This document shows, in pieces, positions 1 through 64,000 of a stretch of 64,000 nucleotides of DNA. Where the stretch lies: positions 3,224,001-3,288,000 of the forward strand of contig OZ287749.1 of assembly GCA_965649765.1 (NCBI GenBank), given 5' to 3'. Under the pieces are notes generated by a model that did not search any database, was not told the origin of the DNA, and worked only from the letters and a program-made list of their open reading frames with translations. The position numbers and the translations under genes are program-made. This stretch comes from Bispira polyomma (taxonomy: Eukaryota). Every line of letters starts with the position of its first letter. Within the stretch, counting starts at the first letter, position 1.

Positions 1-781
1 CACTGTTATTTAACTTCCAGTACCCTGGACCCCTTTTTGATGCATTTATCTTGAATATAACTTTAAGGCCAGAGTGGTCTATGACCCCATGATTTTTAAC
101 TGGCCGTGTAATTGCCATATTTTTAACATCATACTGTATGTTACTACTAACTAAAATATAATCTAGTCTGCTGTAACATTTTGATTTCTTATCATAGTAA
201 GTATACCCTGGTACGTCAGGCCTATAAAAGGACCAAATATCATTTAAATCACAGTGCGTGAGTAATTTTTTAAAACTTGCCACACTTTTATCATTTTTAC
301 ATGAAGATGGAAATCTATCTGATTGTTTTAAAGAGCAATTAAAGTCCCCAGCAATAATCAAATTTTTTAAATTTTCTGCATATTGCAGTATCCACTGTTT
401 TAGTTTATCAAAAAATAAAACTCTATCATTTTCATGATTTGGAGCATACACTGAAACAACACTAAGAATGTTGTCATCAATTTCAATGTTTACCAGAAGA
501 ATTCTACCATCTTTATCTGTATAACTACTAATAATTTTTCCTTCGAAATTTTCTTTGATTAAAAGTCCAACTCCCCTACTGTGAGTAGAGTCAGTTGGAG
601 CTAAGACAACATTACCTTTCCACCCTGCTTTAATGTATGCTTCACATTGTTTAGTACAAAATGTTTCTTGTAAAAATATTAAGTCAAAGTTTTGATTTAC
701 TAACCATAAAAATAGTTTACACCTTTTTTCATTGTCATTTAGTCCTCGACAGTTATAAGTCAATACTGAAACATTATTCAT
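1..781 (-). CDS. L1/Tx1-clade LINE ORF2, N-terminal AP-endonuclease domain (open frame running off the window edge)
   Basis: Manual translation from the ATG at 781: MNNVSVLTYNCRGL..DLIFLQETF..SRGVGLLI..DGRILLV..VYAPN..IIAGDFN..YTYY..SRLDYILVS..IDHSGL..RGPGYWKLNNS. These are the APE motifs plus the L1-typical WKLN. It is probably missing from the ORF track because it has no stop inside the window. Confidence 0.92.
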   Translation of the reverse strand, partial: MNNVSVLTYNCRGLNDNEKRCKLFLWLVNQNFDLIFLQETFCTKQCEAYIKAGWKGNVVLAPTDSTHSRGVGLLIKENFEGKIISSYTDKDGRILLVNIEIDDNILSVVSVYAPNHENDRVLFFDKLKQWILQYAENLKNLIIAGDFNCSLKQSDRFPSSCKNDKSVASFKKLLTHCDLNDIWSFYRPDVPGYTYYDKKSKCYSRLDYILVSSNIQYDVKNMAITRPVKNHGVIDHSGLKVIFKINASKRGPGYWKLNNS

Positions 782-995
782 CACTGTTACGATCTGCAAT
801 GCTTTCCTTTATGGTTGTGAGAAGCTTACCCAGCTTATTTTTTCCTGGCCAAGAGCTTTTTTTCACAGTGAAAACATCCGTTTTGTTCAGACCAGTTGAC
901 CAGAAGAGTTCACCAGGTACAGCAAAAACACCATCTGTTTCAATCAGCACATCAAAAAAATACTGTAAATTATGTACAATTTTATGTATATAGAT
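774..995 (-). CDS. C-terminal end of LINE ORF1 carrying a NADAR (YbiA/DUF1768)-like motif; 5' truncated
   Basis: FFDVLIETDGVFAVPGELFWSTGL...WPGKNKLGKLLTTIK resembles the NADAR C-terminal signature (D..WG.G....W.G.N.LG..LM..R). Its stop overlaps the ORF2 ATG by 8 nt. Confidence 0.65.
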   Translation of the reverse strand: MYIHKIVHNLQYFFDVLIETDGVFAVPGELFWSTGLNKTDVFTVKKSSWPGKNKLGKLLTTIKESIADRNSDE

Positions 996-1019
996 AAGCA
1001 TCTCTTTGAGTTTTGTTAA

Positions 1020-1260
1020 CAAGTTCTTATTATTCTAATTATAAGAACTTTAGTGAATACGGCCCCTGGCCTTCTTATGTATTGCTTTTCACAATTCTTA
1101 GTCAAGAAAATTCTTATTCTAAGAATAAAAAAAACAAAATTCTTAGAATAGTAAATTTTCAAGGTATCAGAATGATTCTTATTGTAAGTATAAGGATAAT
1201 TCTTATTCTAAGTATAAGAATTATTCTAAGTATAAGAACTTTAGTGAATACGGGCCCTGA
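1020..1260. mobile_element. Non-autonomous Harbinger/PIF-like MITE debris: two terminal-repeat ends in direct orientation
   Basis: tataagaactttagtgaatacgg(c/g)cc occurs at ~1040-1066 and ~1231-1257, with internal ttcttattcta/aagtataagaa subrepeats. The reverse complement GGGCCCGTATTCACTAAAG resembles Harbinger-type TIRs. Confidence 0.45.
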
Positions 1261-1849
1261 TCAATTTTGTGAATAAATACCCTGAAGAAATGCGTCCCAT
1301 GTGCAAGTTAGACACAGAGTGGAGTATATAGAGTAGAGTATACCATGGACATAAATCTGGAAAATATAATTTCATCTATGATACCAGATTGTTTTGTCAG
1401 GTGATTGGAGTTAGATAGTAACAATAGTGTGCAAGGTGTGAAAGAGGCCTATTGTGTGTACAACAAAACATACTGGTGCAGAAATATGTTCAGGGTGGTT
1501 CATTGCAGGGTGGTAATAAGTTTGACTATGTATCTAAGACCCCAACATGTGCTATAAAAAACAGTTGTGCTGTTTGTATAAGATCACAAAATACCTTAAG
1601 TGTCAGTTGATATTTGTCACATATCTATGTCAAGCACAAGCACAAACCCAAAAAGTCATATCCAAAATAATTGCATATTGTGACCAATATGAGTATAGAT
1701 TATAGGGTCCAGGTGATTGCATTTAAGATGAAATAGATTATTACCTAAGATCTAATATTTGGTTTAATTACAGTATTAATTAAGTATTGGCTTAATATAT
1801 TTGACTTTTAATCTAAAGCTTTGTGCACACACACAAAAATTTTTTTTTG

Positions 1850-4230
1850 TAAAAACACAAAACAAATTATATGTTACCCATCGTTTAGAAAAACAATAAT
1901 ATCCTTGAAAAAACTAGAAGATATTTTGTAGTCACTGCTTCTTCTGTGATTGTGTTTACTGGACAAATTGCAGACCAGGCCTTATTCTTCACAAAAAGCC
2001 TATAAAATGCCACTAGCATTAGTAGAATGTGGCTTTGAGTTTACAAGCATTAATCAGCTCAACAACAAGCCAGCCCACTGTGTGGTTTCCATAGTTTCCT
2101 ACTATAGTGAAGGAATCGGGTGACACACTGGGGTTTAATTACAAGCTATTTGTTATACTGTTCGACATTAAGACCTTCAGATTGGGTGTTAAAGGGTGTG
2201 GTAAATCATTGTGTGCCATTTAACTTATCATCATACTTCAAAATGTTATGGAATGACACATTAATCCCATTATCTACTTAAAGGTTGTTTACGATTACAC
2301 TAAAATACTGGTTGGTTTGATCAAGATTGTATGTGCAAGATGGATGGATTAAAAATTTAGATATTATGTTTGTTAAGTACAAATACAATTATTGTAACTT
2401 ATTGCATGTGTATTTCCCATTTATTTATCCAATCAATATACAGTTATTTGTGGTACACCAAGACGAAAAATTGGTAAAGCTAACAAAGTAATGAATCACT
2501 AAAGTAATATTTGTTCATTTTCTAGTTAAAGCCTTCAATGTTGTAGATAACATTTTTATTAATTACTATTAAATATAATAAAACCAAACATGTCTAATAC
2601 TAATTACCTTACTTCTGGGCAATAAAGTGACATTTAATAAACATTTTGGTTGGTATTTTTTGGACAGCTTTTTGGACAATAAATTATTAGTCTAATTTAT
2701 TGTTGGATTGCATGTGTGAAACCTAGAGAAATGACTTAAAAGCTGGTTTGTTGTTTGTGATCCTGCAAAAGTTATTAAATAGATGGCAAAATAAATAGTT
2801 TTTGGCAGCAGATGCTCGAGTTGGTGTAAAACAGAGTTTTATCTCTGTATCATCAGCATAAACCAGAGACTCTATGCTAAAAGAGTTATTGAGTAGTTGG
2901 GCAAATATGTCAGTCTTATCAAACTTGATGCTCTAGTGGTGTAAGACATAGTTAGATCTCTATGTCATCAGCATAAATCTGGTACTTTCTGGATTCGTAA
3001 GAGGCTATAATTTTACTGAGTGGTGTTGTGTTGAATGAAAGGGAGATTGGGCCCATGAATGAAGTCTCACTTTATTATATTTTACAGAGTAAAACGTTCT
3101 TTTCATTAATATTTTCAGTGACGCTCAGTGATGAGATGATAAATGTGGGTATCATGTTTCATATATACTTTTATATTACGATTATTATACAGATTAGGTA
3201 TTTGGACTCGAGACTAATGGATTATTAACTCTAAACAAGATATAATGGTCACAAATATTCACAAGAAAATTTGATATTGTATTAAATTACAAGTATCGGC
3301 TCAATATATTTGTACCTAAACACACCAGAAAACTACCCGATTATATGTTACCCTGTCATCTTATGGAAATACCGAAATATCCGTAATAAGTAAACAACCA
3401 GCTTCTATGTTATGTGTTAACCTGTCATCTGATAGAAAGATCAAAACATGATTCAGAATAAATGACTAGATATTGTGTACTTGCTGATTCTGGTGTGATT
3501 CTACTTTATTGGACCAATTGTAGACTTGCTGTATTTCTTGACAGGAAGCCCATAATGCTGCTGTGCTAAGGACAATAGGGTTTTGTGTTGAGAAGTCTTC
3601 CTTAATCATTTTAACAACAATCCACTCTCTGTGTCTTTTCCATAGTCTCTTATTTGTGGTGTAGAAATCAGTTGAGACTGGGGTGTAATTTCAAGCCATT
3701 TGTTATAGTGTTTGACAGGAGACTGCTCTTGTTACCACATGTGGATCTTCAGATGGGGTGTTAAAATGTGTGCTTAACTTATTATCATGTTGTAAATGTT
3801 ATGTATATCTTCAATAATGATTTAGTATATGCAAGATGGTTGAAATAATAATTTAGATAAATACTTTTGTACAAATAAAATTATTGTAACACATTGTATT
3901 TCCCAGCTTGTCTCAGCTTTTCATCAAATTAATATACCCAGGTATTTTGTATACCCGCCAAATTGGTAAAGCAAACTAAGTAATGAATGATTTGTGTAAT
4001 TATTTTTGTGCTTGTAGCTAATCATTCCTGAACATGCCAAGGATATCTTATTAGTACGTCTAGGTAACTAGATGCTTGAGTGGGTGTAATACAGTAAGAT
4101 CTCTGTGTCACCAGCATCAACTGATACTTTGTGGATTCATCAAAGGCTGTAACTTTACTGAGAAGTGTTGTTGAGTGTAATGAAAAGAAAATTGGTCCCA
4201 GAAATGAAGTCTCAGTTTATTATATTTGGA
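1850..4230 (-). repeat. Old local duplication (~1850-3075 vs ~3340-4225) containing degraded L2/CR1 RT fragments
   Basis: Collinear similar blocks in both halves: ttatatgttaccc, ggacaaattg/ggaccaattg, ccatagt, cttcaga, aattggtaaagc, aatgaagtctca. Minus strand 2950-3065 translates as SFMGPISLSFNTTPLSKII..QIYADD, an RT motif remnant. Confidence 0.6.
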
Positions 4231-4399
4231 TCAGGTGCACAGAGTATAGTTTTCTCCAAAATTATATTATAAGTACTTCACCGCCCACTGATGACTCTAG
4301 GTGTCATGTTTGATGTAGATGTCTCTTTTAATGGTCGTGTTAATATCATGTACAAATCGTGTTTTGACATAATTTAGAAATATTGGAAACTCTTTACAA

Positions 4400-5900
4400 A
4401 TATCAGTGACAATAACTACTGAAAATCTCTTTATAGAAGTCTAAAAGTCTAAAAAAAATATATGAGAAACTTACCATGCATTCGAGATTATTAAGCCGAA
4501 GTGATCAGGATTAATTATAGGTTCTTACACAGTATACGAATAAAATCTACAAATGTATTAGACATAAAATCTCTTTCTCAGTCTTCTCTGATATGAACAT
4601 TTATACCAAGAAAATACCAAGTTTACTTTGACAGGTTTTTAGCACTGGAAGTAGCAGGCAACACTATTTGTCTGGATATTACAGGTTGTTACTAAAGAGT
4701 CTTTTTTAAAAAAGTATATTTGAACAGAAACATTGTAAACAAATTTGTATGATGACCTACATTTGTAAGAGCAACCATGTTCAACATATTATATAGAAAA
4801 CAGCTCGTGTCCTTACCATCAAGCTGACAAAGAGGATACAACTCGTTAGTTATTGATATGCCAATGTTTTTATTTCTTTGAGTAACATAGTAAAAATCAT
4901 CAACCAGATCTTTATTGTTTGGACTGGGGTCTTTTGACAAAGAAATCATATGAAAAATGAATTTCTAGTAGAGCTAGAGCCATTTACAATAAATCTATTG
5001 ACAAAACCTACAGTATAATTACTATAAATTCGGTCTAGAAAGAAATATACTTTTGAGGATACTCATTATAATTAATACCTTGTAATGTATCAAATAAAGG
5101 AAAGTGTTTTAATGATATTTCATAATATACTCCGTGTTATGCTGTTTCATTAGGCCAACAATCGAACTCAAACTGAATCTGTTTTTTTATTTGTGTGGCA
5201 ACATTCATATTATTCATGACAGAATGCAAATATGGATAAATACCAAAGCTCACTCAGACTCTTTATTAACAGATATTGCTTCCCACTGATGCCCCTCATT
5301 TTTTTTGCTCTGTAATCACTAAATTACTAAGATCAACTAATGGACAAAAGTGGTTATTATACTAACTAGAAAAACAAAATTAAAGTGGCTCTCATCGGGG
5401 AAAAAGGGTGTTTCCGATGGATAAAAACACATTTATTTGTGTAACATATTTATTTAACATTCATTAAATTTAATACAAATGCATATTTTGAGTCTCATAT
5501 ACTTTCAACAAACATGTAGCGAGAGATTTCAGAATACAGATAAGCATGGACATAGTAAAAGACATCAGATATTATAGCCTAATGGAGGGATCATTGTATA
5601 ATAAGTGAAACACCAGACTGGAGTCAACGTTTTCCCTGTTTTGCCTCTCATCCGAAAGTTTCCCTAAAATACATGCAAAAAATGATAGATTAACCCATAT
5701 GTTTAAAAGTACATTTTGTTTGGTGCTTGTTAAATCTTTACTGCAATAATCAAAAATAAATGATTATAAATTCAATATGCAGTAGACCTTAATGTTGATG
5801 TTGACAATTGGTAATAGATATCATCTGCATACACAATTTGGAGTTTACTTGGGTTTACATTATTTTTAACAGTTTAGGTCATATTATGATGGCCAGATTT
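4400..5900 (-). pseudogene. Heavily degraded L1/Tx1 ORF2 fragments
   Basis: SKDPSPNNKDLVDDFY resembles KSPGPDGL..EFY. A YADD motif lies at ~5820-5832 on the minus strand. Many stops. Confidence 0.4.
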
Positions 5901-6009
5901 TATGGGTCGAATAAACCAGTGCTGAAGATACTACAAACCGCGACCTACTTTTCTTCATTGACTGTAAAACATTCAAAATATGTATATTGAGATTTAAAAA
6001 ATAATAATG

Positions 6010-6230
6010 AAGGTTATGATGAATTGTATACAAATACTAAAATTCTGTACAAAATCAACAAAATGCTCTTGCGATTCATTGTTATTGTCCCTTCACTTTT
6101 TTCTCTGACGCTAGTGCTTGATACATTGTATGTCTTGTGGGTACAATTTTGTTTAAGATCGACAGTTATATTTACAGTCTATGGTTTTTAAAGATAATGC
6201 ATTGATCAAAGGATTTCCTGTATTGTTGAA
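6010..6230 (+). repeat. Dispersed repeat, second copy at ~21548-21750
   Basis: Shared blocks ggttatgatg..aaaattctgtacaaaatc..caaaatgctc..gtctatg..atcaaaggatttcct at both locations. Confidence 0.6.
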
Positions 6231-7779
6231 CACCATATTGTATCTGTACAAAGAAGTCTCATGACTAATATTATTTTGTGCTTACAATTGATATGCTTTC
6301 GAAAAACACTATGTCTGGACCCCTTGGGACAAAAAATAATGAGAACGTGTTTTGCGATTATCGAAAGTCTACCACTTGTTTGCCTCCAAAGAAAAATGCT
6401 GAAGTTTCTGAAAAAGTACGTACAGGAATGTTATATATTGAATGATTCAAATTCATTGCATGTAGAGATGGGGTAGTGGGCCAAGGGAAACACTATTGAA
6501 TTGTAGAGAAAATCTGTGCAGAATGGCAAAGCTAGTAGTGTTCTTAAGACCTGAGTAGGTTTATGATAGTAGCTTTAGATCATTACTTTGGTATTCTTCA
6601 CAAAGTAGTGTATCTAATATTTTTGTTGACAACAGAACAAGGTCATGTCAAAAGGTTGTCAGAACAAGTTGTGTCAGCTTACTCAGGATAATTTTAAATT
6701 CTAATAACAAGCTTATTAGACATTACTCCTTTAGTTATACGAAGGCATGTGCTTTTTTAAAAGGAATAGATGTAACATGAATTAACGTACTATCTCTATT
6801 AGTGTATATATATATATATATATGTATTCATATTACTACTTGTACATTATTTATAAGGACCATAATAACATTATGTCTGAAATAAAATCTACCTACCTAT
6901 CAACCTTAACTGAAACACACTGATCAATCATAGACATAATGGGAAGCTTTGCTTTGAGACACTTATATGTATAAACTTCTTTACAGTAAAAAAGTTATTA
7001 TTACTAAAGTAAGAGTAATGCCCTTGTATTTGATAATTAAATAATAATACTTATCACAAGGGTGCATTTGTACTGCCTGCATGGTGAGACATTAGCCTCG
7101 ACAGCTGACATAGTACCTGTAAGACATGTCTGATTTTTGGTAGGATTTTTTTGCTGCTTGTAAAAAAAGCTCTCTAGTTTTGTGCTCTAGGGAGCGCAAT
7201 ACATTTTCAATAAGAAATGTTATTTAACACAGTTAGGCTGTGTTAAATTAGGAGAGCTTGTTCTCATTAAAGGAACCCTCCCACCATCACTGCAGCCATT
7301 TCACTCATTAAAACTGCATTACTAGCAGCTTTGATACCAGCTCAGGCGACTGTTTGTTTTGCCAGACTAATAACTGTGATGCAAACATAGCAGAGCAGCA
7401 AAGGTTAATGTGAGAGCCTATAAGAACAGTTTGCCCTATCAAAATCATAGCAATTTGTTTTATTTTAAAATAGCCTAGGCAACATGAAAAATTAGTGTAA
7501 AAATTGTTGAATTTTCCAAAGATGTTAAACTACATGTAATATGATAATTGGGTCAGCATTTAAAATGTATGCTAACAGTATTAGTTCTAAAGAAACTTGA
7601 AAATAAGGAAATTTGACATCTGTCAAGTAAATAGAAGTTCTGTTCTTCACAGTGAGTACTGACAATAATGTTCAATTTTGATTCTAACTTAAATATATGC
7701 GGCTCAGATCTACATATGTGATTGCTTGGCCTTTCAGTTTATCTTTTAACTGAAACAGAAAATCAGCTTTGTCACCAAG

Positions 7780-8645
7780 ATGTGAAAATAAAATTGGTTG
7801 GAACCTCTACTCCCAACCTACATACTTGGCAAGAGATTTGAGGCTGCTAAAACAGTGCAGAGCCTGGGTGTCATATTCGACTGCGATTTCTCTTTCAAAA
7901 AACAGGTGGATGCTGTTTGCAGATCATGTTTTGTTGGACTTCGGGACCTACAGATAATTAGACAGTACCTACCAAGGACAGTGGCTATCTTGGCGGCAAT
8001 ACACTTGTCAGTAGCAGACTAGACTACTGTAATTCACTGTATCGTGATTTATCCAAGGTAACCTGAGATGATTGCAGTGTCTGTAAAATGCTTTGGCATG
8101 AGTTGTCACGGGTTTCCACAAGTGGACGCACATTACAGCAGTGCTAAAGTCTCAATATTGGCTCCCTGTAAATGAGAGAATCGCTTTCAAAACTGCCAGC
8201 CTCATTTACAAACATCTGGACTCTAGTCTGCCGCAGTACTTCCATGAATACATAAATTATTACACATCCTCTGTAAATACCAGATGTACCGTTGCTACAA
8301 AGATATATCTAATTGTTCTCACTTTTAATTCTCGGATTTATAAGTCTAAAACCCATTTTGATGGATCATTTGCAAATGATGGACCTCGACTTATGAACAG
8401 CCTCCCATTTGCTGTACGATCTGCCCCCACACTGTCATCCTTCAGGTGCGAGCTTAAGACTCACCTGTCGCCTGTTTTACGAAGCTTACCCTCCTTAGCA
8501 CTTTCTCCTCTGGTTTTGAAGCCAATCCTTTTTTGCACCACATACTTATGATATTGCCTTTACCCTTATGTTTTATCGCGCCTTAGAATTTGATATACAT
8601 AAAAAATTAAGCACACAAAAAGTTTGTATATAATAATAATAATGC
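7780..8645 (+). mobile_element. 5'-truncated L2/CR1-group LINE 3' end (degraded)
   Basis: SLGVIFD, SRLDYCNSL, WLPVNERIAFKTA, RSAPTLSSFRCELKTHL, followed by the L2-type 3' tail gcgccttag...attaagc...(aat)n. Confidence 0.85.
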
Positions 8646-9879
8646 AGATGGTGAGTTCATTAGGAACAATCTTGATAGGGACAATCAGTACCAGTATGTA
8701 CTTAGTGAAAATTAATAAAATAATAGAGACATAAATGAGAACGGTATTAACGTGTGTGTGGATGATAAAGTTATAAATGTCGTATCTTCATAAACAATAT
8801 TTTATTGAAGCAAAATAATCAGGCAAAATCAAAAAGATTTTTTTAAGCCTTCTGTCATATCTTATTCAAATTTAGAAAGTGAAACTATAATCAATAATAC
8901 TGATATTATTATTTCAGAAAATAACACTGTTACTGATGATGTTGACATATATGTTAAGGGTTATATTTCAGATGCAGGCAGATATCATGGTATTTAATTT
9001 AACACACATAGTATAGATGCAGCTGAAGAGCAGCAACTGATGAGTCGTTCACACAAGTGCGACTGGTGACTGGTGTACAAAATGATGTTATCAACAATGT
9101 GGAGGCAGACAGGACATTGGGCATAATGCAGTGGTTGGTGGACATACTTTAATAAGCACGAAAAGTTCAGTGACTAACTGGTATGAATACAGTGAACAAG
9201 TGAGGGATAGGACTCCTATAGCTAATATTAATAGCGAATAATATGAAATTAACAGTGTCGTCTGCTTTCACCACTGTTTTACCATCACTGGCCTTGTCTC
9301 CTGTTAATGTTGTGTGATCCTCACCTCTTACAACACTGCAGACCAGGCTAGTCAATAAAGCATTCATAGGAATAGGCACTTTATCAAAAGCGGTCATAGA
9401 TCAGGATAAATATGAGCATTATTATTACTATAAAAGGGGTCTAGAGTGCTTCAGTCAACAGTCTAATGCAAGCGTTATTTGTAATTGTAAGGATCAATGT
9501 AGGAGTTATAAATTAAAGTTATATTAAGATCCACTATGCACACATAACTAACTTAAAGGTATAATCATATTACACTATTTATTATAAATAGCCTGTAATG
9601 GCCGAAGGCAAGTTAATATAAGCATATATAAGGCATAAAATAATTAATGACATGCTTAGTTTATAAGCAAAACTGTATTTTAAGCACCCGTATACTCTAA
9701 TATAGAATTTCACAGTGAACTTGTGACCAAGAACAATGTTGACATTTGTGATTCACACAAACGTATGGGTTACATTGTTTTATCTACTACATCATTTTAA
9801 TTTCATAGTCCTGATCTGCTTTCTGTTACCATTAAAATTTAATCTAAAGATGTTGACAAACGTAATTTTTAAAGCAGGC

Positions 9880-10776
9880 ATCTAGATTAAGTTCGTTCAC
9901 GTAGGGCCTATTGTAAGGTTAACATGTAACCCTGTTGAACACAGGTAGAAAATTGGAAAACCAGGTCATCCTTCATGCACCTAATTACTGTATACTATCT
10001 CATTCTATTATTGGAGTTTCTAGTGCAATCCCAGCTCCCTGCCGATGCAATCACAAATAACGTACCAGCTTTGGAAAGTATGGCTTCCAAACTTCTGTTA
10101 GACATCTCACCATTTTAGTAGTTACCTGTTCGTTTATGAGCACAACTCATAATTCTACTTTTAGACTTAACCCCAAATGAACCTTTGACAAACACCAGTT
10201 AACGCAGATTTTTAAACGTTGTGACATATTGCAGGATTCAATACGTCATAGAGCTCTATTTGTTAGCATTCTTTGGGGTTCTTAGGTTCTCAAACATTTC
10301 CCCTCACTGTAGCATATCTTTTGACCTTACCAGGCGTTTTCTCAGGCAATACCTCATATTCGGGCACCCTGGAGCCCATATCATCCTCAAAGAGACAGAA
10401 ACCTATAAAATAGAACGGACAGTCCCACATTTCTAATTTCCATGGTACAAAACAATGTATTTGCCAAGTGCGTGGTTTAACTGTACTACTTGCTTCCAGG
10501 CACCTTCCTGTTGTGAATTCTCATTTAAGGACCTCACTACATATAGTCCTGGATCACATAGGAGTACAATACCAATTGCATGGTATTTATACCTTTACAA
10601 GTTCTGGAGCCAACCATGCTTTTAGCAATAATGTTTCATTGTAAAACATAATGTCACCTGGCTGATGGAGGTCATCAGCAGTGAGGACTTGCCTTCAAAT
10701 AACAACCCAGGCTGCATCTGTACTTCCCAATACTTTTGCTTCCACAATTCCTTCTTTCTTTTAGTTTGGCTTGGGT
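9880..10776 (+). pseudogene. Remnant R: degraded tyrosine recombinase of a DIRS/Ngaro-like element, related to element B
   Basis: YLLAFFGVLRFSNISPH..FDLTRRFLRQYLIFGHPGAHIILK aligns with the B YR (FLMAFFTFLRLSNIAAH..FDPTRHFLRQDLSFRPPGAHITLK). The 3' end TFASTIP..TAG tttggcttggg matches B. Confidence 0.85.
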
Positions 10777-10909
10777 ACACAGTGCCCTACCCTAGTAAAC
10801 TTGTAGATGTGGTGTAACACAGGAAAATAACAAGAAAGGTAGGTTTTGGGGATATTAGCTTTAATTTGACTATGTTATCACTAATAATTATTTACATACT
10901 GTGTAGTAA

Positions 10910-11269
10910 GGGGCCACCTTAGCCCCAAGAGTTTAGGAGAAGTTAAGAGTTTAAGGTGACCTTAACCTGAGGACAACAGGCCAAAGTGACCAAAGGGATT
11001 TTTAAAATTTAAGGGGTAGCCCTAGCTTGAAAGTTAGGGCTACCTAAGATTGAGTTTAAGGTTAAGGGTAGCCCTAACTTGGAAGTTAGGGTTACCAAAG
11101 ATTGAAATTTTAAGGTTGAATTTAGGGGTAACCCTAACTTGAGGTTAGGGTAACCTTAGAATGAGTTTAAGTTTAAGAAAAATGGTAACCTTAGATTTTA
11201 TTTGAGGTTGCCAAAAGAGATTTAGTAAAGATGTAAAATGATTAAATTAGTATAAGGTAAGGTGGCCCC
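10910..11269. repeat. 3' UTR hairpin array of element A
   Basis: Four ~30-bp imperfect palindromes (11015-11044, 11067-11096, 11127-11155, 11184-11212; e.g. GGTAGCCCTAAC-TTGGAA-GTTAGGGTTACC) with 52-60 bp period. They are enclosed by a perfect 12-bp inverted repeat at 10910-10921 / 11258-11269. Confidence 0.85.
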
Positions 11270-11341
11270 AAAATATTTATATTTAAGCATTATTATATTT
11301 TATTTGTATATAATGTATGTAAATAAAGCCCCAAAGCCCAA

Positions 11342-12327
11342 CTAGGAAGTAGTAGAAGGGGAAAGGAGGGCCTTGAAGGTGAGGGCGACTTGGTCAGATG
11401 CATTGTGATCCTGTACAATATATTTCCACACACAATCAGACGTTCAAGTGCCATGGCTCTGGATATCTTGAATTGGGACATTATTGTTGAAGGCCAAGGT
11501 GGCACCTGAACGCCTGAAGGTGTGGAAAGAAATGTTTGATTGCTGGAGGCCAAGACGCCTCAAAATTTGAGTGAGATTTTGTCTAGCTTGGGTGTCAATC
11601 ATTGGGGACCATTTATGGTATTTTTTAAACTGAAAGAGAGGAGAATTTTTGTTTCCAGGAGTAATAGCTAGCAAGGCCCTTGTGGCAGCCACCGGACAGA
11701 GACTAGAGCCACTTAGGCTCGGTATTTTAATAACTTTTGCTACATTCTTTGACTGCATTGTTTTAGACCACTTTATTATGAGGTGGAGGCCAGGGGAGGC
11801 AAAAAGTACGTCCCCCCGGGCCAGTTGGACTAGTGGAGAGAATTGAGAGACAGCATGTGGAAGTAAGTTCGATATTCTAAGAAAAGAAAAGAAAGCAATG
11901 AGGTACAGAGCCTTGAAGACCTGCCCCATGTACATGCTGTCACAAATTTGAGTAATTTGGAGTAACAGGGGAATGTCAATAATAGCGTTAATTTTAGCCC
12001 TGAAGGGGCTATTGAGTGTAAGGGCTTTTTGGTAATACTTAATTCTAGGATCTGCAAATGCAGAGACGGCAAGGCCATAGAGGGCCAATTTAGCTTTAAC
12101 CGCCGAGAGGTAGTTTGCAATGGAGGAGACATGATTAACCACTAATACTTCTAAGAAAGCCAATATAATGAGGGGGGAGATATTTTGAGGCCTGACCTGA
12201 GCAAAACTACAATAGGCCAAGAATATCCTAAACATATTTGTATAGGCCCTTTCAGTGGCTGGTCTAAAGGCCTGATGGGCTCTGTATGAGGCTTGTGTAG
12301 CAATCTTTCTTAGCTTGGAAGGTACAT
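11342..12327 (-). pseudogene. Element A tyrosine recombinase (premature TGA at 11444-11446 replacing Trp)
   Basis: FLRISN (R), KWSKT (K), HTFRRSGAT (HxxR), HGT*TSDCVWKY (catalytic Y). The frame continues to TAG at 11342-11344. Confidence 0.93.
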
Positions 12328-13234
12328 CTGCAATTAGATAGACCAATCTATTTCTAACATTGTGTCTTTTACTTTTACCCATTTGGGATTCGATACCAGT
12401 TCTAGTAACTTGTCATTATTGCTGGCCGTGATCTGCCACCTAGAGAGGAGATCAGCCACTGTATTAAGTCTACCTAAAATGTGAATGGTTTTGAGACTGA
12501 TATCATGGGAGGCTACGGTCATGAAGATGTTTCTGGCAATAGCTGCCAAAGTGAGGTCTTTAGTTTTGCCTGAATTGAGGATAGTGACCACGGCAGCATT
12601 GTCGCAGTGCAATATTAACCTCTTACCTGTCCACGCTGACTTCCATAGCCTAATGGCAACTAAGATGTTTAACACCTCCAGATGAACTATCGTGAAATCT
12701 AGATAACCTAGAGGAATTTGGAATTGGTATACTTCATCATTACAACGGCCTCCCAGACCTTGGAGGCACGCATCCAACTGAATACAATCGGTAGTGGGTT
12801 TGTGTTCAAAGAAGGCTTTTCCATTAAATGTTGGTAAAAATTTTTTAAACCAATTTACATCCTGATGAAACTCAGGTGTAAGTTTTACTTTTTGATCCGG
12901 GCCTACAGATCTTAGGACGTCAAGCATTCGGTTTAAGAAAGCACGTGAAACTCGAACACATTTGGATACATATAACAATTTACCTAGCAGTGACTGCAAC
13001 TCCCTCTTACTGCAGTAGTTTCTTAATTGCCAGTCTTGCACAAGTGTGTTTATTTCTAGTAGCTTTTCATCTGGCAATGAGATTGTCAAGTCATTTGTAT
13101 TAACTAACACCCCCAGACACGTTACTGACGTGCTGGGGTGAACAAGTTTTTTGTGACTAATTGCAAAGCCTAGTTCCTGGAGTAAGTTGAGCAATATATC
13201 AAATGAATGTTTACTTTCTATGACGTCACCATAG

Positions 13235-13628
13235 CCGATTACGTCGTCGATATAGTTGGTGACGTCATGTCCGTGACGTTTCATGATGTACCTGACGGCG
13301 TCACTTAATCGCTGAAAAATTGCGCTCCCGTGCCGAAAACCAAATGGGAGGCAAGAGTCGACGTAGTATTTGTCTAATTTTAAGCCTAATAGATTGTAAT
13401 CAGCTGGATCCATTTTTACGTGACGAAATGCCCGATTACGTCGTCGATATAGTTGGTGACGTCATGTCCGTGACGTTTCATGATGTACCTGACGGCGTCA
13501 CTTAATCGCTGAAAAATTGCGCTCCCGTGCCGAAAACCAAATGGGAGGCAAGAGTCGACGTAGTATTTGTCTAATTTTAAGCCTAATAGATTGTAATCAG
13601 CTGGATCCATTTTTACGTGACGAAATGC
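13235..13628. repeat. 197-bp tandem duplication inside RT
   Basis: 13235-13431 equals 13432-13628 by eye. The ORF track shows the duplicated peptide MDPADYNLL...YIDDVIG. Confidence 0.95.
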
Positions 13629-14965
13629 CCGACTTACGTCAATTTTATATAAGAGCGTTCCACGTCCCATACGACATATTTTGTTTGTGATTGTGTCAAT
13701 TGTAGGAAGGGTTAATGCAAACGCAGTACCGAGATACTTATCCTTGACTACAGCCGAATTCACAGAGTTGCCATGAGGAAAGCTTAAATCTATGATAACG
13801 CACCTGTGTGCGGCACCTGGCTTTTCCCTAGTCATAAAGGGAGAAATATGGAGGTTTTGTATGGGGGCCTTATGGAAAGGGCCCAACATGGCGCCTAACT
13901 CAGTCTCTTCTTTTAAATAAGCATGCACATCATCTGGAAATTGTGTTGCAGATGAATGATTCTGTTCTGTATGAGATAACTTGCTGTCAGGATTAAAATC
14001 GAGGGGAAAGCCATATCTTATCAAAAAGGGGAGTTGTTTATCCCAGTAGTCAGTCAAGTATTTTTCCCATACATCTGGGTTCAACTCAGATTTCAATTGA
14101 ACTTGTGTCCCCATATAATTTGGGTAGTTGTCCTGCTTAATCTGAGTGTGTAACTCTAACAGAGACTTATCCGACTTTACTCGTTTATCCGTTTGGGGAA
14201 CTTGGAGGTCATTTAGCGGAATAAACCCATACTTATCTGTAGTTTGAGTATCCCATTGCTGGAACTGAGGCTGGTTGCAAGCACGTTTTATAAGTTCCCT
14301 GTTTTTCGATTTAGTTTGTAGTTCTAGGTCATATTTGTCTGATTGTATTCCCCCAATACCTCGAGAGAGTATTTTAAGACCTTGACCTTGGTTACAAGTA
14401 TCTGTTAAATGTGTGAAAGAGTTGTCACTAGTGTCCATATAATGGTCATTGTCACTCAAAGGGGAAAACCTATTGTGAGTGGAAATGGGCCATTTGCCCT
14501 GAATGTCTAATTTTGTGATTTCCAGCTTTTGGCCCAATTGATCACCTTTTGTTGGAGGGGGTTTACCCATTTTTGACATTACATTATGCCTCTGTGCACT
14601 TGTAAAAGGGGAAGCACCTTTTGTGAAAGTTTTAACACTCACTCTGTGCCCCAGTTCATGTTTTGTGGACACTTCTGAAATCTGGTTGTTATTTAAACAT
14701 GGTGAACATTTAACATGGTGACTTAGACACCTCTGATTCACATTTGCACTTTGTACAGAAACCTTTATGGCAGCAGACCTGGAGGGAGCCTTTCTTTTAA
14801 CCACATCAGCATAAGATCTATTTACAAATGTGTGTCCAATGTGTACTGCCAGTATTACATTTAAGACTATTATACACAGTTCTAGTGGGAAAACCTTTAG
14901 AATTATTTACAACTTTTTGTGCAAGTTTTTTTCTGACCACCTCTTGTGTGGAAGAAACATAGGCT

Positions 14966-15000
14966 GGCACTGCATTACTGCAGTGCCTTACTCGTTTTTT
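14966..15000 (-). promoter_or_regulatory. Predicted -1 ribosomal frameshift signal (element A gag-pol)
   Basis: TTA AAA AAC GAG TAA followed by GGCACTGCA-GTAA-TGCAGTGCC: X XXY YYZ heptamer in the gag frame, 6-nt spacer, 9-bp stem. Confidence 0.8.
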
Positions 15001-15962
15001 AACGGATATTTTTTACAGTCTTTTGCAGGGTGGGGGTAAGACCTCCCATTTTGAAAGCATTGGTTACACACATGACTATATGACACACCTTTGAATTCGT
15101 GATCCCCTTTTTGGGGGCAAGTACCCTTCTGGAAGTACCTACATGGGATGGACTTCTCATGAATTTTCCTGGTGTTGGTTTGATGATTACTATGTGCAGT
15201 CTGGATGACAACCCTTTGGGCATGAGCCCGTCTAATCCTGTCCAACTTGTGGGCATCTCCCCAGGTTACCTTACCCTCTTCCAATTTATATAGTACAACG
15301 GCATGGCTAGCCTTAGCCGAGGGCCAGGAAAAGTCATGAGCGTCCTCCATGAGGTCAGTGAGATACTCCAACATTTGGTTCTTAACGTCTAAACTACTTT
15401 CATCTCTAGCTATACTGGCAAAACCAGAGACCCACTGGGCCATGGACAACGCGTCATACGTAACTCGTGTTTTGTTTTGTCCCCCTAGTATAACGTTCTG
15501 AGGCCAAGCCACCTTATTCTTCACCCACAGAGTGTCGGGACCCCCTCTTTGAGATTTTGACGTACCTGATTCATTAATGGCCACCAATTCCTTAAGACGT
15601 GAATCCACTGCAGTCTGTAGGGAGTCGGATGAACGTAGTGTCTGTAGCGTCGGGACCAGTAGCTCAGAAGTGGTTTGCTCCGCCTGTCTAGGTTGGGCTG
15701 CACTCCCCGGGCTCGACGCCGGCAAAGCCTGGGCTCCATGTGAACTGCGATAAACTTGCTGCTCAACTTGGGTCATACGCCCACTTAATGCTTTGAGTTC
15801 AGTCAAAATTTGTAGGTTAACGTCGGCAGCAGTTACACCATCGCTAGCCACAGAGTTCTGCTTGGAAGTTCCCACACTGGTATATAATTTACAGTTTTCA
15901 TCAATGGGTTTAATATGACTAGTTTCACACTTGTGACAGTAGTATTGTTTCCTTGGGGCCAT
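14988..15962 (-). CDS. Element A gag-like protein (324 aa)
   Basis: N-terminal CxxC-x3-H-x7-C knuckle, coiled-coil region, KSQRGG..WPQ..YD.L..QWV.GF core, and C-terminal CRYFQKGTC..H..HVCNQC..HPAKDC zinc fingers. Homologous to the gag of D and E. Confidence 0.88.
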   Translation of the reverse strand: MAPRKQYYCHKCETSHIKPIDENCKLYTSVGTSKQNSVASDGVTAADVNLQILTELKALSGRMTQVEQQVYRSSHGAQALPASSPGSAAQPRQAEQTTSELLVPTLQTLRSSDSLQTAVDSRLKELVAINESGTSKSQRGGPDTLWVKNKVAWPQNVILGGQNKTRVTYDALSMAQWVSGFASIARDESSLDVKNQMLEYLTDLMEDAHDFSWPSAKASHAVVLYKLEEGKVTWGDAHKLDRIRRAHAQRVVIQTAHSNHQTNTRKIHEKSIPCRYFQKGTCPQKGDHEFKGVSYSHVCNQCFQNGRSYPHPAKDCKKYPLKNE

Positions 15963-17359
15963 AGCCTCTGAATAATATAAGAATTCGTATCTTTGATACC
16001 TGCAACTATACTAAAGGAACTGTAGCGCGATAATCTGAATTAAATTATATGTAATCAGGCAAATAGCCGTGAATTTGATGCAATATAATTGATTTGACCA
16101 CGTTCCTTTACCACCGCTCAAACGAGCATATAATCGCAAGACTCAAAGTAGAGTAAAACACAGGAATCCAGCAAAAACACTGCAGATCAGTTCCTCCTTA
16201 GTGTGTAGCACAACTTAGTGAATCATTTGTTGCATTTCTTGTTTCCATAACACAAATAGTAAAATCAGTGAAGTAAAAATAAAACACATAAAAATATTAA
16301 AGATGGCGTTGTTGCCTAAATGACTTCAATAGTATAAGTGAGGATTCTAGCTAAAAAGCGGGAAAACAGAGGTTAATTAGTACACAAGTGACCAATAAGG
16401 AAGGGGTTCATAGGGCATGAACCCAGGGTAGAAAATACTAGTAGCACTGAACTTGCTATCCCCTACGGCGCTACCCCGCATAGACATATAGTAATATGTA
16501 AAAGTATAATATCTCAAACATTATTTGGCTGTGTTACACCCTGTGATCTACCTTACTTTACAAAACACATTGACTGTGCACAGCTGGACCTCCACAGGGG
16601 ACTGCTGGATAAGTCCATCAAATTGTTACACCCTCCCTTAATATTTTCGTTTAAACTGTCATATATTCGTCTGTCCATGACATTCATTTTTAATCAGATT
16701 GGCCTGTTCAATCACATGTTCAATCACCTGTTGTTGGTAACCATTCAATTTACTGTTTTCCATGCATCTCAAAACGTGGGTATTTTAAGATATGGTGTAA
16801 ATGTCTGACTAGGGACTTGAGAAGACAGATATATAAAGACGTGAGAGTTTATATTTAGGCTAACTTGAACATGATATTTGGGGAGAGTTGTTACCACTGG
16901 TAGAAGGACAAATACTGCTCTGCATGTTAACAAGCAGCTCGAAGAGTGTCTGTAAATTTGATGTGACAATCAGTTGTACTTACAGGTTACTATTGTCAAT
17001 AAGCAGGGCGTACTTTGCACTCGATAATTGTCCAAATGGATTTATTTTATATTCAATCTTAGTTGTTTTTGCCATTAAAATGCAAACACCAAGTCATGTT
17101 ATTGTACTACACTCACAGTGTGGTAGACTGTGTGTCCTATAGTGTCATAGTTAGACATGTTTGACTGGAGTGTCAGTGGGTTCACAGTGAGATTCATCTG
17201 CATGAACATGGTCAGAAATTGACAAAGAGAGCCTACAGTGTTTCCAATTGGCCTGGTCTATTTAAGATTAATATTTGACCTTTACCCTAATTATTGAGAA
17301 ATCACTGAGCAGAAGAGTGATAACATAATTTTGTGGTGAATTTAGGACAGTGTCTAGAC

Positions 17360-17590
17360 TTAGCCATGTTGTGAGTACCGCCCCTGACGTACAGAACTAG
17401 GTGTAATCCATACTATTGCACAGCGTGACACTGAAGCGGAGAGGTCTAACATCAACGACATAACAGAACCCTGTGGGACACTGAATAAGAGATCAAAAGG
17501 AAATGGCTTGGCTCCAGTGAGCCTGATGATTTGACCATGACCGTCTAGATCAGACTCAATCCATTGATAGACAAACCAAGAATTAAGACA
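17360..17590 (-). pseudogene. L2/CR1 RT fragment
   Basis: PFDLLFSVPQGSVM matches the RT GVPQGSVLGP motif; degraded. Confidence 0.6.
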
Positions 17591-18824
17591 TTTATAAAGA
17601 TCCTTTGCAAGCCAAATACATTTTACATGACACAGAGTTTTTTTAATTATCACCAGAGAGTAAGGTAATACCTAATGAAAAATTTAACCTTATGGAGACA
17701 CAGAAGGCATTTTGTTCTTGGTAATTTTATATTCACAAAAGACAAACCACAAAACATCACCTGCTCCCGCAAGAATGTGAACCTGATCAGGACAAAGTAT
17801 TGAAATAGAACAACTAAAAATAGAAGCACCGCTTATGTAATTAGATTCAGTCTGTAATTTGATAGTCGTCTATAATACTTTTTATGTTCTATTAAATCAG
17901 TGGGGATATGGCAATGTCCTAAGAAGAACAGTGAGGACAGTGATCTTATCTTTACAGGTTGTTAACCCAACCCAAGAAATCATGATATCTAAAACAGTAA
18001 ATAGTAGGTGGATGTGGTTTAAGGTTTTGCTAAGAAAACATGCAAAACCATAGCATTAAAACCAGAAAAAAACATACACTGCTTTCATATTAAGGCCTTA
18101 ATATTTAAATTAGAGATTTTACTTAATGATGAGTGAAAATAAAAAATAAGGGACGAACAGAATAACAGCTGAAGTTGAATTTTATATATATTAAGTTTCG
18201 GAAAACTATTATACAAAACAAGGCACAAAATTGCAACAACAAATAATGATAATATATATATATATATGATCAAATACACCCTTCACAAACGTAACACAAA
18301 GCATATACAAAGAAGGAATTGTGATAAGAATATTGCACACTACCAGGTAAAGAAATCACTTTACTTGCATTATTTTGTTAATGGAATTCTGACAATTTTA
18401 AGAAATGAACATTGAATTATATCCATGTTGACCATAAATTAGGTAAATATATTTGACAAAAAATAAATCATTAATAATAATATATATATTCTCTAAAATA
18501 GTGTATATAATACACGTTTTATTACCCACCTCCTTACTTATACGGAGCATACAGAAGAGTTACAGACAGAAGCATATTTTCTTTTATTATGCATGTTAAA
18601 AGTTTATTAGTGACGGGAATTTGCAAGATTTTGGTAGCAACTATAAACTCATTTTTCCACTGCAGCGGTGACGTCATATGTCTGAGAAGTATTGTACACC
18701 ATTTCAACAGTAGCAAACTACAAAATAATCCATAAACTGTTTAAAACTTTCACATATATAAATGTTATTGTATACAAAACTCGATTTTAAGCGTAACATA
18801 AGTATAAATTTGAAACAAATTCTT

Positions 18825-20712
18825 AAGGTTTCTGATAAATCACTAGCTGATAAGTTTGCTTCCTTTTTTTCGGACAAAATTAAGAGAATTAGAGATACTT
18901 TTGTTGTCTCTGGAACTAAAATTGATGTTCATCCTCTTTCTGATCCCCCAGAAATTACTGCCTTTACCAGAGTCTCTGAAGATGATGTTAGTAAAATAAT
19001 AAGTAACTCGCCTACAAAATCCTGCCTGTTGGATCCATGGCCAACATCTCTTATTAAAGAATGTAGTGATATATTACTACCATCCATTACAAAACTTGTA
19101 AATTGCTCACTCACGGAGGGACATGTACCTGATGGTTTTAAAACAGCTGTGGTTACTCCTGTTATTAAGAAGGCTTCTCTTCCGGTTGATGACCTGAAGA
19201 ATTATCGCCCTGTATCTGGTCTTAGTTTCATATCAAAACTGGTTGAACGCGTGGTTGCTAGGCAACTGTTAGATCACATCTTTGTCTACGACTTAGACAA
19301 CCCATACCAGTCTGCGTATAAAACTGGTCATTCGACTGAGACAGCTCTTCTGTCTGTAAAAAAAAGTTCACCTATCTTTGTCAAGAGAGGAACCTACTGC
19401 CCTGGTATTGCTCGATCTCTCTGCTGCCTTTGACACCATTGATCATTCCACGCTTCTCAGTTGTCTTCAGACTTGGTTTGGAGTTACGGGCTCTGTTCTT
19501 AAATGGTTCACTTCCAACTTAACTGATCGTTATCAGTCGATAAAAATTGGCTCTACTCTGTCCGATCTTTGTAAACTCTTCTTTGGTGTCCCTCAAGGTT
19601 CTGTTTTGGGCCCTCTGTTGTTCTCATTATATACTGCTCCTCTCAGATTGGTTATTGGCAAATACACAGGAATAAAGTTTCATTTATATGCAGATGACAC
19701 CCAAATATATGTGCACCTATCCAATAGAAATACATCTACTGCCTTTGAACAGTTGAACAGGTGCCTTGATGATGTAAAAGAGTGGATGTCAACTGGCAAA
19801 CTCAAACTTAATCCCGACAAGACTGAGTTCATAATCTTTGGCTCCAAACAACAGAGGGATAAGTTGAAAGCATTGTTTCCAGTTGACATCCTGGGTAGCC
19901 CTTTCAGTCCAGCTGATTCTGTCAAGAACCTGGGTGTATGGTTTGACTCTGACTTTTCTTTCTCTAAACACTTTCAGAGTGTCTGCAAAAGCTGTTTCAT
20001 GCAACTCCGTGACTTTAGACGTGTCAGACGGTTTCTCACTTATGATGCTTCTATACTTGTGGTCAATGCCGTTGTCAATAGTAGACTGGATTACTGCAAT
20101 TCACTTTTCAGGAGTCTCTCAAAGTTTAATTTACGCAAATTGCAATGCATTCAAAATAGTGCAGCTAGAATTGTGTCAAACACCAGTCGATATACCAGTA
20201 TAACTCCTGTTCTTAAGAAATTGCATTGGCTCCCTGTTGAACAGCGTTCAGTGTTTAAGACAGCTACACTTGTTTATAAGATTCTTCACACTGGGTTTCC
20301 AAAGTATTTTGCCCCATATCTTTCCACTTACAGTAGTTCCTACAATACCAGACGTAGCCAGAGTGGTAGTAATTTCCTTGTTGTTCCAAAGTTTCACCCA
20401 TCTACTCAAAAGTCAGTTAAACAGTTTGGTCACAGCTTTGCTTTTGATGCTTCCATTGTTTGGAATGGTCTTCCTGATGTGATTCGTGCTTCCCCCTCAC
20501 TAGCCTGTTTTAGAAAGAAGCTTAAAACCCACTTGTACACTAAAGCATATCCACCTTAGTCTCAATCATCCCCTGGCATGCTCTATGTTGCTGACCCTTT
20601 TTCTGTCCCTTGATTTCGGAAATTGGATAACTGTCTTTTGTGCTGGTGCACCTTAGAGTCCCCCTTTTTTTTTTAAGGGAAGATTAAGCGCAATAAAAGT
20701 CTAATTACAATT
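18825..20712 (+). mobile_element. 5'-truncated L2/CR1-group LINE, relatively young, one frameshift near 19360
   Basis: KSCLLDP, NYRPVS, QSAYK.GHSTETAL, LDLSAAFDT, GVPQGSVLGP, YADDTQ, LNPDKTE, SRLDYCNSL, LHWLP, LKTHLY; L2-type 3' tail gcaccttagag..gattaagcgcaataaaagt. Confidence 0.95.
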
Positions 20713-20789
20713 AAGGTGACAAGTCAGTCCCTATCTTTGTGTTATATTTTACATATAGGAGCATAATAATTACATTTATAGGTGGATAA

Positions 20790-20940
20790 AAAAAGTAAAA
20801 TAACCCTCGTGCCGCATATTTTTAAATTTTACCACTAGAGAAGACACACCATCCTTGTCCTTACTCAGATGGGATTGGGTTGTCTTCTCACATGGTAAAA
20901 TTAAAAAATTTGAGTCGCTTGGGTAATTTTTTTTTTTTAT
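20790..20940. repeat. ~150-bp foldback (MITE-like) inverted repeat
   Basis: aaataaccc..ttttaaattttacca..gagaagaca..atcc pairs with ggat..tgtcttctc..tggtaaaattaaaaa..gggtaattt. Confidence 0.7.
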
Positions 20941-21269
20941 GTTACAATAGAAATACTTCTCTGCCAGATTTCTTTACAAATATGATATTCTACATACATT
21001 TTTAAATTGTACCACGCTGCGGCTGTTTGAAATATTGTTCAGCTTATTAACAAATTTTCCGCAACCAACAAATAAATCAAAATTAAAGTACTTCTTGAGG
21101 CTAGTATAGTTTGATATTAACTAAATATAATCAGTCATAACCTTTCGACAAGATGTTACTAAACTCATTAATTATATTTCAATAATGGTGCAAAATGGAT
21201 ATCTGATAAATAACGTACTTGTGCTACTTCTGGAACACAAAGCTTGATTCTATGCAAGCCTTTTTGATT

Positions 21270-21445
21270 TTGAATTTAGTTGGGTTCTGCATTGCTGTCA
21301 ACAATGCCAGATTCAATGGTTGAAGAAAGCAGTGCTAAAAACCTACAACCTACGCAAGTACCTGGCAAACTTCCCCACATGAAGGAACAAACAGGATTCG
21401 AACCCACTTTGATGAGCAGACGCTTCTAACCACTGAACCACAGCA
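21270..21445 (-). mobile_element. tRNA-derived SINE
   Basis: Minus strand has an A box TGGTTCAGTGG and a B box GGTTCGAATCC. Related tail fragments occur at ~23005-23070 and ~25520-25600, and a further head fragment at ~21765-21800. Confidence 0.7.
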
Positions 21446-23353
21446 GTACATTATCTGCAAATAACAACATACATAGCAAATAAAAGGCACGATTCCTCAC
21501 TCTATTACATTGAACAGATGTATACTGAGATTCAAGATAATAATACTGATGGTTATGATGCAATGTCTACATACCAAAATTCTGTACAAAATCTACAAAA
21601 TGCTCCTTAGGTTCTTTGTCCTTATAAAACAATATTTTTTCTGATTTTAATATGTGATCAATTGTGTGTCTTCTAGGTCTGATTTGTTTTGAATATCTAC
21701 GATTATATTATATAGTCTATGATTAAGAAGATCATCAAAGGATTTCCTTTATTGATAGGCCAGTGACTATAAAACTAACACTTCTAACCACTAGACCACT
21801 TAAGACAGATAGTTGTTCACACAAGAGCCATATATAATGACAGTGTCCCATAGCATAGGGACTGATGATGTTTGATCAGGCAGGGAAACTTTGAGGAGTA
21901 TGTTAATATAAATTTGATCATAGACTATATATTCCACTACACTACGATGGTATCTGGATCGGTGCCGATGAACATTTTGGGAAAATGGTGAATTTCAAAG
22001 AGATTATTGATGATTTAAGCACTGTTAAAAACCTGTTAGCCCTCCTACCTTGCTACTCATGTCTTCATGAGTCACATTCCTCTGTCAAACCTACCAAGAG
22101 GGCGAGATCTAGAGCTGTTACAATTGCTGCCACTGTGTTTAGATCGCTAGAAACACTTCCTTTGTTCTGGAAAAAGGTTCAAACCTATCTCGTCTAACTT
22201 CCTTACCCCCTTAGTTTCTTCTTTCCACATCCTTCATTACGACCGTGCTATGTTTTTGGATTTTTCTTCTGGTAAATTCATTCTGTTGTTGCACTTTACA
22301 TAAGGCTCATTAAAATGCCAAACACAATACAATTAAAATGCTGAATTTCAGATATGGCAATCTCATTACAACTCCTGGATGCAATTGCACATTTGGCAGT
22401 AGTCATTTGTTTATATTATCTGGAAATTAGTAGTAATCAGCTAGTATGACAGCTTTAAGTACGTCTGTTCCATTTGCTTCAAATAACTGCAAATTGTATG
22501 AATTACCTATTGTGGCAGCTGCAATTTTGTAAAAAATGTCTTTTCCCAATTGAAATTTGATATGCGGAAGAAAAAGTAATGAATAATTTAGTGACATTTT
22601 AAGGTCAGTAGGTGTCAATTATACTAAAGTCCATAATCCTGCTTTTTTAAATGGGTGAATACTGAGTACTTTCAGGTATTCAATTTAACAGAGCCTTTAT
22701 GTATTTGTGACTTGAAGACATTTAATAGATTTGTTTCTGTTTAATGTCACTTCCAACTGTCACTGGTGGTAGAAATCAGAACGGTGTAGTTGGTTAAGGT
22801 TTTCTGCTCTCCAAACTACCAGTTTTCAGCAAGTCTACTGCCAAACAATTAAATAAACTAATAGACATTTAAAAGCCAATGAGTGGGTTTTGGATAAAAA
22901 CCCCAGTAAAGGAAATTATTTCAGACTTAAAAACTACATCAACAGTATTTATAAGTGGGTATTGTATTTGCTACATCTGCGTATCTGAATTTGAATTGGA
23001 CTATAATTTGGTTTTATGTTGCTTTCAACAGCTCAAGTCACATTACTATGGCAAGATTCAATGATGGATAAAGAATTGGTAAAGGAATTTATAAAAGCTG
23101 CAAACTGGCGTTGACAGGAACCCATTACGTTGTGTCCTGCAAACAAAAGCTCAGCAGTCTGAATAGCAAAAACAATAGTATACCATGTTGAGTAAAATTT
23201 CAAAACCTTGGTTTTATCAGAACCATCTTGAAAATTTGAAATCAAATTTCTATAGCACCTAATATCCATTAAAGTGGGTTCTAAGGTGCATTCATCACAA
23301 TCATATTCCTGTCTTATGACGTCCTTTAACAGAAGGTTAGATTCGCCATATTG

Positions 23354-23678
23354 AATATGTAACTCAGAAGGAATAGCTTTGGCAAACAAGTATGTCTTTA
23401 ATATGTAACTCAGAAGGAATAGCTTTGGCAAACAAGTATGTCTTTAATATGTAACTCAGAAGGAATAGCTTTGGCAAACAAGTATGTCTTTAATATGTAA
23501 CTCAGAAGGAATAGCTTTGGCAAACAAGTATGTCTTTAATATGTAACTCAGAAGGAATAGCTTTGGCAAACAAGTTTGTCTTTAATATGTAACTCAGAAG
23601 GAATAGCTTTGGTAAACAAGTATGTCTTTAATATGTAACTCAGAAGGAATAGCTTTGGCAAACAAGTATGTCTTTAAT
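23354..23678. repeat. 46-bp minisatellite x7 derived from an L2 ORF2 C-terminus
   Basis: Unit aatatgtaactcagaaggaatagctttggcaaacaagtatgtcttt, nearly identical copies. The minus strand plus flank reads APTLSSLRSKLKTYLFAKAIP. Confidence 0.92.
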
Positions 23679-24669
23679 TTGCTTCTCAAAGATGACAAAG
23701 TAGGAGCAACAATAATTACTTGTAGCAAACTGCATTTATGCATTTCACAACACATTTTTTAGATTTATTCTCACAACAAACCAGTATGCAAAGGGGAGTT
23801 AAAAGAAAACCACTTATGTGATGTATACTTGTTTTGAATTAAAGACAACATGTCAACCCATTGTTATATACAACAAACTTTGATGCTATTTGGTTTGATC
23901 GTTATCCGTTAAAATCATAATACTTTGAATTACCCAGGTAAGTTTCTTGTTGCTATATCTGTTTTTTTAGTTTTAATTTCCATCATGTATAATTAATTGA
24001 AATCATATGTGAAACACTGACTTTGAGGTTTTTCATTTAAATTTCAGTGGCCATTGACCTTAATGGTAATGTGATATTTGGCTGGTAACTAGGTAACGTG
24101 TTTTGGCGATAATTGTCTGAAGACAACGTACATAAAAATTGATAGGAAGGGGTTTCTTTTTCAGTCAGTTGTGAACAAAACAAGTTAAATTAGGTCTTTT
24201 ACAACAGGGAAAATGCAATTGTTGTGACTATGGTATTGACTTCTGTGGGGTAGTCTAGATAGTACTGCTAGGAAAGGTTTAATAAGGGTTCGTGGTAATA
24301 ACAGTACTGACCTGTGTTGACAAAAATCTCAAACCACTGCCACATTTAGTTTACAGAATTTATACATTGCACAAAATATGTGTTTCCCTGTGATGTGCAT
24401 CACATCATTTTAGAATCCAGTTTAAATGTCACAAAAAGGAATTGTAACATGTACATAAAGCATCAATATGGGCAAACTTGAAAAGTTTCAATGAAGTTAT
24501 TTATATTTTTATACTTGCTTTCCCTTTTAAGGTATGTTTGATCAAAATAATATTATGTTGCTTTCTTTATCCCGAAGAAAAGTACAGGCATCACTCAAAC
24601 AGCTGCCATTTACACAATGAGCTATTTTTAAGTTTTTTTAATTGGGATATATAACATCCACTCTAGTAC

Positions 24670-24890
24670 CTATTTAGGTTATATTGGGACAGGTAGTTGG
24701 GAATGCTGGAGGAAACACTGAATACAGTTGATCAAGATTCTGCACTGAAACCAGAGGCCCACAGTAAGGAACTACCACCTTTCCCACATAGGCATCAATG
24801 GGAGTTGATCCTATGCCAGTCGATCCCAGAGGTGAGAGACCAGTGATTGTGAAGCGCAATGCTCATTAACCACTAGACCACTGCGGCACC
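24670..24890 (-). mobile_element. tRNA-derived SINE
   Basis: A box GTGGTCTAGTGG and degenerate B box; body GTGGGAAAG..GTAG..CTTGATCAACTGTAT is similar to the copy at ~40350-40430. Confidence 0.65.
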
Positions 24891-26483
24891 CCACGATGAC
24901 GTTCATGGATAGGGTAACCTGTGCTAACACTGTCCCTGCAGTGAAGTTTTATATCTCCTGCTACATTCTTAAGCCACCTTAAGGTGCAATTGATATTCAA
25001 ACCCATGACTTTTGGGGTAGGGGGCAAATGTGTTAAATATTATATCACCAATCCCTCTACCATACCGTTAATGTGTGAACATAGCATTATTAAGCATTAC
25101 ATGTAAACCAAACAAACTCCACTGGATAAAATTGTAGTTAATATAATATAAAACAATATAGAGGGTGTAGTATAATAGGATAATATATGACAGAGTAATG
25201 TCTTCAAGCTTGATTAGTGTTTTCATGCTGTTTTGCACAGTGAAGTACTGCTTCAATTGACTTATGATGAAAAAATACTGCCCCAAGTATAGCCGTACTG
25301 GATCACTAGACAGGGCTCATTATATCACATTAAAACTGTCCAAAGTCCAAATAGAGGGCAGGTAGTAAGGGTTCTATAGAAATAATAATACAAGGTTAGA
25401 TATTGAATCCAAACTGCCTGATTTCCAAAAAAGCATAACTATAAACTGAATTCAGATCAATAATGTGAATTCAGATCAATAATTGAATTTTACACCAAAC
25501 CAGTGGTATTAGGGATAATAGGTCTGGTTGGAGCTTACGTCAACAGCTTAGGTCATATCAAGACAACCTGATTCAATGGTGAAAGAAACAGCTGCTGATA
25601 AATCCCAAGGGCTGTATAAGCAATCCTGCGTGCACTACTAACCTCTGGCCTATATTCACTTTGACCTGTTTAATAATTCACAATGTTAAAACTTTCAGTT
25701 TGTATCTTTTCTGATACAAAATTACTTGCAAATACAGTAGAAATCTAAATTTGGCTAGTTTTCTCATTTATTGAAGCTAATGGCAATTAAAAATAAGGGT
25801 CACCAGAGACATGAAATAACAGTGACATTCAAAAACTTAGTAAAATACTATAAGTGATATTGCAGCTGGAATTTAAACTTTCATAGTATGTGACTAATAA
25901 TTGTCGTTAGTCTAAAAGCAAAAGTGCTTGTTTTTTAAAAAAAAAAACGGCTTTAAAATTTGCATTTAGAATACAATTTAAATTAGTTTGGTCAGGTATT
26001 GTAAATCTTAACTAATTCAACAGTGTTTTTGGTTTCGTTTGTGTAAATTTGATTTTTTTTCTTGCAAGATGATGGTCTATATACATGGTGTGTTGTAGTA
26101 TTTTGGGTGACAAACGTGGTCTATACTGAGAAGTCATAGAAACCTGATATAAAAAAATGTTTGTTTTGTCTGAAGACTTGCATAATTAACACTTCTGGTT
26201 TTGGTGTGGAATTTAGATTTGTGTAGTGAACTTCATCAACCTCATCCAAACGAGAAAAATATGTTTAAACAAGTGGCTTTTTCTACTAATTTACGTGGAA
26301 ATTTTGGAAAGTCATATCAGGCTCATCCAATATTTAGAAAAATATAACATAAGAAAGAACCAAATATGTCCATGTAATTTCATTTCATTTAAAACTAGAA
26401 TGTCGTAATTGTCTGTCTTTTTTCGTATGTGGTAAGACTTTCACGGATGGTATGTATGGCAAGAGGCGGAGGTTACCATTTGC

Positions 26484-26679
26484 AAAACTTGACAAATCTG
26501 ACACGACACCTATAACACAAAAAGTATCATCTTTCCATTAAGTCTCAGTAGTATATTGATTAATCCAATAACCATACACAATTTTATAGCTTATGGCCAA
26601 CTTACAAAAATATCAATATTTCCGTATATTTCCAGTTGTACATAATATAGTAAACAGTTGTGTCAGATTTGTCAACTTT
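26484..26679. repeat. ~24-bp inverted repeats bounding a ~200-bp MITE-like segment
   Basis: aaaacttgacaaatctgacacgac vs gttgtgtcagatttgtcaacttt. Confidence 0.6.
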
Positions 26680-26699
26680 TTCTTAAGGGTCTTACAGAC

Positions 26700-29600
26700 T
26701 GTAGACTACACCATGTTACATGTCACAACAATAAAATAGAAATATAGTAATATAGAGAGGTTCTTCACACTGCTTATTACAGTCCAAGTTCTAAGATGTG
26801 AGGCTAATAAGTTAAGATAGTTTCCAAAGTAGTTTGTTGGAGATGGATAAATTTGTAAATCAGTAAAACTCTATTTGAGGATTTTATTTTTTACAGGTTA
26901 GTATATATGTACATGTACAGATAAGATGTAAAGTAATAAAAATTTTAAAATTATTTGAAATTTTTGAAATTTTTGACACCCAAGCCCAACTAAGAGGGAA
27001 GAGGAATGGTGGAAGCGAAAGTAAGGGGGACAACAGAAGCTGCTTCTGATGTCTGTTGCAAGTAGGTCCACACAGCTGAAGATCTCCATAAGCCATGTGA
27101 CATTATATTCTGAAATGAAACGTCATTGTTAAATGCATATGTGGCACCTGATCTTCTAAAAGTGTGAAAACCGTGGGTGTTGTATTCGATGCCAATGTGT
27201 TCTAAAATTTTTTGAAGGGCTGCCCTCACATGAGAATCCACCACAGGATAGAAAGGTAGAGTAGCTAATGCAAATAAGGGTGCTTTGTGTGAAAGATTCC
27301 CGGGAGCAAGCAATTTCCTTAAAGCTAGTACAGGGCAGGGTGTGCTATTGTGGAGTTCAGGAATCTGTATTGTGTGTATCAGATTTGTTCTGTAATTGTT
27401 TTGCCCACTTAAGTGTTATGTGTGCCCCAGGTGGTCTAAATGATAGGTCTTGCCTAAGAAAATGTCTGGTAGGATCAAATGCAGATTTTGAGTGTGCTGC
27501 TATATTGGAAAGTCTCAAAAATGTAAAAAATGCCATGAGAAATATGGCCCTAAACAATAATGGACCTTCCAGGATATTGCAAGCTTTGGAAATGTTAGCC
27601 ATTTGTTGTATGTCGAAGATGCCTTTATGTTTTGGCTTGAAAGCTGAATTATGTGTCAAGCTTCTCAAGAATAATTGAATGTATTTGTGTAATAACGAAA
27701 TGGGGTCTGTTTGATATTTTTGTATCATGTACTTGATAGCAGCTACATAGTTATTTATAGCCCTAGGTGATAGCCCCGCTTGAACCAGGCATTCTAGAAA
27801 TACCAGTACTGAATGTATTGTTACTTGGTAAATGCCAACAAAATGATTACATGCCAAAACAGTACAAAATTGTGATTTATAAGCACTAGCTGTCTTTGGT
27901 CTGATGGCAGTGTCAATTCTGTTCCAGGCTGAGGCTACAAACTGACTGCTGAGGTTGGTGGAGCCTGTAATTACACAGATAAATTAAGGTTAAAGTGTTC
28001 CAATGGAACTTGTTTACACTGAAATTTATTGTTTAATGTATCTAACATTTCCACACAAGGTGGGTGAGCTGAATATATAGATAAAGCGTCTGCTATGATA
28101 TTTGGTTTTCAAGGAATATGTTCCATGGTGAGTGTTATATCAAATGATGCTGCTATCAGCCACAAGTTCCTTAAGCAAAGTGCTAAAAAGTCGTCTTTAG
28201 TCTTTTGGGATCTGACAACCAATACTACAGCCATATTATCACAAAGAATGTTTAATTTTCTGTGGGCCCAGTCATTTGCCCAAATTCTAATAGCTATTAT
28301 AATATTTAACATCTCGAGATGTGCAATATTTAAGTCCCGATTATAAACGTTATGTATTGGGGTTGCGTATATCTGGTCGCCCCAGACGCCTCCAAAGGCT
28401 GTGAGGCAAGCGTCCAAGTGTAGTTCGTTGGCGTGCAAAATTATAGGAAGGAAGAAATTTTAGAAACCATTGCAAATCACTTTTCATGTCCCCATCGACC
28501 TTAATGCGCTTCTCAGTACTGCCTCTAAAGGCCATTAGAAGTCTGCATATGAATGTGCGTGCTGGTTTTACACACTTGTGAATGTACAGCAGACTACCTA
28601 ATAGGGATTGATTTTTGTTTTTAGAAATAAATTTTTTATTATAAATTTCCGAACAAAGATTCCAAATTTGGGTAATTTTTTCCTTAGTAATAGAAATTGT
28701 GCCCTTCTGAAAATCAATATCTATACCAAAACATGTCATGCTCTGTGTGGGTGAAGTGAGTTTCTCGTTGTTCATGGGGAGACCTAATTTTTTTAATAAT
28801 TCTGTCAAAATTTGAAAACTTTTTTGAGCCTTATGTTTAGGTGTGATACATATGTAGTCATCGATGTAGCAAAGTAAATTGAAACCTGGAGAACAGTGTA
28901 ATTGTGTGGAATTAATGGCTTTGACTGGGCCCAACATAGCTCCATTTTCTTTCTCTTTGTCTAGATATTGACCCACTGCATTAGTGTATTGTAAAGCAGA
29001 GAAGTGATTTTTTGTTTTAACATTGTTTAACTAATCAGGATTAGTAAGACTCAAAGGAAAACCAAATTGCACACACTGGATTACCAGCTGGTGAGGATAA
29101 TCAGAAAAAATGTTTTCCCAAGCACTTGGGTTCGAACCTGAAATGATTGGATACCTGGCTTTTCTGTAGTTAGGAAGTTCAGTGTCACTAACCAGCTTGC
29201 CAATTTCAATCATTTTTTCTACTGAATCAATGTTAACAGGTTTCCTGTCCGGACCCTTAAATTTAAATTTTGTAGAAGAAAGTGCAATGAAACCTATGGT
29301 TTTGTTTGGATCATTAATGTCAGTGTTACCAGAACTGGTATGTTCCTGTCTTCCTGGATATTTGTGCTATGACAGTTTTTGAAGAAGACAGACAGATGCG
29401 TATGTGATTGTGGTAAGTCACCCCTACTCACCTTTTCCTGCTTGCTTTTATTATCAATCATTTTATTTCCATTTTTACTATTTTTAACAGACCAGATGTC
29501 TGCTGCCTGTGACTGCTTAATTAAGACATCAATAACATTTTCCATGTAGAAAGTATAATTACAATTATATTGGACAGAGGACTGCAGATCCCTTTTATAG

Positions 29601-31900
29601 TAATAATGACAATTTTTAGATTGTTTTCTGGTGTCATAAGAATAATTGGCAACACTCGGTTGAATTTTTTTCACCATACTATCACCCAGCCAAATTTGAG
29701 CTTTGTATCTATCTATGATCTGCGGTTCACCTGTTGAAGTAATAACTGTTGGAGAATATACCATACAATTATATGTAGCACAATGGCAGAGGCAGTAAAA
29801 GCCCTTGCTACATTTTGTATTTTCACTACAAATGTAAGCCACTGGGGCCATAACTCCTCCATAATTAGACATTTCAGATAAATTTGTAACAGATATCTGC
29901 ACTTGAAAAGTTTTGCCAGTAATACAACCAGTATCTTTTCCACCCGAATTGACTAAAAATCTAGGGTTAATATCTCCTAGATTTCCCTGTAAGCAAATTT
30001 CTGTTTCAACATCTATTACATTTTTACTACTTGTTTTAACATTATGAGTATCATAATGACCCCTTGGTATGTTCCCAACTACCTGCATGTAGACATTATT
30101 GGCAATGTTGAAATTAGTCTTGGCTTTATAATTATCATTATTTATTTTACTAGTAATAGCTTTTCTTTTCTTACTATTCACACAAATTATGTTACTTCTC
30201 TGTTTAATTCTATACACTTCCTATTCGCTGATTGGATGACGGTATTGTCCCTAACAATTACTTGACTGTTTTGGATTTTTGTTCAAATTAGCCTGAAATT
30301 TAAAGCACTTGAATTCGGGATGCACTGCATCCTTGCCAAGTGTTTTGAACAGTGCCAACAAATATGCCTGTAAATAGCATGGTCGGTTTTGTGGGAACAT
30401 TTCCCATTATTGTACAACTTACAGATCGTCTTAAATTCATTTTGTTTCCCCTTACTCAGATCATTGCTACCATTATTAGCAGTATTGCTTACAAGTGCCA
30501 TTTGAGATGCACTTAATCTATTTAAAACCCACTGCGTTTGGTTGTCCCATGTAAGTCGCCCTTCCTCTATCTCCTGCATACTGTGGCCCCAGGCCGTGCG
30601 CACGACTGGCCAGGGGAGAGCTACCGCATCCCTGAGTGTGTGAACTACCTGCTGGATCATGCCTTTCATCAAGGCAGGGTCTGCTACTAGAAGGGCGTTG
30701 TTGAGCTGATTAGCCGCCCATTGCGCCATAGACAAGCTTTCCGTTTCGCATTTGCGCCTACCCACCCCTCATTCGGCCATCAAAATTTGGGGTCTGCTAT
30801 GGAAATGTCAGAACTGTTATAACGCCCAGATTGTTGTTTTACTGGAGCCTTACCTTGGAGATTGTCTCTCTGGATATTGGTCTCATACCCCACTAATTGC
30901 TTGGCTATGGCAGCCTGTATGGCTGGTATCGCCCGAAGAGTGTCCAGTTGTGGAACCACGCCGTCCTTGGCAAAGTCCTGGTGAACCGGGGGTTTTGTGG
31001 TTGGACCTGGATTCATCGCCCGCGTAGGACCTAACGGAGTTGGAGCTATCGAAGCTGGAGCTGCCGATGTGGAGTGGTGCGGTCCCGTGGTGTCTGCTGC
31101 CAGCCTAGTAAATAGCGCTTGTTGAGTCTGAGTCGTTTCAACCTTACTGATTCGCTGACTGAGTTCTGCGTTCGAGGTTTCCAGTCATCTATAGTATAGC
31201 CAGCATCTCTGAAGAGCTGTCTGTGCTAGCAGTAACGCTTGACATAGACTGTTGACTCGCCATGAGTGGTTGAATGGCAGTCGCCCCCCGACATGCCTGC
31301 AATCGTGAGGATATAACCCCAGCATAAGCAAGGTCTCTATCTGCAGTTGGATAGCCCAGAGCATGTGGAAGTAGAGACTCGGTGGTAATATTACTAGGTG
31401 CACGTGGAGGTGTGAGTTGGTAGTGGTTGTGGACAAGAATTCTGGAGATGGTTCGAGAGGTCTAGATGCTAGAGCAGTGAACTGTGCTTGAACCTCGGAA
31501 ACTATAAAGTCTGATACCTGCTGACCTTCCTTACTGAGGTCTGTTGGAATTATCGTGCTTTTCTTTGTCCTCACCTTGGTCGACCTTGTAACTGGTGTTT
31601 TTCTAGTTGTTTTGCCCATTTTCCTCTTATGGACCACACTATACATTAATGGTAACTGGATGTATAAAATTAAAAACAAACTAAAATAAAACAAATAAAA
31701 ACACTATATACATTCCAGTTTTTCAAAATCAAATCTCGAGTTAATAATGCTAACAAGATGGAGGGGACCGGTCATGGGTGACTAAACCTCAATTTGATTG
31801 GAGGTTGTCAAATAAACAGGAAAATAAAGGTTAGTTATAACCTAAGATTTTTAAGGTTAAATAAATCTTATGTTGGACCGAACTAACAGACCCCTAGAGT
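26700..31900 (-). mobile_element. Element B: degraded DIRS/Ngaro-like YR retrotransposon (separate family)
   Basis: gag ~31619-30250 (AQWAANQL, WPVVR, CKLYNNGKC..HICWHC); pol ~30217-27971 with central RT motifs deleted (LHCSP joined to FNLLCYIDD) and RNase H LDAC/HLE/CDN; YR 27964-26990 (FLRLSN, HTFRRSGAT, HGLWRSSAVWTY). Several frameshifts. Confidence 0.92.
27965..30853 (-). other. Predicted phase-1 gag-to-YR intron (element B)
   Basis: Donor CAAG|GTAAGG; acceptor TAATTACAG|GC directly after the pol stop. The spliced frame gives ...DNLQ-G-STNLSSQFVASAWNRIDTAIRPKTASAY. Confidence 0.72.
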
Positions 31901-32065
31901 AGTCGTGTTGTGCACATGCCACTACACCACACTGAACAACAATGAAATTTAATTTGGAGAAATGTTTAAAAAAAACATTGTGTCATTGAGTGTTTCTATA
32001 TTGCTTGTGTCAAATGTATATATCTTCCCGCTCATGACTGAGGAGATGTACATTATATGGTATAT

Positions 32066-32277
32066 GTAGTGGTGCGTTGTGTTTGGTGTGAATAGTACTG
32101 TCTGGCAGTGATGTGTTATCCCTTGTGGTATAGTCTCATGTAGTGTAGTTGGCGGTGTGTGAGGGCAGTTTGTAAATGGCCTTACAATCCACAAACTACA
32201 CTACACTGCATGGGACAACACACCACCGCACTACAGTACTATATATACCAACCATGACACAGCACTCCGCAACCATA
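32066..32277. repeat. Imperfect ~80-bp-arm foldback
   Basis: ttggtgtgaatagtactgt..gtgtt(a/g)tccc..tgtagtgtagtt vs aactacactaca..gggacaacac..acagtactatatataccaa. Confidence 0.6.
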
Positions 32278-33158
32278 TAAAATACATTTTAGTCTTAAAT
32301 AAACTCTATATATTATCTTATTCCTATTTTTGGGAGTGTTGTATTGTCAAGTCGTCGGTCTGTAAGGCCATTAAGGCCCTTTATGGTAACCAATCTGTCA
32401 CCGGTTGCTACAAAAGCCACGAAACATGGGCAGAAATCTCGGTCTAGTCTGTGGTGTGTGGCCTGGACTCTTATTCTTGTTACTCCTATTATATAGTGTT
32501 AAATATGTATACAAATAAAACACTATAAACATTTATTTGTACAAATCGTGCTCAAGACACATAACTGATACCACACCATTATATAGATAGGTACAGTTGT
32601 TACCTTTAACAAACATTGTTTCCAACTAACGATAAATTATCTTCATTGTACACATTTCTGGTACAATTATCCATAAAGTGTTTAAATGTATTTGGTGACA
32701 ATAGCCTTCAAACTACAGGTACAGTTATCTTTGGGTGTCAGTTAAGACAAATCCAGTGTAATTCCCAGATCTCACTGTGGCAAATTTTGATCATGAATGC
32801 TGGCAAAACTGAAATTATTCATGGTTGGTGGCCAATTGCTCCTGATTATTCCTCACTATTCTCCATTCCTCGCGCTGTGGCTATGAAAATTTCAGACTGT
32901 TTAAATTTCGCGTATCCATTCGAAATGATTTTTTTCTCCAAAAATTTCCATAGTTGAAAACAGCTTACTTGAAGTTGAAGTTTCCTAGTAGCTTTCTCTT
33001 ACAGACATTCGCTTATATACTGCTATTCCTTGATCACATATACACAATCAACCTACATAGTTGGTAGGCAAGTCCTCCTGATTGTTCCTCATTTTTTTTA
33101 ATCTCCATCCCTCACTTATCTCTGCAGCAAATTTCACATCCATCGAAGCATATTATTC

Positions 33159-36100
33159 TACAGTTTCCCCAGGCAGTCCAGTTTATGATGAAGATGATTC
33201 AGTTTTGAGTTACTAAGTTTCAGGTACAACACTACAGCCTACAATAATGTCACCTTAACATGTGGTAAGTTATTGTTCGACATTCATTTAAGGTGACCTT
33301 ATATTCTACATTAGGATTACCTTAACTAAAGTTGAGGTTACCATTGTTAGTTTGAGGTTACCTTAACCTTAAGGGTTACCTATTACTTTGTTATTTGCTA
33401 TACTATTTTAACCTTGGTATTTACTTTATTGTTGTATATATGTATCTATGTATATAGTTAAATAACTAATTACTGACTATTATGTAAAATTGTAAAGATA
33501 AAAGACTAAAATACACTAAAATTGTTACTTGTAGTTATTAGCGAAGGAAATTGCATAAAAGAGCAGCCTTACAAAGACTGAGCCTTGATAAAGGCTGGAG
33601 CTCAAGTGAGCAAGCCTCGTAAAGGCTATTTACATCGCACACCTATTAATGCTGCCCCAGTAACGTGGAATGCGAGGAGTTGGGGCCCCGGACCTGGGGC
33701 ACTAAGTCGCCTAGCAGCAGGGAGTTCAGCCGCCCAGAGCTTTTATTCTACCAGCTAAGGGGAAAGATGGGCGACTGGACCCGCCACCAAACGGTCCGAG
33801 ACCCAAACATCACATCATGCATTCAATGAAACTGGTACAGAAACTACCTACTGACAAAATATACAATTTAAAACCACTGCCCTTTAAATTTGTTTCTTGG
33901 AAGTGGGTGGGTGGGTATTTTTCCTTGTTGTCTCCACAACATCTACTTTAAGAATGATATTTATTAAACATTCCCCAATTGGTGAACAATTTTGGGCGGG
34001 AAATTTGCCGCCCTGTGTAGGCTTAATGAGTGCTTTTACTTTAAGACCTGCCAGGGGAAACTGACACCTGACGCTGGCTGACACGTGCTCAACTTACAGT
34101 TTCCCCAAGCAGTCCAGTTTATGATGAAGATGATTCAGTTTTGAGTTACTAAGTTTCAGGTACAACACATAGTAAAAACGAATTTGTAAAATCATTGGGC
34201 TTTATTAAATACATACATATATACATTGTTAAAACTAAACTACTGCCTACAATAAGGTCACCTTAACATGTGGTAAGTTATTGTTCGACATTCATTTAAG
34301 GTGACCTTATATTCTACATTAGGATTACCTTAACTAAAGTTGAGGTTACCATTGTTAGTTTGAGGTTACCTTAACCTTGCTATACTACTTTAACCTTGCT
34401 ATTTACATTATTGTTGTATATATGTATCTATGTATATAGTTAAATGACCAAACCCAATTTGTAGGTGTAATTTAAAGGTTGTGGCAAACCTGCCCGCTGC
34501 AGCAGGGGTCTTGATGAGGGAAGATGGCGTCCGACCTCCAGCCACCATGCACCTTTATGTGGTCCAAATTGACATTGTGGTCGAAGGCCCATGAGGCCCC
34601 GGAACGACGTAGAGTGTGGAAGCCATACTCTGCTGTGGGAAGTTTGATCTTCTTAACTAGGTTGGCCAGGACCTTTCGTACCTGGTGAGATGTGATAGTA
34701 ACTGTGGTGTGGTTATGTGTGTACATAAATAATGGTTTTTTCTTAGATCGATTGGCTGGGACCAGCTTCTGTAAGGCCCTAACTGAGCAAAGGGAAGAAC
34801 CAGGGAGTACAGGTATTTGAACAACTTGTACTTGGCCAGAGGTTTGCATATTTTTAGCGCACTTTGTTATGATGTGTGCCCCAGGACTACCCAAAATGAT
34901 GTCATTCTCAGTTGGGAACCTGGATGGCTGAAACTGAGCTACTGTATCTGGGACGAGGGTTGCTAATCTGTAAATGCCGAAAAACCTAACAAAATTATGT
35001 CCTTGAACTCCCTAGCCACGAGAAAGCCGGTAGCACCCGCAATCAATTGCTGTAACTTATTTGGAGAGAAGACCCCTTTTATTCTGTACTACAAGGGTGC
35101 ATTGTGTGCAACAGATTTAATCATAAGGGTTACTTTTTTGTGATGCAACACGCTTAAGGGAAAATTGTACATATGAAAGAAATGTTTCATAACTGTTGTG
35201 TAACCTGTAAGGGTAGTAGCTCTGAGCCCCTGTTGGGCCAAAAGAACTCAAGAAATAATAAAACAGAATTAAGGTCACAGGGGAAGTCAATTTGTAGGTA
35301 CACTAGCAGTGCTAAGTATAGCCTAAATTTTGCTTTGTAGGCTGTTGAAGTGCGGTGCCTGGAACCCGTAGTCACCTGGGCATTGGCATCTTGAAGTAAT
35401 CCTTTCACCAGGGGGTGACCTACAATGATTAAATGTTATAGTTAGGAACTAACCATTCTTGTTTTACTTCATGCCAAGTACACGTATGCAAGAATTTGAC
35501 TTCAGCCTTATTGGTTGTGTTAAAGTGATTCCAACGAGATAATAAGTCAGCATAAGTATTGTTGATACCCCTAACGTGCTGGACAGAAATTTCTATATTG
35601 TGTGTGGCTAGTATCAACCATAAGGTGCGCGCGCAGGCATTGAGGAAAACATCCCTACATTTAAATTTATTAAGGATATGTACAACAGCTAAATTGTCAC
35701 AATGGAAACATATTTTCTGGTTGACCCAACTGGACCCCCATAATTGGAAGGCCACTATGACGTTGACCATTTCGAAGTGTACTATACTAAGGGCATCCTT
35801 ATAATGTTCAGGGATTTGTACTGAATAGAATTGATTGTCCCAAAAGGCCCCCAGCCCACTCAAGGACACATCGACATATAATTGATATATTGGGCTATTG
35901 TTTTGGTGTATTTCTGTTACCCCGTTAGAAGGCCCCAGGAATCGACAGAACCAATTAATATCCCGGTGAAAGCCGTCAATTAGCTCAATTGATACATTAG
36001 GGGGAGCCCCCAGCAGCACCCCCAATATTCTATTAACAAACAGGCAGGTGGGCTTCACACACCGGTGAACGTAGAGTAATTTTCCTATTAACTTCTGCAA

Positions 36101-37393
36101 ACCCTTGCGAGTCTCCCGTGTTTTGGTTTTTCATTGTAAACATAAGGACTTTACTTCTTGCAATTTATCTGCTGGAATTGTTAACCTGCCCGTTTGTGTA
36201 TTAATACTTATTCCTAAACACACTAATTCTTTTGTTGGGGTGTCCACCTTGTCTTCATTTATGGGTAGGCCTAAATTAACAATTAAATTTTGCAATGTAT
36301 TAAATGCAAGGTTAGACATTCTTGGAGGCGTAATTCCTATACATCGTCTAAATAAGAACATACCCAATAATTGTTACTGTGCATTAGGTATGTAGTACAG
36401 TCTGTACTCATTTGACACGCGCATGCGCCCGAGGAAAGTCCAACGAGAACACTAATGTCCACATATAAGTTATCTTTCCAACTAAGCCCTAATACAGAGT
36501 AGTCTAACGCGTCAGTTCGCAAGTTCCTATATGCACGTTGCAAATCTATTTTATATAAAAGGCATTGTGGGCTTAACTGGCTATCTTGTCCTCAATATTA
36601 TCAATAGTTGGATATTTAAGTTGGAACTCTATGTTATTAAATACGTTTTTTGGAATATTTGAGTTCACACTATTGTCACGAGGCCAAGACATGTCTACTA
36701 TAATGCGCCTACTGCCATTTGGTTTGGGCCTCGACATCAATGGAAAAATATGCAACTGTTTAAAAGGGCTCACTGCCAAAAGGCCTACCATAGCCTTATA
36801 ACTAACTTCAGTTTTGAAATACTCGTCCACGTCTTGTGGGTATGCAATTGCTGACTCGTGATAAGTCACCGCTGTGTTGTACCGAAAAGTACTATAATAG
36901 TAATAGGGAACCCGTACTGGAGATATTCATAGACAATAGGAAAGGGGTAGTCTTTTAAATAAGCACAACAAGCTGGTATTTTCAATTGAGAGGGAACAGT
37001 GACTCTAGCCCCCCTATAATTTGGGAGTCCCGTCTCCTTTGCTAAAGCATGGGCCCTCTACATTGTTGGCAAGTTTAAGCTCTTGTCCTGGGTTAATTGG
37101 TATAAAACCCTGCAACCATTCTTTGGTGTTGCCCCCATTTGTATTCAGAACACCTCCCCCATCCCCATAACAACAAATAGCTGTCAGATATGGTTTTTGT
37201 GTGGGTGTTAATAACTGGGGTTTGTTTGTTCACACCAAATTGCCCTTGGAGAATGGCCGTGCCAACATTAAAAGTCTTTTTAAAATTTTGGCGGGAAATT
37301 TGCCGCCCTGTGTAGGCTTAATGAGTGCTTTTACTTTAAGACCTGCCAGGGGAAACTGACACCTGACGCTGGCTGACACGCGCTCAACTTACA
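33159..37393 (-). mobile_element. Element C: gag-deleted DIRS/Ngaro-like element with a1-ORFs-b1-a2-b2 repeat structure
   Basis: pol fragments (PLMSRPKP, IVDMSWP, YLDD, LIGKL, CDN, ADLLSR) and YR (HTLRRSGAS, HGGWRSDA). Direct repeats at 37285-37393 / 33989-34098 and 34095-34446 / 33159-33465. TACA at 33159, 34095 and 37390. Confidence 0.92.
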
Positions 37394-38759
37394 CTCGTGG
37401 TGGAGTCAGCTCTGGCATTGTAAATAATTGGTGGATAGTCGCCAACATTAAGAAAATCCCGGCCTTTCATATATAATGATGAAGTATTGAAATTATCTAT
37501 CATTCTCCTCAGCATACTTGCAGCACCCTCTTCTATGTGTGACCTAGGTATTAAGTAACATGATCTTAGTACAAATTATTGACATGTAATATCAAGTTAA
37601 TTAACACCTTAGTAAGGTTTGTATTTTAAGTATACATATCAAATGTCTTAAAACATATAACAATATAATTGACGATTAAATTTCACTGTTGCAATTAAAA
37701 ATCCCTTCTTCATATGTGTATTTTGAAATAGAGATATACCAAAAAAATGTCATTGTAACATTAAAAACAAAAAACATACTGTTTCGTTTATATTTATACG
37801 TATTACCAGAAAAAAGCTAGTTGAGGCTGAAAGTATGGAATGACTGTATTTTTCAAGTCTGAAAATGTTATGCAAGACAGTTTGTTCTATACCTAATCTT
37901 AAATGTCATATGTACAAAACAGTGACCTTGTACGTAAAGTGACCAGCAAAATGGATTAAACTTCATCCTCTTCATCTCATATTAAGACACTCTGTCCCTC
38001 TGCCAAAAGAGGGCTCTAATTTTGCTGTAACATTTATCAGTTACTAACCAGTTTTGTCCCATTACTTGATCACATCCGCCCACTTCATAATCTATACAGT
38101 TTATACCTCAGTAAGCCCTTGTATTTCTATAGTCTACCTTGTCATGTACACGATTTGCGACAAGCACAGGTCATTCAAGTCATGCCTCTCTGGCTACTAA
38201 AATTTCAAACTCTTTTTATCCAGCCAAAAATATGCATTGGTGAGTATCAGCCTTCTTAAAGTTGTAGCTTCCTTGTAGCTATATCGTACATACAGTCGCC
38301 TGTATGTTTCCAATCACTTGTCACACATACATAACATACCGAGTTGGTAGTAAATTTTTCACGATTCCCCATCCATTGAAGAGTATTATTTGACCCTTGT
38401 GCTGGAATTGGCTCTGACATGGTAATTTATTGGTTGACATGGCCAGTCAAAGTCAACGTGTGTCAGTAAATTTTTATATCTTTATACATTATATCTACGT
38501 GTCATCATGTATCACAACACAATGTGTGACATCCAGCCCAGAGTTTCTGGCATCATCTATATGAGAACACCCAAATTGCATACTTGAAAACATGAGCTTA
38601 TATAATTCTCAAGGATACCAATAAGAAATATGACTGCCAGAAGCTAGTTTGTCATTGATGATTGATGTTCTGTGTAAGTAGTAAAGCCTTTGTCCAGGCA
38701 CTTCATCTGCTTCAAATAAAACAGATATCAACTTATCTAAATAAGTTTAAAATGAAATC

Positions 38760-39532
38760 AAAGAAACACCAAAAACCTATTTCTATGCTACTTTGAAAAA
38801 TCAATTGAATGAGAGTCACAATACATCTCTGTCATACTGGGAAGAATCACTAGGTATTAGTTTATCAGAAATCACTTCGAAACAGATATTTAGAATATGC
38901 TTTCAAACAATAAAGAATAATGACCTGATATGGATGCAGTACAGAGTACTCTACAGAATCTTAGGTACCAATGACCTCCTATTGAAAATAAAACGTCATA
39001 TAAGTGGAATGTGCAATTTTTGCAATCATTATATTGAAACGGTCATGCATCTATTTGTAGAGGTAGGCATTGTAAAACACTTTTGGTCTGAACTTAAACT
39101 GAATTTGCAAATCAAGCTGGAGATCGATTTAACTGTTAATCCCTCTTCTATAATATTAGGTGTTCCAAATTTCAACTGCCTGACTATTCCAATAAATACT
39201 ATTTACCTTGCAGCAAAAATGTACATCTTTAAAACCTCGAGAACAAAACGAAAATTAAACGTAGAAGATTTTTGCAAGAACAAGAGCACGTTGCCAGCTT
39301 AGAGTTTAAACATGATAATTTTACACGAATATGGAGCAATTTTAACTACCTCTTCCTCAATTAGTGTATTTAGAATAACAAAATAATGATTGAATAACAA
39401 AAGGAACCTGTAATGTTTTGTATGTTTTTTGTTTGTTTGTTTTTTTGGTCAATTGTGTGTTTCTGTCAACTGTGTTTTTGTCAAGTGTATTTGTGAAAAT
39501 TATAAAAAATATAAAAAAAAAAAATAATAAAA
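38760..39532 (+). mobile_element. 5'-truncated L1/Tx1 LINE 3' end
   Basis: WMQYRVLYRILGTN..CNFCNHYIETVMHLF (C-terminal zinc knuckle)..AKMYIF, then a GT-rich 3' UTR and an A-rich tail at ~39503-39532. Confidence 0.88.
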
Positions 39533-40299
39533 CAGATATCAGTTTTAATGTACCCTTCACCTGTACTACTTATAAATAGCACATTGCTAGACTGAAAGTC
39601 AGTGAAGTGACTTCAAATCAAAAGAGTGATATGCGAGAATCTGGAAACACCAGTAACTATAAAATGTAGGCTTTTTGTGAATATCGCCCAGGCTATTTTG
39701 TAAACATTACAACTTTGTAAACTCGGTCAGTGTTCCAGCCGTAACTAATTAACAGACGAATGAAAGCCACAATTGGGGTTGTTTAATGAAGTAATGCTCT
39801 GTTTATTGGTTCCCACTGGGATGTAATATCCCAAATTTAGGTCACAAATAACAGTCAATGCAACTTCATCTATGACCATTACGGAGTGTTTCAGTCGTTG
39901 TCTACTGTTAAAAGCTTCATGTGGTGTGACTCGGTTTTGTACGGTAATATGTATTTATTTATTTTAATTGATTGATACTGGAACAAAGTTTATACACTGG
40001 AACCCTAGCTTAAATAAAGCTTTTGGGTTTTTGTTTTCTTGAAGCAGCACAGGTGAATCCTACAATAGTAGTAACCCAATGGTTCGGAAGCTATGTATTT
40101 TTGGTGATACGTACTAGGTGGTCATAATCCTGCACTGTAGATCACCGGCAATCACCTTAAAGGATACATTCATCAAATTCAGCTGGATTCAAGATAATTA
40201 ATGAGAATGTCTGTCTTAGCACTCCGCCCCCTTCCCATCACAATCGAGTCCAGCAAAAACCAGCAAAGCCAGCATTCCCAAAAGTGCCAATGGCAACAC

Positions 40300-40560
40300 A
40301 TTAGCCTACCTCTTCTGCCATCGTTGGATCTCAATTCAGCTCTGGCACATATGTAGGAAAGTTGGCAGTGGACCCGCTGAGGATTAATATTTTACATAGC
40401 GGAAAACCTTGACCAACTATGTATTTCCGATGACCCAAAATGTGTTGATAGCCACTTTAAACCCGAAATGAAACCAAACTAATTCCAGAGTCTAGTTGTT
40501 AGAGACTTGGTCCAGTCATCAGAAGGTGCCCAGTTCAAGTTCCAGTGGGGGAAATTGGTC
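40300..40560 (+). mobile_element. Two adjacent degraded tRNA-derived SINE pieces
   Basis: Body gtaggaaagttggcag..ccttgaccaactatgta, tail gttgatagccactttaaacc..aaaccaaac, then a head gtctagttgttagag..gttcaagttcc. Confidence 0.5.
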
Positions 40561-41023
40561 TGGTTATTGTAAGGCCTCCGATTCTACTCCTGACAATGCT
40601 GCAATGTTAATTGGTGGCATAACCAAGTTGGGCAATATAGATTAGCTGATTGATTTGTTAGTATGTGTTAGTTGATGGCCCACATCAACAAATTGTGCTT
40701 AAATATATGTGATATAATACAATGCAATTACTATTCACTTCATTCATGAGAATTCTTTTGAACAAAGTCATAAACCCTGTTATAGAGCACAGATGACAAA
40801 CTGCCTCATCTTACTGCCTCAACATTTCATTGATAGTTTTTTTTCACGCAAAAGTACATTTGTGCTTCATCCAGTATGATTATGGTGTCTTGTTCATAGA
40901 AACATGATTTGGTAGTGCGCTGGTAACAATCTCACCTCCCAACTCCTTAGTGACTGCTCTAATTGTCTCGGCCCTGTCAGACAGATTGCAGTAGAGTTAA
41001 TATGTAACGGTTACCTCCAACAG

Positions 41024-41146
41024 TTAACTGGTCATCACAGTATATAATATGTGATGATTGCCCCTAACATTTAACTGGTCATCACAGTATATAATATATA
41101 ATGATTGCTCCCAGCATTTAACTGGTCATCACAGTATATAATATGT
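41024..41146. repeat. 47-bp tandem repeat, ~2.6 copies
   Basis: ttaactggtcatcacagtatataatat starts at 41024, 41071 and 41118. Confidence 0.9.
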
Positions 41147-42045
41147 AATAATTATGTGTCTTTTAATTGTCTGTACTTGAGTTATATCCGGGACACCAAT
41201 CCAACAGCATTCGTTATTAATAGTCAAACATGAGTAAATATCTAAGGGACAGTATTTATTAATGGTTCTAAACTTAAGTACACATTAATATCAAGACCAT
41301 TAGAAAGCATGACGAGAAATCTCAAATAAAATTAATAGTAATATGTCTCCCAATGTAAAGGTAATTATCAGTATACATTTTCATATTATATTTACATACC
41401 TTGTGAATGTTGTAGAAAGCCTTGTTCATAATAAGGTAATTTCAGAGATAAATTGTTGGATGAAGGTATTTGTTTTTTTAATAAACTGCCACAGCTCACC
41501 ATTTACATAGTTGGATATTTAGCTATTACATATAGTTATGTTTTCCAGTAAATACAAGTAGAATGTGGAAAAATATTATGATTCCATACTGACAATATTA
41601 CAAAATGCAATGTTATTACCAGGAGAAGAAATCCATATAACAAATTGTTCAGGTTTATAACCTATGGTTAAACATAAGTTCCATTTGGTCAGTTTCGATG
41701 GTGCTTCCCTCTGGAATAGTATCCCTTAATACGTTAGGACAGATCGTCCTGGCTAAACGTAAAAGGGCAGATCCTTATTCCGTCAGAGAATAAATATATT
41801 TATCTGATGATGCATTCCTTTCAGGATCATGTCCTAGGTTGTGGTTGATATTTTAGTGAGAACAGAACATCCTCCTTTAAAATATTTAACAAGTGAAATG
41901 GTGTATTATGCATCACAGTTCACTACATGCCATGTTGAATATATGCATATGTGAAATGTCCATGTTGAATATATGCTTGTCTATTCTACACCACAGTTCT
42001 CTCGCTAGTTATCTCACTCTCTCCCTAATGTACATGTATGCCCCT

Positions 42046-42390
42046 CTATTCCTTACACTCAGCATCAACTACCATTGACCCTTTCCTCAGAATGTTCAAA
42101 GACATCTGCTTCCTCCTCTGTTTCTTCCTAGTCTCAGCCTGCTGCTGCATCTTGATGTAACTGATGAACATGCTGACAAAGCCAGTGACAAAGACCAGGG
42201 TGGGCCAGAAGATGATGTTGATCATGATGCTGTGGTCTGTGATTGTGGCTGTGGAGAAAGACCTCTGGTAGTAACAGAAGAGATCCTGATGTAGGTGTAA
42301 AGTGAGAGAGGCACGGTGATGAGAGAGTATCATGGTACAATTTGTGTGTGTGGAGGTCAGAAGATGTGAGAGGCAGCCTGGGCAGCAGTC
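42046..42390 (-). CDS. Exon 2 of the same putative gene
   Basis: Acceptor tttcatcttctag|GAC, phase 0: DCCPGC..NCT..LFCYY..MINIIFWPTLVFVTGFVSMFISY (TM2) and a basic tail. The spliced product is 252 aa with no internal stop. Confidence 0.6.
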   Translation of the reverse strand, partial: DCCPGCLSHLLTSTHTNCTMILSHHRASLTLHLHQDLFCYYQRSFSTATITDHSIMINIIFWPTLVFVTGFVSMFISYIKMQQQAETRKKQRRKQMSLNILRKGSMVVDAECKE

Positions 42391-42631
42391 CTAGAAGATG
42401 AAACATAAAAAATAAAGTTTTTTTTAAAGCAGATGTAATGACACTTACATAATTACACAGTTATAAAGGTATATCAATTAATTGTAAAAGTCTGGTTAAA
42501 CAACAAATTCAAGGCAAATGATACTTCATCCACCAAGACAACAAAAATATAATAACTAGTAGATCTGAAGAATTAATGATTAGGCAACACAACCAAGAAA
42601 TAACCAAGACAAGCCACAGAGTTTACCTCAC

Positions 42632-43045
42632 CTTCTTCCCATTGCTTCTTTTGCCTTTCTCTTTAGCCAGTAAGATTTCATCATTCAAAGAGCCACTGGC
42701 AGCGATGTTAGATAGTACACCCACATGGTAACTCTTTCTTTTATCCAGGGTGTTAATTTTGTAAGCCACTGTGACATCAAGGCACATCCAGGGGTCACTT
42801 AGTACACTTTGATCCCTTAGTACACCTGGTACAGTAGTGTTTGTGATCACATGTAACCCACATGGTTTAGTTATGATTCTGACAGGGTTGAAACCTAACA
42901 CTGTACACATAGTGAGGATCAGCTCTGTAGCCAGTCTGTAAGGTACCACTAGATAGTAGGTTAAGAGGAGAACAGCCAGAAAGCTGGCTGTTACAGCTAC
43001 TGCACTTAGTACAAATACATATTTGTAGTGTAGAATGGTCATCAT
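42632..43045 (-). CDS. Exon 1 of a putative host gene: 2-TM BK-channel beta / TipE-like auxiliary subunit
   Basis: TM1 (VFVLSAVAVTASFLAVLLLTYYLVVPY), T.CTV, C, NTT sequon, CLDVTVAY; ends at donor AAG|GTGAGG, phase 0. Confidence 0.6.
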
Positions 43046-44489
43046 GACAAGAGGTTGATTGATCTTTTATCCAAATCTAGAATTTTAGACAAACATCTCT
43101 AGAAATAATGTTTGCTGTTAATTGGTTGTTGTAAGCAGTATTTGGTCACTGAAAGAAATTACAACATCCTGGCTTGTCAACATAACACTCCATGAGATAA
43201 GATGCCATGTGTAGAAAACTTTATATTATGGTTGACTCCTTTATTGTTTAGTCCATTTCTTGTAAATGTTATATTTCATTTGACACTCAAATAAAACATT
43301 AAAAATATAAATAATAAAAGCATACATTTATTTTGAGAATCAATTATTAAGATTATGTCGATTAGCTTCTCGAATTATTAAACATGATTGAATATAACAA
43401 GTGTAAATAGAGACACAAAACTTATATTTCCAATTCATTGTCTGCAGAAGTTATCCTGTAAACATATATTGAAAACATAAACAAAAGTAACCAATGATGA
43501 AGTTTACCAATTTAATCAAAATACTCTGTATCGTTTTATATCCACTGAAATTATCAACAAAATATTTACACTTCATTTACACACTGTTTATATTATCCTT
43601 GAAATCAAATCCTATCCGATCAACTTTTCTCAGAGGCATGTGTGCCTAAGATTAAAACCTGCAATTCTGAACTGTTCCAAGGAAGATATTACTGAGTAAC
43701 ACACACTGATGAGTGCGATGTTTTACAAGCACCCACTAACGAGTTCTAGTGCTTAGCAATGCTGCAATGACGGTTCCTTTAATGAGAACAAGCCTTGCCC
43801 TTTTAACACAGACCTAGGACTGTACATCCATCCAAAGACCATATGAAATGAATGAAATAGTTACCAGGCGTCAACAACTCATAACTATTATTCTATTTTT
43901 ATTCATTTCCTTGCAATACATATTTGTTAGTGCAGCAAACTTTTCTGTTTAAACATTATACACAAGGCTGAATGCTGACAGTAGTAATGGTGTGTGTTTT
44001 ATTCCCCCAGCTGTCTGTAACCCATCACTGAAAAATTTCCTTCAATTCCCGGCAATACTTTTCAAAAAGGATGTGATTCAAATATACATTTTTAATAAAG
44101 GTAAACTATGTTTAAAAGGCACATTTTTATAAAGACCAAGTGAGTGGCTGCAATGAACAGCAATAAGCTTAAACTCACTTAAATATCATGTTTGTCCCTC
44201 TGATAAGCGCCACCTTAGCTATAGTTGTAATGTATCAGTTAGTAAACCACGTTTTCTCCATTAGCTTGTCTTATCAGTTCACTTCCTGGTCTACATGGTT
44301 TGTAGTTGGTAACTGCAGAATAATGAAAATCAGAGACATTCGTGGCAAAGAGTTCTGTCAACAAATACCATGTGTGGATAGGTCTATATTTGAAAATATG
44401 CCTGTGGTGTATATTATTGTGAGGTGCTTAAAAAACCACGTTTTGACACAAAAATAAACTTTCCAAAATGATAAACTGCAAGTTGCTGG

Positions 44490-47400
44490 AATAGTAGGCA
44501 GCGCCCAGGCGCGGGTATTTTCAGTTCACAGGGTACCTTGTTGTGGCTTACTATAAAAGACGGAACATTTTAAATTCTCCCGCCTTTCTTATTTTCATGT
44601 ACTAGGAACAACTTCGAAACAATAGGCTTGGTGGTTGGCAGTTTGAATTTGTTGTTGGTGCACTTGGATATTTTAGTCATTTTAGTGTTTTAAATTTAAA
44701 ATTGTAATTATATGTTCACAATGCCAAGTATTAAAGACGTTAGTGTGGTGGAAAACATGAAATGGCAGTCGGTAGAAAATGTGTTTATTTTGTGGCACCT
44801 GAGGAATTCGTGGCTGTCGCCGGCTCCAGTGATGCTTCTACCTCCTCTCCAGCTCAGGGCGATCTTATTTCTGGACAAATTTTGACACAATTGCAATCCA
44901 TAGCTGAAATGATGGAGAGGATGGACCAACAAGTACAGCTCACGGAGGCGGCGATAGCGGGAGACCTCACCAAAAATCAGGCGGGTAGTAGCTCTTTTTC
45001 TGTCAATTCTGTAGTCGAACCGAGTATAGAAGCTAGTTCCAGTGATAGTGTTATTCCTACTGTTGAATTTCTAAAGAAAAACTCGGCCATTCAGACACAA
45101 GTAGAACAGAGATTAGTTGAATTAAAAGCTTTGAACGAGAATCTGACCCAAACTAAGCTTAAATCCCAACGAGGGGGGGGGGGGGTACTGATGTTCTGGT
45201 TAAAAAATTAGTCGAATGGTCACAAAACTATGTACTTTCTGGGAGTCTGAAAACTCGTCCAAGTTATGACAACTTAACTCTTAATCAGTGGGTCTGTGGA
45301 TTCACTAGGATAATTCAAGATGAGAAATCCCCGGAAGTTTGCGAAATAATGTTGGAATATATGGCTAATTTGATGGAAAACTCCCAGGATTTTTCCTGGG
45401 AGTCGGCCAGGCGTGCCATGCTGTCATTCTCTCCACGATGAAGATGGACAAATTAAAGTGGACAGAGGTCGACAAGATAGATCGTCTGAGAAGGGCTCAT
45501 GCCCAAAGGCATATTTCTAGTAGTAGCAGTCAGGGAAATAGCAAAACTGGTACCAAGACAACTATCAGTGGTAAGCAAAATTTGATGAATTGTAAATTCT
45601 TTCAAGAAGGTACATGTAAACATCAAAATAAACTCGGCCTGTCATAAGAAGGGTTAAAAAAACTAAGGGGCCACTGCAGCAATGCAGTGGGCGAAAAAGG
45701 TATAAAGCGAATTCTTAGTCGTACTGTATATAGTAAGGATTTTCAATCATTTTACTTGTTTGACAAGTCGATGAGTAAAAAGATGTGTACATATAACAGA
45801 GGTATAACAAGTCAGTGTAGTTACAACGAAGTCGTGGTTAAACCGCGTAGTAGCAGTAAATATGTGGAAAATAATGTATTACAAAGTGTACATAAAAATA
45901 CCAGTACTAATCCTAACCTTTAAAAACAAAGCTTGGGGGGCAAAGTGCTCTCAAGACATGTGAACAAAGCAACAATAGGGGCGACCAGAGCTAGGCAAAC
46001 ACACAAGGTGAGAGTTAAAAAACCACAACCTATTGTCAAAACTCGGGTTCCTCTCTTTGTGAACAAATGTAAGAGTGTAATTGATTCTAACAAACAAAAC
46101 AACCAGTGGCAGGCTGACACGGCTTATAGATTTAGTATGCTTGGCCAGGTTGACACTTCCATTGTTGAGGGCCACAGGGACAACAATGAAAGTGAGTGTT
46201 TGCCAGGGCCTATCGTTAGCAACACACTGGCCAGTGGGGGAAAGGCTAGTACCAAGAATAGGTGCAGTATTTCTTGCAAGGGTAATTCCCCTCCACAGGT
46301 CAGTATAAAGGAACAAAAGAAAAGGTATTCTACCAAGAAAGGTCTTATTAGTGACAAGTGTGTATTTGATTTAAAACAAAAGCAGAACAAGCACGAATTG
46401 TTGAAAAAGGCAAAATTAAATGAAACCCACATCAAATGGCGTGAACAAAACAAGGTCCACTATGGTTTTATCCCTTTGTCTACATTGTTTACAAAAATAT
46501 GGGACAATATTTCAGAAAATTTGGGTATTTATATTCTAGAAATGCATAATTTGTTGTGACAAGATGGTAGACAAAATTTCAAAGGTCTTCAATTACCAGT
46601 AAATTCCCAGCTTAATCCTGCGAGGTGGAAGCAATATTTGGGCGAATATTAGGATTGGCAGTTACCTCTTCTCATTAAATGTGGGTTCCCCCTTGACGTG
46701 TGTTGGGATAATATTAGTCAATCAGCGTGGCCCAATCGCAAATCTTGTTTGGAATTTCCTGAACATGTTGAGATTCTGTTTGATGGAAGAATGTGACTAT
46801 GGTGCAATGCTCGGGACATTTATGGACCCTCCAATCAAAAATTTGCATTTCTCACCAATAATGACACGCACAGAAACAACCTCGAGTAATAGGCCGGTCA
46901 TCGTTGATCTGAGCTGGCCGAGGGCCAATCAGTTAACGCTGTTGCTTCAGCCACCACATACTTGGGTACAGATTTTATATTGTCTGATCCTTTTATCGAC
47001 CCTTTAACAAATAAGGTACTAAAACTGGGGAGAGGTTGTAAAATATTCAAAATTGACATTAGTAGGGCATTTCGACAAGTGCCCATTGATCCTGGGGACT
47101 GATTTGTTAGGCCTGAAGCGGGGGTCTTATTTTATAGATAAGTCCCTCCTGTTCGGTTATCAGAACGGGAGTACTATCTTATAGAGAATTTCAGATGCAG
47201 TCAGATACATAATGCACTCTGAGGGTCATAATGTCAACAATGATTTTTTATGCATCTCGCTCCCGAATCAAATCGACAAACTTTACTAATGCTTGCAGGT
47301 ACTGCTTTCTGAATTAGGACTTATAGTCAGCAAGAAAAAATTAGTGCCTTCTAATACTGTGGTTATATTGTCTGGGTATTAGTATTGATACTGTAAAATT

Positions 47401-49745
47401 TATTACTTCTATTCCCATTGAAAAATTGCAGGAAATTAAAAATTTTTGTGTCAGATGGAGAAGCAAAAAATCTTGTACCAAGAAAGAACTTCAGTCTTTG
47501 CTAGGGTCTCTATTATATGTGGCACAATGTATTAGGTATGCTAGATTATATCTGAATCGAATGTTGGCCTTGTTGAGAGATAACCACAGCAATAATAGAT
47601 TTCCTCTTACTGAAGAGTTTACTAGGACCCAAAGGTGGTTTATTACGTTTATAAATCAGTTTAATGGAGTCTCTTTCTTCAATCACAAGCCCGTCAATGC
47701 AAAAATTGAGTTATATGCTTGCTTGACAGGCATGGGAGGCATATATAAAAATCAAGTATATAAATTGTCAGTCCCTACTAATATGTCTCATCATAATATT
47801 GCGGCACTGGAGATGATAAATATAATGGTAGCCTTAAAATTGTGGGCTGAGGCCTGGCGTGGGTTCCGAGTATTATTCAAGTGCGACAACCAAGCTGTGG
47901 TCAGTGCTCTGAAAACGGGGCAAACAAAAGATCCAATATTGGCTACTTATACTTGCAATATATACATGTGGGCCAGTCATTTCGATATTGACATTAAAGT
48001 TGTACATATACTAGGCATTGATAACAATATAGCCGATTTATTGTCTAGGTGGGACAAAACCAAGAATAATGAACAAACTTTAGCTACTTTAGCAGGTCCT
48101 GTAGTTTGGTTAGATACTGACCACACTTTATTACAGGTGGATAATAATGTATAGCATAAATACCTCTACTTGTATGTATTTCAGCAACAAATCCAATGGA
48201 TAGGATGCTCACAAAGATCGCATGCCAGAGATTGCATTCAGCTTTGCTGCTTCGACAGCTAAAGCCTATGACAGCATGTATAGACTTTTTCTGGCTTTTG
48301 GGGCCTTCATGAATTGGATCCCCACCCAGGTGAACGTTTTCAACCTTCGTGCATATTTAGAATTTTTAAATTTTAATGCTGTATCACCCTCTCAGATTGC
48401 AAATCACTTGTCAGCCATCAAAGCTAAGTGCATCCTGTTGCATTTAAATGTTGATGTTTTTTCTGATCCACGAATTTCATATTTTACTAGAGCCTTGTTA
48501 GTTAATAGACCTTTGCAATTAAAATTAAAATGTATTTTTGACATACCCCTGCTTAGTGCTGTAATACAAAAGTGTAATTATATGTATATGGGTCAAGTAT
48601 TCAAGGCTGTTTACCTTAGTAGTTTCTTCAGTTTTCTGCGACTCTGAAATCTATGTACTCATTCAGTAAAGGATTTTTCACCTCTCAAGCATCTCGCCAG
48701 GGGCGATATCATGTTCAAGCCTGGTTACGTAGTCCTATTGGTAAAATGGTCAAAAACAATGCAAACTAATGATGCTGTGCGACTCCTCACATTACCAGCT
48801 CTGTCAAATTCTATTTTATGTCCAGTCACAGCCTTGAAAAACTTGTTGGTCATTACTCCTGCTGGTACAAATCTTCCTTTGTTTCAGTTTAAGCTTTCGG
48901 CTTCCTGGGTCCCTCTTACTGACACCCGGGTTAGGCTCCATCTCAAAAGTGTGTTACAAATGCTGGGATTACAAAATTCAAATCTCTCCTTCCATGCTTT
49001 TCGACGTTCAGGTCCCACCTTTGCTTTTAATAATAATGTCCGAATCCAAGATATTCAGAGGCATGGCACATGGACGTCGGATTGTGTGTGGAGATACGTC
49101 ACAGACTCAGCCAATGCTGGTACCCAGGTACCCAACGCTTTCTCTGCAGCCCTGCATACTTCTTTGTGATCTGGGTTTGGTGGTCTGCCACATTTTATGT
49201 GACAGTACATGTTTATATTAATGTTTATGTATATAAATATAAACTTAAAGTAACCATATTACTGTACTGGGCATAAGGTCACATTACATAACACAGTACA
49301 TAATGTACTCTTTTATCTCAAATTTGATTCAATCTCAAACTTAACTTACATTTAAGTCTACCTTACTAGTTAACATGAGGTTGACTTACTGCAACCTTAA
49401 ACTCAACATGTCTCTTCTTTGGCTTAACCTGACCTTAAATTCCAGTTAAGTCACTGGTAGACTTAACTTAAGCTTGACACGAAATTTCAAATCACCCACA
49501 CTTAACTCAATTACAGATTTAAAAGTATATTTATGGTCGCCTTATTCTCAATTTAAGGCTACCTTAGTAATTTCAAAATACTTGTAGTTAAGGTGACCTT
49601 ATGCCCTAACTTGATAACTGTGTATATATGCTAAGTAGTAGCCTAACATATTAGTGCCTAATAAAATCTTAAACCACAATCTTTTACTTGGTTATGCAAG
49701 CTTACATATTATTAAATAAGACGGCTACACAGGGGAACTGACACA
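44490..49745 (+). mobile_element. Element D: degraded DIRS/Ngaro-like YR retrotransposon
   Basis: gag ~44721-45666 (KSQRGG, KIDRLRRAHAQR, CKFFQEGTC); pol ~45660-48154 (HFSPIMTR, IVDLSWP, KIDISRAFR, LLGSLLY, CDN, ADLLSR); YR 48185-49169 (FLRL, KWSKT, HAFRRSG, HGTWTSDCVWRY); GGTNACC-rich 3' UTR and AATAAA at ~49660. Confidence 0.93.
45657..45690 (+). promoter_or_regulatory. Predicted -1 frameshift signal (element D)
   Basis: A AAA AAC TAA GGGG CCACTGCA-GCAA-TGCAGTGG. The -1 frame reads KKLRGHCSNAVGEKG into the tracked ORF at 45687. Confidence 0.75.
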
Positions 49746-52061
49746 TATTTAGTACAATGTTAAAATTCTATCCAAGCCACCTTGTATTATACACAGTAGT
49801 TTGTTTTCAGTGTTCCACCAACTATACATTATTTTTTTAATAATACACTGGTCGCCCAGTATTTTCTAATAAAAACATTTGTGAAAAAAGGAGATAAATT
49901 TCTAATAAAATGATTTTTCATTGTTATTTTTTTTTTCAATTGTGAAATCTCGAAAAAAGTTTTTCATGTGACATTGCAGGTTTTATTAGTTAAATTTTCA
50001 AGCAGCACATGTTACCAGTTTTATATCAGACATTGATTAATAGACCATCCAAAATGGATTCTAAGACATCTGTGAAAGTGTTATATTAAAAATCTATTAA
50101 TAGATAATCCAAAATGGATTCCAAATGCAAATACATATTTTTTATCAATACTATCATTACTTAACAACTTCTCATTCCCCAAATTCCTTTTATCTACCTC
50201 TTCATTCCATAGGTTCCCACTTATTTGCATTCCCCCACTTTATGTAAATCTTTTTTACCAAAGTTTTTTTAACTTAAAATCCCTGTTGCTTAGTTTCGAG
50301 CCATTGGGTGATCTATTGTGGTGAGCAAAAGACCAGTGTGACCTTCAAATTAATCCACTTAGATTTATTTAATAAACAAGTAGTCAGTGTACTTTACCTG
50401 AAACTGGATGTTCACAGGAAAGTTGGAAATTCATTTCCCCGGTAACAGGCTAATGATACGAGGTCAGGAAGACAAGGTAAGTAGACACAGAATGTGGTTA
50501 AATTTATTTATTAGACTAAATGTTAGCAGCTACTATGTACATGGTGAGTGAAAGTCACCTTAAAATTTACTTAACAATGAAGGCAACTTAGGGTCACCTT
50601 ACATGCAAAATGAAATTTAGGAAAATAAATAAATTTATGTAAGGTCACCTTATCTTATAATTTCTATGTTCATATTTGCTAGCTCAGAACGAATTGTTCC
50701 GGAGTAAGGTGACCTTAATTCCAAAGTAGAGTTTAGAGAGAAATAATTACAAGTTAAGATTACTTAAAAGAATCAGCTAATGTACTGTAGCATAACTTGA
50801 GAATTAAGTATTAGAATTGATTACAACTGATATGAGTTGGCATTACTTCAACCACAGGCTACTGTACTGTAGCGCTGAAATGCGTGACAGGCATTAGTTA
50901 CAGTCTAAAGTTACACCCTGTGAGACATGCAATTACATAGTACGTTTCCCATTAACTGAAGAACTTATGAAGTTACTATGACTAGTGTAATTACATAATA
51001 CTGTTCAGGTTAAAAGAGCAACTTAACTGCAATAGCAGTGGCAGTATATGCCAGGGAGAAGCAATGTTAAACTATAACCAGCCAAACCCCAATGGTAGAA
51101 ATTAGGAAGTAAGTGATAAGGATAGGTGTTGCCTAAAGGAATCAGCAACCTGTTGGCCCTTATCAACAGTATCGGTGACATACCTCCAGACGCAGTCCGA
51201 CGTCCAGGTGCCATGGTATTGTATATTTTGAATGCTTACATTATGATTAAAAGCAAAGGTGGCACCTGAACATTGGAAGGCGTGAAAGGTAAGTCCAGCA
51301 TCTTGCAAGTGGAGTCTAGACAAAATATCACTCAAATGACGACGCACTCGAGTGTCAGTAAGTGGTTGCCAGTGATTATTACTTTTGAACTGAAATAGAG
51401 GTGAATTTAGCTCAGAAGGGGTAATTTTCATAATGTCCTCCAGTGCCCTAACTAGGCATAACATTGAGCCCGAAATTCGAGGAAGGGAAATTAATTTAAT
51501 TTGGTTATTGGTCTGCATAGTTTTGGACCATTTAACGAGGATAACAGCTTTCTCTGGTTGGAAAAATACGTCAGAACTGGATAAATGGAGAAAAGTGAGA
51601 AGCTGCATGGGGAACAAGATTGGACAAATGAAGAAATGAAGAGAAGCTAGTTAAGTACAGAGCTTTAAACACGAGTCCCATGTTTGTAGAATGACACATG
51701 GAAACAATGTTTTTGAGAGTGCCAATGTCAAAAACCTTCTTGAGTTTTACATTGAGGGGTGCAGACAATTTAACAGCCCTTTGGTAGTAAGCTATACAAG
51801 GGTCACTGAAGGCATTTACATCAATGTCATGTATTATGGACTGAGCCCTGATTGCAGACAAATAATTTGCCATATGAGCAGGTTTGACTGAATTAAAATG
51901 TAACGTTTCCAAGAAACATAATAAATGGAGCGCAGTCACCTGATGTGCAGGCCAATCCATGAATACTGTAAAATTAAAGGACCTGGCAGTAGATCTACAG
52001 AAGGCCAAGTGAAGTTTATTGGTGGCATTACGACACAGTTGCTTTTGTAAGGGAGTCTTTT

Positions 52062-55000
52062 CTGAAATACAGGAAAATGACAGGAAGACTGATGCAAACA
52101 CATTTATACAGAATTATTTAGTATTAGATGTTCATGAGAAACTGGACACCACTGAGCTGCACCTACAAATTTTTGCAATTGAACATAGTCCTGGGGCAAA
52201 CCCTTCCACCTGGAGAGCAAATCAGCAGTTGTGTTGTGTTCTCCCAAGATGTGTATAACCTGTAATTCGACATCATACTGACTAGCTAACATAAATATGT
52301 TTCTTGAATACAAAGCCAAAATACTGTCTCTGGTTCTACCATGTGAAGCACACTCACCACAGCTTGGTTGTCACATCTGATAAGAACCTTCTGACCATGC
52401 CACAAGGGTCCCCACAATTTTAAGGCGACAAATATGTTGAGCATTTCTAATGAAGCAATATTCAAAGTTTGTAGTTCAACAGGAGTGTCTAGTGTATATA
52501 TTTTTTGGCCAAAAACCCCCCCATGCCTGTGAGGCACGCATCTAGCTCAACTGTTGCAGTTACGGGGTTATGGTGGAAAAAGGAGACACCCTTAAATTTG
52601 TTGAGAAAGGTACGGAACCAGTTTAAGTCTCTCAGAAATTCTGTGCTTACTTTAAAGGTTTTGGCTTTGTAATTGCTCCTAAGCAAATGCAACATACGAT
52701 TCAAAAAAAATCTTGAGTACTTGACACATTTTGAAACGTATAGAAGGGAGCCCAGTAGACACTGGAGTTCCCTTCTAGTACAGTATCTTTTACCTGACCA
52801 CTTATCACACATGTTCTGAATACTAGACAATTTGTCCTCTGGAATAGAGGTGGTAAAATCGACCGTATTTATAACAATACCCAGATATGTAACTTTAGTG
52901 TTAGGAGAGACTAGCTTCTTGTCACTGAGGGTCAAACCCAGCTTGGCCAATAAGTCTATGAGTCGTTGGTAAGTGCTATAGATTTTGGAGGGTATCGAGC
53001 AACAAAGGAGATCGTCGATATAGTTGACGATATGGTGACCTTCACCTTTCATTATATATCTGATCCCATCTGAAATTCTCTGAAATATGGCCGAGCCGTG
53101 CTTGTAGCCAAAAGGCAAAGAACCGTCCACGTAGTATGCCTCCCAGTACAGGCCTAATAAGTTTAGTTCTCTCGGGTCTATAGGCACGTGTCTAAAGGCA
53201 CGGCTGATGTCTGCTTTAAAGATTAAAGAGCCTCTACCCATAGCAAGTACCTGAGAAGTTATCGTGTCAATGGAAGGGTAAGTTAACATGAACTGTCTGC
53301 CCAAGTATGACTCAGGACACACGGCAGTATTTACTGAGTGACCTTCAGGCCAACTCAAGTCGATTATGACACGACGGTTGGTAGAACTCGATTTGTCGCG
53401 TGTCATGAACGGTGAAGTGTGTAATTGAGGAATTGGTGGCACATCAAAGGGACCATACATAGCCCCAAAGTCACATTCCTCTTTTAAATAATGTTCGACG
53501 TGTTCCGGGTACTAATCAGCGGAAGCATGATTTTTGAGTTCAGACTTAAACTCATGTTGGTCCACACAATCGAGGGGAAAACTAAACTTAATAAGCAACG
53601 GGAGTTCCCAATCCCAGTAGCCTCTCAAGTAGCTAGACCAAACTGTGGCATTCAGCTGAGAAGCAACTGGGATCTGTAGACCCTTATAGTTTGGACGCCT
53701 GTCCCGCTTAATACATTGGTGGAGCTTTAACCCATACACAGGACGCTGATTTTTAGAATTGTCAGATATTTTATGACCCCCAAGATGAAAGGGGAATGAA
53801 GCCAAACTTGCCACCACTTTGGACATCCCATAATTTAAAGGTGTCACAATGTTTTGCATCATTTAATTTTTTCCTTTTATCAGTAGCCCGGCACATGTCT
53901 AAAGCATACTTGTCATCGGACAAGATAGTTTTGGCATCAACCTTTTCATCAGTCAACGAGGACACCACGTCATTGTTTTTGTTCACAGGCAACTTGGTCA
54001 CACAAAGGGGGGGGGCTCAACACAATCACCCAATTTGGCATTTTCTTCCAGACAATGGGTGTCAAGCACCCCAAACCTATGAGAAAGTGTTATGCAAAAT
54101 TCATTGTTGGCACCCCCCATGTCACCCTCCTTTCTTTTGGACAATGTCCTTTTCTTTTTCAAGTCTTTTGTAGGGTAATTAAGCCCCTTGGACACTGTTA
54201 GTGAATTACTTTTGACACCCCTTTTGTCTTGAGGCTTTACAACAAAGCAATGGCCCTCTGGCCACCTGGCTCAATTTGTTTCACACACAGTCTTATGCAC
54301 ACTTTTATTTACATGCTTTCCCAGCACTTCACCCATTTTGTTTACATTATCGACTATATTTTCCACAAAATCTTTCTGAGGGACACCTCTCCCAATTTCG
54401 CCCACAACAGAAACTCCCCTTGGGTGTTTAATATTCGTGTGTCCCCTTACAAGTGCATCTTTGTAAGACTTACACGCATTTGTTTTGGAACAAGAATAGT
54501 TTATTAAAAACCTGTCTGACAACAATCCAAAATCCTTAAACTTTGAATGATACACAACTCGGCTAAATACTGGTTTCCCCACTGCATTTCTACAGTGGAC
54601 CCTTAGTTTTTTTACTTTTTTGGACACAATTTTGTTTGATGGCTGCCATCACAAGTTTCACAACAATGTTTGAAGAGTTGACCCGAGGTTCTATGAGTAG
54701 CATTGAACTTACAGGACCCCTCCTGGAAAAATCTACATATCACGCCCTGACTCTTGCTTGGCAACTTTGTTTTACTACCAATGGATTTGGTACCCGTACC
54801 ACTACTGGAACTGCCCGATATGTGACGTTGGGCATGTGCCCGACGGATTCAATCGACCTTGTCCACATCGGTCTACTTAAGGCGGTCCAATTCCATGTTG
54901 GTTAAAAGGATGGCATGGAAAGCTTTAGCAGCTTCCCACGAAAAGTCGTGTGCGTCATCCATACGATTGGCAAAATACTCCAACATTGCTTCTTTAATTT

Positions 55001-55174
55001 CCGGGGATTTTGGTTCTTGCACACACCTTATGAATCCTGAAGTAAACTGAACCAAGGTTAAGTCGTCGTAGGTGGGTCTAACCTTCTTAGCCCCCAAGAG
55101 CATGAAATTTTGAGGCCAATCGACTGCCTTCTTGATAGGCGCATCCGTACCCCCACGTTGGGACTTAAGTTTAC
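52062..55174 (-). other. Predicted phase-1 gag-to-YR intron (element E)
   Basis: Donor GCAG|GTAAAC; acceptor with long pyrimidine tract TCTTCCTGTCATTTTCCTGTATTTCAG|AA. The spliced frame gives ...QLTGA-E-KTPLQKQLCRNAT. Confidence 0.75.
54579..54612 (-). promoter_or_regulatory. Predicted -1 frameshift signal (element E)
   Basis: A AAA AAC TAA GGGT CCACTGTA-GAAA-TGCAGTGG (one G-U pair). The -1 frame reads KKLRVHCRNAVGKP. Confidence 0.75.
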
Positions 55175-55949
55175 CTGCTCCAGTCAGTTGATTGAGCTGC
55201 TGGAGCTGGAGTAGCCGTTGGTCTACCTGGTTTTGTAAATTTTCGTTTGACCGCAGAAAATCTAGAGACGGAATTACTGCCTCCACCACTGGTTCAATTA
55301 TACTTGGGGTAACAACATTGGAAACTACATTAGCACTGGTAGTAGGTAAGATACTAGCCTTATTGGCGCTGGTTGTGCACAGCGCCGCCTCCATCACCTT
55401 AACGCGTTGATCCATGCTGTCCATTTTACTATTGAGAGACTGCAATTGTTGTAAAATTAGCTCAGACACTGAATCCGACTGACCAAGCACTGGATTCAAC
55501 CGTAGGTACATCCTCGGCGACGCTGGCATCAATAAATCGTCATTTTTTGCCCACAGGGCGTTCGTGTCTCCCCATACATGCATTACACTGGTATTCTCGC
55601 TTTGGAGCCATGACAAAATTTAAAAGCTTTAAAGTATTAAAAAGGGTAGTAACGCCCAATTGTAAAAGCACTGTCACTTTGACCAGTTAAAGTTTTAATG
55701 ATGGTGCTTGTTGGCGCCAAACCCTTATATATGTGCCCTCGTGACCGCAGGTGGCCTAATTGGCCCCCCAGTAGCCTGGTACCAGAACCTCGGTGTCAGC
55801 CCACCAAATTTGATGTTAAACGCCTTTCCATCACTTGTTTATTAAATAGAACCTGATGATTTTCCTGTTTTGCTACTTGTCGGTCATTTTTGAATAAATT
55901 AACAAAACATTGTTGTGGTGTTTTGAAAGCCTTACAGGATTGAAAGTCA

Positions 55950-57330
55950 ATTTAACAGCTAAGCAATAAATTAAGAAGCATTTAAGTGGTGGCCAATCTC
56001 AATATCGTAATACAGAAAACAGATGAAATTTTGAAATACTGCAATCTGAACTAAAAACTATTAAAGTGGAAACCCAATTCTTAGATGGTAGATTGACCAG
56101 AGTGCAAAATATTCTCGGTATCTTACAAGAGGATGATTTGCAACAATAATTTAGATCCATGGCTGATCTATAACATTGCTGAGCAGGCTGGGACAAGGCC
56201 TGACAATTCAGATGACGTTCTTCACAATTTTGTGGAAGCTGAGCTTAAAATGTCAAATGGTGAAAGTGTACTTCTGGATAAAATCCATAGATTAGATATA
56301 AAAGTGCTAAAGGAATAATATACTAATATTAGTTAAGTTTGGTTTCTTCAAGGCTAAATTAGAAGTCCTTAGAAGTGCCAGAAATTTAGATCACTCGAAG
56401 AAATACTCTTGTAATCAGCTTCCTCCAGATTTACAAGAGAGGTAGAAAAACTGCTGCCTTAGTACCAACAAGCAAAGAAAACTGGCCAACAAGTAAGATA
56501 GATAGGGGACAAGTTGTCGATCAAGAATGACCTTATTCAAGTACAGAAGGACACTATAAAATATCTCAACTATGATACTGAGAGATATGCAGCAGCAAAG
56601 TTCCTCCATGTACCGTCAAAGAATCTTATTTAACACGAAGTTTGAATATAAATTTTTGTCAGAATATAAAGATGAAAATGGTAATATCATATCAATTGAC
56701 CTAAACTTTAGAGATATACAGGTAATGTATATGCCCGAAAGAGAGACTCACCGGGTTTTTTCGTGCAGCTTAAGGAACTTTTGGATTAAGAATAAAAAAA
56801 ACTGCTTTATAAATTTGTAGGAGGAAAGGGACTTTGGAAATTGAATTGTAGCATTTTAAAAGATAAGGAATATGTAGATTTCGTAATTGTATTTTAAAAG
56901 AAGAAAAGCATAAATAGGCTCTAGAGCATATGATTTACCATTTTAAGATTATATCCCAGAAAATGATATTAAATTCACAATAAATGATAATTAATTCTTT
57001 GAAATGTTAATGTTAAGAGTTAGATGTGAAACAATCAAATTTTCAAGCTTTCGGAAAATGAGCAGTTTAAGCTTATAAAAAGTGTAATAAAAGACATTGA
57101 ACATTTAAAAACATAATGCTGCATATGAAGAATAAAAAGAAAAAAATTGGAAACAATGCAGGTTAGTGCTATTTGGTCAAGAACTTAATTGCTCAATGAA
57201 GGAGAAAAGCCTTCCAAGTTCTTTGAGAAAATATCATTGTACAGAAAAGACTATTTAAGTGTATAAAATGGAATGATGGAAAGGGCATTACCGATCAAAA
57301 AGAAATCTTAGAAGAGATTCATTTTAATGC
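55950..57330 (+). pseudogene. Degraded L1/Tx1 LINE: ORF1 (coiled coil + RRM-like) and start of ORF2
   Basis: LIYNIAE..DKIHRL..ILVKF..EVLRSARNL..QLPPDLQER, then GLWKLNCSILKDKEY and LNEGEKPSKFF. Many stops. Confidence 0.7.
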
Positions 57331-59000
57331 AGTTTAGAGAGGTGGCTTCTATATTGAGGAAACAGAGGAAGGAGAAGATACGTATGGTCATATCCAGTGA
57401 AGCAGAGGAGGAGGCACTGGTGGACTTATTGTGGGATCATGAATGGCTATACAACAAGGGAGACCCACAATATAAAGACACCTAGGCTAATGAAATGTTG
57501 TGGCTGGAGTTTTGGTTGGGGCAAGGGATTGAACATGGAAGAAGTGAAGGAGTGGTTTCAATCAAAGAGGACTATCCATGGCAAGCTGAGCATCAGGAAG
57601 TCTGGCAAGACAACACCTGAACAAATAATTAAAAAAATGCGATACTAAGAACCACCGAAAGGTAGATGTCTGTTGAGTCCAGCACCCTTTATGTGGAAAC
57701 CCCCCTAGGTAGAACGCTGTTCAGTCAAGCCCCCTTTATGTAGAAACCCCTTAGTAGAACACTGTTAAGTACCCTTTATGTGGAACCCAGCAAGCTTTTA
57801 ATTAAATATACTTAAGTGGGGGACTTGTTTAAATAGAGGTGTTTTTCTTTTAACCCTGGGGTTAGACTATAAAATTATGTGTATTGGAGGGGAGCCAAGT
57901 ATTTTTGTATTTATGTGCATGTGTGTTATTTTAGGAAGCAGCGTGCTTCTTCTTATGAGGGTTTTTATGGGGGTTTTTAACTACAGTTCAAACATTGTTT
58001 TTGGATGTTTTTGATGGCTCTGAAAAGGGCCTTTTAGTTTTGTTCTTGGCTCAGCTTCAGACTCAGGTGTAGACTCAAACTTGATCATTCTGCCAGGGCA
58101 CTACCCCCTCATTGTCGAAGTATTGCATGAGTAGCTCACTGCTATTTTGATGCCCTGCTGGAATTTCTACAGTTGGGTGGGTTGTTTTCTCCATCACTTG
58201 CTGCTATCGGTGGGACAAGTGGGTCATCTTCTTGATTACCTGGATTAGCCATGCTGATAGCTACGGTCCTCATCAGAAGCACCGAGAATCTCTGGACTAA
58301 AATCCCAAATGCATTTTTGACCACTCTCCGGCCTTTTAAGATTCTGTAATTGTATAACCTTTTATTCATGTTCATCAACCATGCCTTTAGGGCAAACATG
58401 TCATCTCCCAAGATGAGGTAGGGGACAGAGACTCGGCCAATAGTTTCAAGAGCGTGGGAATTGATTGACTGGTCCTCTATTTTCTCCTTCAGTTGGGAAC
58501 TGTTGAAAATCTGGGAATCCGAGCATGAGCCACTTGAACCTATGTCAACTCACAGGAAACGATAATCCCCATCTACCAGGGCAAGCATGACGATTAAGAT
58601 GTACCCCTTGTAGTTAAAGTGCTCGCTCCAACCTTTCCTCACGAATCTCATAGCAATGTGTTTGTCATGTCTTGCCCTAAGGCATTTGGAAAGTTCCGCG
58701 TTTTCTGGAACACGGACTCAACCTTCTTCCAGTCATCGGGGATGGTGGGGCATGTGAGGAATTCTTCTTGGTACTCGTCCATGATGGCCTGGCAAACTTC
58801 TGGTACAAACTTGGTTATGGTTGACCCCCTCACTACGCACGAGTACTGCAGCAATGTGTATGACTAGTCCAGGGGCCAGTACCTTCCTGTACCCGGGAGT
58901 GTCTCTGTGTATCCTGTCCCCCACCCTCCTCTTCACCTCCTGGAATATGTCAGGGGGCATCCTTAGACAGTTGCAGTACGACTAGAGATCTTGCTGCTCG
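57330..59000. mobile_element. Degraded PIF/Harbinger transposon: DDE transposase (-, ~58040-59000) and probable Myb/SANT-like ORF remnant (+, ~57330-57650)
   Basis: STITKFVPEVCQAI, FNYKGY..IVMLALVDGDYRF, SGSCSDSQIF, ILGDDMFALKAWLM, YNYRI..GRRVVKNAFGILVQRF. The convergent second ORF (EVKEWFQSKRTIHGKL..KSG) is a weaker call. Confidence 0.85.
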
Positions 59001-59749
59001 AGGCGTGGCATTAGTGATGTGTAGTGTCCATGCTATGCTTTTTACCTGAACCCTTGTCCTTCTGGCCACCTGAGGCTGAGGCTGTAGATTCAGTGCTCCC
59101 CTATGCATTCTTAAGTGTCTTATCCTGCCTTTAATGTTTATAATAACCATCAGTTGTGCTTGAATATAGACGATTACAGCCCTAAGTCCATTCACTAGAT
59201 TTATTATTCTTTTTGGAATCATGTTGATCACTTAACTTCTGACTTAAAACTGTCTAGATTCAAGTTTGAACCCTCGTTTATATAACGTTTAATGGAAACA
59301 GTACTTGCTGATTGCTATTACCAGGATTTCTATCTGGATCAGCTGTCCTATCGGCTGACTTGTCTTAGTGTCCAATGACTGTATCATAACACCCTTACAA
59401 CCTATCTTTTGGATTGTAAGCAGTTCCAACAACTTATCTTTAGCAATCGTGGAGGTTGGGAGCCTAAAAATGTGATCCTGACGACTAATTGGGCCGATCT
59501 ACCACAATGCTAATGACTAATTAGGGCAGTTGTATGACTTATCTTATTGTGGTGACACATTTTTTCCCGTTCTGTTTTTTTTTAATGTGGAAAAATGCCA
59601 AGGATTGCTCACGATCGTATAACCAATGCAACAGCACCATTACATAGAGAAATAATGCAGGCAACGAGACCTACTTGCTCCATATCTGTTTTATTATGTG
59701 CCTAAATGTTATTATTAATAATATACAGCAATAAACATATTAAAGGAAC

Positions 59750-59892
59750 AATAAAATATGAGCATATTCACAAAATTACACAGTTTGCTGATGATACCAC
59801 AACATTTCTGTATAGAAGTAAGGATTCACTCATGGCAACATTTAACACACACTAGAAATATTTGTAATTACTCAGGACTTAAGGTAAACAAT
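59750..59892 (+). pseudogene. L1/Tx1 RT fragment
   Basis: KITQFADDTTTFL...LEIF..SGLKVN. Confidence 0.65.
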
Positions 59893-61022
59893 TAAGGTAT
59901 CTCATAATAACTTTGTCTATAAATTGCAATATTATTACATTATTTAATGTTTATATTGTTATTTATTTATTAGTGTTGGTATTGGTATATAACATTGATA
60001 TATATATATAATATTAGTATTACAAAAGTGAAGTAACAATAAACAATGGACAAAGCTTATATACATAGATGTATATTGATACAAATAATTATTACAATAA
60101 GATTCCAAAAGGTACATTTAATCAACAGCCATTCTGTACATATTGCATTTGGTGGCATCATGTAACCATTCAAATATAATAAGCCTCTTACAAGGATTTA
60201 TCACATTCTTTGAAACCAATCCCCAAGTGTCTATGTGGTAACAGTGTAAGCTAATTCTTTGATCATCACATAAAACCATCGAATCACAAAATAGGCGGTT
60301 TGAAGTTCAGCTGTTTAACGATGGCTGCTTAAGTCGAAGCCACCTTGTCATTAAATAGTAGAATTTGATGGGCGTCCTGTAAAAGATTACTTTAAGTGTG
60401 CAACTTTTCAACAAAATACATTTACACATATATAAGCCATAGGGTAAACTGGATTGAAACTTTGTTACACTAGTTTTTTACACACCACATTTGTGGTATG
60501 AGTTGATATACATTGCCTCTTACCAACTTAAACAAAAATTTGGTATTGGAATGTATGGATTTCCACATTTATCTGAACGACATACTGCACACTAATAAAA
60601 ACAACAAATAGTAGCCTTACCTCAGAATGTCTCCCTTTTTATGGGCCTATTTGTACAAGGTGGTCAACAAAGGATCAGTGACAAATCAGCTCAAGTTGAG
60701 CCAAACACTTGCATCATGGAACAAATATTTCAGCTCAACTGAGTATTACATTGAGTGGGCTCATTTTTGGGGCTCAAGTGTTGACTCGATCAGTGACGTC
60801 AATCAAAATTTGGTTAAAGTGTGTAGCCTTGTAATGCACATTTTAATAAAAGCTACACAGTTGTGTTATTACAGTTCAAAGTAAATTTATCCATATCAAA
60901 TACATTAAACTTTAACTATTTCAAAGTCAGCAATCCTTGCTTTGTGAATACTAATTTCATGCACTTCTCAGATATCATCTATCTTGAACAGATCTTGATG
61001 TGTTCCACTTCTGCTTCCTCAT

Positions 61023-61150
61023 CTGAAAGACTGACTGTTACATCTGTGTTTATATAAATCGTAGTTTTTACGGGATATCCAACTGAACTGAAAGACTGAC
61101 TGTTACATCTGTGTTTATATAAATCGTAGTGTTTACTGGATATCCAACTG
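61023..61150. repeat. 65-bp tandem duplication upstream of Gypsy gag
   Basis: ctgaaagactgactgttacatctgtgtttatataaatcgtag..ggatatccaactg at 61023 and 61088. Confidence 0.9.
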
Positions 61151-64000
61151 TCAGAAGTCATGGATAATTTATCACCCCCGGCACCCTTGTCATTCATCGA
61201 TGTAGTAGCACAGAACTTTAAACAATTTGAACGAGCCTATAAAATATATATGATCGCTACTGGTCTTTACAAAAAGGGAAAGAAGATATGGGCAAATGTT
61301 TTGTTGTATGTAATTGGCCCTGAGGCTGTCAAAATGTATAATGGGTTTTACCTGGGTGCCTGCAGTAGGCGATACCCCTACAGAAGTATCCAGACCAGAT
61401 CCTAAAGAAATTTGAAGAATATTTCATGCCTCACAAAAACATTACACATGAAAGACGCTTGTTTAATAAAAGGTCCCAACAACCTAGTGAAAGTTTTGAC
61501 CAATATTATTACAGATCTCTGTCATCTATCACAAACATGTGATTTTGGAAACAGGGTTAACCAGATGATACACGACCGCATAGTTGTCGGTATCCATAAT
61601 TCTAGTCTTACTCTCAATAAAGCTTTAGATGTTTGTCGTGCTTTGGAAGTTACTAGCAATCAAGTTGATTTGTTCCGAGATCCTCAGTACCAGATTAATG
61701 CAGTGCATCAGAGTCGCAATAGCAGGGGAAGCTTCCGAGGTCACAGTCGAGGTAGGGGCCAGGGTCGAGGTCAGCATAATCTTCGTCCCAATTCTCATCA
61801 GACTACCCGCAAACAGATACTTTCACCAGAATCATTGTGTGGTTATGATAATCACGACAGAAAATCTTGTCTGGCGAAAGATGCCAAATGTAATTTTTGT
61901 CAATTACTGGGACATTTCAAATCTGTGGGTCGAAAAAACGGTCGGCAAGTACGTTTTCTTTGAGACAGTGCTTAGTCTAAAGAAATATCTAAAGGTTCAA
62001 CAGATCAGAGTGATGACTTCCTTGGATACATTACACAAGATATGGGTGGGGTTTCTTCAAATACTTGCATGAATGACATTTGTGTCTATGTTAACAACAT
62101 TCCATTTTCATTTCGAGCTGATACGGAAGCGGATGTCACTGTTATTGAAAAGGCGACATATAATGAACACTTCTCAAATAAGCTTCTCAGGAAATCGCAA
62201 ACAAACCTCAGGGGACCTGATCTTAAGGAACTTGAAAACAGTACGAAATAGGAGAGTAGGAAATTGCAAACAAAACTCAGGGGACCTGATCTTAAGGAAC
62301 TTGAAAACAGAGTACGAAATAGGAGAGTAGGAAATCGAAAACAAAACTCAGGGGACCTGATCTCAAGGAACTTGAAACTTGTGGTTATTTCTTTGCTGAT
62401 ACAAAGTATAGATCAGAGTCTGCGTCAACTTCAGTGTATGTTTTACCTCACAGCACAGCACTACTGTCACATGCTTATGCTGGAACTTTGGACTAGTGAA
62501 TTTCAATGTTGATAACGTTGAAAAAGACATTCCTTCATTATTTACACAACTTTTCCAAGGGCTTGGAAAGCTGAAAACAGAGTATGACATCAAGCTAGAT
62601 TCTAAGGTTGCACCATATGCCGTCCATGCACCACGTTGCGTCTCACTCCCCCTTAGAATGAAAGTGAAAACAGTTGACTGGCTCCAGTGACTGGGAGTAA
62701 TTATTGCAGTTAATGAACCTACTTCATGGTGCACTCCCATTGTGGTAGTTCCAAAGTCTAGTGGGGAGGTCAGAATTTGTGTGGACCTAACTAAGCTATA
62801 TTTAGCAGTATGCAGAGAACGGCACATTTTACCATCAGTTGACCACATCCTTAGACAGATGGCCGGAGCTACTGTGTTCTAAAAGATTGATGCTAATAGC
62901 AGTTTTCTTCAAATCTTACTCTCAAAAACAAGCCAGTGTTTGACGACACTTATAACTCCTTTTGGCAGGTTTGCTTACCAGAGACTACCATTTGGAATTA
63001 GTTCAGGACCAGAATTATTTCAAAGAGAAATGTAACAGATCTTGAAAGGTCTGAATGGAGTTGCCTGTCTTATGCATGACATTGTTGTATATGGTAAGAA
63101 TCAGACCGAGCATGACCAGAGACTACATGCTACATTAAGTAAACTTAAGGAGTCTGGAATTACTCTCAACAGAAACAAATGCGTTTTCAACAAAAGTCAG
63201 ATAGAATTTGTAGGACAAGCTGTTGACGTTGAGGTATCACAGCTTCTCAAAAGAAAGTGTCTGCCATTGTAAAATTGCCACCAGAGCAAAACATTCATGA
63301 ACTTCGTAGATCTATGGGTATGGTTAATCAACTGGGGAAGTTTGCACCAAATCTCCTTTCCGTCATTACAGAACCGCTCAGACTGCAACTCAGCAAGCAA
63401 CATGATTGGTATTGGGGGCCAGCTCAAACCAAAGCCTTTGATGCAGTAAAGTGTATATTTACAAGTTCTCCCATTCTATCCTTATAAGATGTGACTTTAC
63501 CCACTAAGATTACTGCAGATTCCTCTTCTTATAGCCTTGGAGCAGTAATTATGCAGCAACATACAGACGGCTGGCATCTTGTCGCTTATGCCTCTTACAC
63601 ACTTACAAATACTGAGAAACACTATGCCCAGATTGAAAAGGAAGCATTGGCAGCAACTTGGGCATGTGAGAAATTTGAAGATTATGTCTTCGGACTAAGT
63701 TTCAAGAAACAGACCACAAACCATTAGGGCCACTTCTGGGAAATCGTGATATAAGGTTGTTACCGCCTCATCTGTAACGGTTCCGATTACGTCTCATGCG
63801 ACATTCTTACACAATTTGTACATGTCCCTGGTCGGGAGTTGTACACAGCAGATGCACTGTCACATACCCGTCTCTCAGCTGATTCTCAACTAGAACAGGA
63901 AAGAAACATTTATGCCAACACTGTTATTAACAATTTTCCTGCCTCTGACAGGAAATTAGAACAAATACGTCTACAGCAACAGGAAGATGAAATATGTCGC
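61150..64000 (+). mobile_element. Degraded Ty3/Gypsy (Mag-like) LTR retrotransposon internal region, running off the window
   Basis: gag LLYVIGPEA, HDRIVVGI, double zinc knuckle; protease FRADTEADVT; RT WCTPIVVVPK, RICVDL, RLPFG, MHDIVVYG; RNase H ADSSSYSLGAV, YAQIEKEALAATWACEKF, ADALS. No 5' LTR recognised. Confidence 0.92.
62189..62377. repeat. 69-71-bp tandem repeat (~2.7 copies) disrupting the Gypsy protease
   Basis: aggaaat..aaacaaa.ctcaggggacctgatct.aaggaacttgaaa starts at 62189, 62258 and 62329. Confidence 0.9.

Follow-up and report, generated by a model that had tools for sequence, protein, structure and literature searches.

How is a tyrosine recombinase (YR) made when its reading frame opens without a conserved start codon? 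The question is raised by five elements (A to E) in the window, the whole 64,000-nt stretch of DNA analysed here, which belongs to a eukaryotic genome of 1.04 Gb. In the accessible part of PMC3783388, accounts of these elements give the YR of Ngaro solely as a third ORF, in frame with pol or frameshifted relative to it; splicing is unmentioned there and the translation route is unstated. A sequence-only reading of the window had proposed a spliced sub-genomic mRNA. Splice signals, phase and conservation support this proposal, and we consider it highly probable that spliced RNA would encode a Gag(N)-YR fusion, with unspliced RNA yielding Gag and, by clade-specific recoding, Gag-Pol.

Class of the elements

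Judged by gene order, repeats and the lack of a methyltransferase, elements A to E are decayed Ngaro-like YR retrotransposons (Table 1). They had been called DIRS-like, which holds for the DIRS order of YR retrotransposons but not for the DIRS1-like type. For comparison, 80 further genomic copies were fetched, of which 78 were alignable and 76 had a located acceptor. These copies fall into four clades with between-clade Gag identity of 18-41%, and group into 32 clusters when YR identity is set at 80%; an intact gag is present in 23 of these clusters. The copies share descent, so that counts over copies are not independent trials.

The gag, RT/RNase H and YR ORFs all run in one orientation. Full-length copies from all four clades (L034, L059, L089 and L102) carry split direct repeats in the order A1 ... 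B1 A2 B2, 95-100% identical, with the internal repeats 3' of YR and an extra non-coding spacer of 270-1100 nt between A2 and B2. No methyltransferase was found after RNase H: Pfam searches with three intact pols returned RT and RNase H-like families only, and pol stops about 40 aa after the point where the AD.LS motif of RNase H begins, which leaves no room for such a domain. An SGNH hydrolase ORF was not seen in the Ngaro-like copies. A DIRS1-like class was rejected because the termini are direct split repeats, not inverted ones, and the methyltransferase is missing; a PAT-like class fits the split direct repeats, but a methyltransferase is neither matched nor accommodated. The YR gave hits to PF00589 and SAM-like families, mostly below the curated cut-off, and its catalytic R, K, HxxR, W and Y columns are conserved in the YR alignment.

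Table 1. Features of elements A to E, in positions of the window.
Element	Feature	Position	Strand	Remarks
A	5' repeat A1	16291..16483	-	matched by A1 and by A2 of L034, a full-length copy
A	gag ORF, 324 aa	14988..15962	-	Zn knuckle, coiled coil, linker, helix, donor point, helical domain, Zn fingers
A	phase-1 donor CAG|GTACGT	15560..15568	-	exon end 15566; coding exon 1 = 397 nt
A	candidate -1 frameshift signal	14966..15000	-	putative; A_AAA_AAC (15000-14994) + 9-bp hairpin (14987-14966)
A	pol	12334..15000	-	RT and RNase H behind a long unconserved N-terminus, methyltransferase missing; frame disrupted by 197-bp tandem duplication at 13235-13628
A	acceptor TTGCAG|	12328..12333	-	6 nt past pol stop
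A	YR exon	11342..12327	-	premature stop 11446-11444 cuts off C-terminal tyrosine region
A	repeat B1	10778..11335	-	copy terminates here, without A2-spacer-B2
B	phase-1 donor AAG|GTAAGG	30848..30856	-	inside broken gag
B	gag TAG then G	30251..30253	-	candidate read-through; stop in frame with pol in relatives
B	acceptor TTACAG| (27965) and frameshifted YR exon	26990..27970	-	
C	acceptor TTGTAG| (35420) and frameshifted YR exon	34472..35425	-	
C	pol	37090-35429	-	gag absent
D	decayed donor site in gag	45147..45157	+	G|GTAAG kept in 14/15 relatives
D	candidate -1 frameshift signal	45657..45691	+	A-run slippery site + hairpin
D	acceptor TTTCAG| (48184) and frameshifted YR exon	48179..49169	+	30 nt past pol stop
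E	phase-1 donor CAG|GTAAAC	55169..55177	-	broken gag, ATG about 55611
E	acceptor TTTCAG| (52062) and frameshifted YR exon	51102..52067	-	pyrimidine-rich 42-nt non-coding spacer precedes

Splice signals in gag and ahead of YR

The donors proposed for elements A, B and E are in place, each splitting an in-frame GGT codon of gag after its first base. That of D is degenerate, as had been read, yet its close relatives mostly keep the site, and C is indeed without gag. The claimed conservation across divergent elements extends well beyond the window, to the 80 copies and four clades. A phase-1 G|GTA occurs at one gag glycine in 39/39 intact gags, 38 of which have A at position -2. Across these gags six different amino acids occur before the glycine and four after it; the constancy of G|GTA amid such variation places the signal beyond chance. 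Among 46 conserved fourfold-degenerate columns, the third base of the donor glycine is the sole invariant one (next 0.86), and when 343 gag columns were ranked in three phases by likeness to a donor, this site came first with 1.00, the runner-up scoring 0.49. The background of AGGTA in the window is about 0.001 per position. In other organisms' contigs, the homologous gag site has a glycine-codon GT in 5/7 elements and none in 2/7; the weaker donor ATG|GTA is found in three of the seven. In the predicted Gag fold, the donor would fall at the end of helix 113-132, just before a separately folded domain.

All five acceptors were confirmed, as was their distance of 6-42 nt from the pol stop (A 6, B 6, C 9, D 30 and E 42 nt). 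A phase-1 TTNYAG opens YR in 76/78 alignable copies, and all 76 located acceptors have this form, against a background of about 0.003 per position in the window. Within each clade the YR acceptor is the most T-rich conserved YAG of the intron, and protein conservation of YR begins at the acceptor column. The absence of a conserved YR ATG also stood: an in-frame ATG precedes the acceptor in 17/76 copies, including the A family, and is not conserved. When homologous elements from other organisms' contigs were checked, a phase-1 YAG opened YR in 27/27, and the other phases gave 4/27 each. The acceptor is kept even 31-81 nt into the non-coding DNA past pol, and hundreds of nt in foreign elements. 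The pyrimidine tract is short in A, B and C because the pol stop falls within the tract zone. A branch-point motif is not consistently present: YTRAY occurs in 37/76 copies (controls 2-31/76) and depends on the clade (B 17/20, C 17/19, A 3/19, E 0/18).

Donor and acceptor agree in phase, both being phase 1, with the GT and YAG of a U2 intron, and the joined gag-YR frame is open in 33/33 copies with a located gag start. We regard the splice model as supported because it predicts nucleotide-level features that protein constraint does not, and these were found.

Predicted products and alternative explanations

According to this model, the gag start codon would serve all three ORFs. Unspliced RNA would act as genome and Gag mRNA, and some RNA would be spliced by the host spliceosome from the mid-gag donor to the acceptor just past the pol stop, removing about 2.9-3.6 kb. 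In the window, the predicted junctions are 15566 to 12327 in A, 30854 to 27964 in B and 55175 to 52061 in E. The product, a 460-660-aa Gag(N)-YR fusion, would retain the coiled coil along with the helix preceding the donor and lose the C-terminal helical domain and zinc fingers. The anticipated zinc-knuckle/coiled-coil fusion of about 460 aa fits the A and E clades (about 460-480 aa) but not B and C (511-656 aa), and the N-terminal zinc knuckle is missing from 7/7 B-like gags. For window copy A, the predicted fusion is only 426 aa because of the premature stop in YR.

At the gag end, part of the ribosomes would enter pol by recoding, as candidate signals suggest: a -1 shift at A_AAA_AAY plus hairpin in the A, D and E clades, read-through of an in-frame UAG-G in the B clade, and a +1 shift at GUU-stop in the C clade. 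A slippery site and hairpin with swapped pairs occur in 13/20 A-like and 7/20 E-like copies, TAG-G in 14/17 B-like copies, and GTT-stop, with pol in the +1 frame, in 16/20 C-like copies.

More speculatively, with the chances about even, the retained part of Gag may assemble together with Gag and bring the recombinase along with the particle or cDNA. A loose coiled-coil motif of a kind linked to trimers was counted in 34/39 gags, but this count was set aside, since it mixes two different sites. The Gag model had no clear structural match: Foldseek gave none at E<=0.001, the best Z in structure comparison was 5.4, and the ESM Atlas returned unnamed clusters only.

Could the splice-like motifs be due to chance, codon bias or constraint on the protein? 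GGT is the commonest gag glycine codon (277/786) and the copies are related, but the remaining conserved glycine columns are degenerate, the donor bases stay fixed beside varying amino acids, E-clade and foreign acceptors sit in non-coding DNA, and the phase controls reach only 4/27; we consider this explanation largely refuted. Expression of YR by read-through, frameshift or termination-reinitiation from pol would suit the 26/71 measured copies in which the pol stop is just 6 nt from the YR start, the 17 copies with an upstream in-frame ATG and the apparent use of recoding at gag-pol. It is nevertheless highly improbable: the pol-YR distance (6, 7, 8, 9, 10, 14, 31-46 or 79-81 nt) takes every one of the three frames, contrary to what read-through would require; in foreign elements the gap reaches about 780 nt, and in-frame stops lie directly before YR; and the invariant donor would be left unexplained.

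Two further possibilities accept the splice sites. Both may be real and not joined, a leader donor serving the YR acceptor with initiation at an internal AUG, and the gag donor serving another acceptor. A Met at codon 32 past the acceptor in 34/76 copies, and an AG a few bases before the gag ATG in A-like copies, a hint of leader splicing, point this way. However, the first Met lies anywhere from codon 9 to 191, the residues ahead of codon 32 are conserved and lie inside the SAM-like domain, the shared phase 1 would be coincidence, and the intron has no other universal acceptor, making this arrangement very unlikely. Alternatively, one donor may serve several acceptors, so that access to pol, too, depends on a splice out of the gag donor and not on recoding, in addition to the Gag-YR splice. 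In the A and E clades, the 3' arm of the hairpin contains a conserved CAG that is phase-1 compatible with the pol frame, but its AG is base-paired and is not accompanied by a T-rich tract (0.35-0.37, compared with 0.59-0.64), pol has no universal acceptor (maximum 0.62), and in B and C the AGs found where gag ends seem to have the wrong phase. Slippery heptamer, spacer and hairpin together instead suit a -1 frameshift, and pol splicing seems unlikely.

Traces of the spliced product were sought in several collections. Three sequencing runs of unknown kind covered element A evenly, in a DNA-like manner, and the gag-YR junction was not among 15 of 83 joints, a result that weighs neither for nor against splicing. 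The best 150 gag-N hits held no intact spliced retrocopy, their longest open frame of 444 aa being below the fused length; six candidates with long frames proved to be ordinary copies or copies with internal deletions, and gag continuing into pol accounted for a frame of 601 aa. No Gag-YR fusion was present among 269 public proteins, which look like unspliced ORF calls. A search with the gag-N region found no fused database proteins, alignment of gag-N to proteins of 453-2000 aa gave no fusion, and the Gag extension was absent from the best 150 representatives and 120 homologues. Viral contigs yielded no relatives. Our literature search found no report of splicing in YR retrotransposons; Goodwin and Poulter 2001/2004, Poulter and Goodwin 2005, Poulter and Butler 2015, Repbase entries and supplements were outside its scope and could mention it.

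Significance and comparison with known systems

Taken at its widest, the model describes a widespread Ngaro-like branch with a retrovirus-like plan: one gag start feeds three proteins, Pol is reached via three interchangeable recoding devices, and an older splice junction yields YR obligately fused to Gag(N), the coiled coil incorporating this fusion into the particle. We hold this broader picture tentatively, as slightly less than an even prospect. Among the literature covered, such a plan was not found described for the DIRS order. If true, the real recombinase would be a Gag fusion, which matters for the biochemistry of DIRS-order integration, and an integrating enzyme outside Pol would have a suggested route to the cDNA. 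Annotated YR N-termini would be wrong; 112/178 public homologues with that end begin at or within the domain. A splice junction that outlasted three gag-pol recoding mechanisms would be a natural experiment in retroelement gene expression. The splice model is precisely and cheaply testable, with one junction per family.

Foamy-virus pol and retroviral env are expressed by balanced splicing, in which unspliced RNA is genome and Gag mRNA and spliced RNA gives the downstream product. The elements described here would share this division, but with the integrating enzyme outside Pol and fused to Gag residues. The proposed analogy to env thus holds for the spliced downstream product and not for its start: retroviral env normally begins at its own AUG, and the foamy-virus pol and retroviral env products normally have their own start or a short leader, whereas here gag would supply the start and 130-330 residues. 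Spliced sub-genomic RNAs are also made by Ty1/Copia, where, as predicted here, the host spliceosome sets the protein ratio of a retrotransposon. Spliced Copia RNA makes Gag and drops Pol; in our elements, by contrast, spliced RNA would give Gag(N)-recombinase, and Gag would come from unspliced RNA.

In the part of PMC3542737 available, Closterovirus uses a +1 frameshift at GUU_stop_C. The C-clade gag likewise ends in GTT-stop with pol in the +1 frame, but the base after the stop is mostly T, not C, and the signal is a candidate one in a retrotransposon. Cryptons, in the portion of PMC13465315 that treats them, are YR DNA transposons with spliceosomal introns at varying positions and without gag or RT; expression of a YR gene via spliceosomal introns would be common to both, whereas Crypton introns create no Gag fusion. 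The nearest system is Ngaro (order DIRS), which the accessible sections of PMC4157794, PMC8547959 and PMC13465315 describe with the order gag, RT/RNase H, YR, split direct repeats A1-[ORFs]-B1A2B2 and no methyltransferase. Compared with Ngaro as given there, our elements share ORF order and orientation, split direct repeats and the absence of a methyltransferase, and differ in the predicted splicing, the A2-B2 spacer and the lack of a visible SGNH hydrolase ORF.

Conserved splice signals and an open joined frame

The window, part of a 1.04-Gb eukaryotic assembly of 75 contigs, contains 5 decayed retrotransposons of the kind that carries gag, RT/RNase H, and a tyrosine recombinase (YR); A, B, C, and E lie on the minus strand and D on the plus strand. 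Every splice site named in the sequence-only reading was found there, as were the distances from the pol stop to the acceptor (6 nt in A and B, 9 in C, 30 in D, 42 in E), the GGT donor codon cut after its first base in A, B, and E, and the loss of gag from C. Since every window copy is broken somewhere, relatives were needed as a test set. With the recombinases of A, B, E, and C as queries, 80 copies (20 per group) were retrieved from the genome; selection favoured long open recombinase frames and a range of identity, and was blind to the splice sites. They form 32 clusters at 80% YR identity, and identity between groups is 18–41% for Gag and 22–53% for YR. A first look at the assembly gave 13,128 candidate A-type YRs, a very large expansion; more than 30 A-type copies share 96–99% identity, indicating that at least one family is young.

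An intact gag, defined as a frame of at least 300 aa, was present in 39 of the 80 copies. All 39 have GGT followed by A at one glycine column, and 38 have A at donor position −2, while the flanking residues vary (six amino acids before the glycine, four after). The donor anchor was found in 25 of the 41 remaining copies and not located in 16; AG/GTA was kept in 21 of those 25 and lost in 3, and 1 anchor was false. The donor of D, implicitly predicted from its decayed site, is borne out by its relatives, 14 of 15 of which keep G/GTAAG.

YR protein conservation begins abruptly at a single alignment column, where 78 of 80 copies have a residue. A phase-1 YAG falls exactly at this column in 57 copies and, with phase unchanged, one codon downstream in 19 copies of the C group; the AG is shifted by 1 base in 2 copies, and 2 more could not be placed. 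All 76 located acceptors read TTNYAG, in every group the most T-rich conserved YAG of the entire intron (2.9–3.6 kb). A candidate branch-point motif was seen in the B and C groups and not in A and E.

The frame of window copy A, once joined, reaches just 426 aa, with a premature stop. The earlier proposal of a ~460-aa zinc-knuckle/coiled-coil fusion agrees with the lower size in the copy set (462 aa) and with a putative coiled coil, whereas sizes extend to 656 aa and the B group lacks the zinc knuckle. In an AlphaFold2 model of Gag (mean pLDDT 71.5, pTM 0.43), a long helix (45–75), a disordered linker, and helices at 106–132 precede a confident helical domain (165–259) and a zinc-finger region. 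The donor, at residue 133, coincides with the end of helix 113–132, so the fusion would retain the putative coiled coil, together with a zinc knuckle in groups other than B, and would drop the helical domain and C-terminal fingers. It is reasonable to infer that the retained part may recruit YR to the particle; co-assembly of the fusion with Gag has about an even chance of being right. The top 150 gag-N matches included no intact spliced retrocopy.

Related loci in other organisms

A metagenome contig scan returned 31 related loci at 25–42% identity, 27 of which cover the YR start (12 assemblies, going by contig name). The expected acceptor phase recurs in these genomes, with a phase-1 YAG within 5 codons of the YR start in 27/27 and each other phase in 4/27. 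For the most part, the DNA 5′ of these starts is rich in AT and interrupted by in-frame stops, and up to about 780 nt separate pol from YR. Conservation of the gag donor holds in part: among 7 loci with the gag site, 2 have CAG/GTAA and 3 have ATG/GTA, but 2 lack the glycine donor, one of them with a different GTAAGT close by. Public protein homologues show the same conservation break at the YR onset; none carries a Gag fusion, and they look like unspliced ORF calls. On 3 foreign contigs (L118, L128, L146), gag is located 3′ of YR, reflecting either an assembly artefact (collapse through the A repeat) or tandem/circular forms.

Competing routes to YR and pol

Judged from sequence, the host spliceosome very probably joins the mid-gag donor to the post-pol acceptor to give a Gag(N)-YR fusion, while unspliced RNA would supply Gag and, by recoding, Gag-Pol. 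Donor-like score by gag column is 1.00 at the donor site and 0.49 at the next best, and of the 46 fourfold-degenerate columns conserved within gag, pol, or YR, only that of the donor glycine has an invariant third base (next, 0.86); chance occurrence of the motifs is the least credible alternative. Pol-to-YR read-through or reinitiation is scarcely more credible; the pol stop lies 6–14, 31–46, or 79–81 nt from the acceptor with all three frames represented. The first Met downstream of the acceptor falls at codon 9 to 191, and only 17/76 copies have an upstream in-frame ATG. Both sites might be real, each with a different partner, which we consider improbable. Donor-acceptor joining leaves an open frame of 462–656 aa in 33/33 copies with a located gag start. 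Expression of YR by splicing appears, well supported by comparison, to be a real feature of a known kind of element.

The end of gag carries a separate candidate recoding signal in each group, with three kinds among sister clades. In the A-like and E-like groups the pattern is A_AAA_AAY followed, after a short spacer, by a 9–10-bp hairpin, with pol in the −1 frame (matched in 13/20 and 7/20 copies, respectively), and the hairpin base pairs are swapped between groups. TAG-G lies in frame with pol in 14 of 17 located B-like sites. Among C-like copies (L091–L110), 16/20 show GTT-stop and a pol that lies in the +1 frame, resembling the closterovirus GUU_stop_C motif as given in PMC3542737. Splicing of pol from the gag donor, in addition to the Gag-YR splice, is unlikely: although one hairpin AG in the A and E groups is phase-compatible with pol and would allow a spliced Gag(N)-Pol, no universal acceptor was found within pol, where the best column reaches 0.62.

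A T-rich AG sits a few bases 5′ of the gag ATG in most A-like copies (window about 15975–15963, minus strand), with a second AG ~40 nt upstream, possibly marking a leader intron; such AGs are not evident in other clades.

Candidate recoding signals and other features of the window
Feature	Position	Strand	Remark
Candidate −1 signal, element A	15000-14966	−	
Candidate −1 signal, element D	45657-45691	+	
Candidate −1 signal, element E	about 54612-54575	−	
In-frame TAG-G, element B	30253-30251	−	candidate read-through
Sixth YR remnant	9868-10755	+	fragmentary; abuts end of element A; short pol fragment too
Perfect 197-bp tandem duplication	13235-13628		in pol of element A; not in other listed family copies
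RT ORF, PF00078	18762-20559	+	mobile remnant, presumably LINE-like
ORF at window edge	1-808	−	mobile remnant, presumably endonuclease-like
Mobile remnant, DDE_Tnp_4 fragment, PF13359	58142-58549	−	
Possible gag-like mobile remnant	61406-62072	+	no Pfam match
Tandem array, 46-nt unit	23305-23734		
Tandem array, 47-nt unit	40998-41153		
Tandem array, ~70-nt unit	62166-62376		
Hydrophobic ORF fragments	42046-43066	−	no Pfam match for the one tested; possible membrane-protein exons of the host

Classification and relation to known systems

Split direct repeats lie 3′ of YR and no methyltransferase was found in the elements, which fit the structural definition of Ngaro in the available parts of PMC4157794, PMC8547959, and PMC13465315. 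The DIRS1 definition conflicts with both the direct split repeats and the absent methyltransferase, and the PAT definition with the latter. The Ngaro arrangement is published as B1A2B2, with no A2-B2 spacer mentioned in the parts available, whereas a spacer of 270–1100 nt without a long ORF is present in full-length copies here (L034:6748-7650, L061:7378-7644, and L041, oriented 6731-7660). Repeat B1 (window 10900–11200) contains short, imperfect repeats in direct and inverted orientation; these differ among copies and possibly form a structured end signal.

The accessible portions of PMC7192593, PMC9341512, PMC4495291, PMC3266345, PMC6681497, PMC9210276, PMC2632668, PMC12477816, PMC3783388, and PMC5633606 describe no natural splicing of a YR retrotransposon. 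Nor was a report found in the literature covered, a scope that leaves aside the original work of Goodwin, Poulter, and Butler, the kangaroo paper, the Repbase entries, and supplements. We lean towards regarding splice-based YR expression as undescribed so far. It would be an apparently unreported route of recombinase expression that a single RNA data set could test directly, and its plan resembles the expression of foamy-virus pol and retroviral env.
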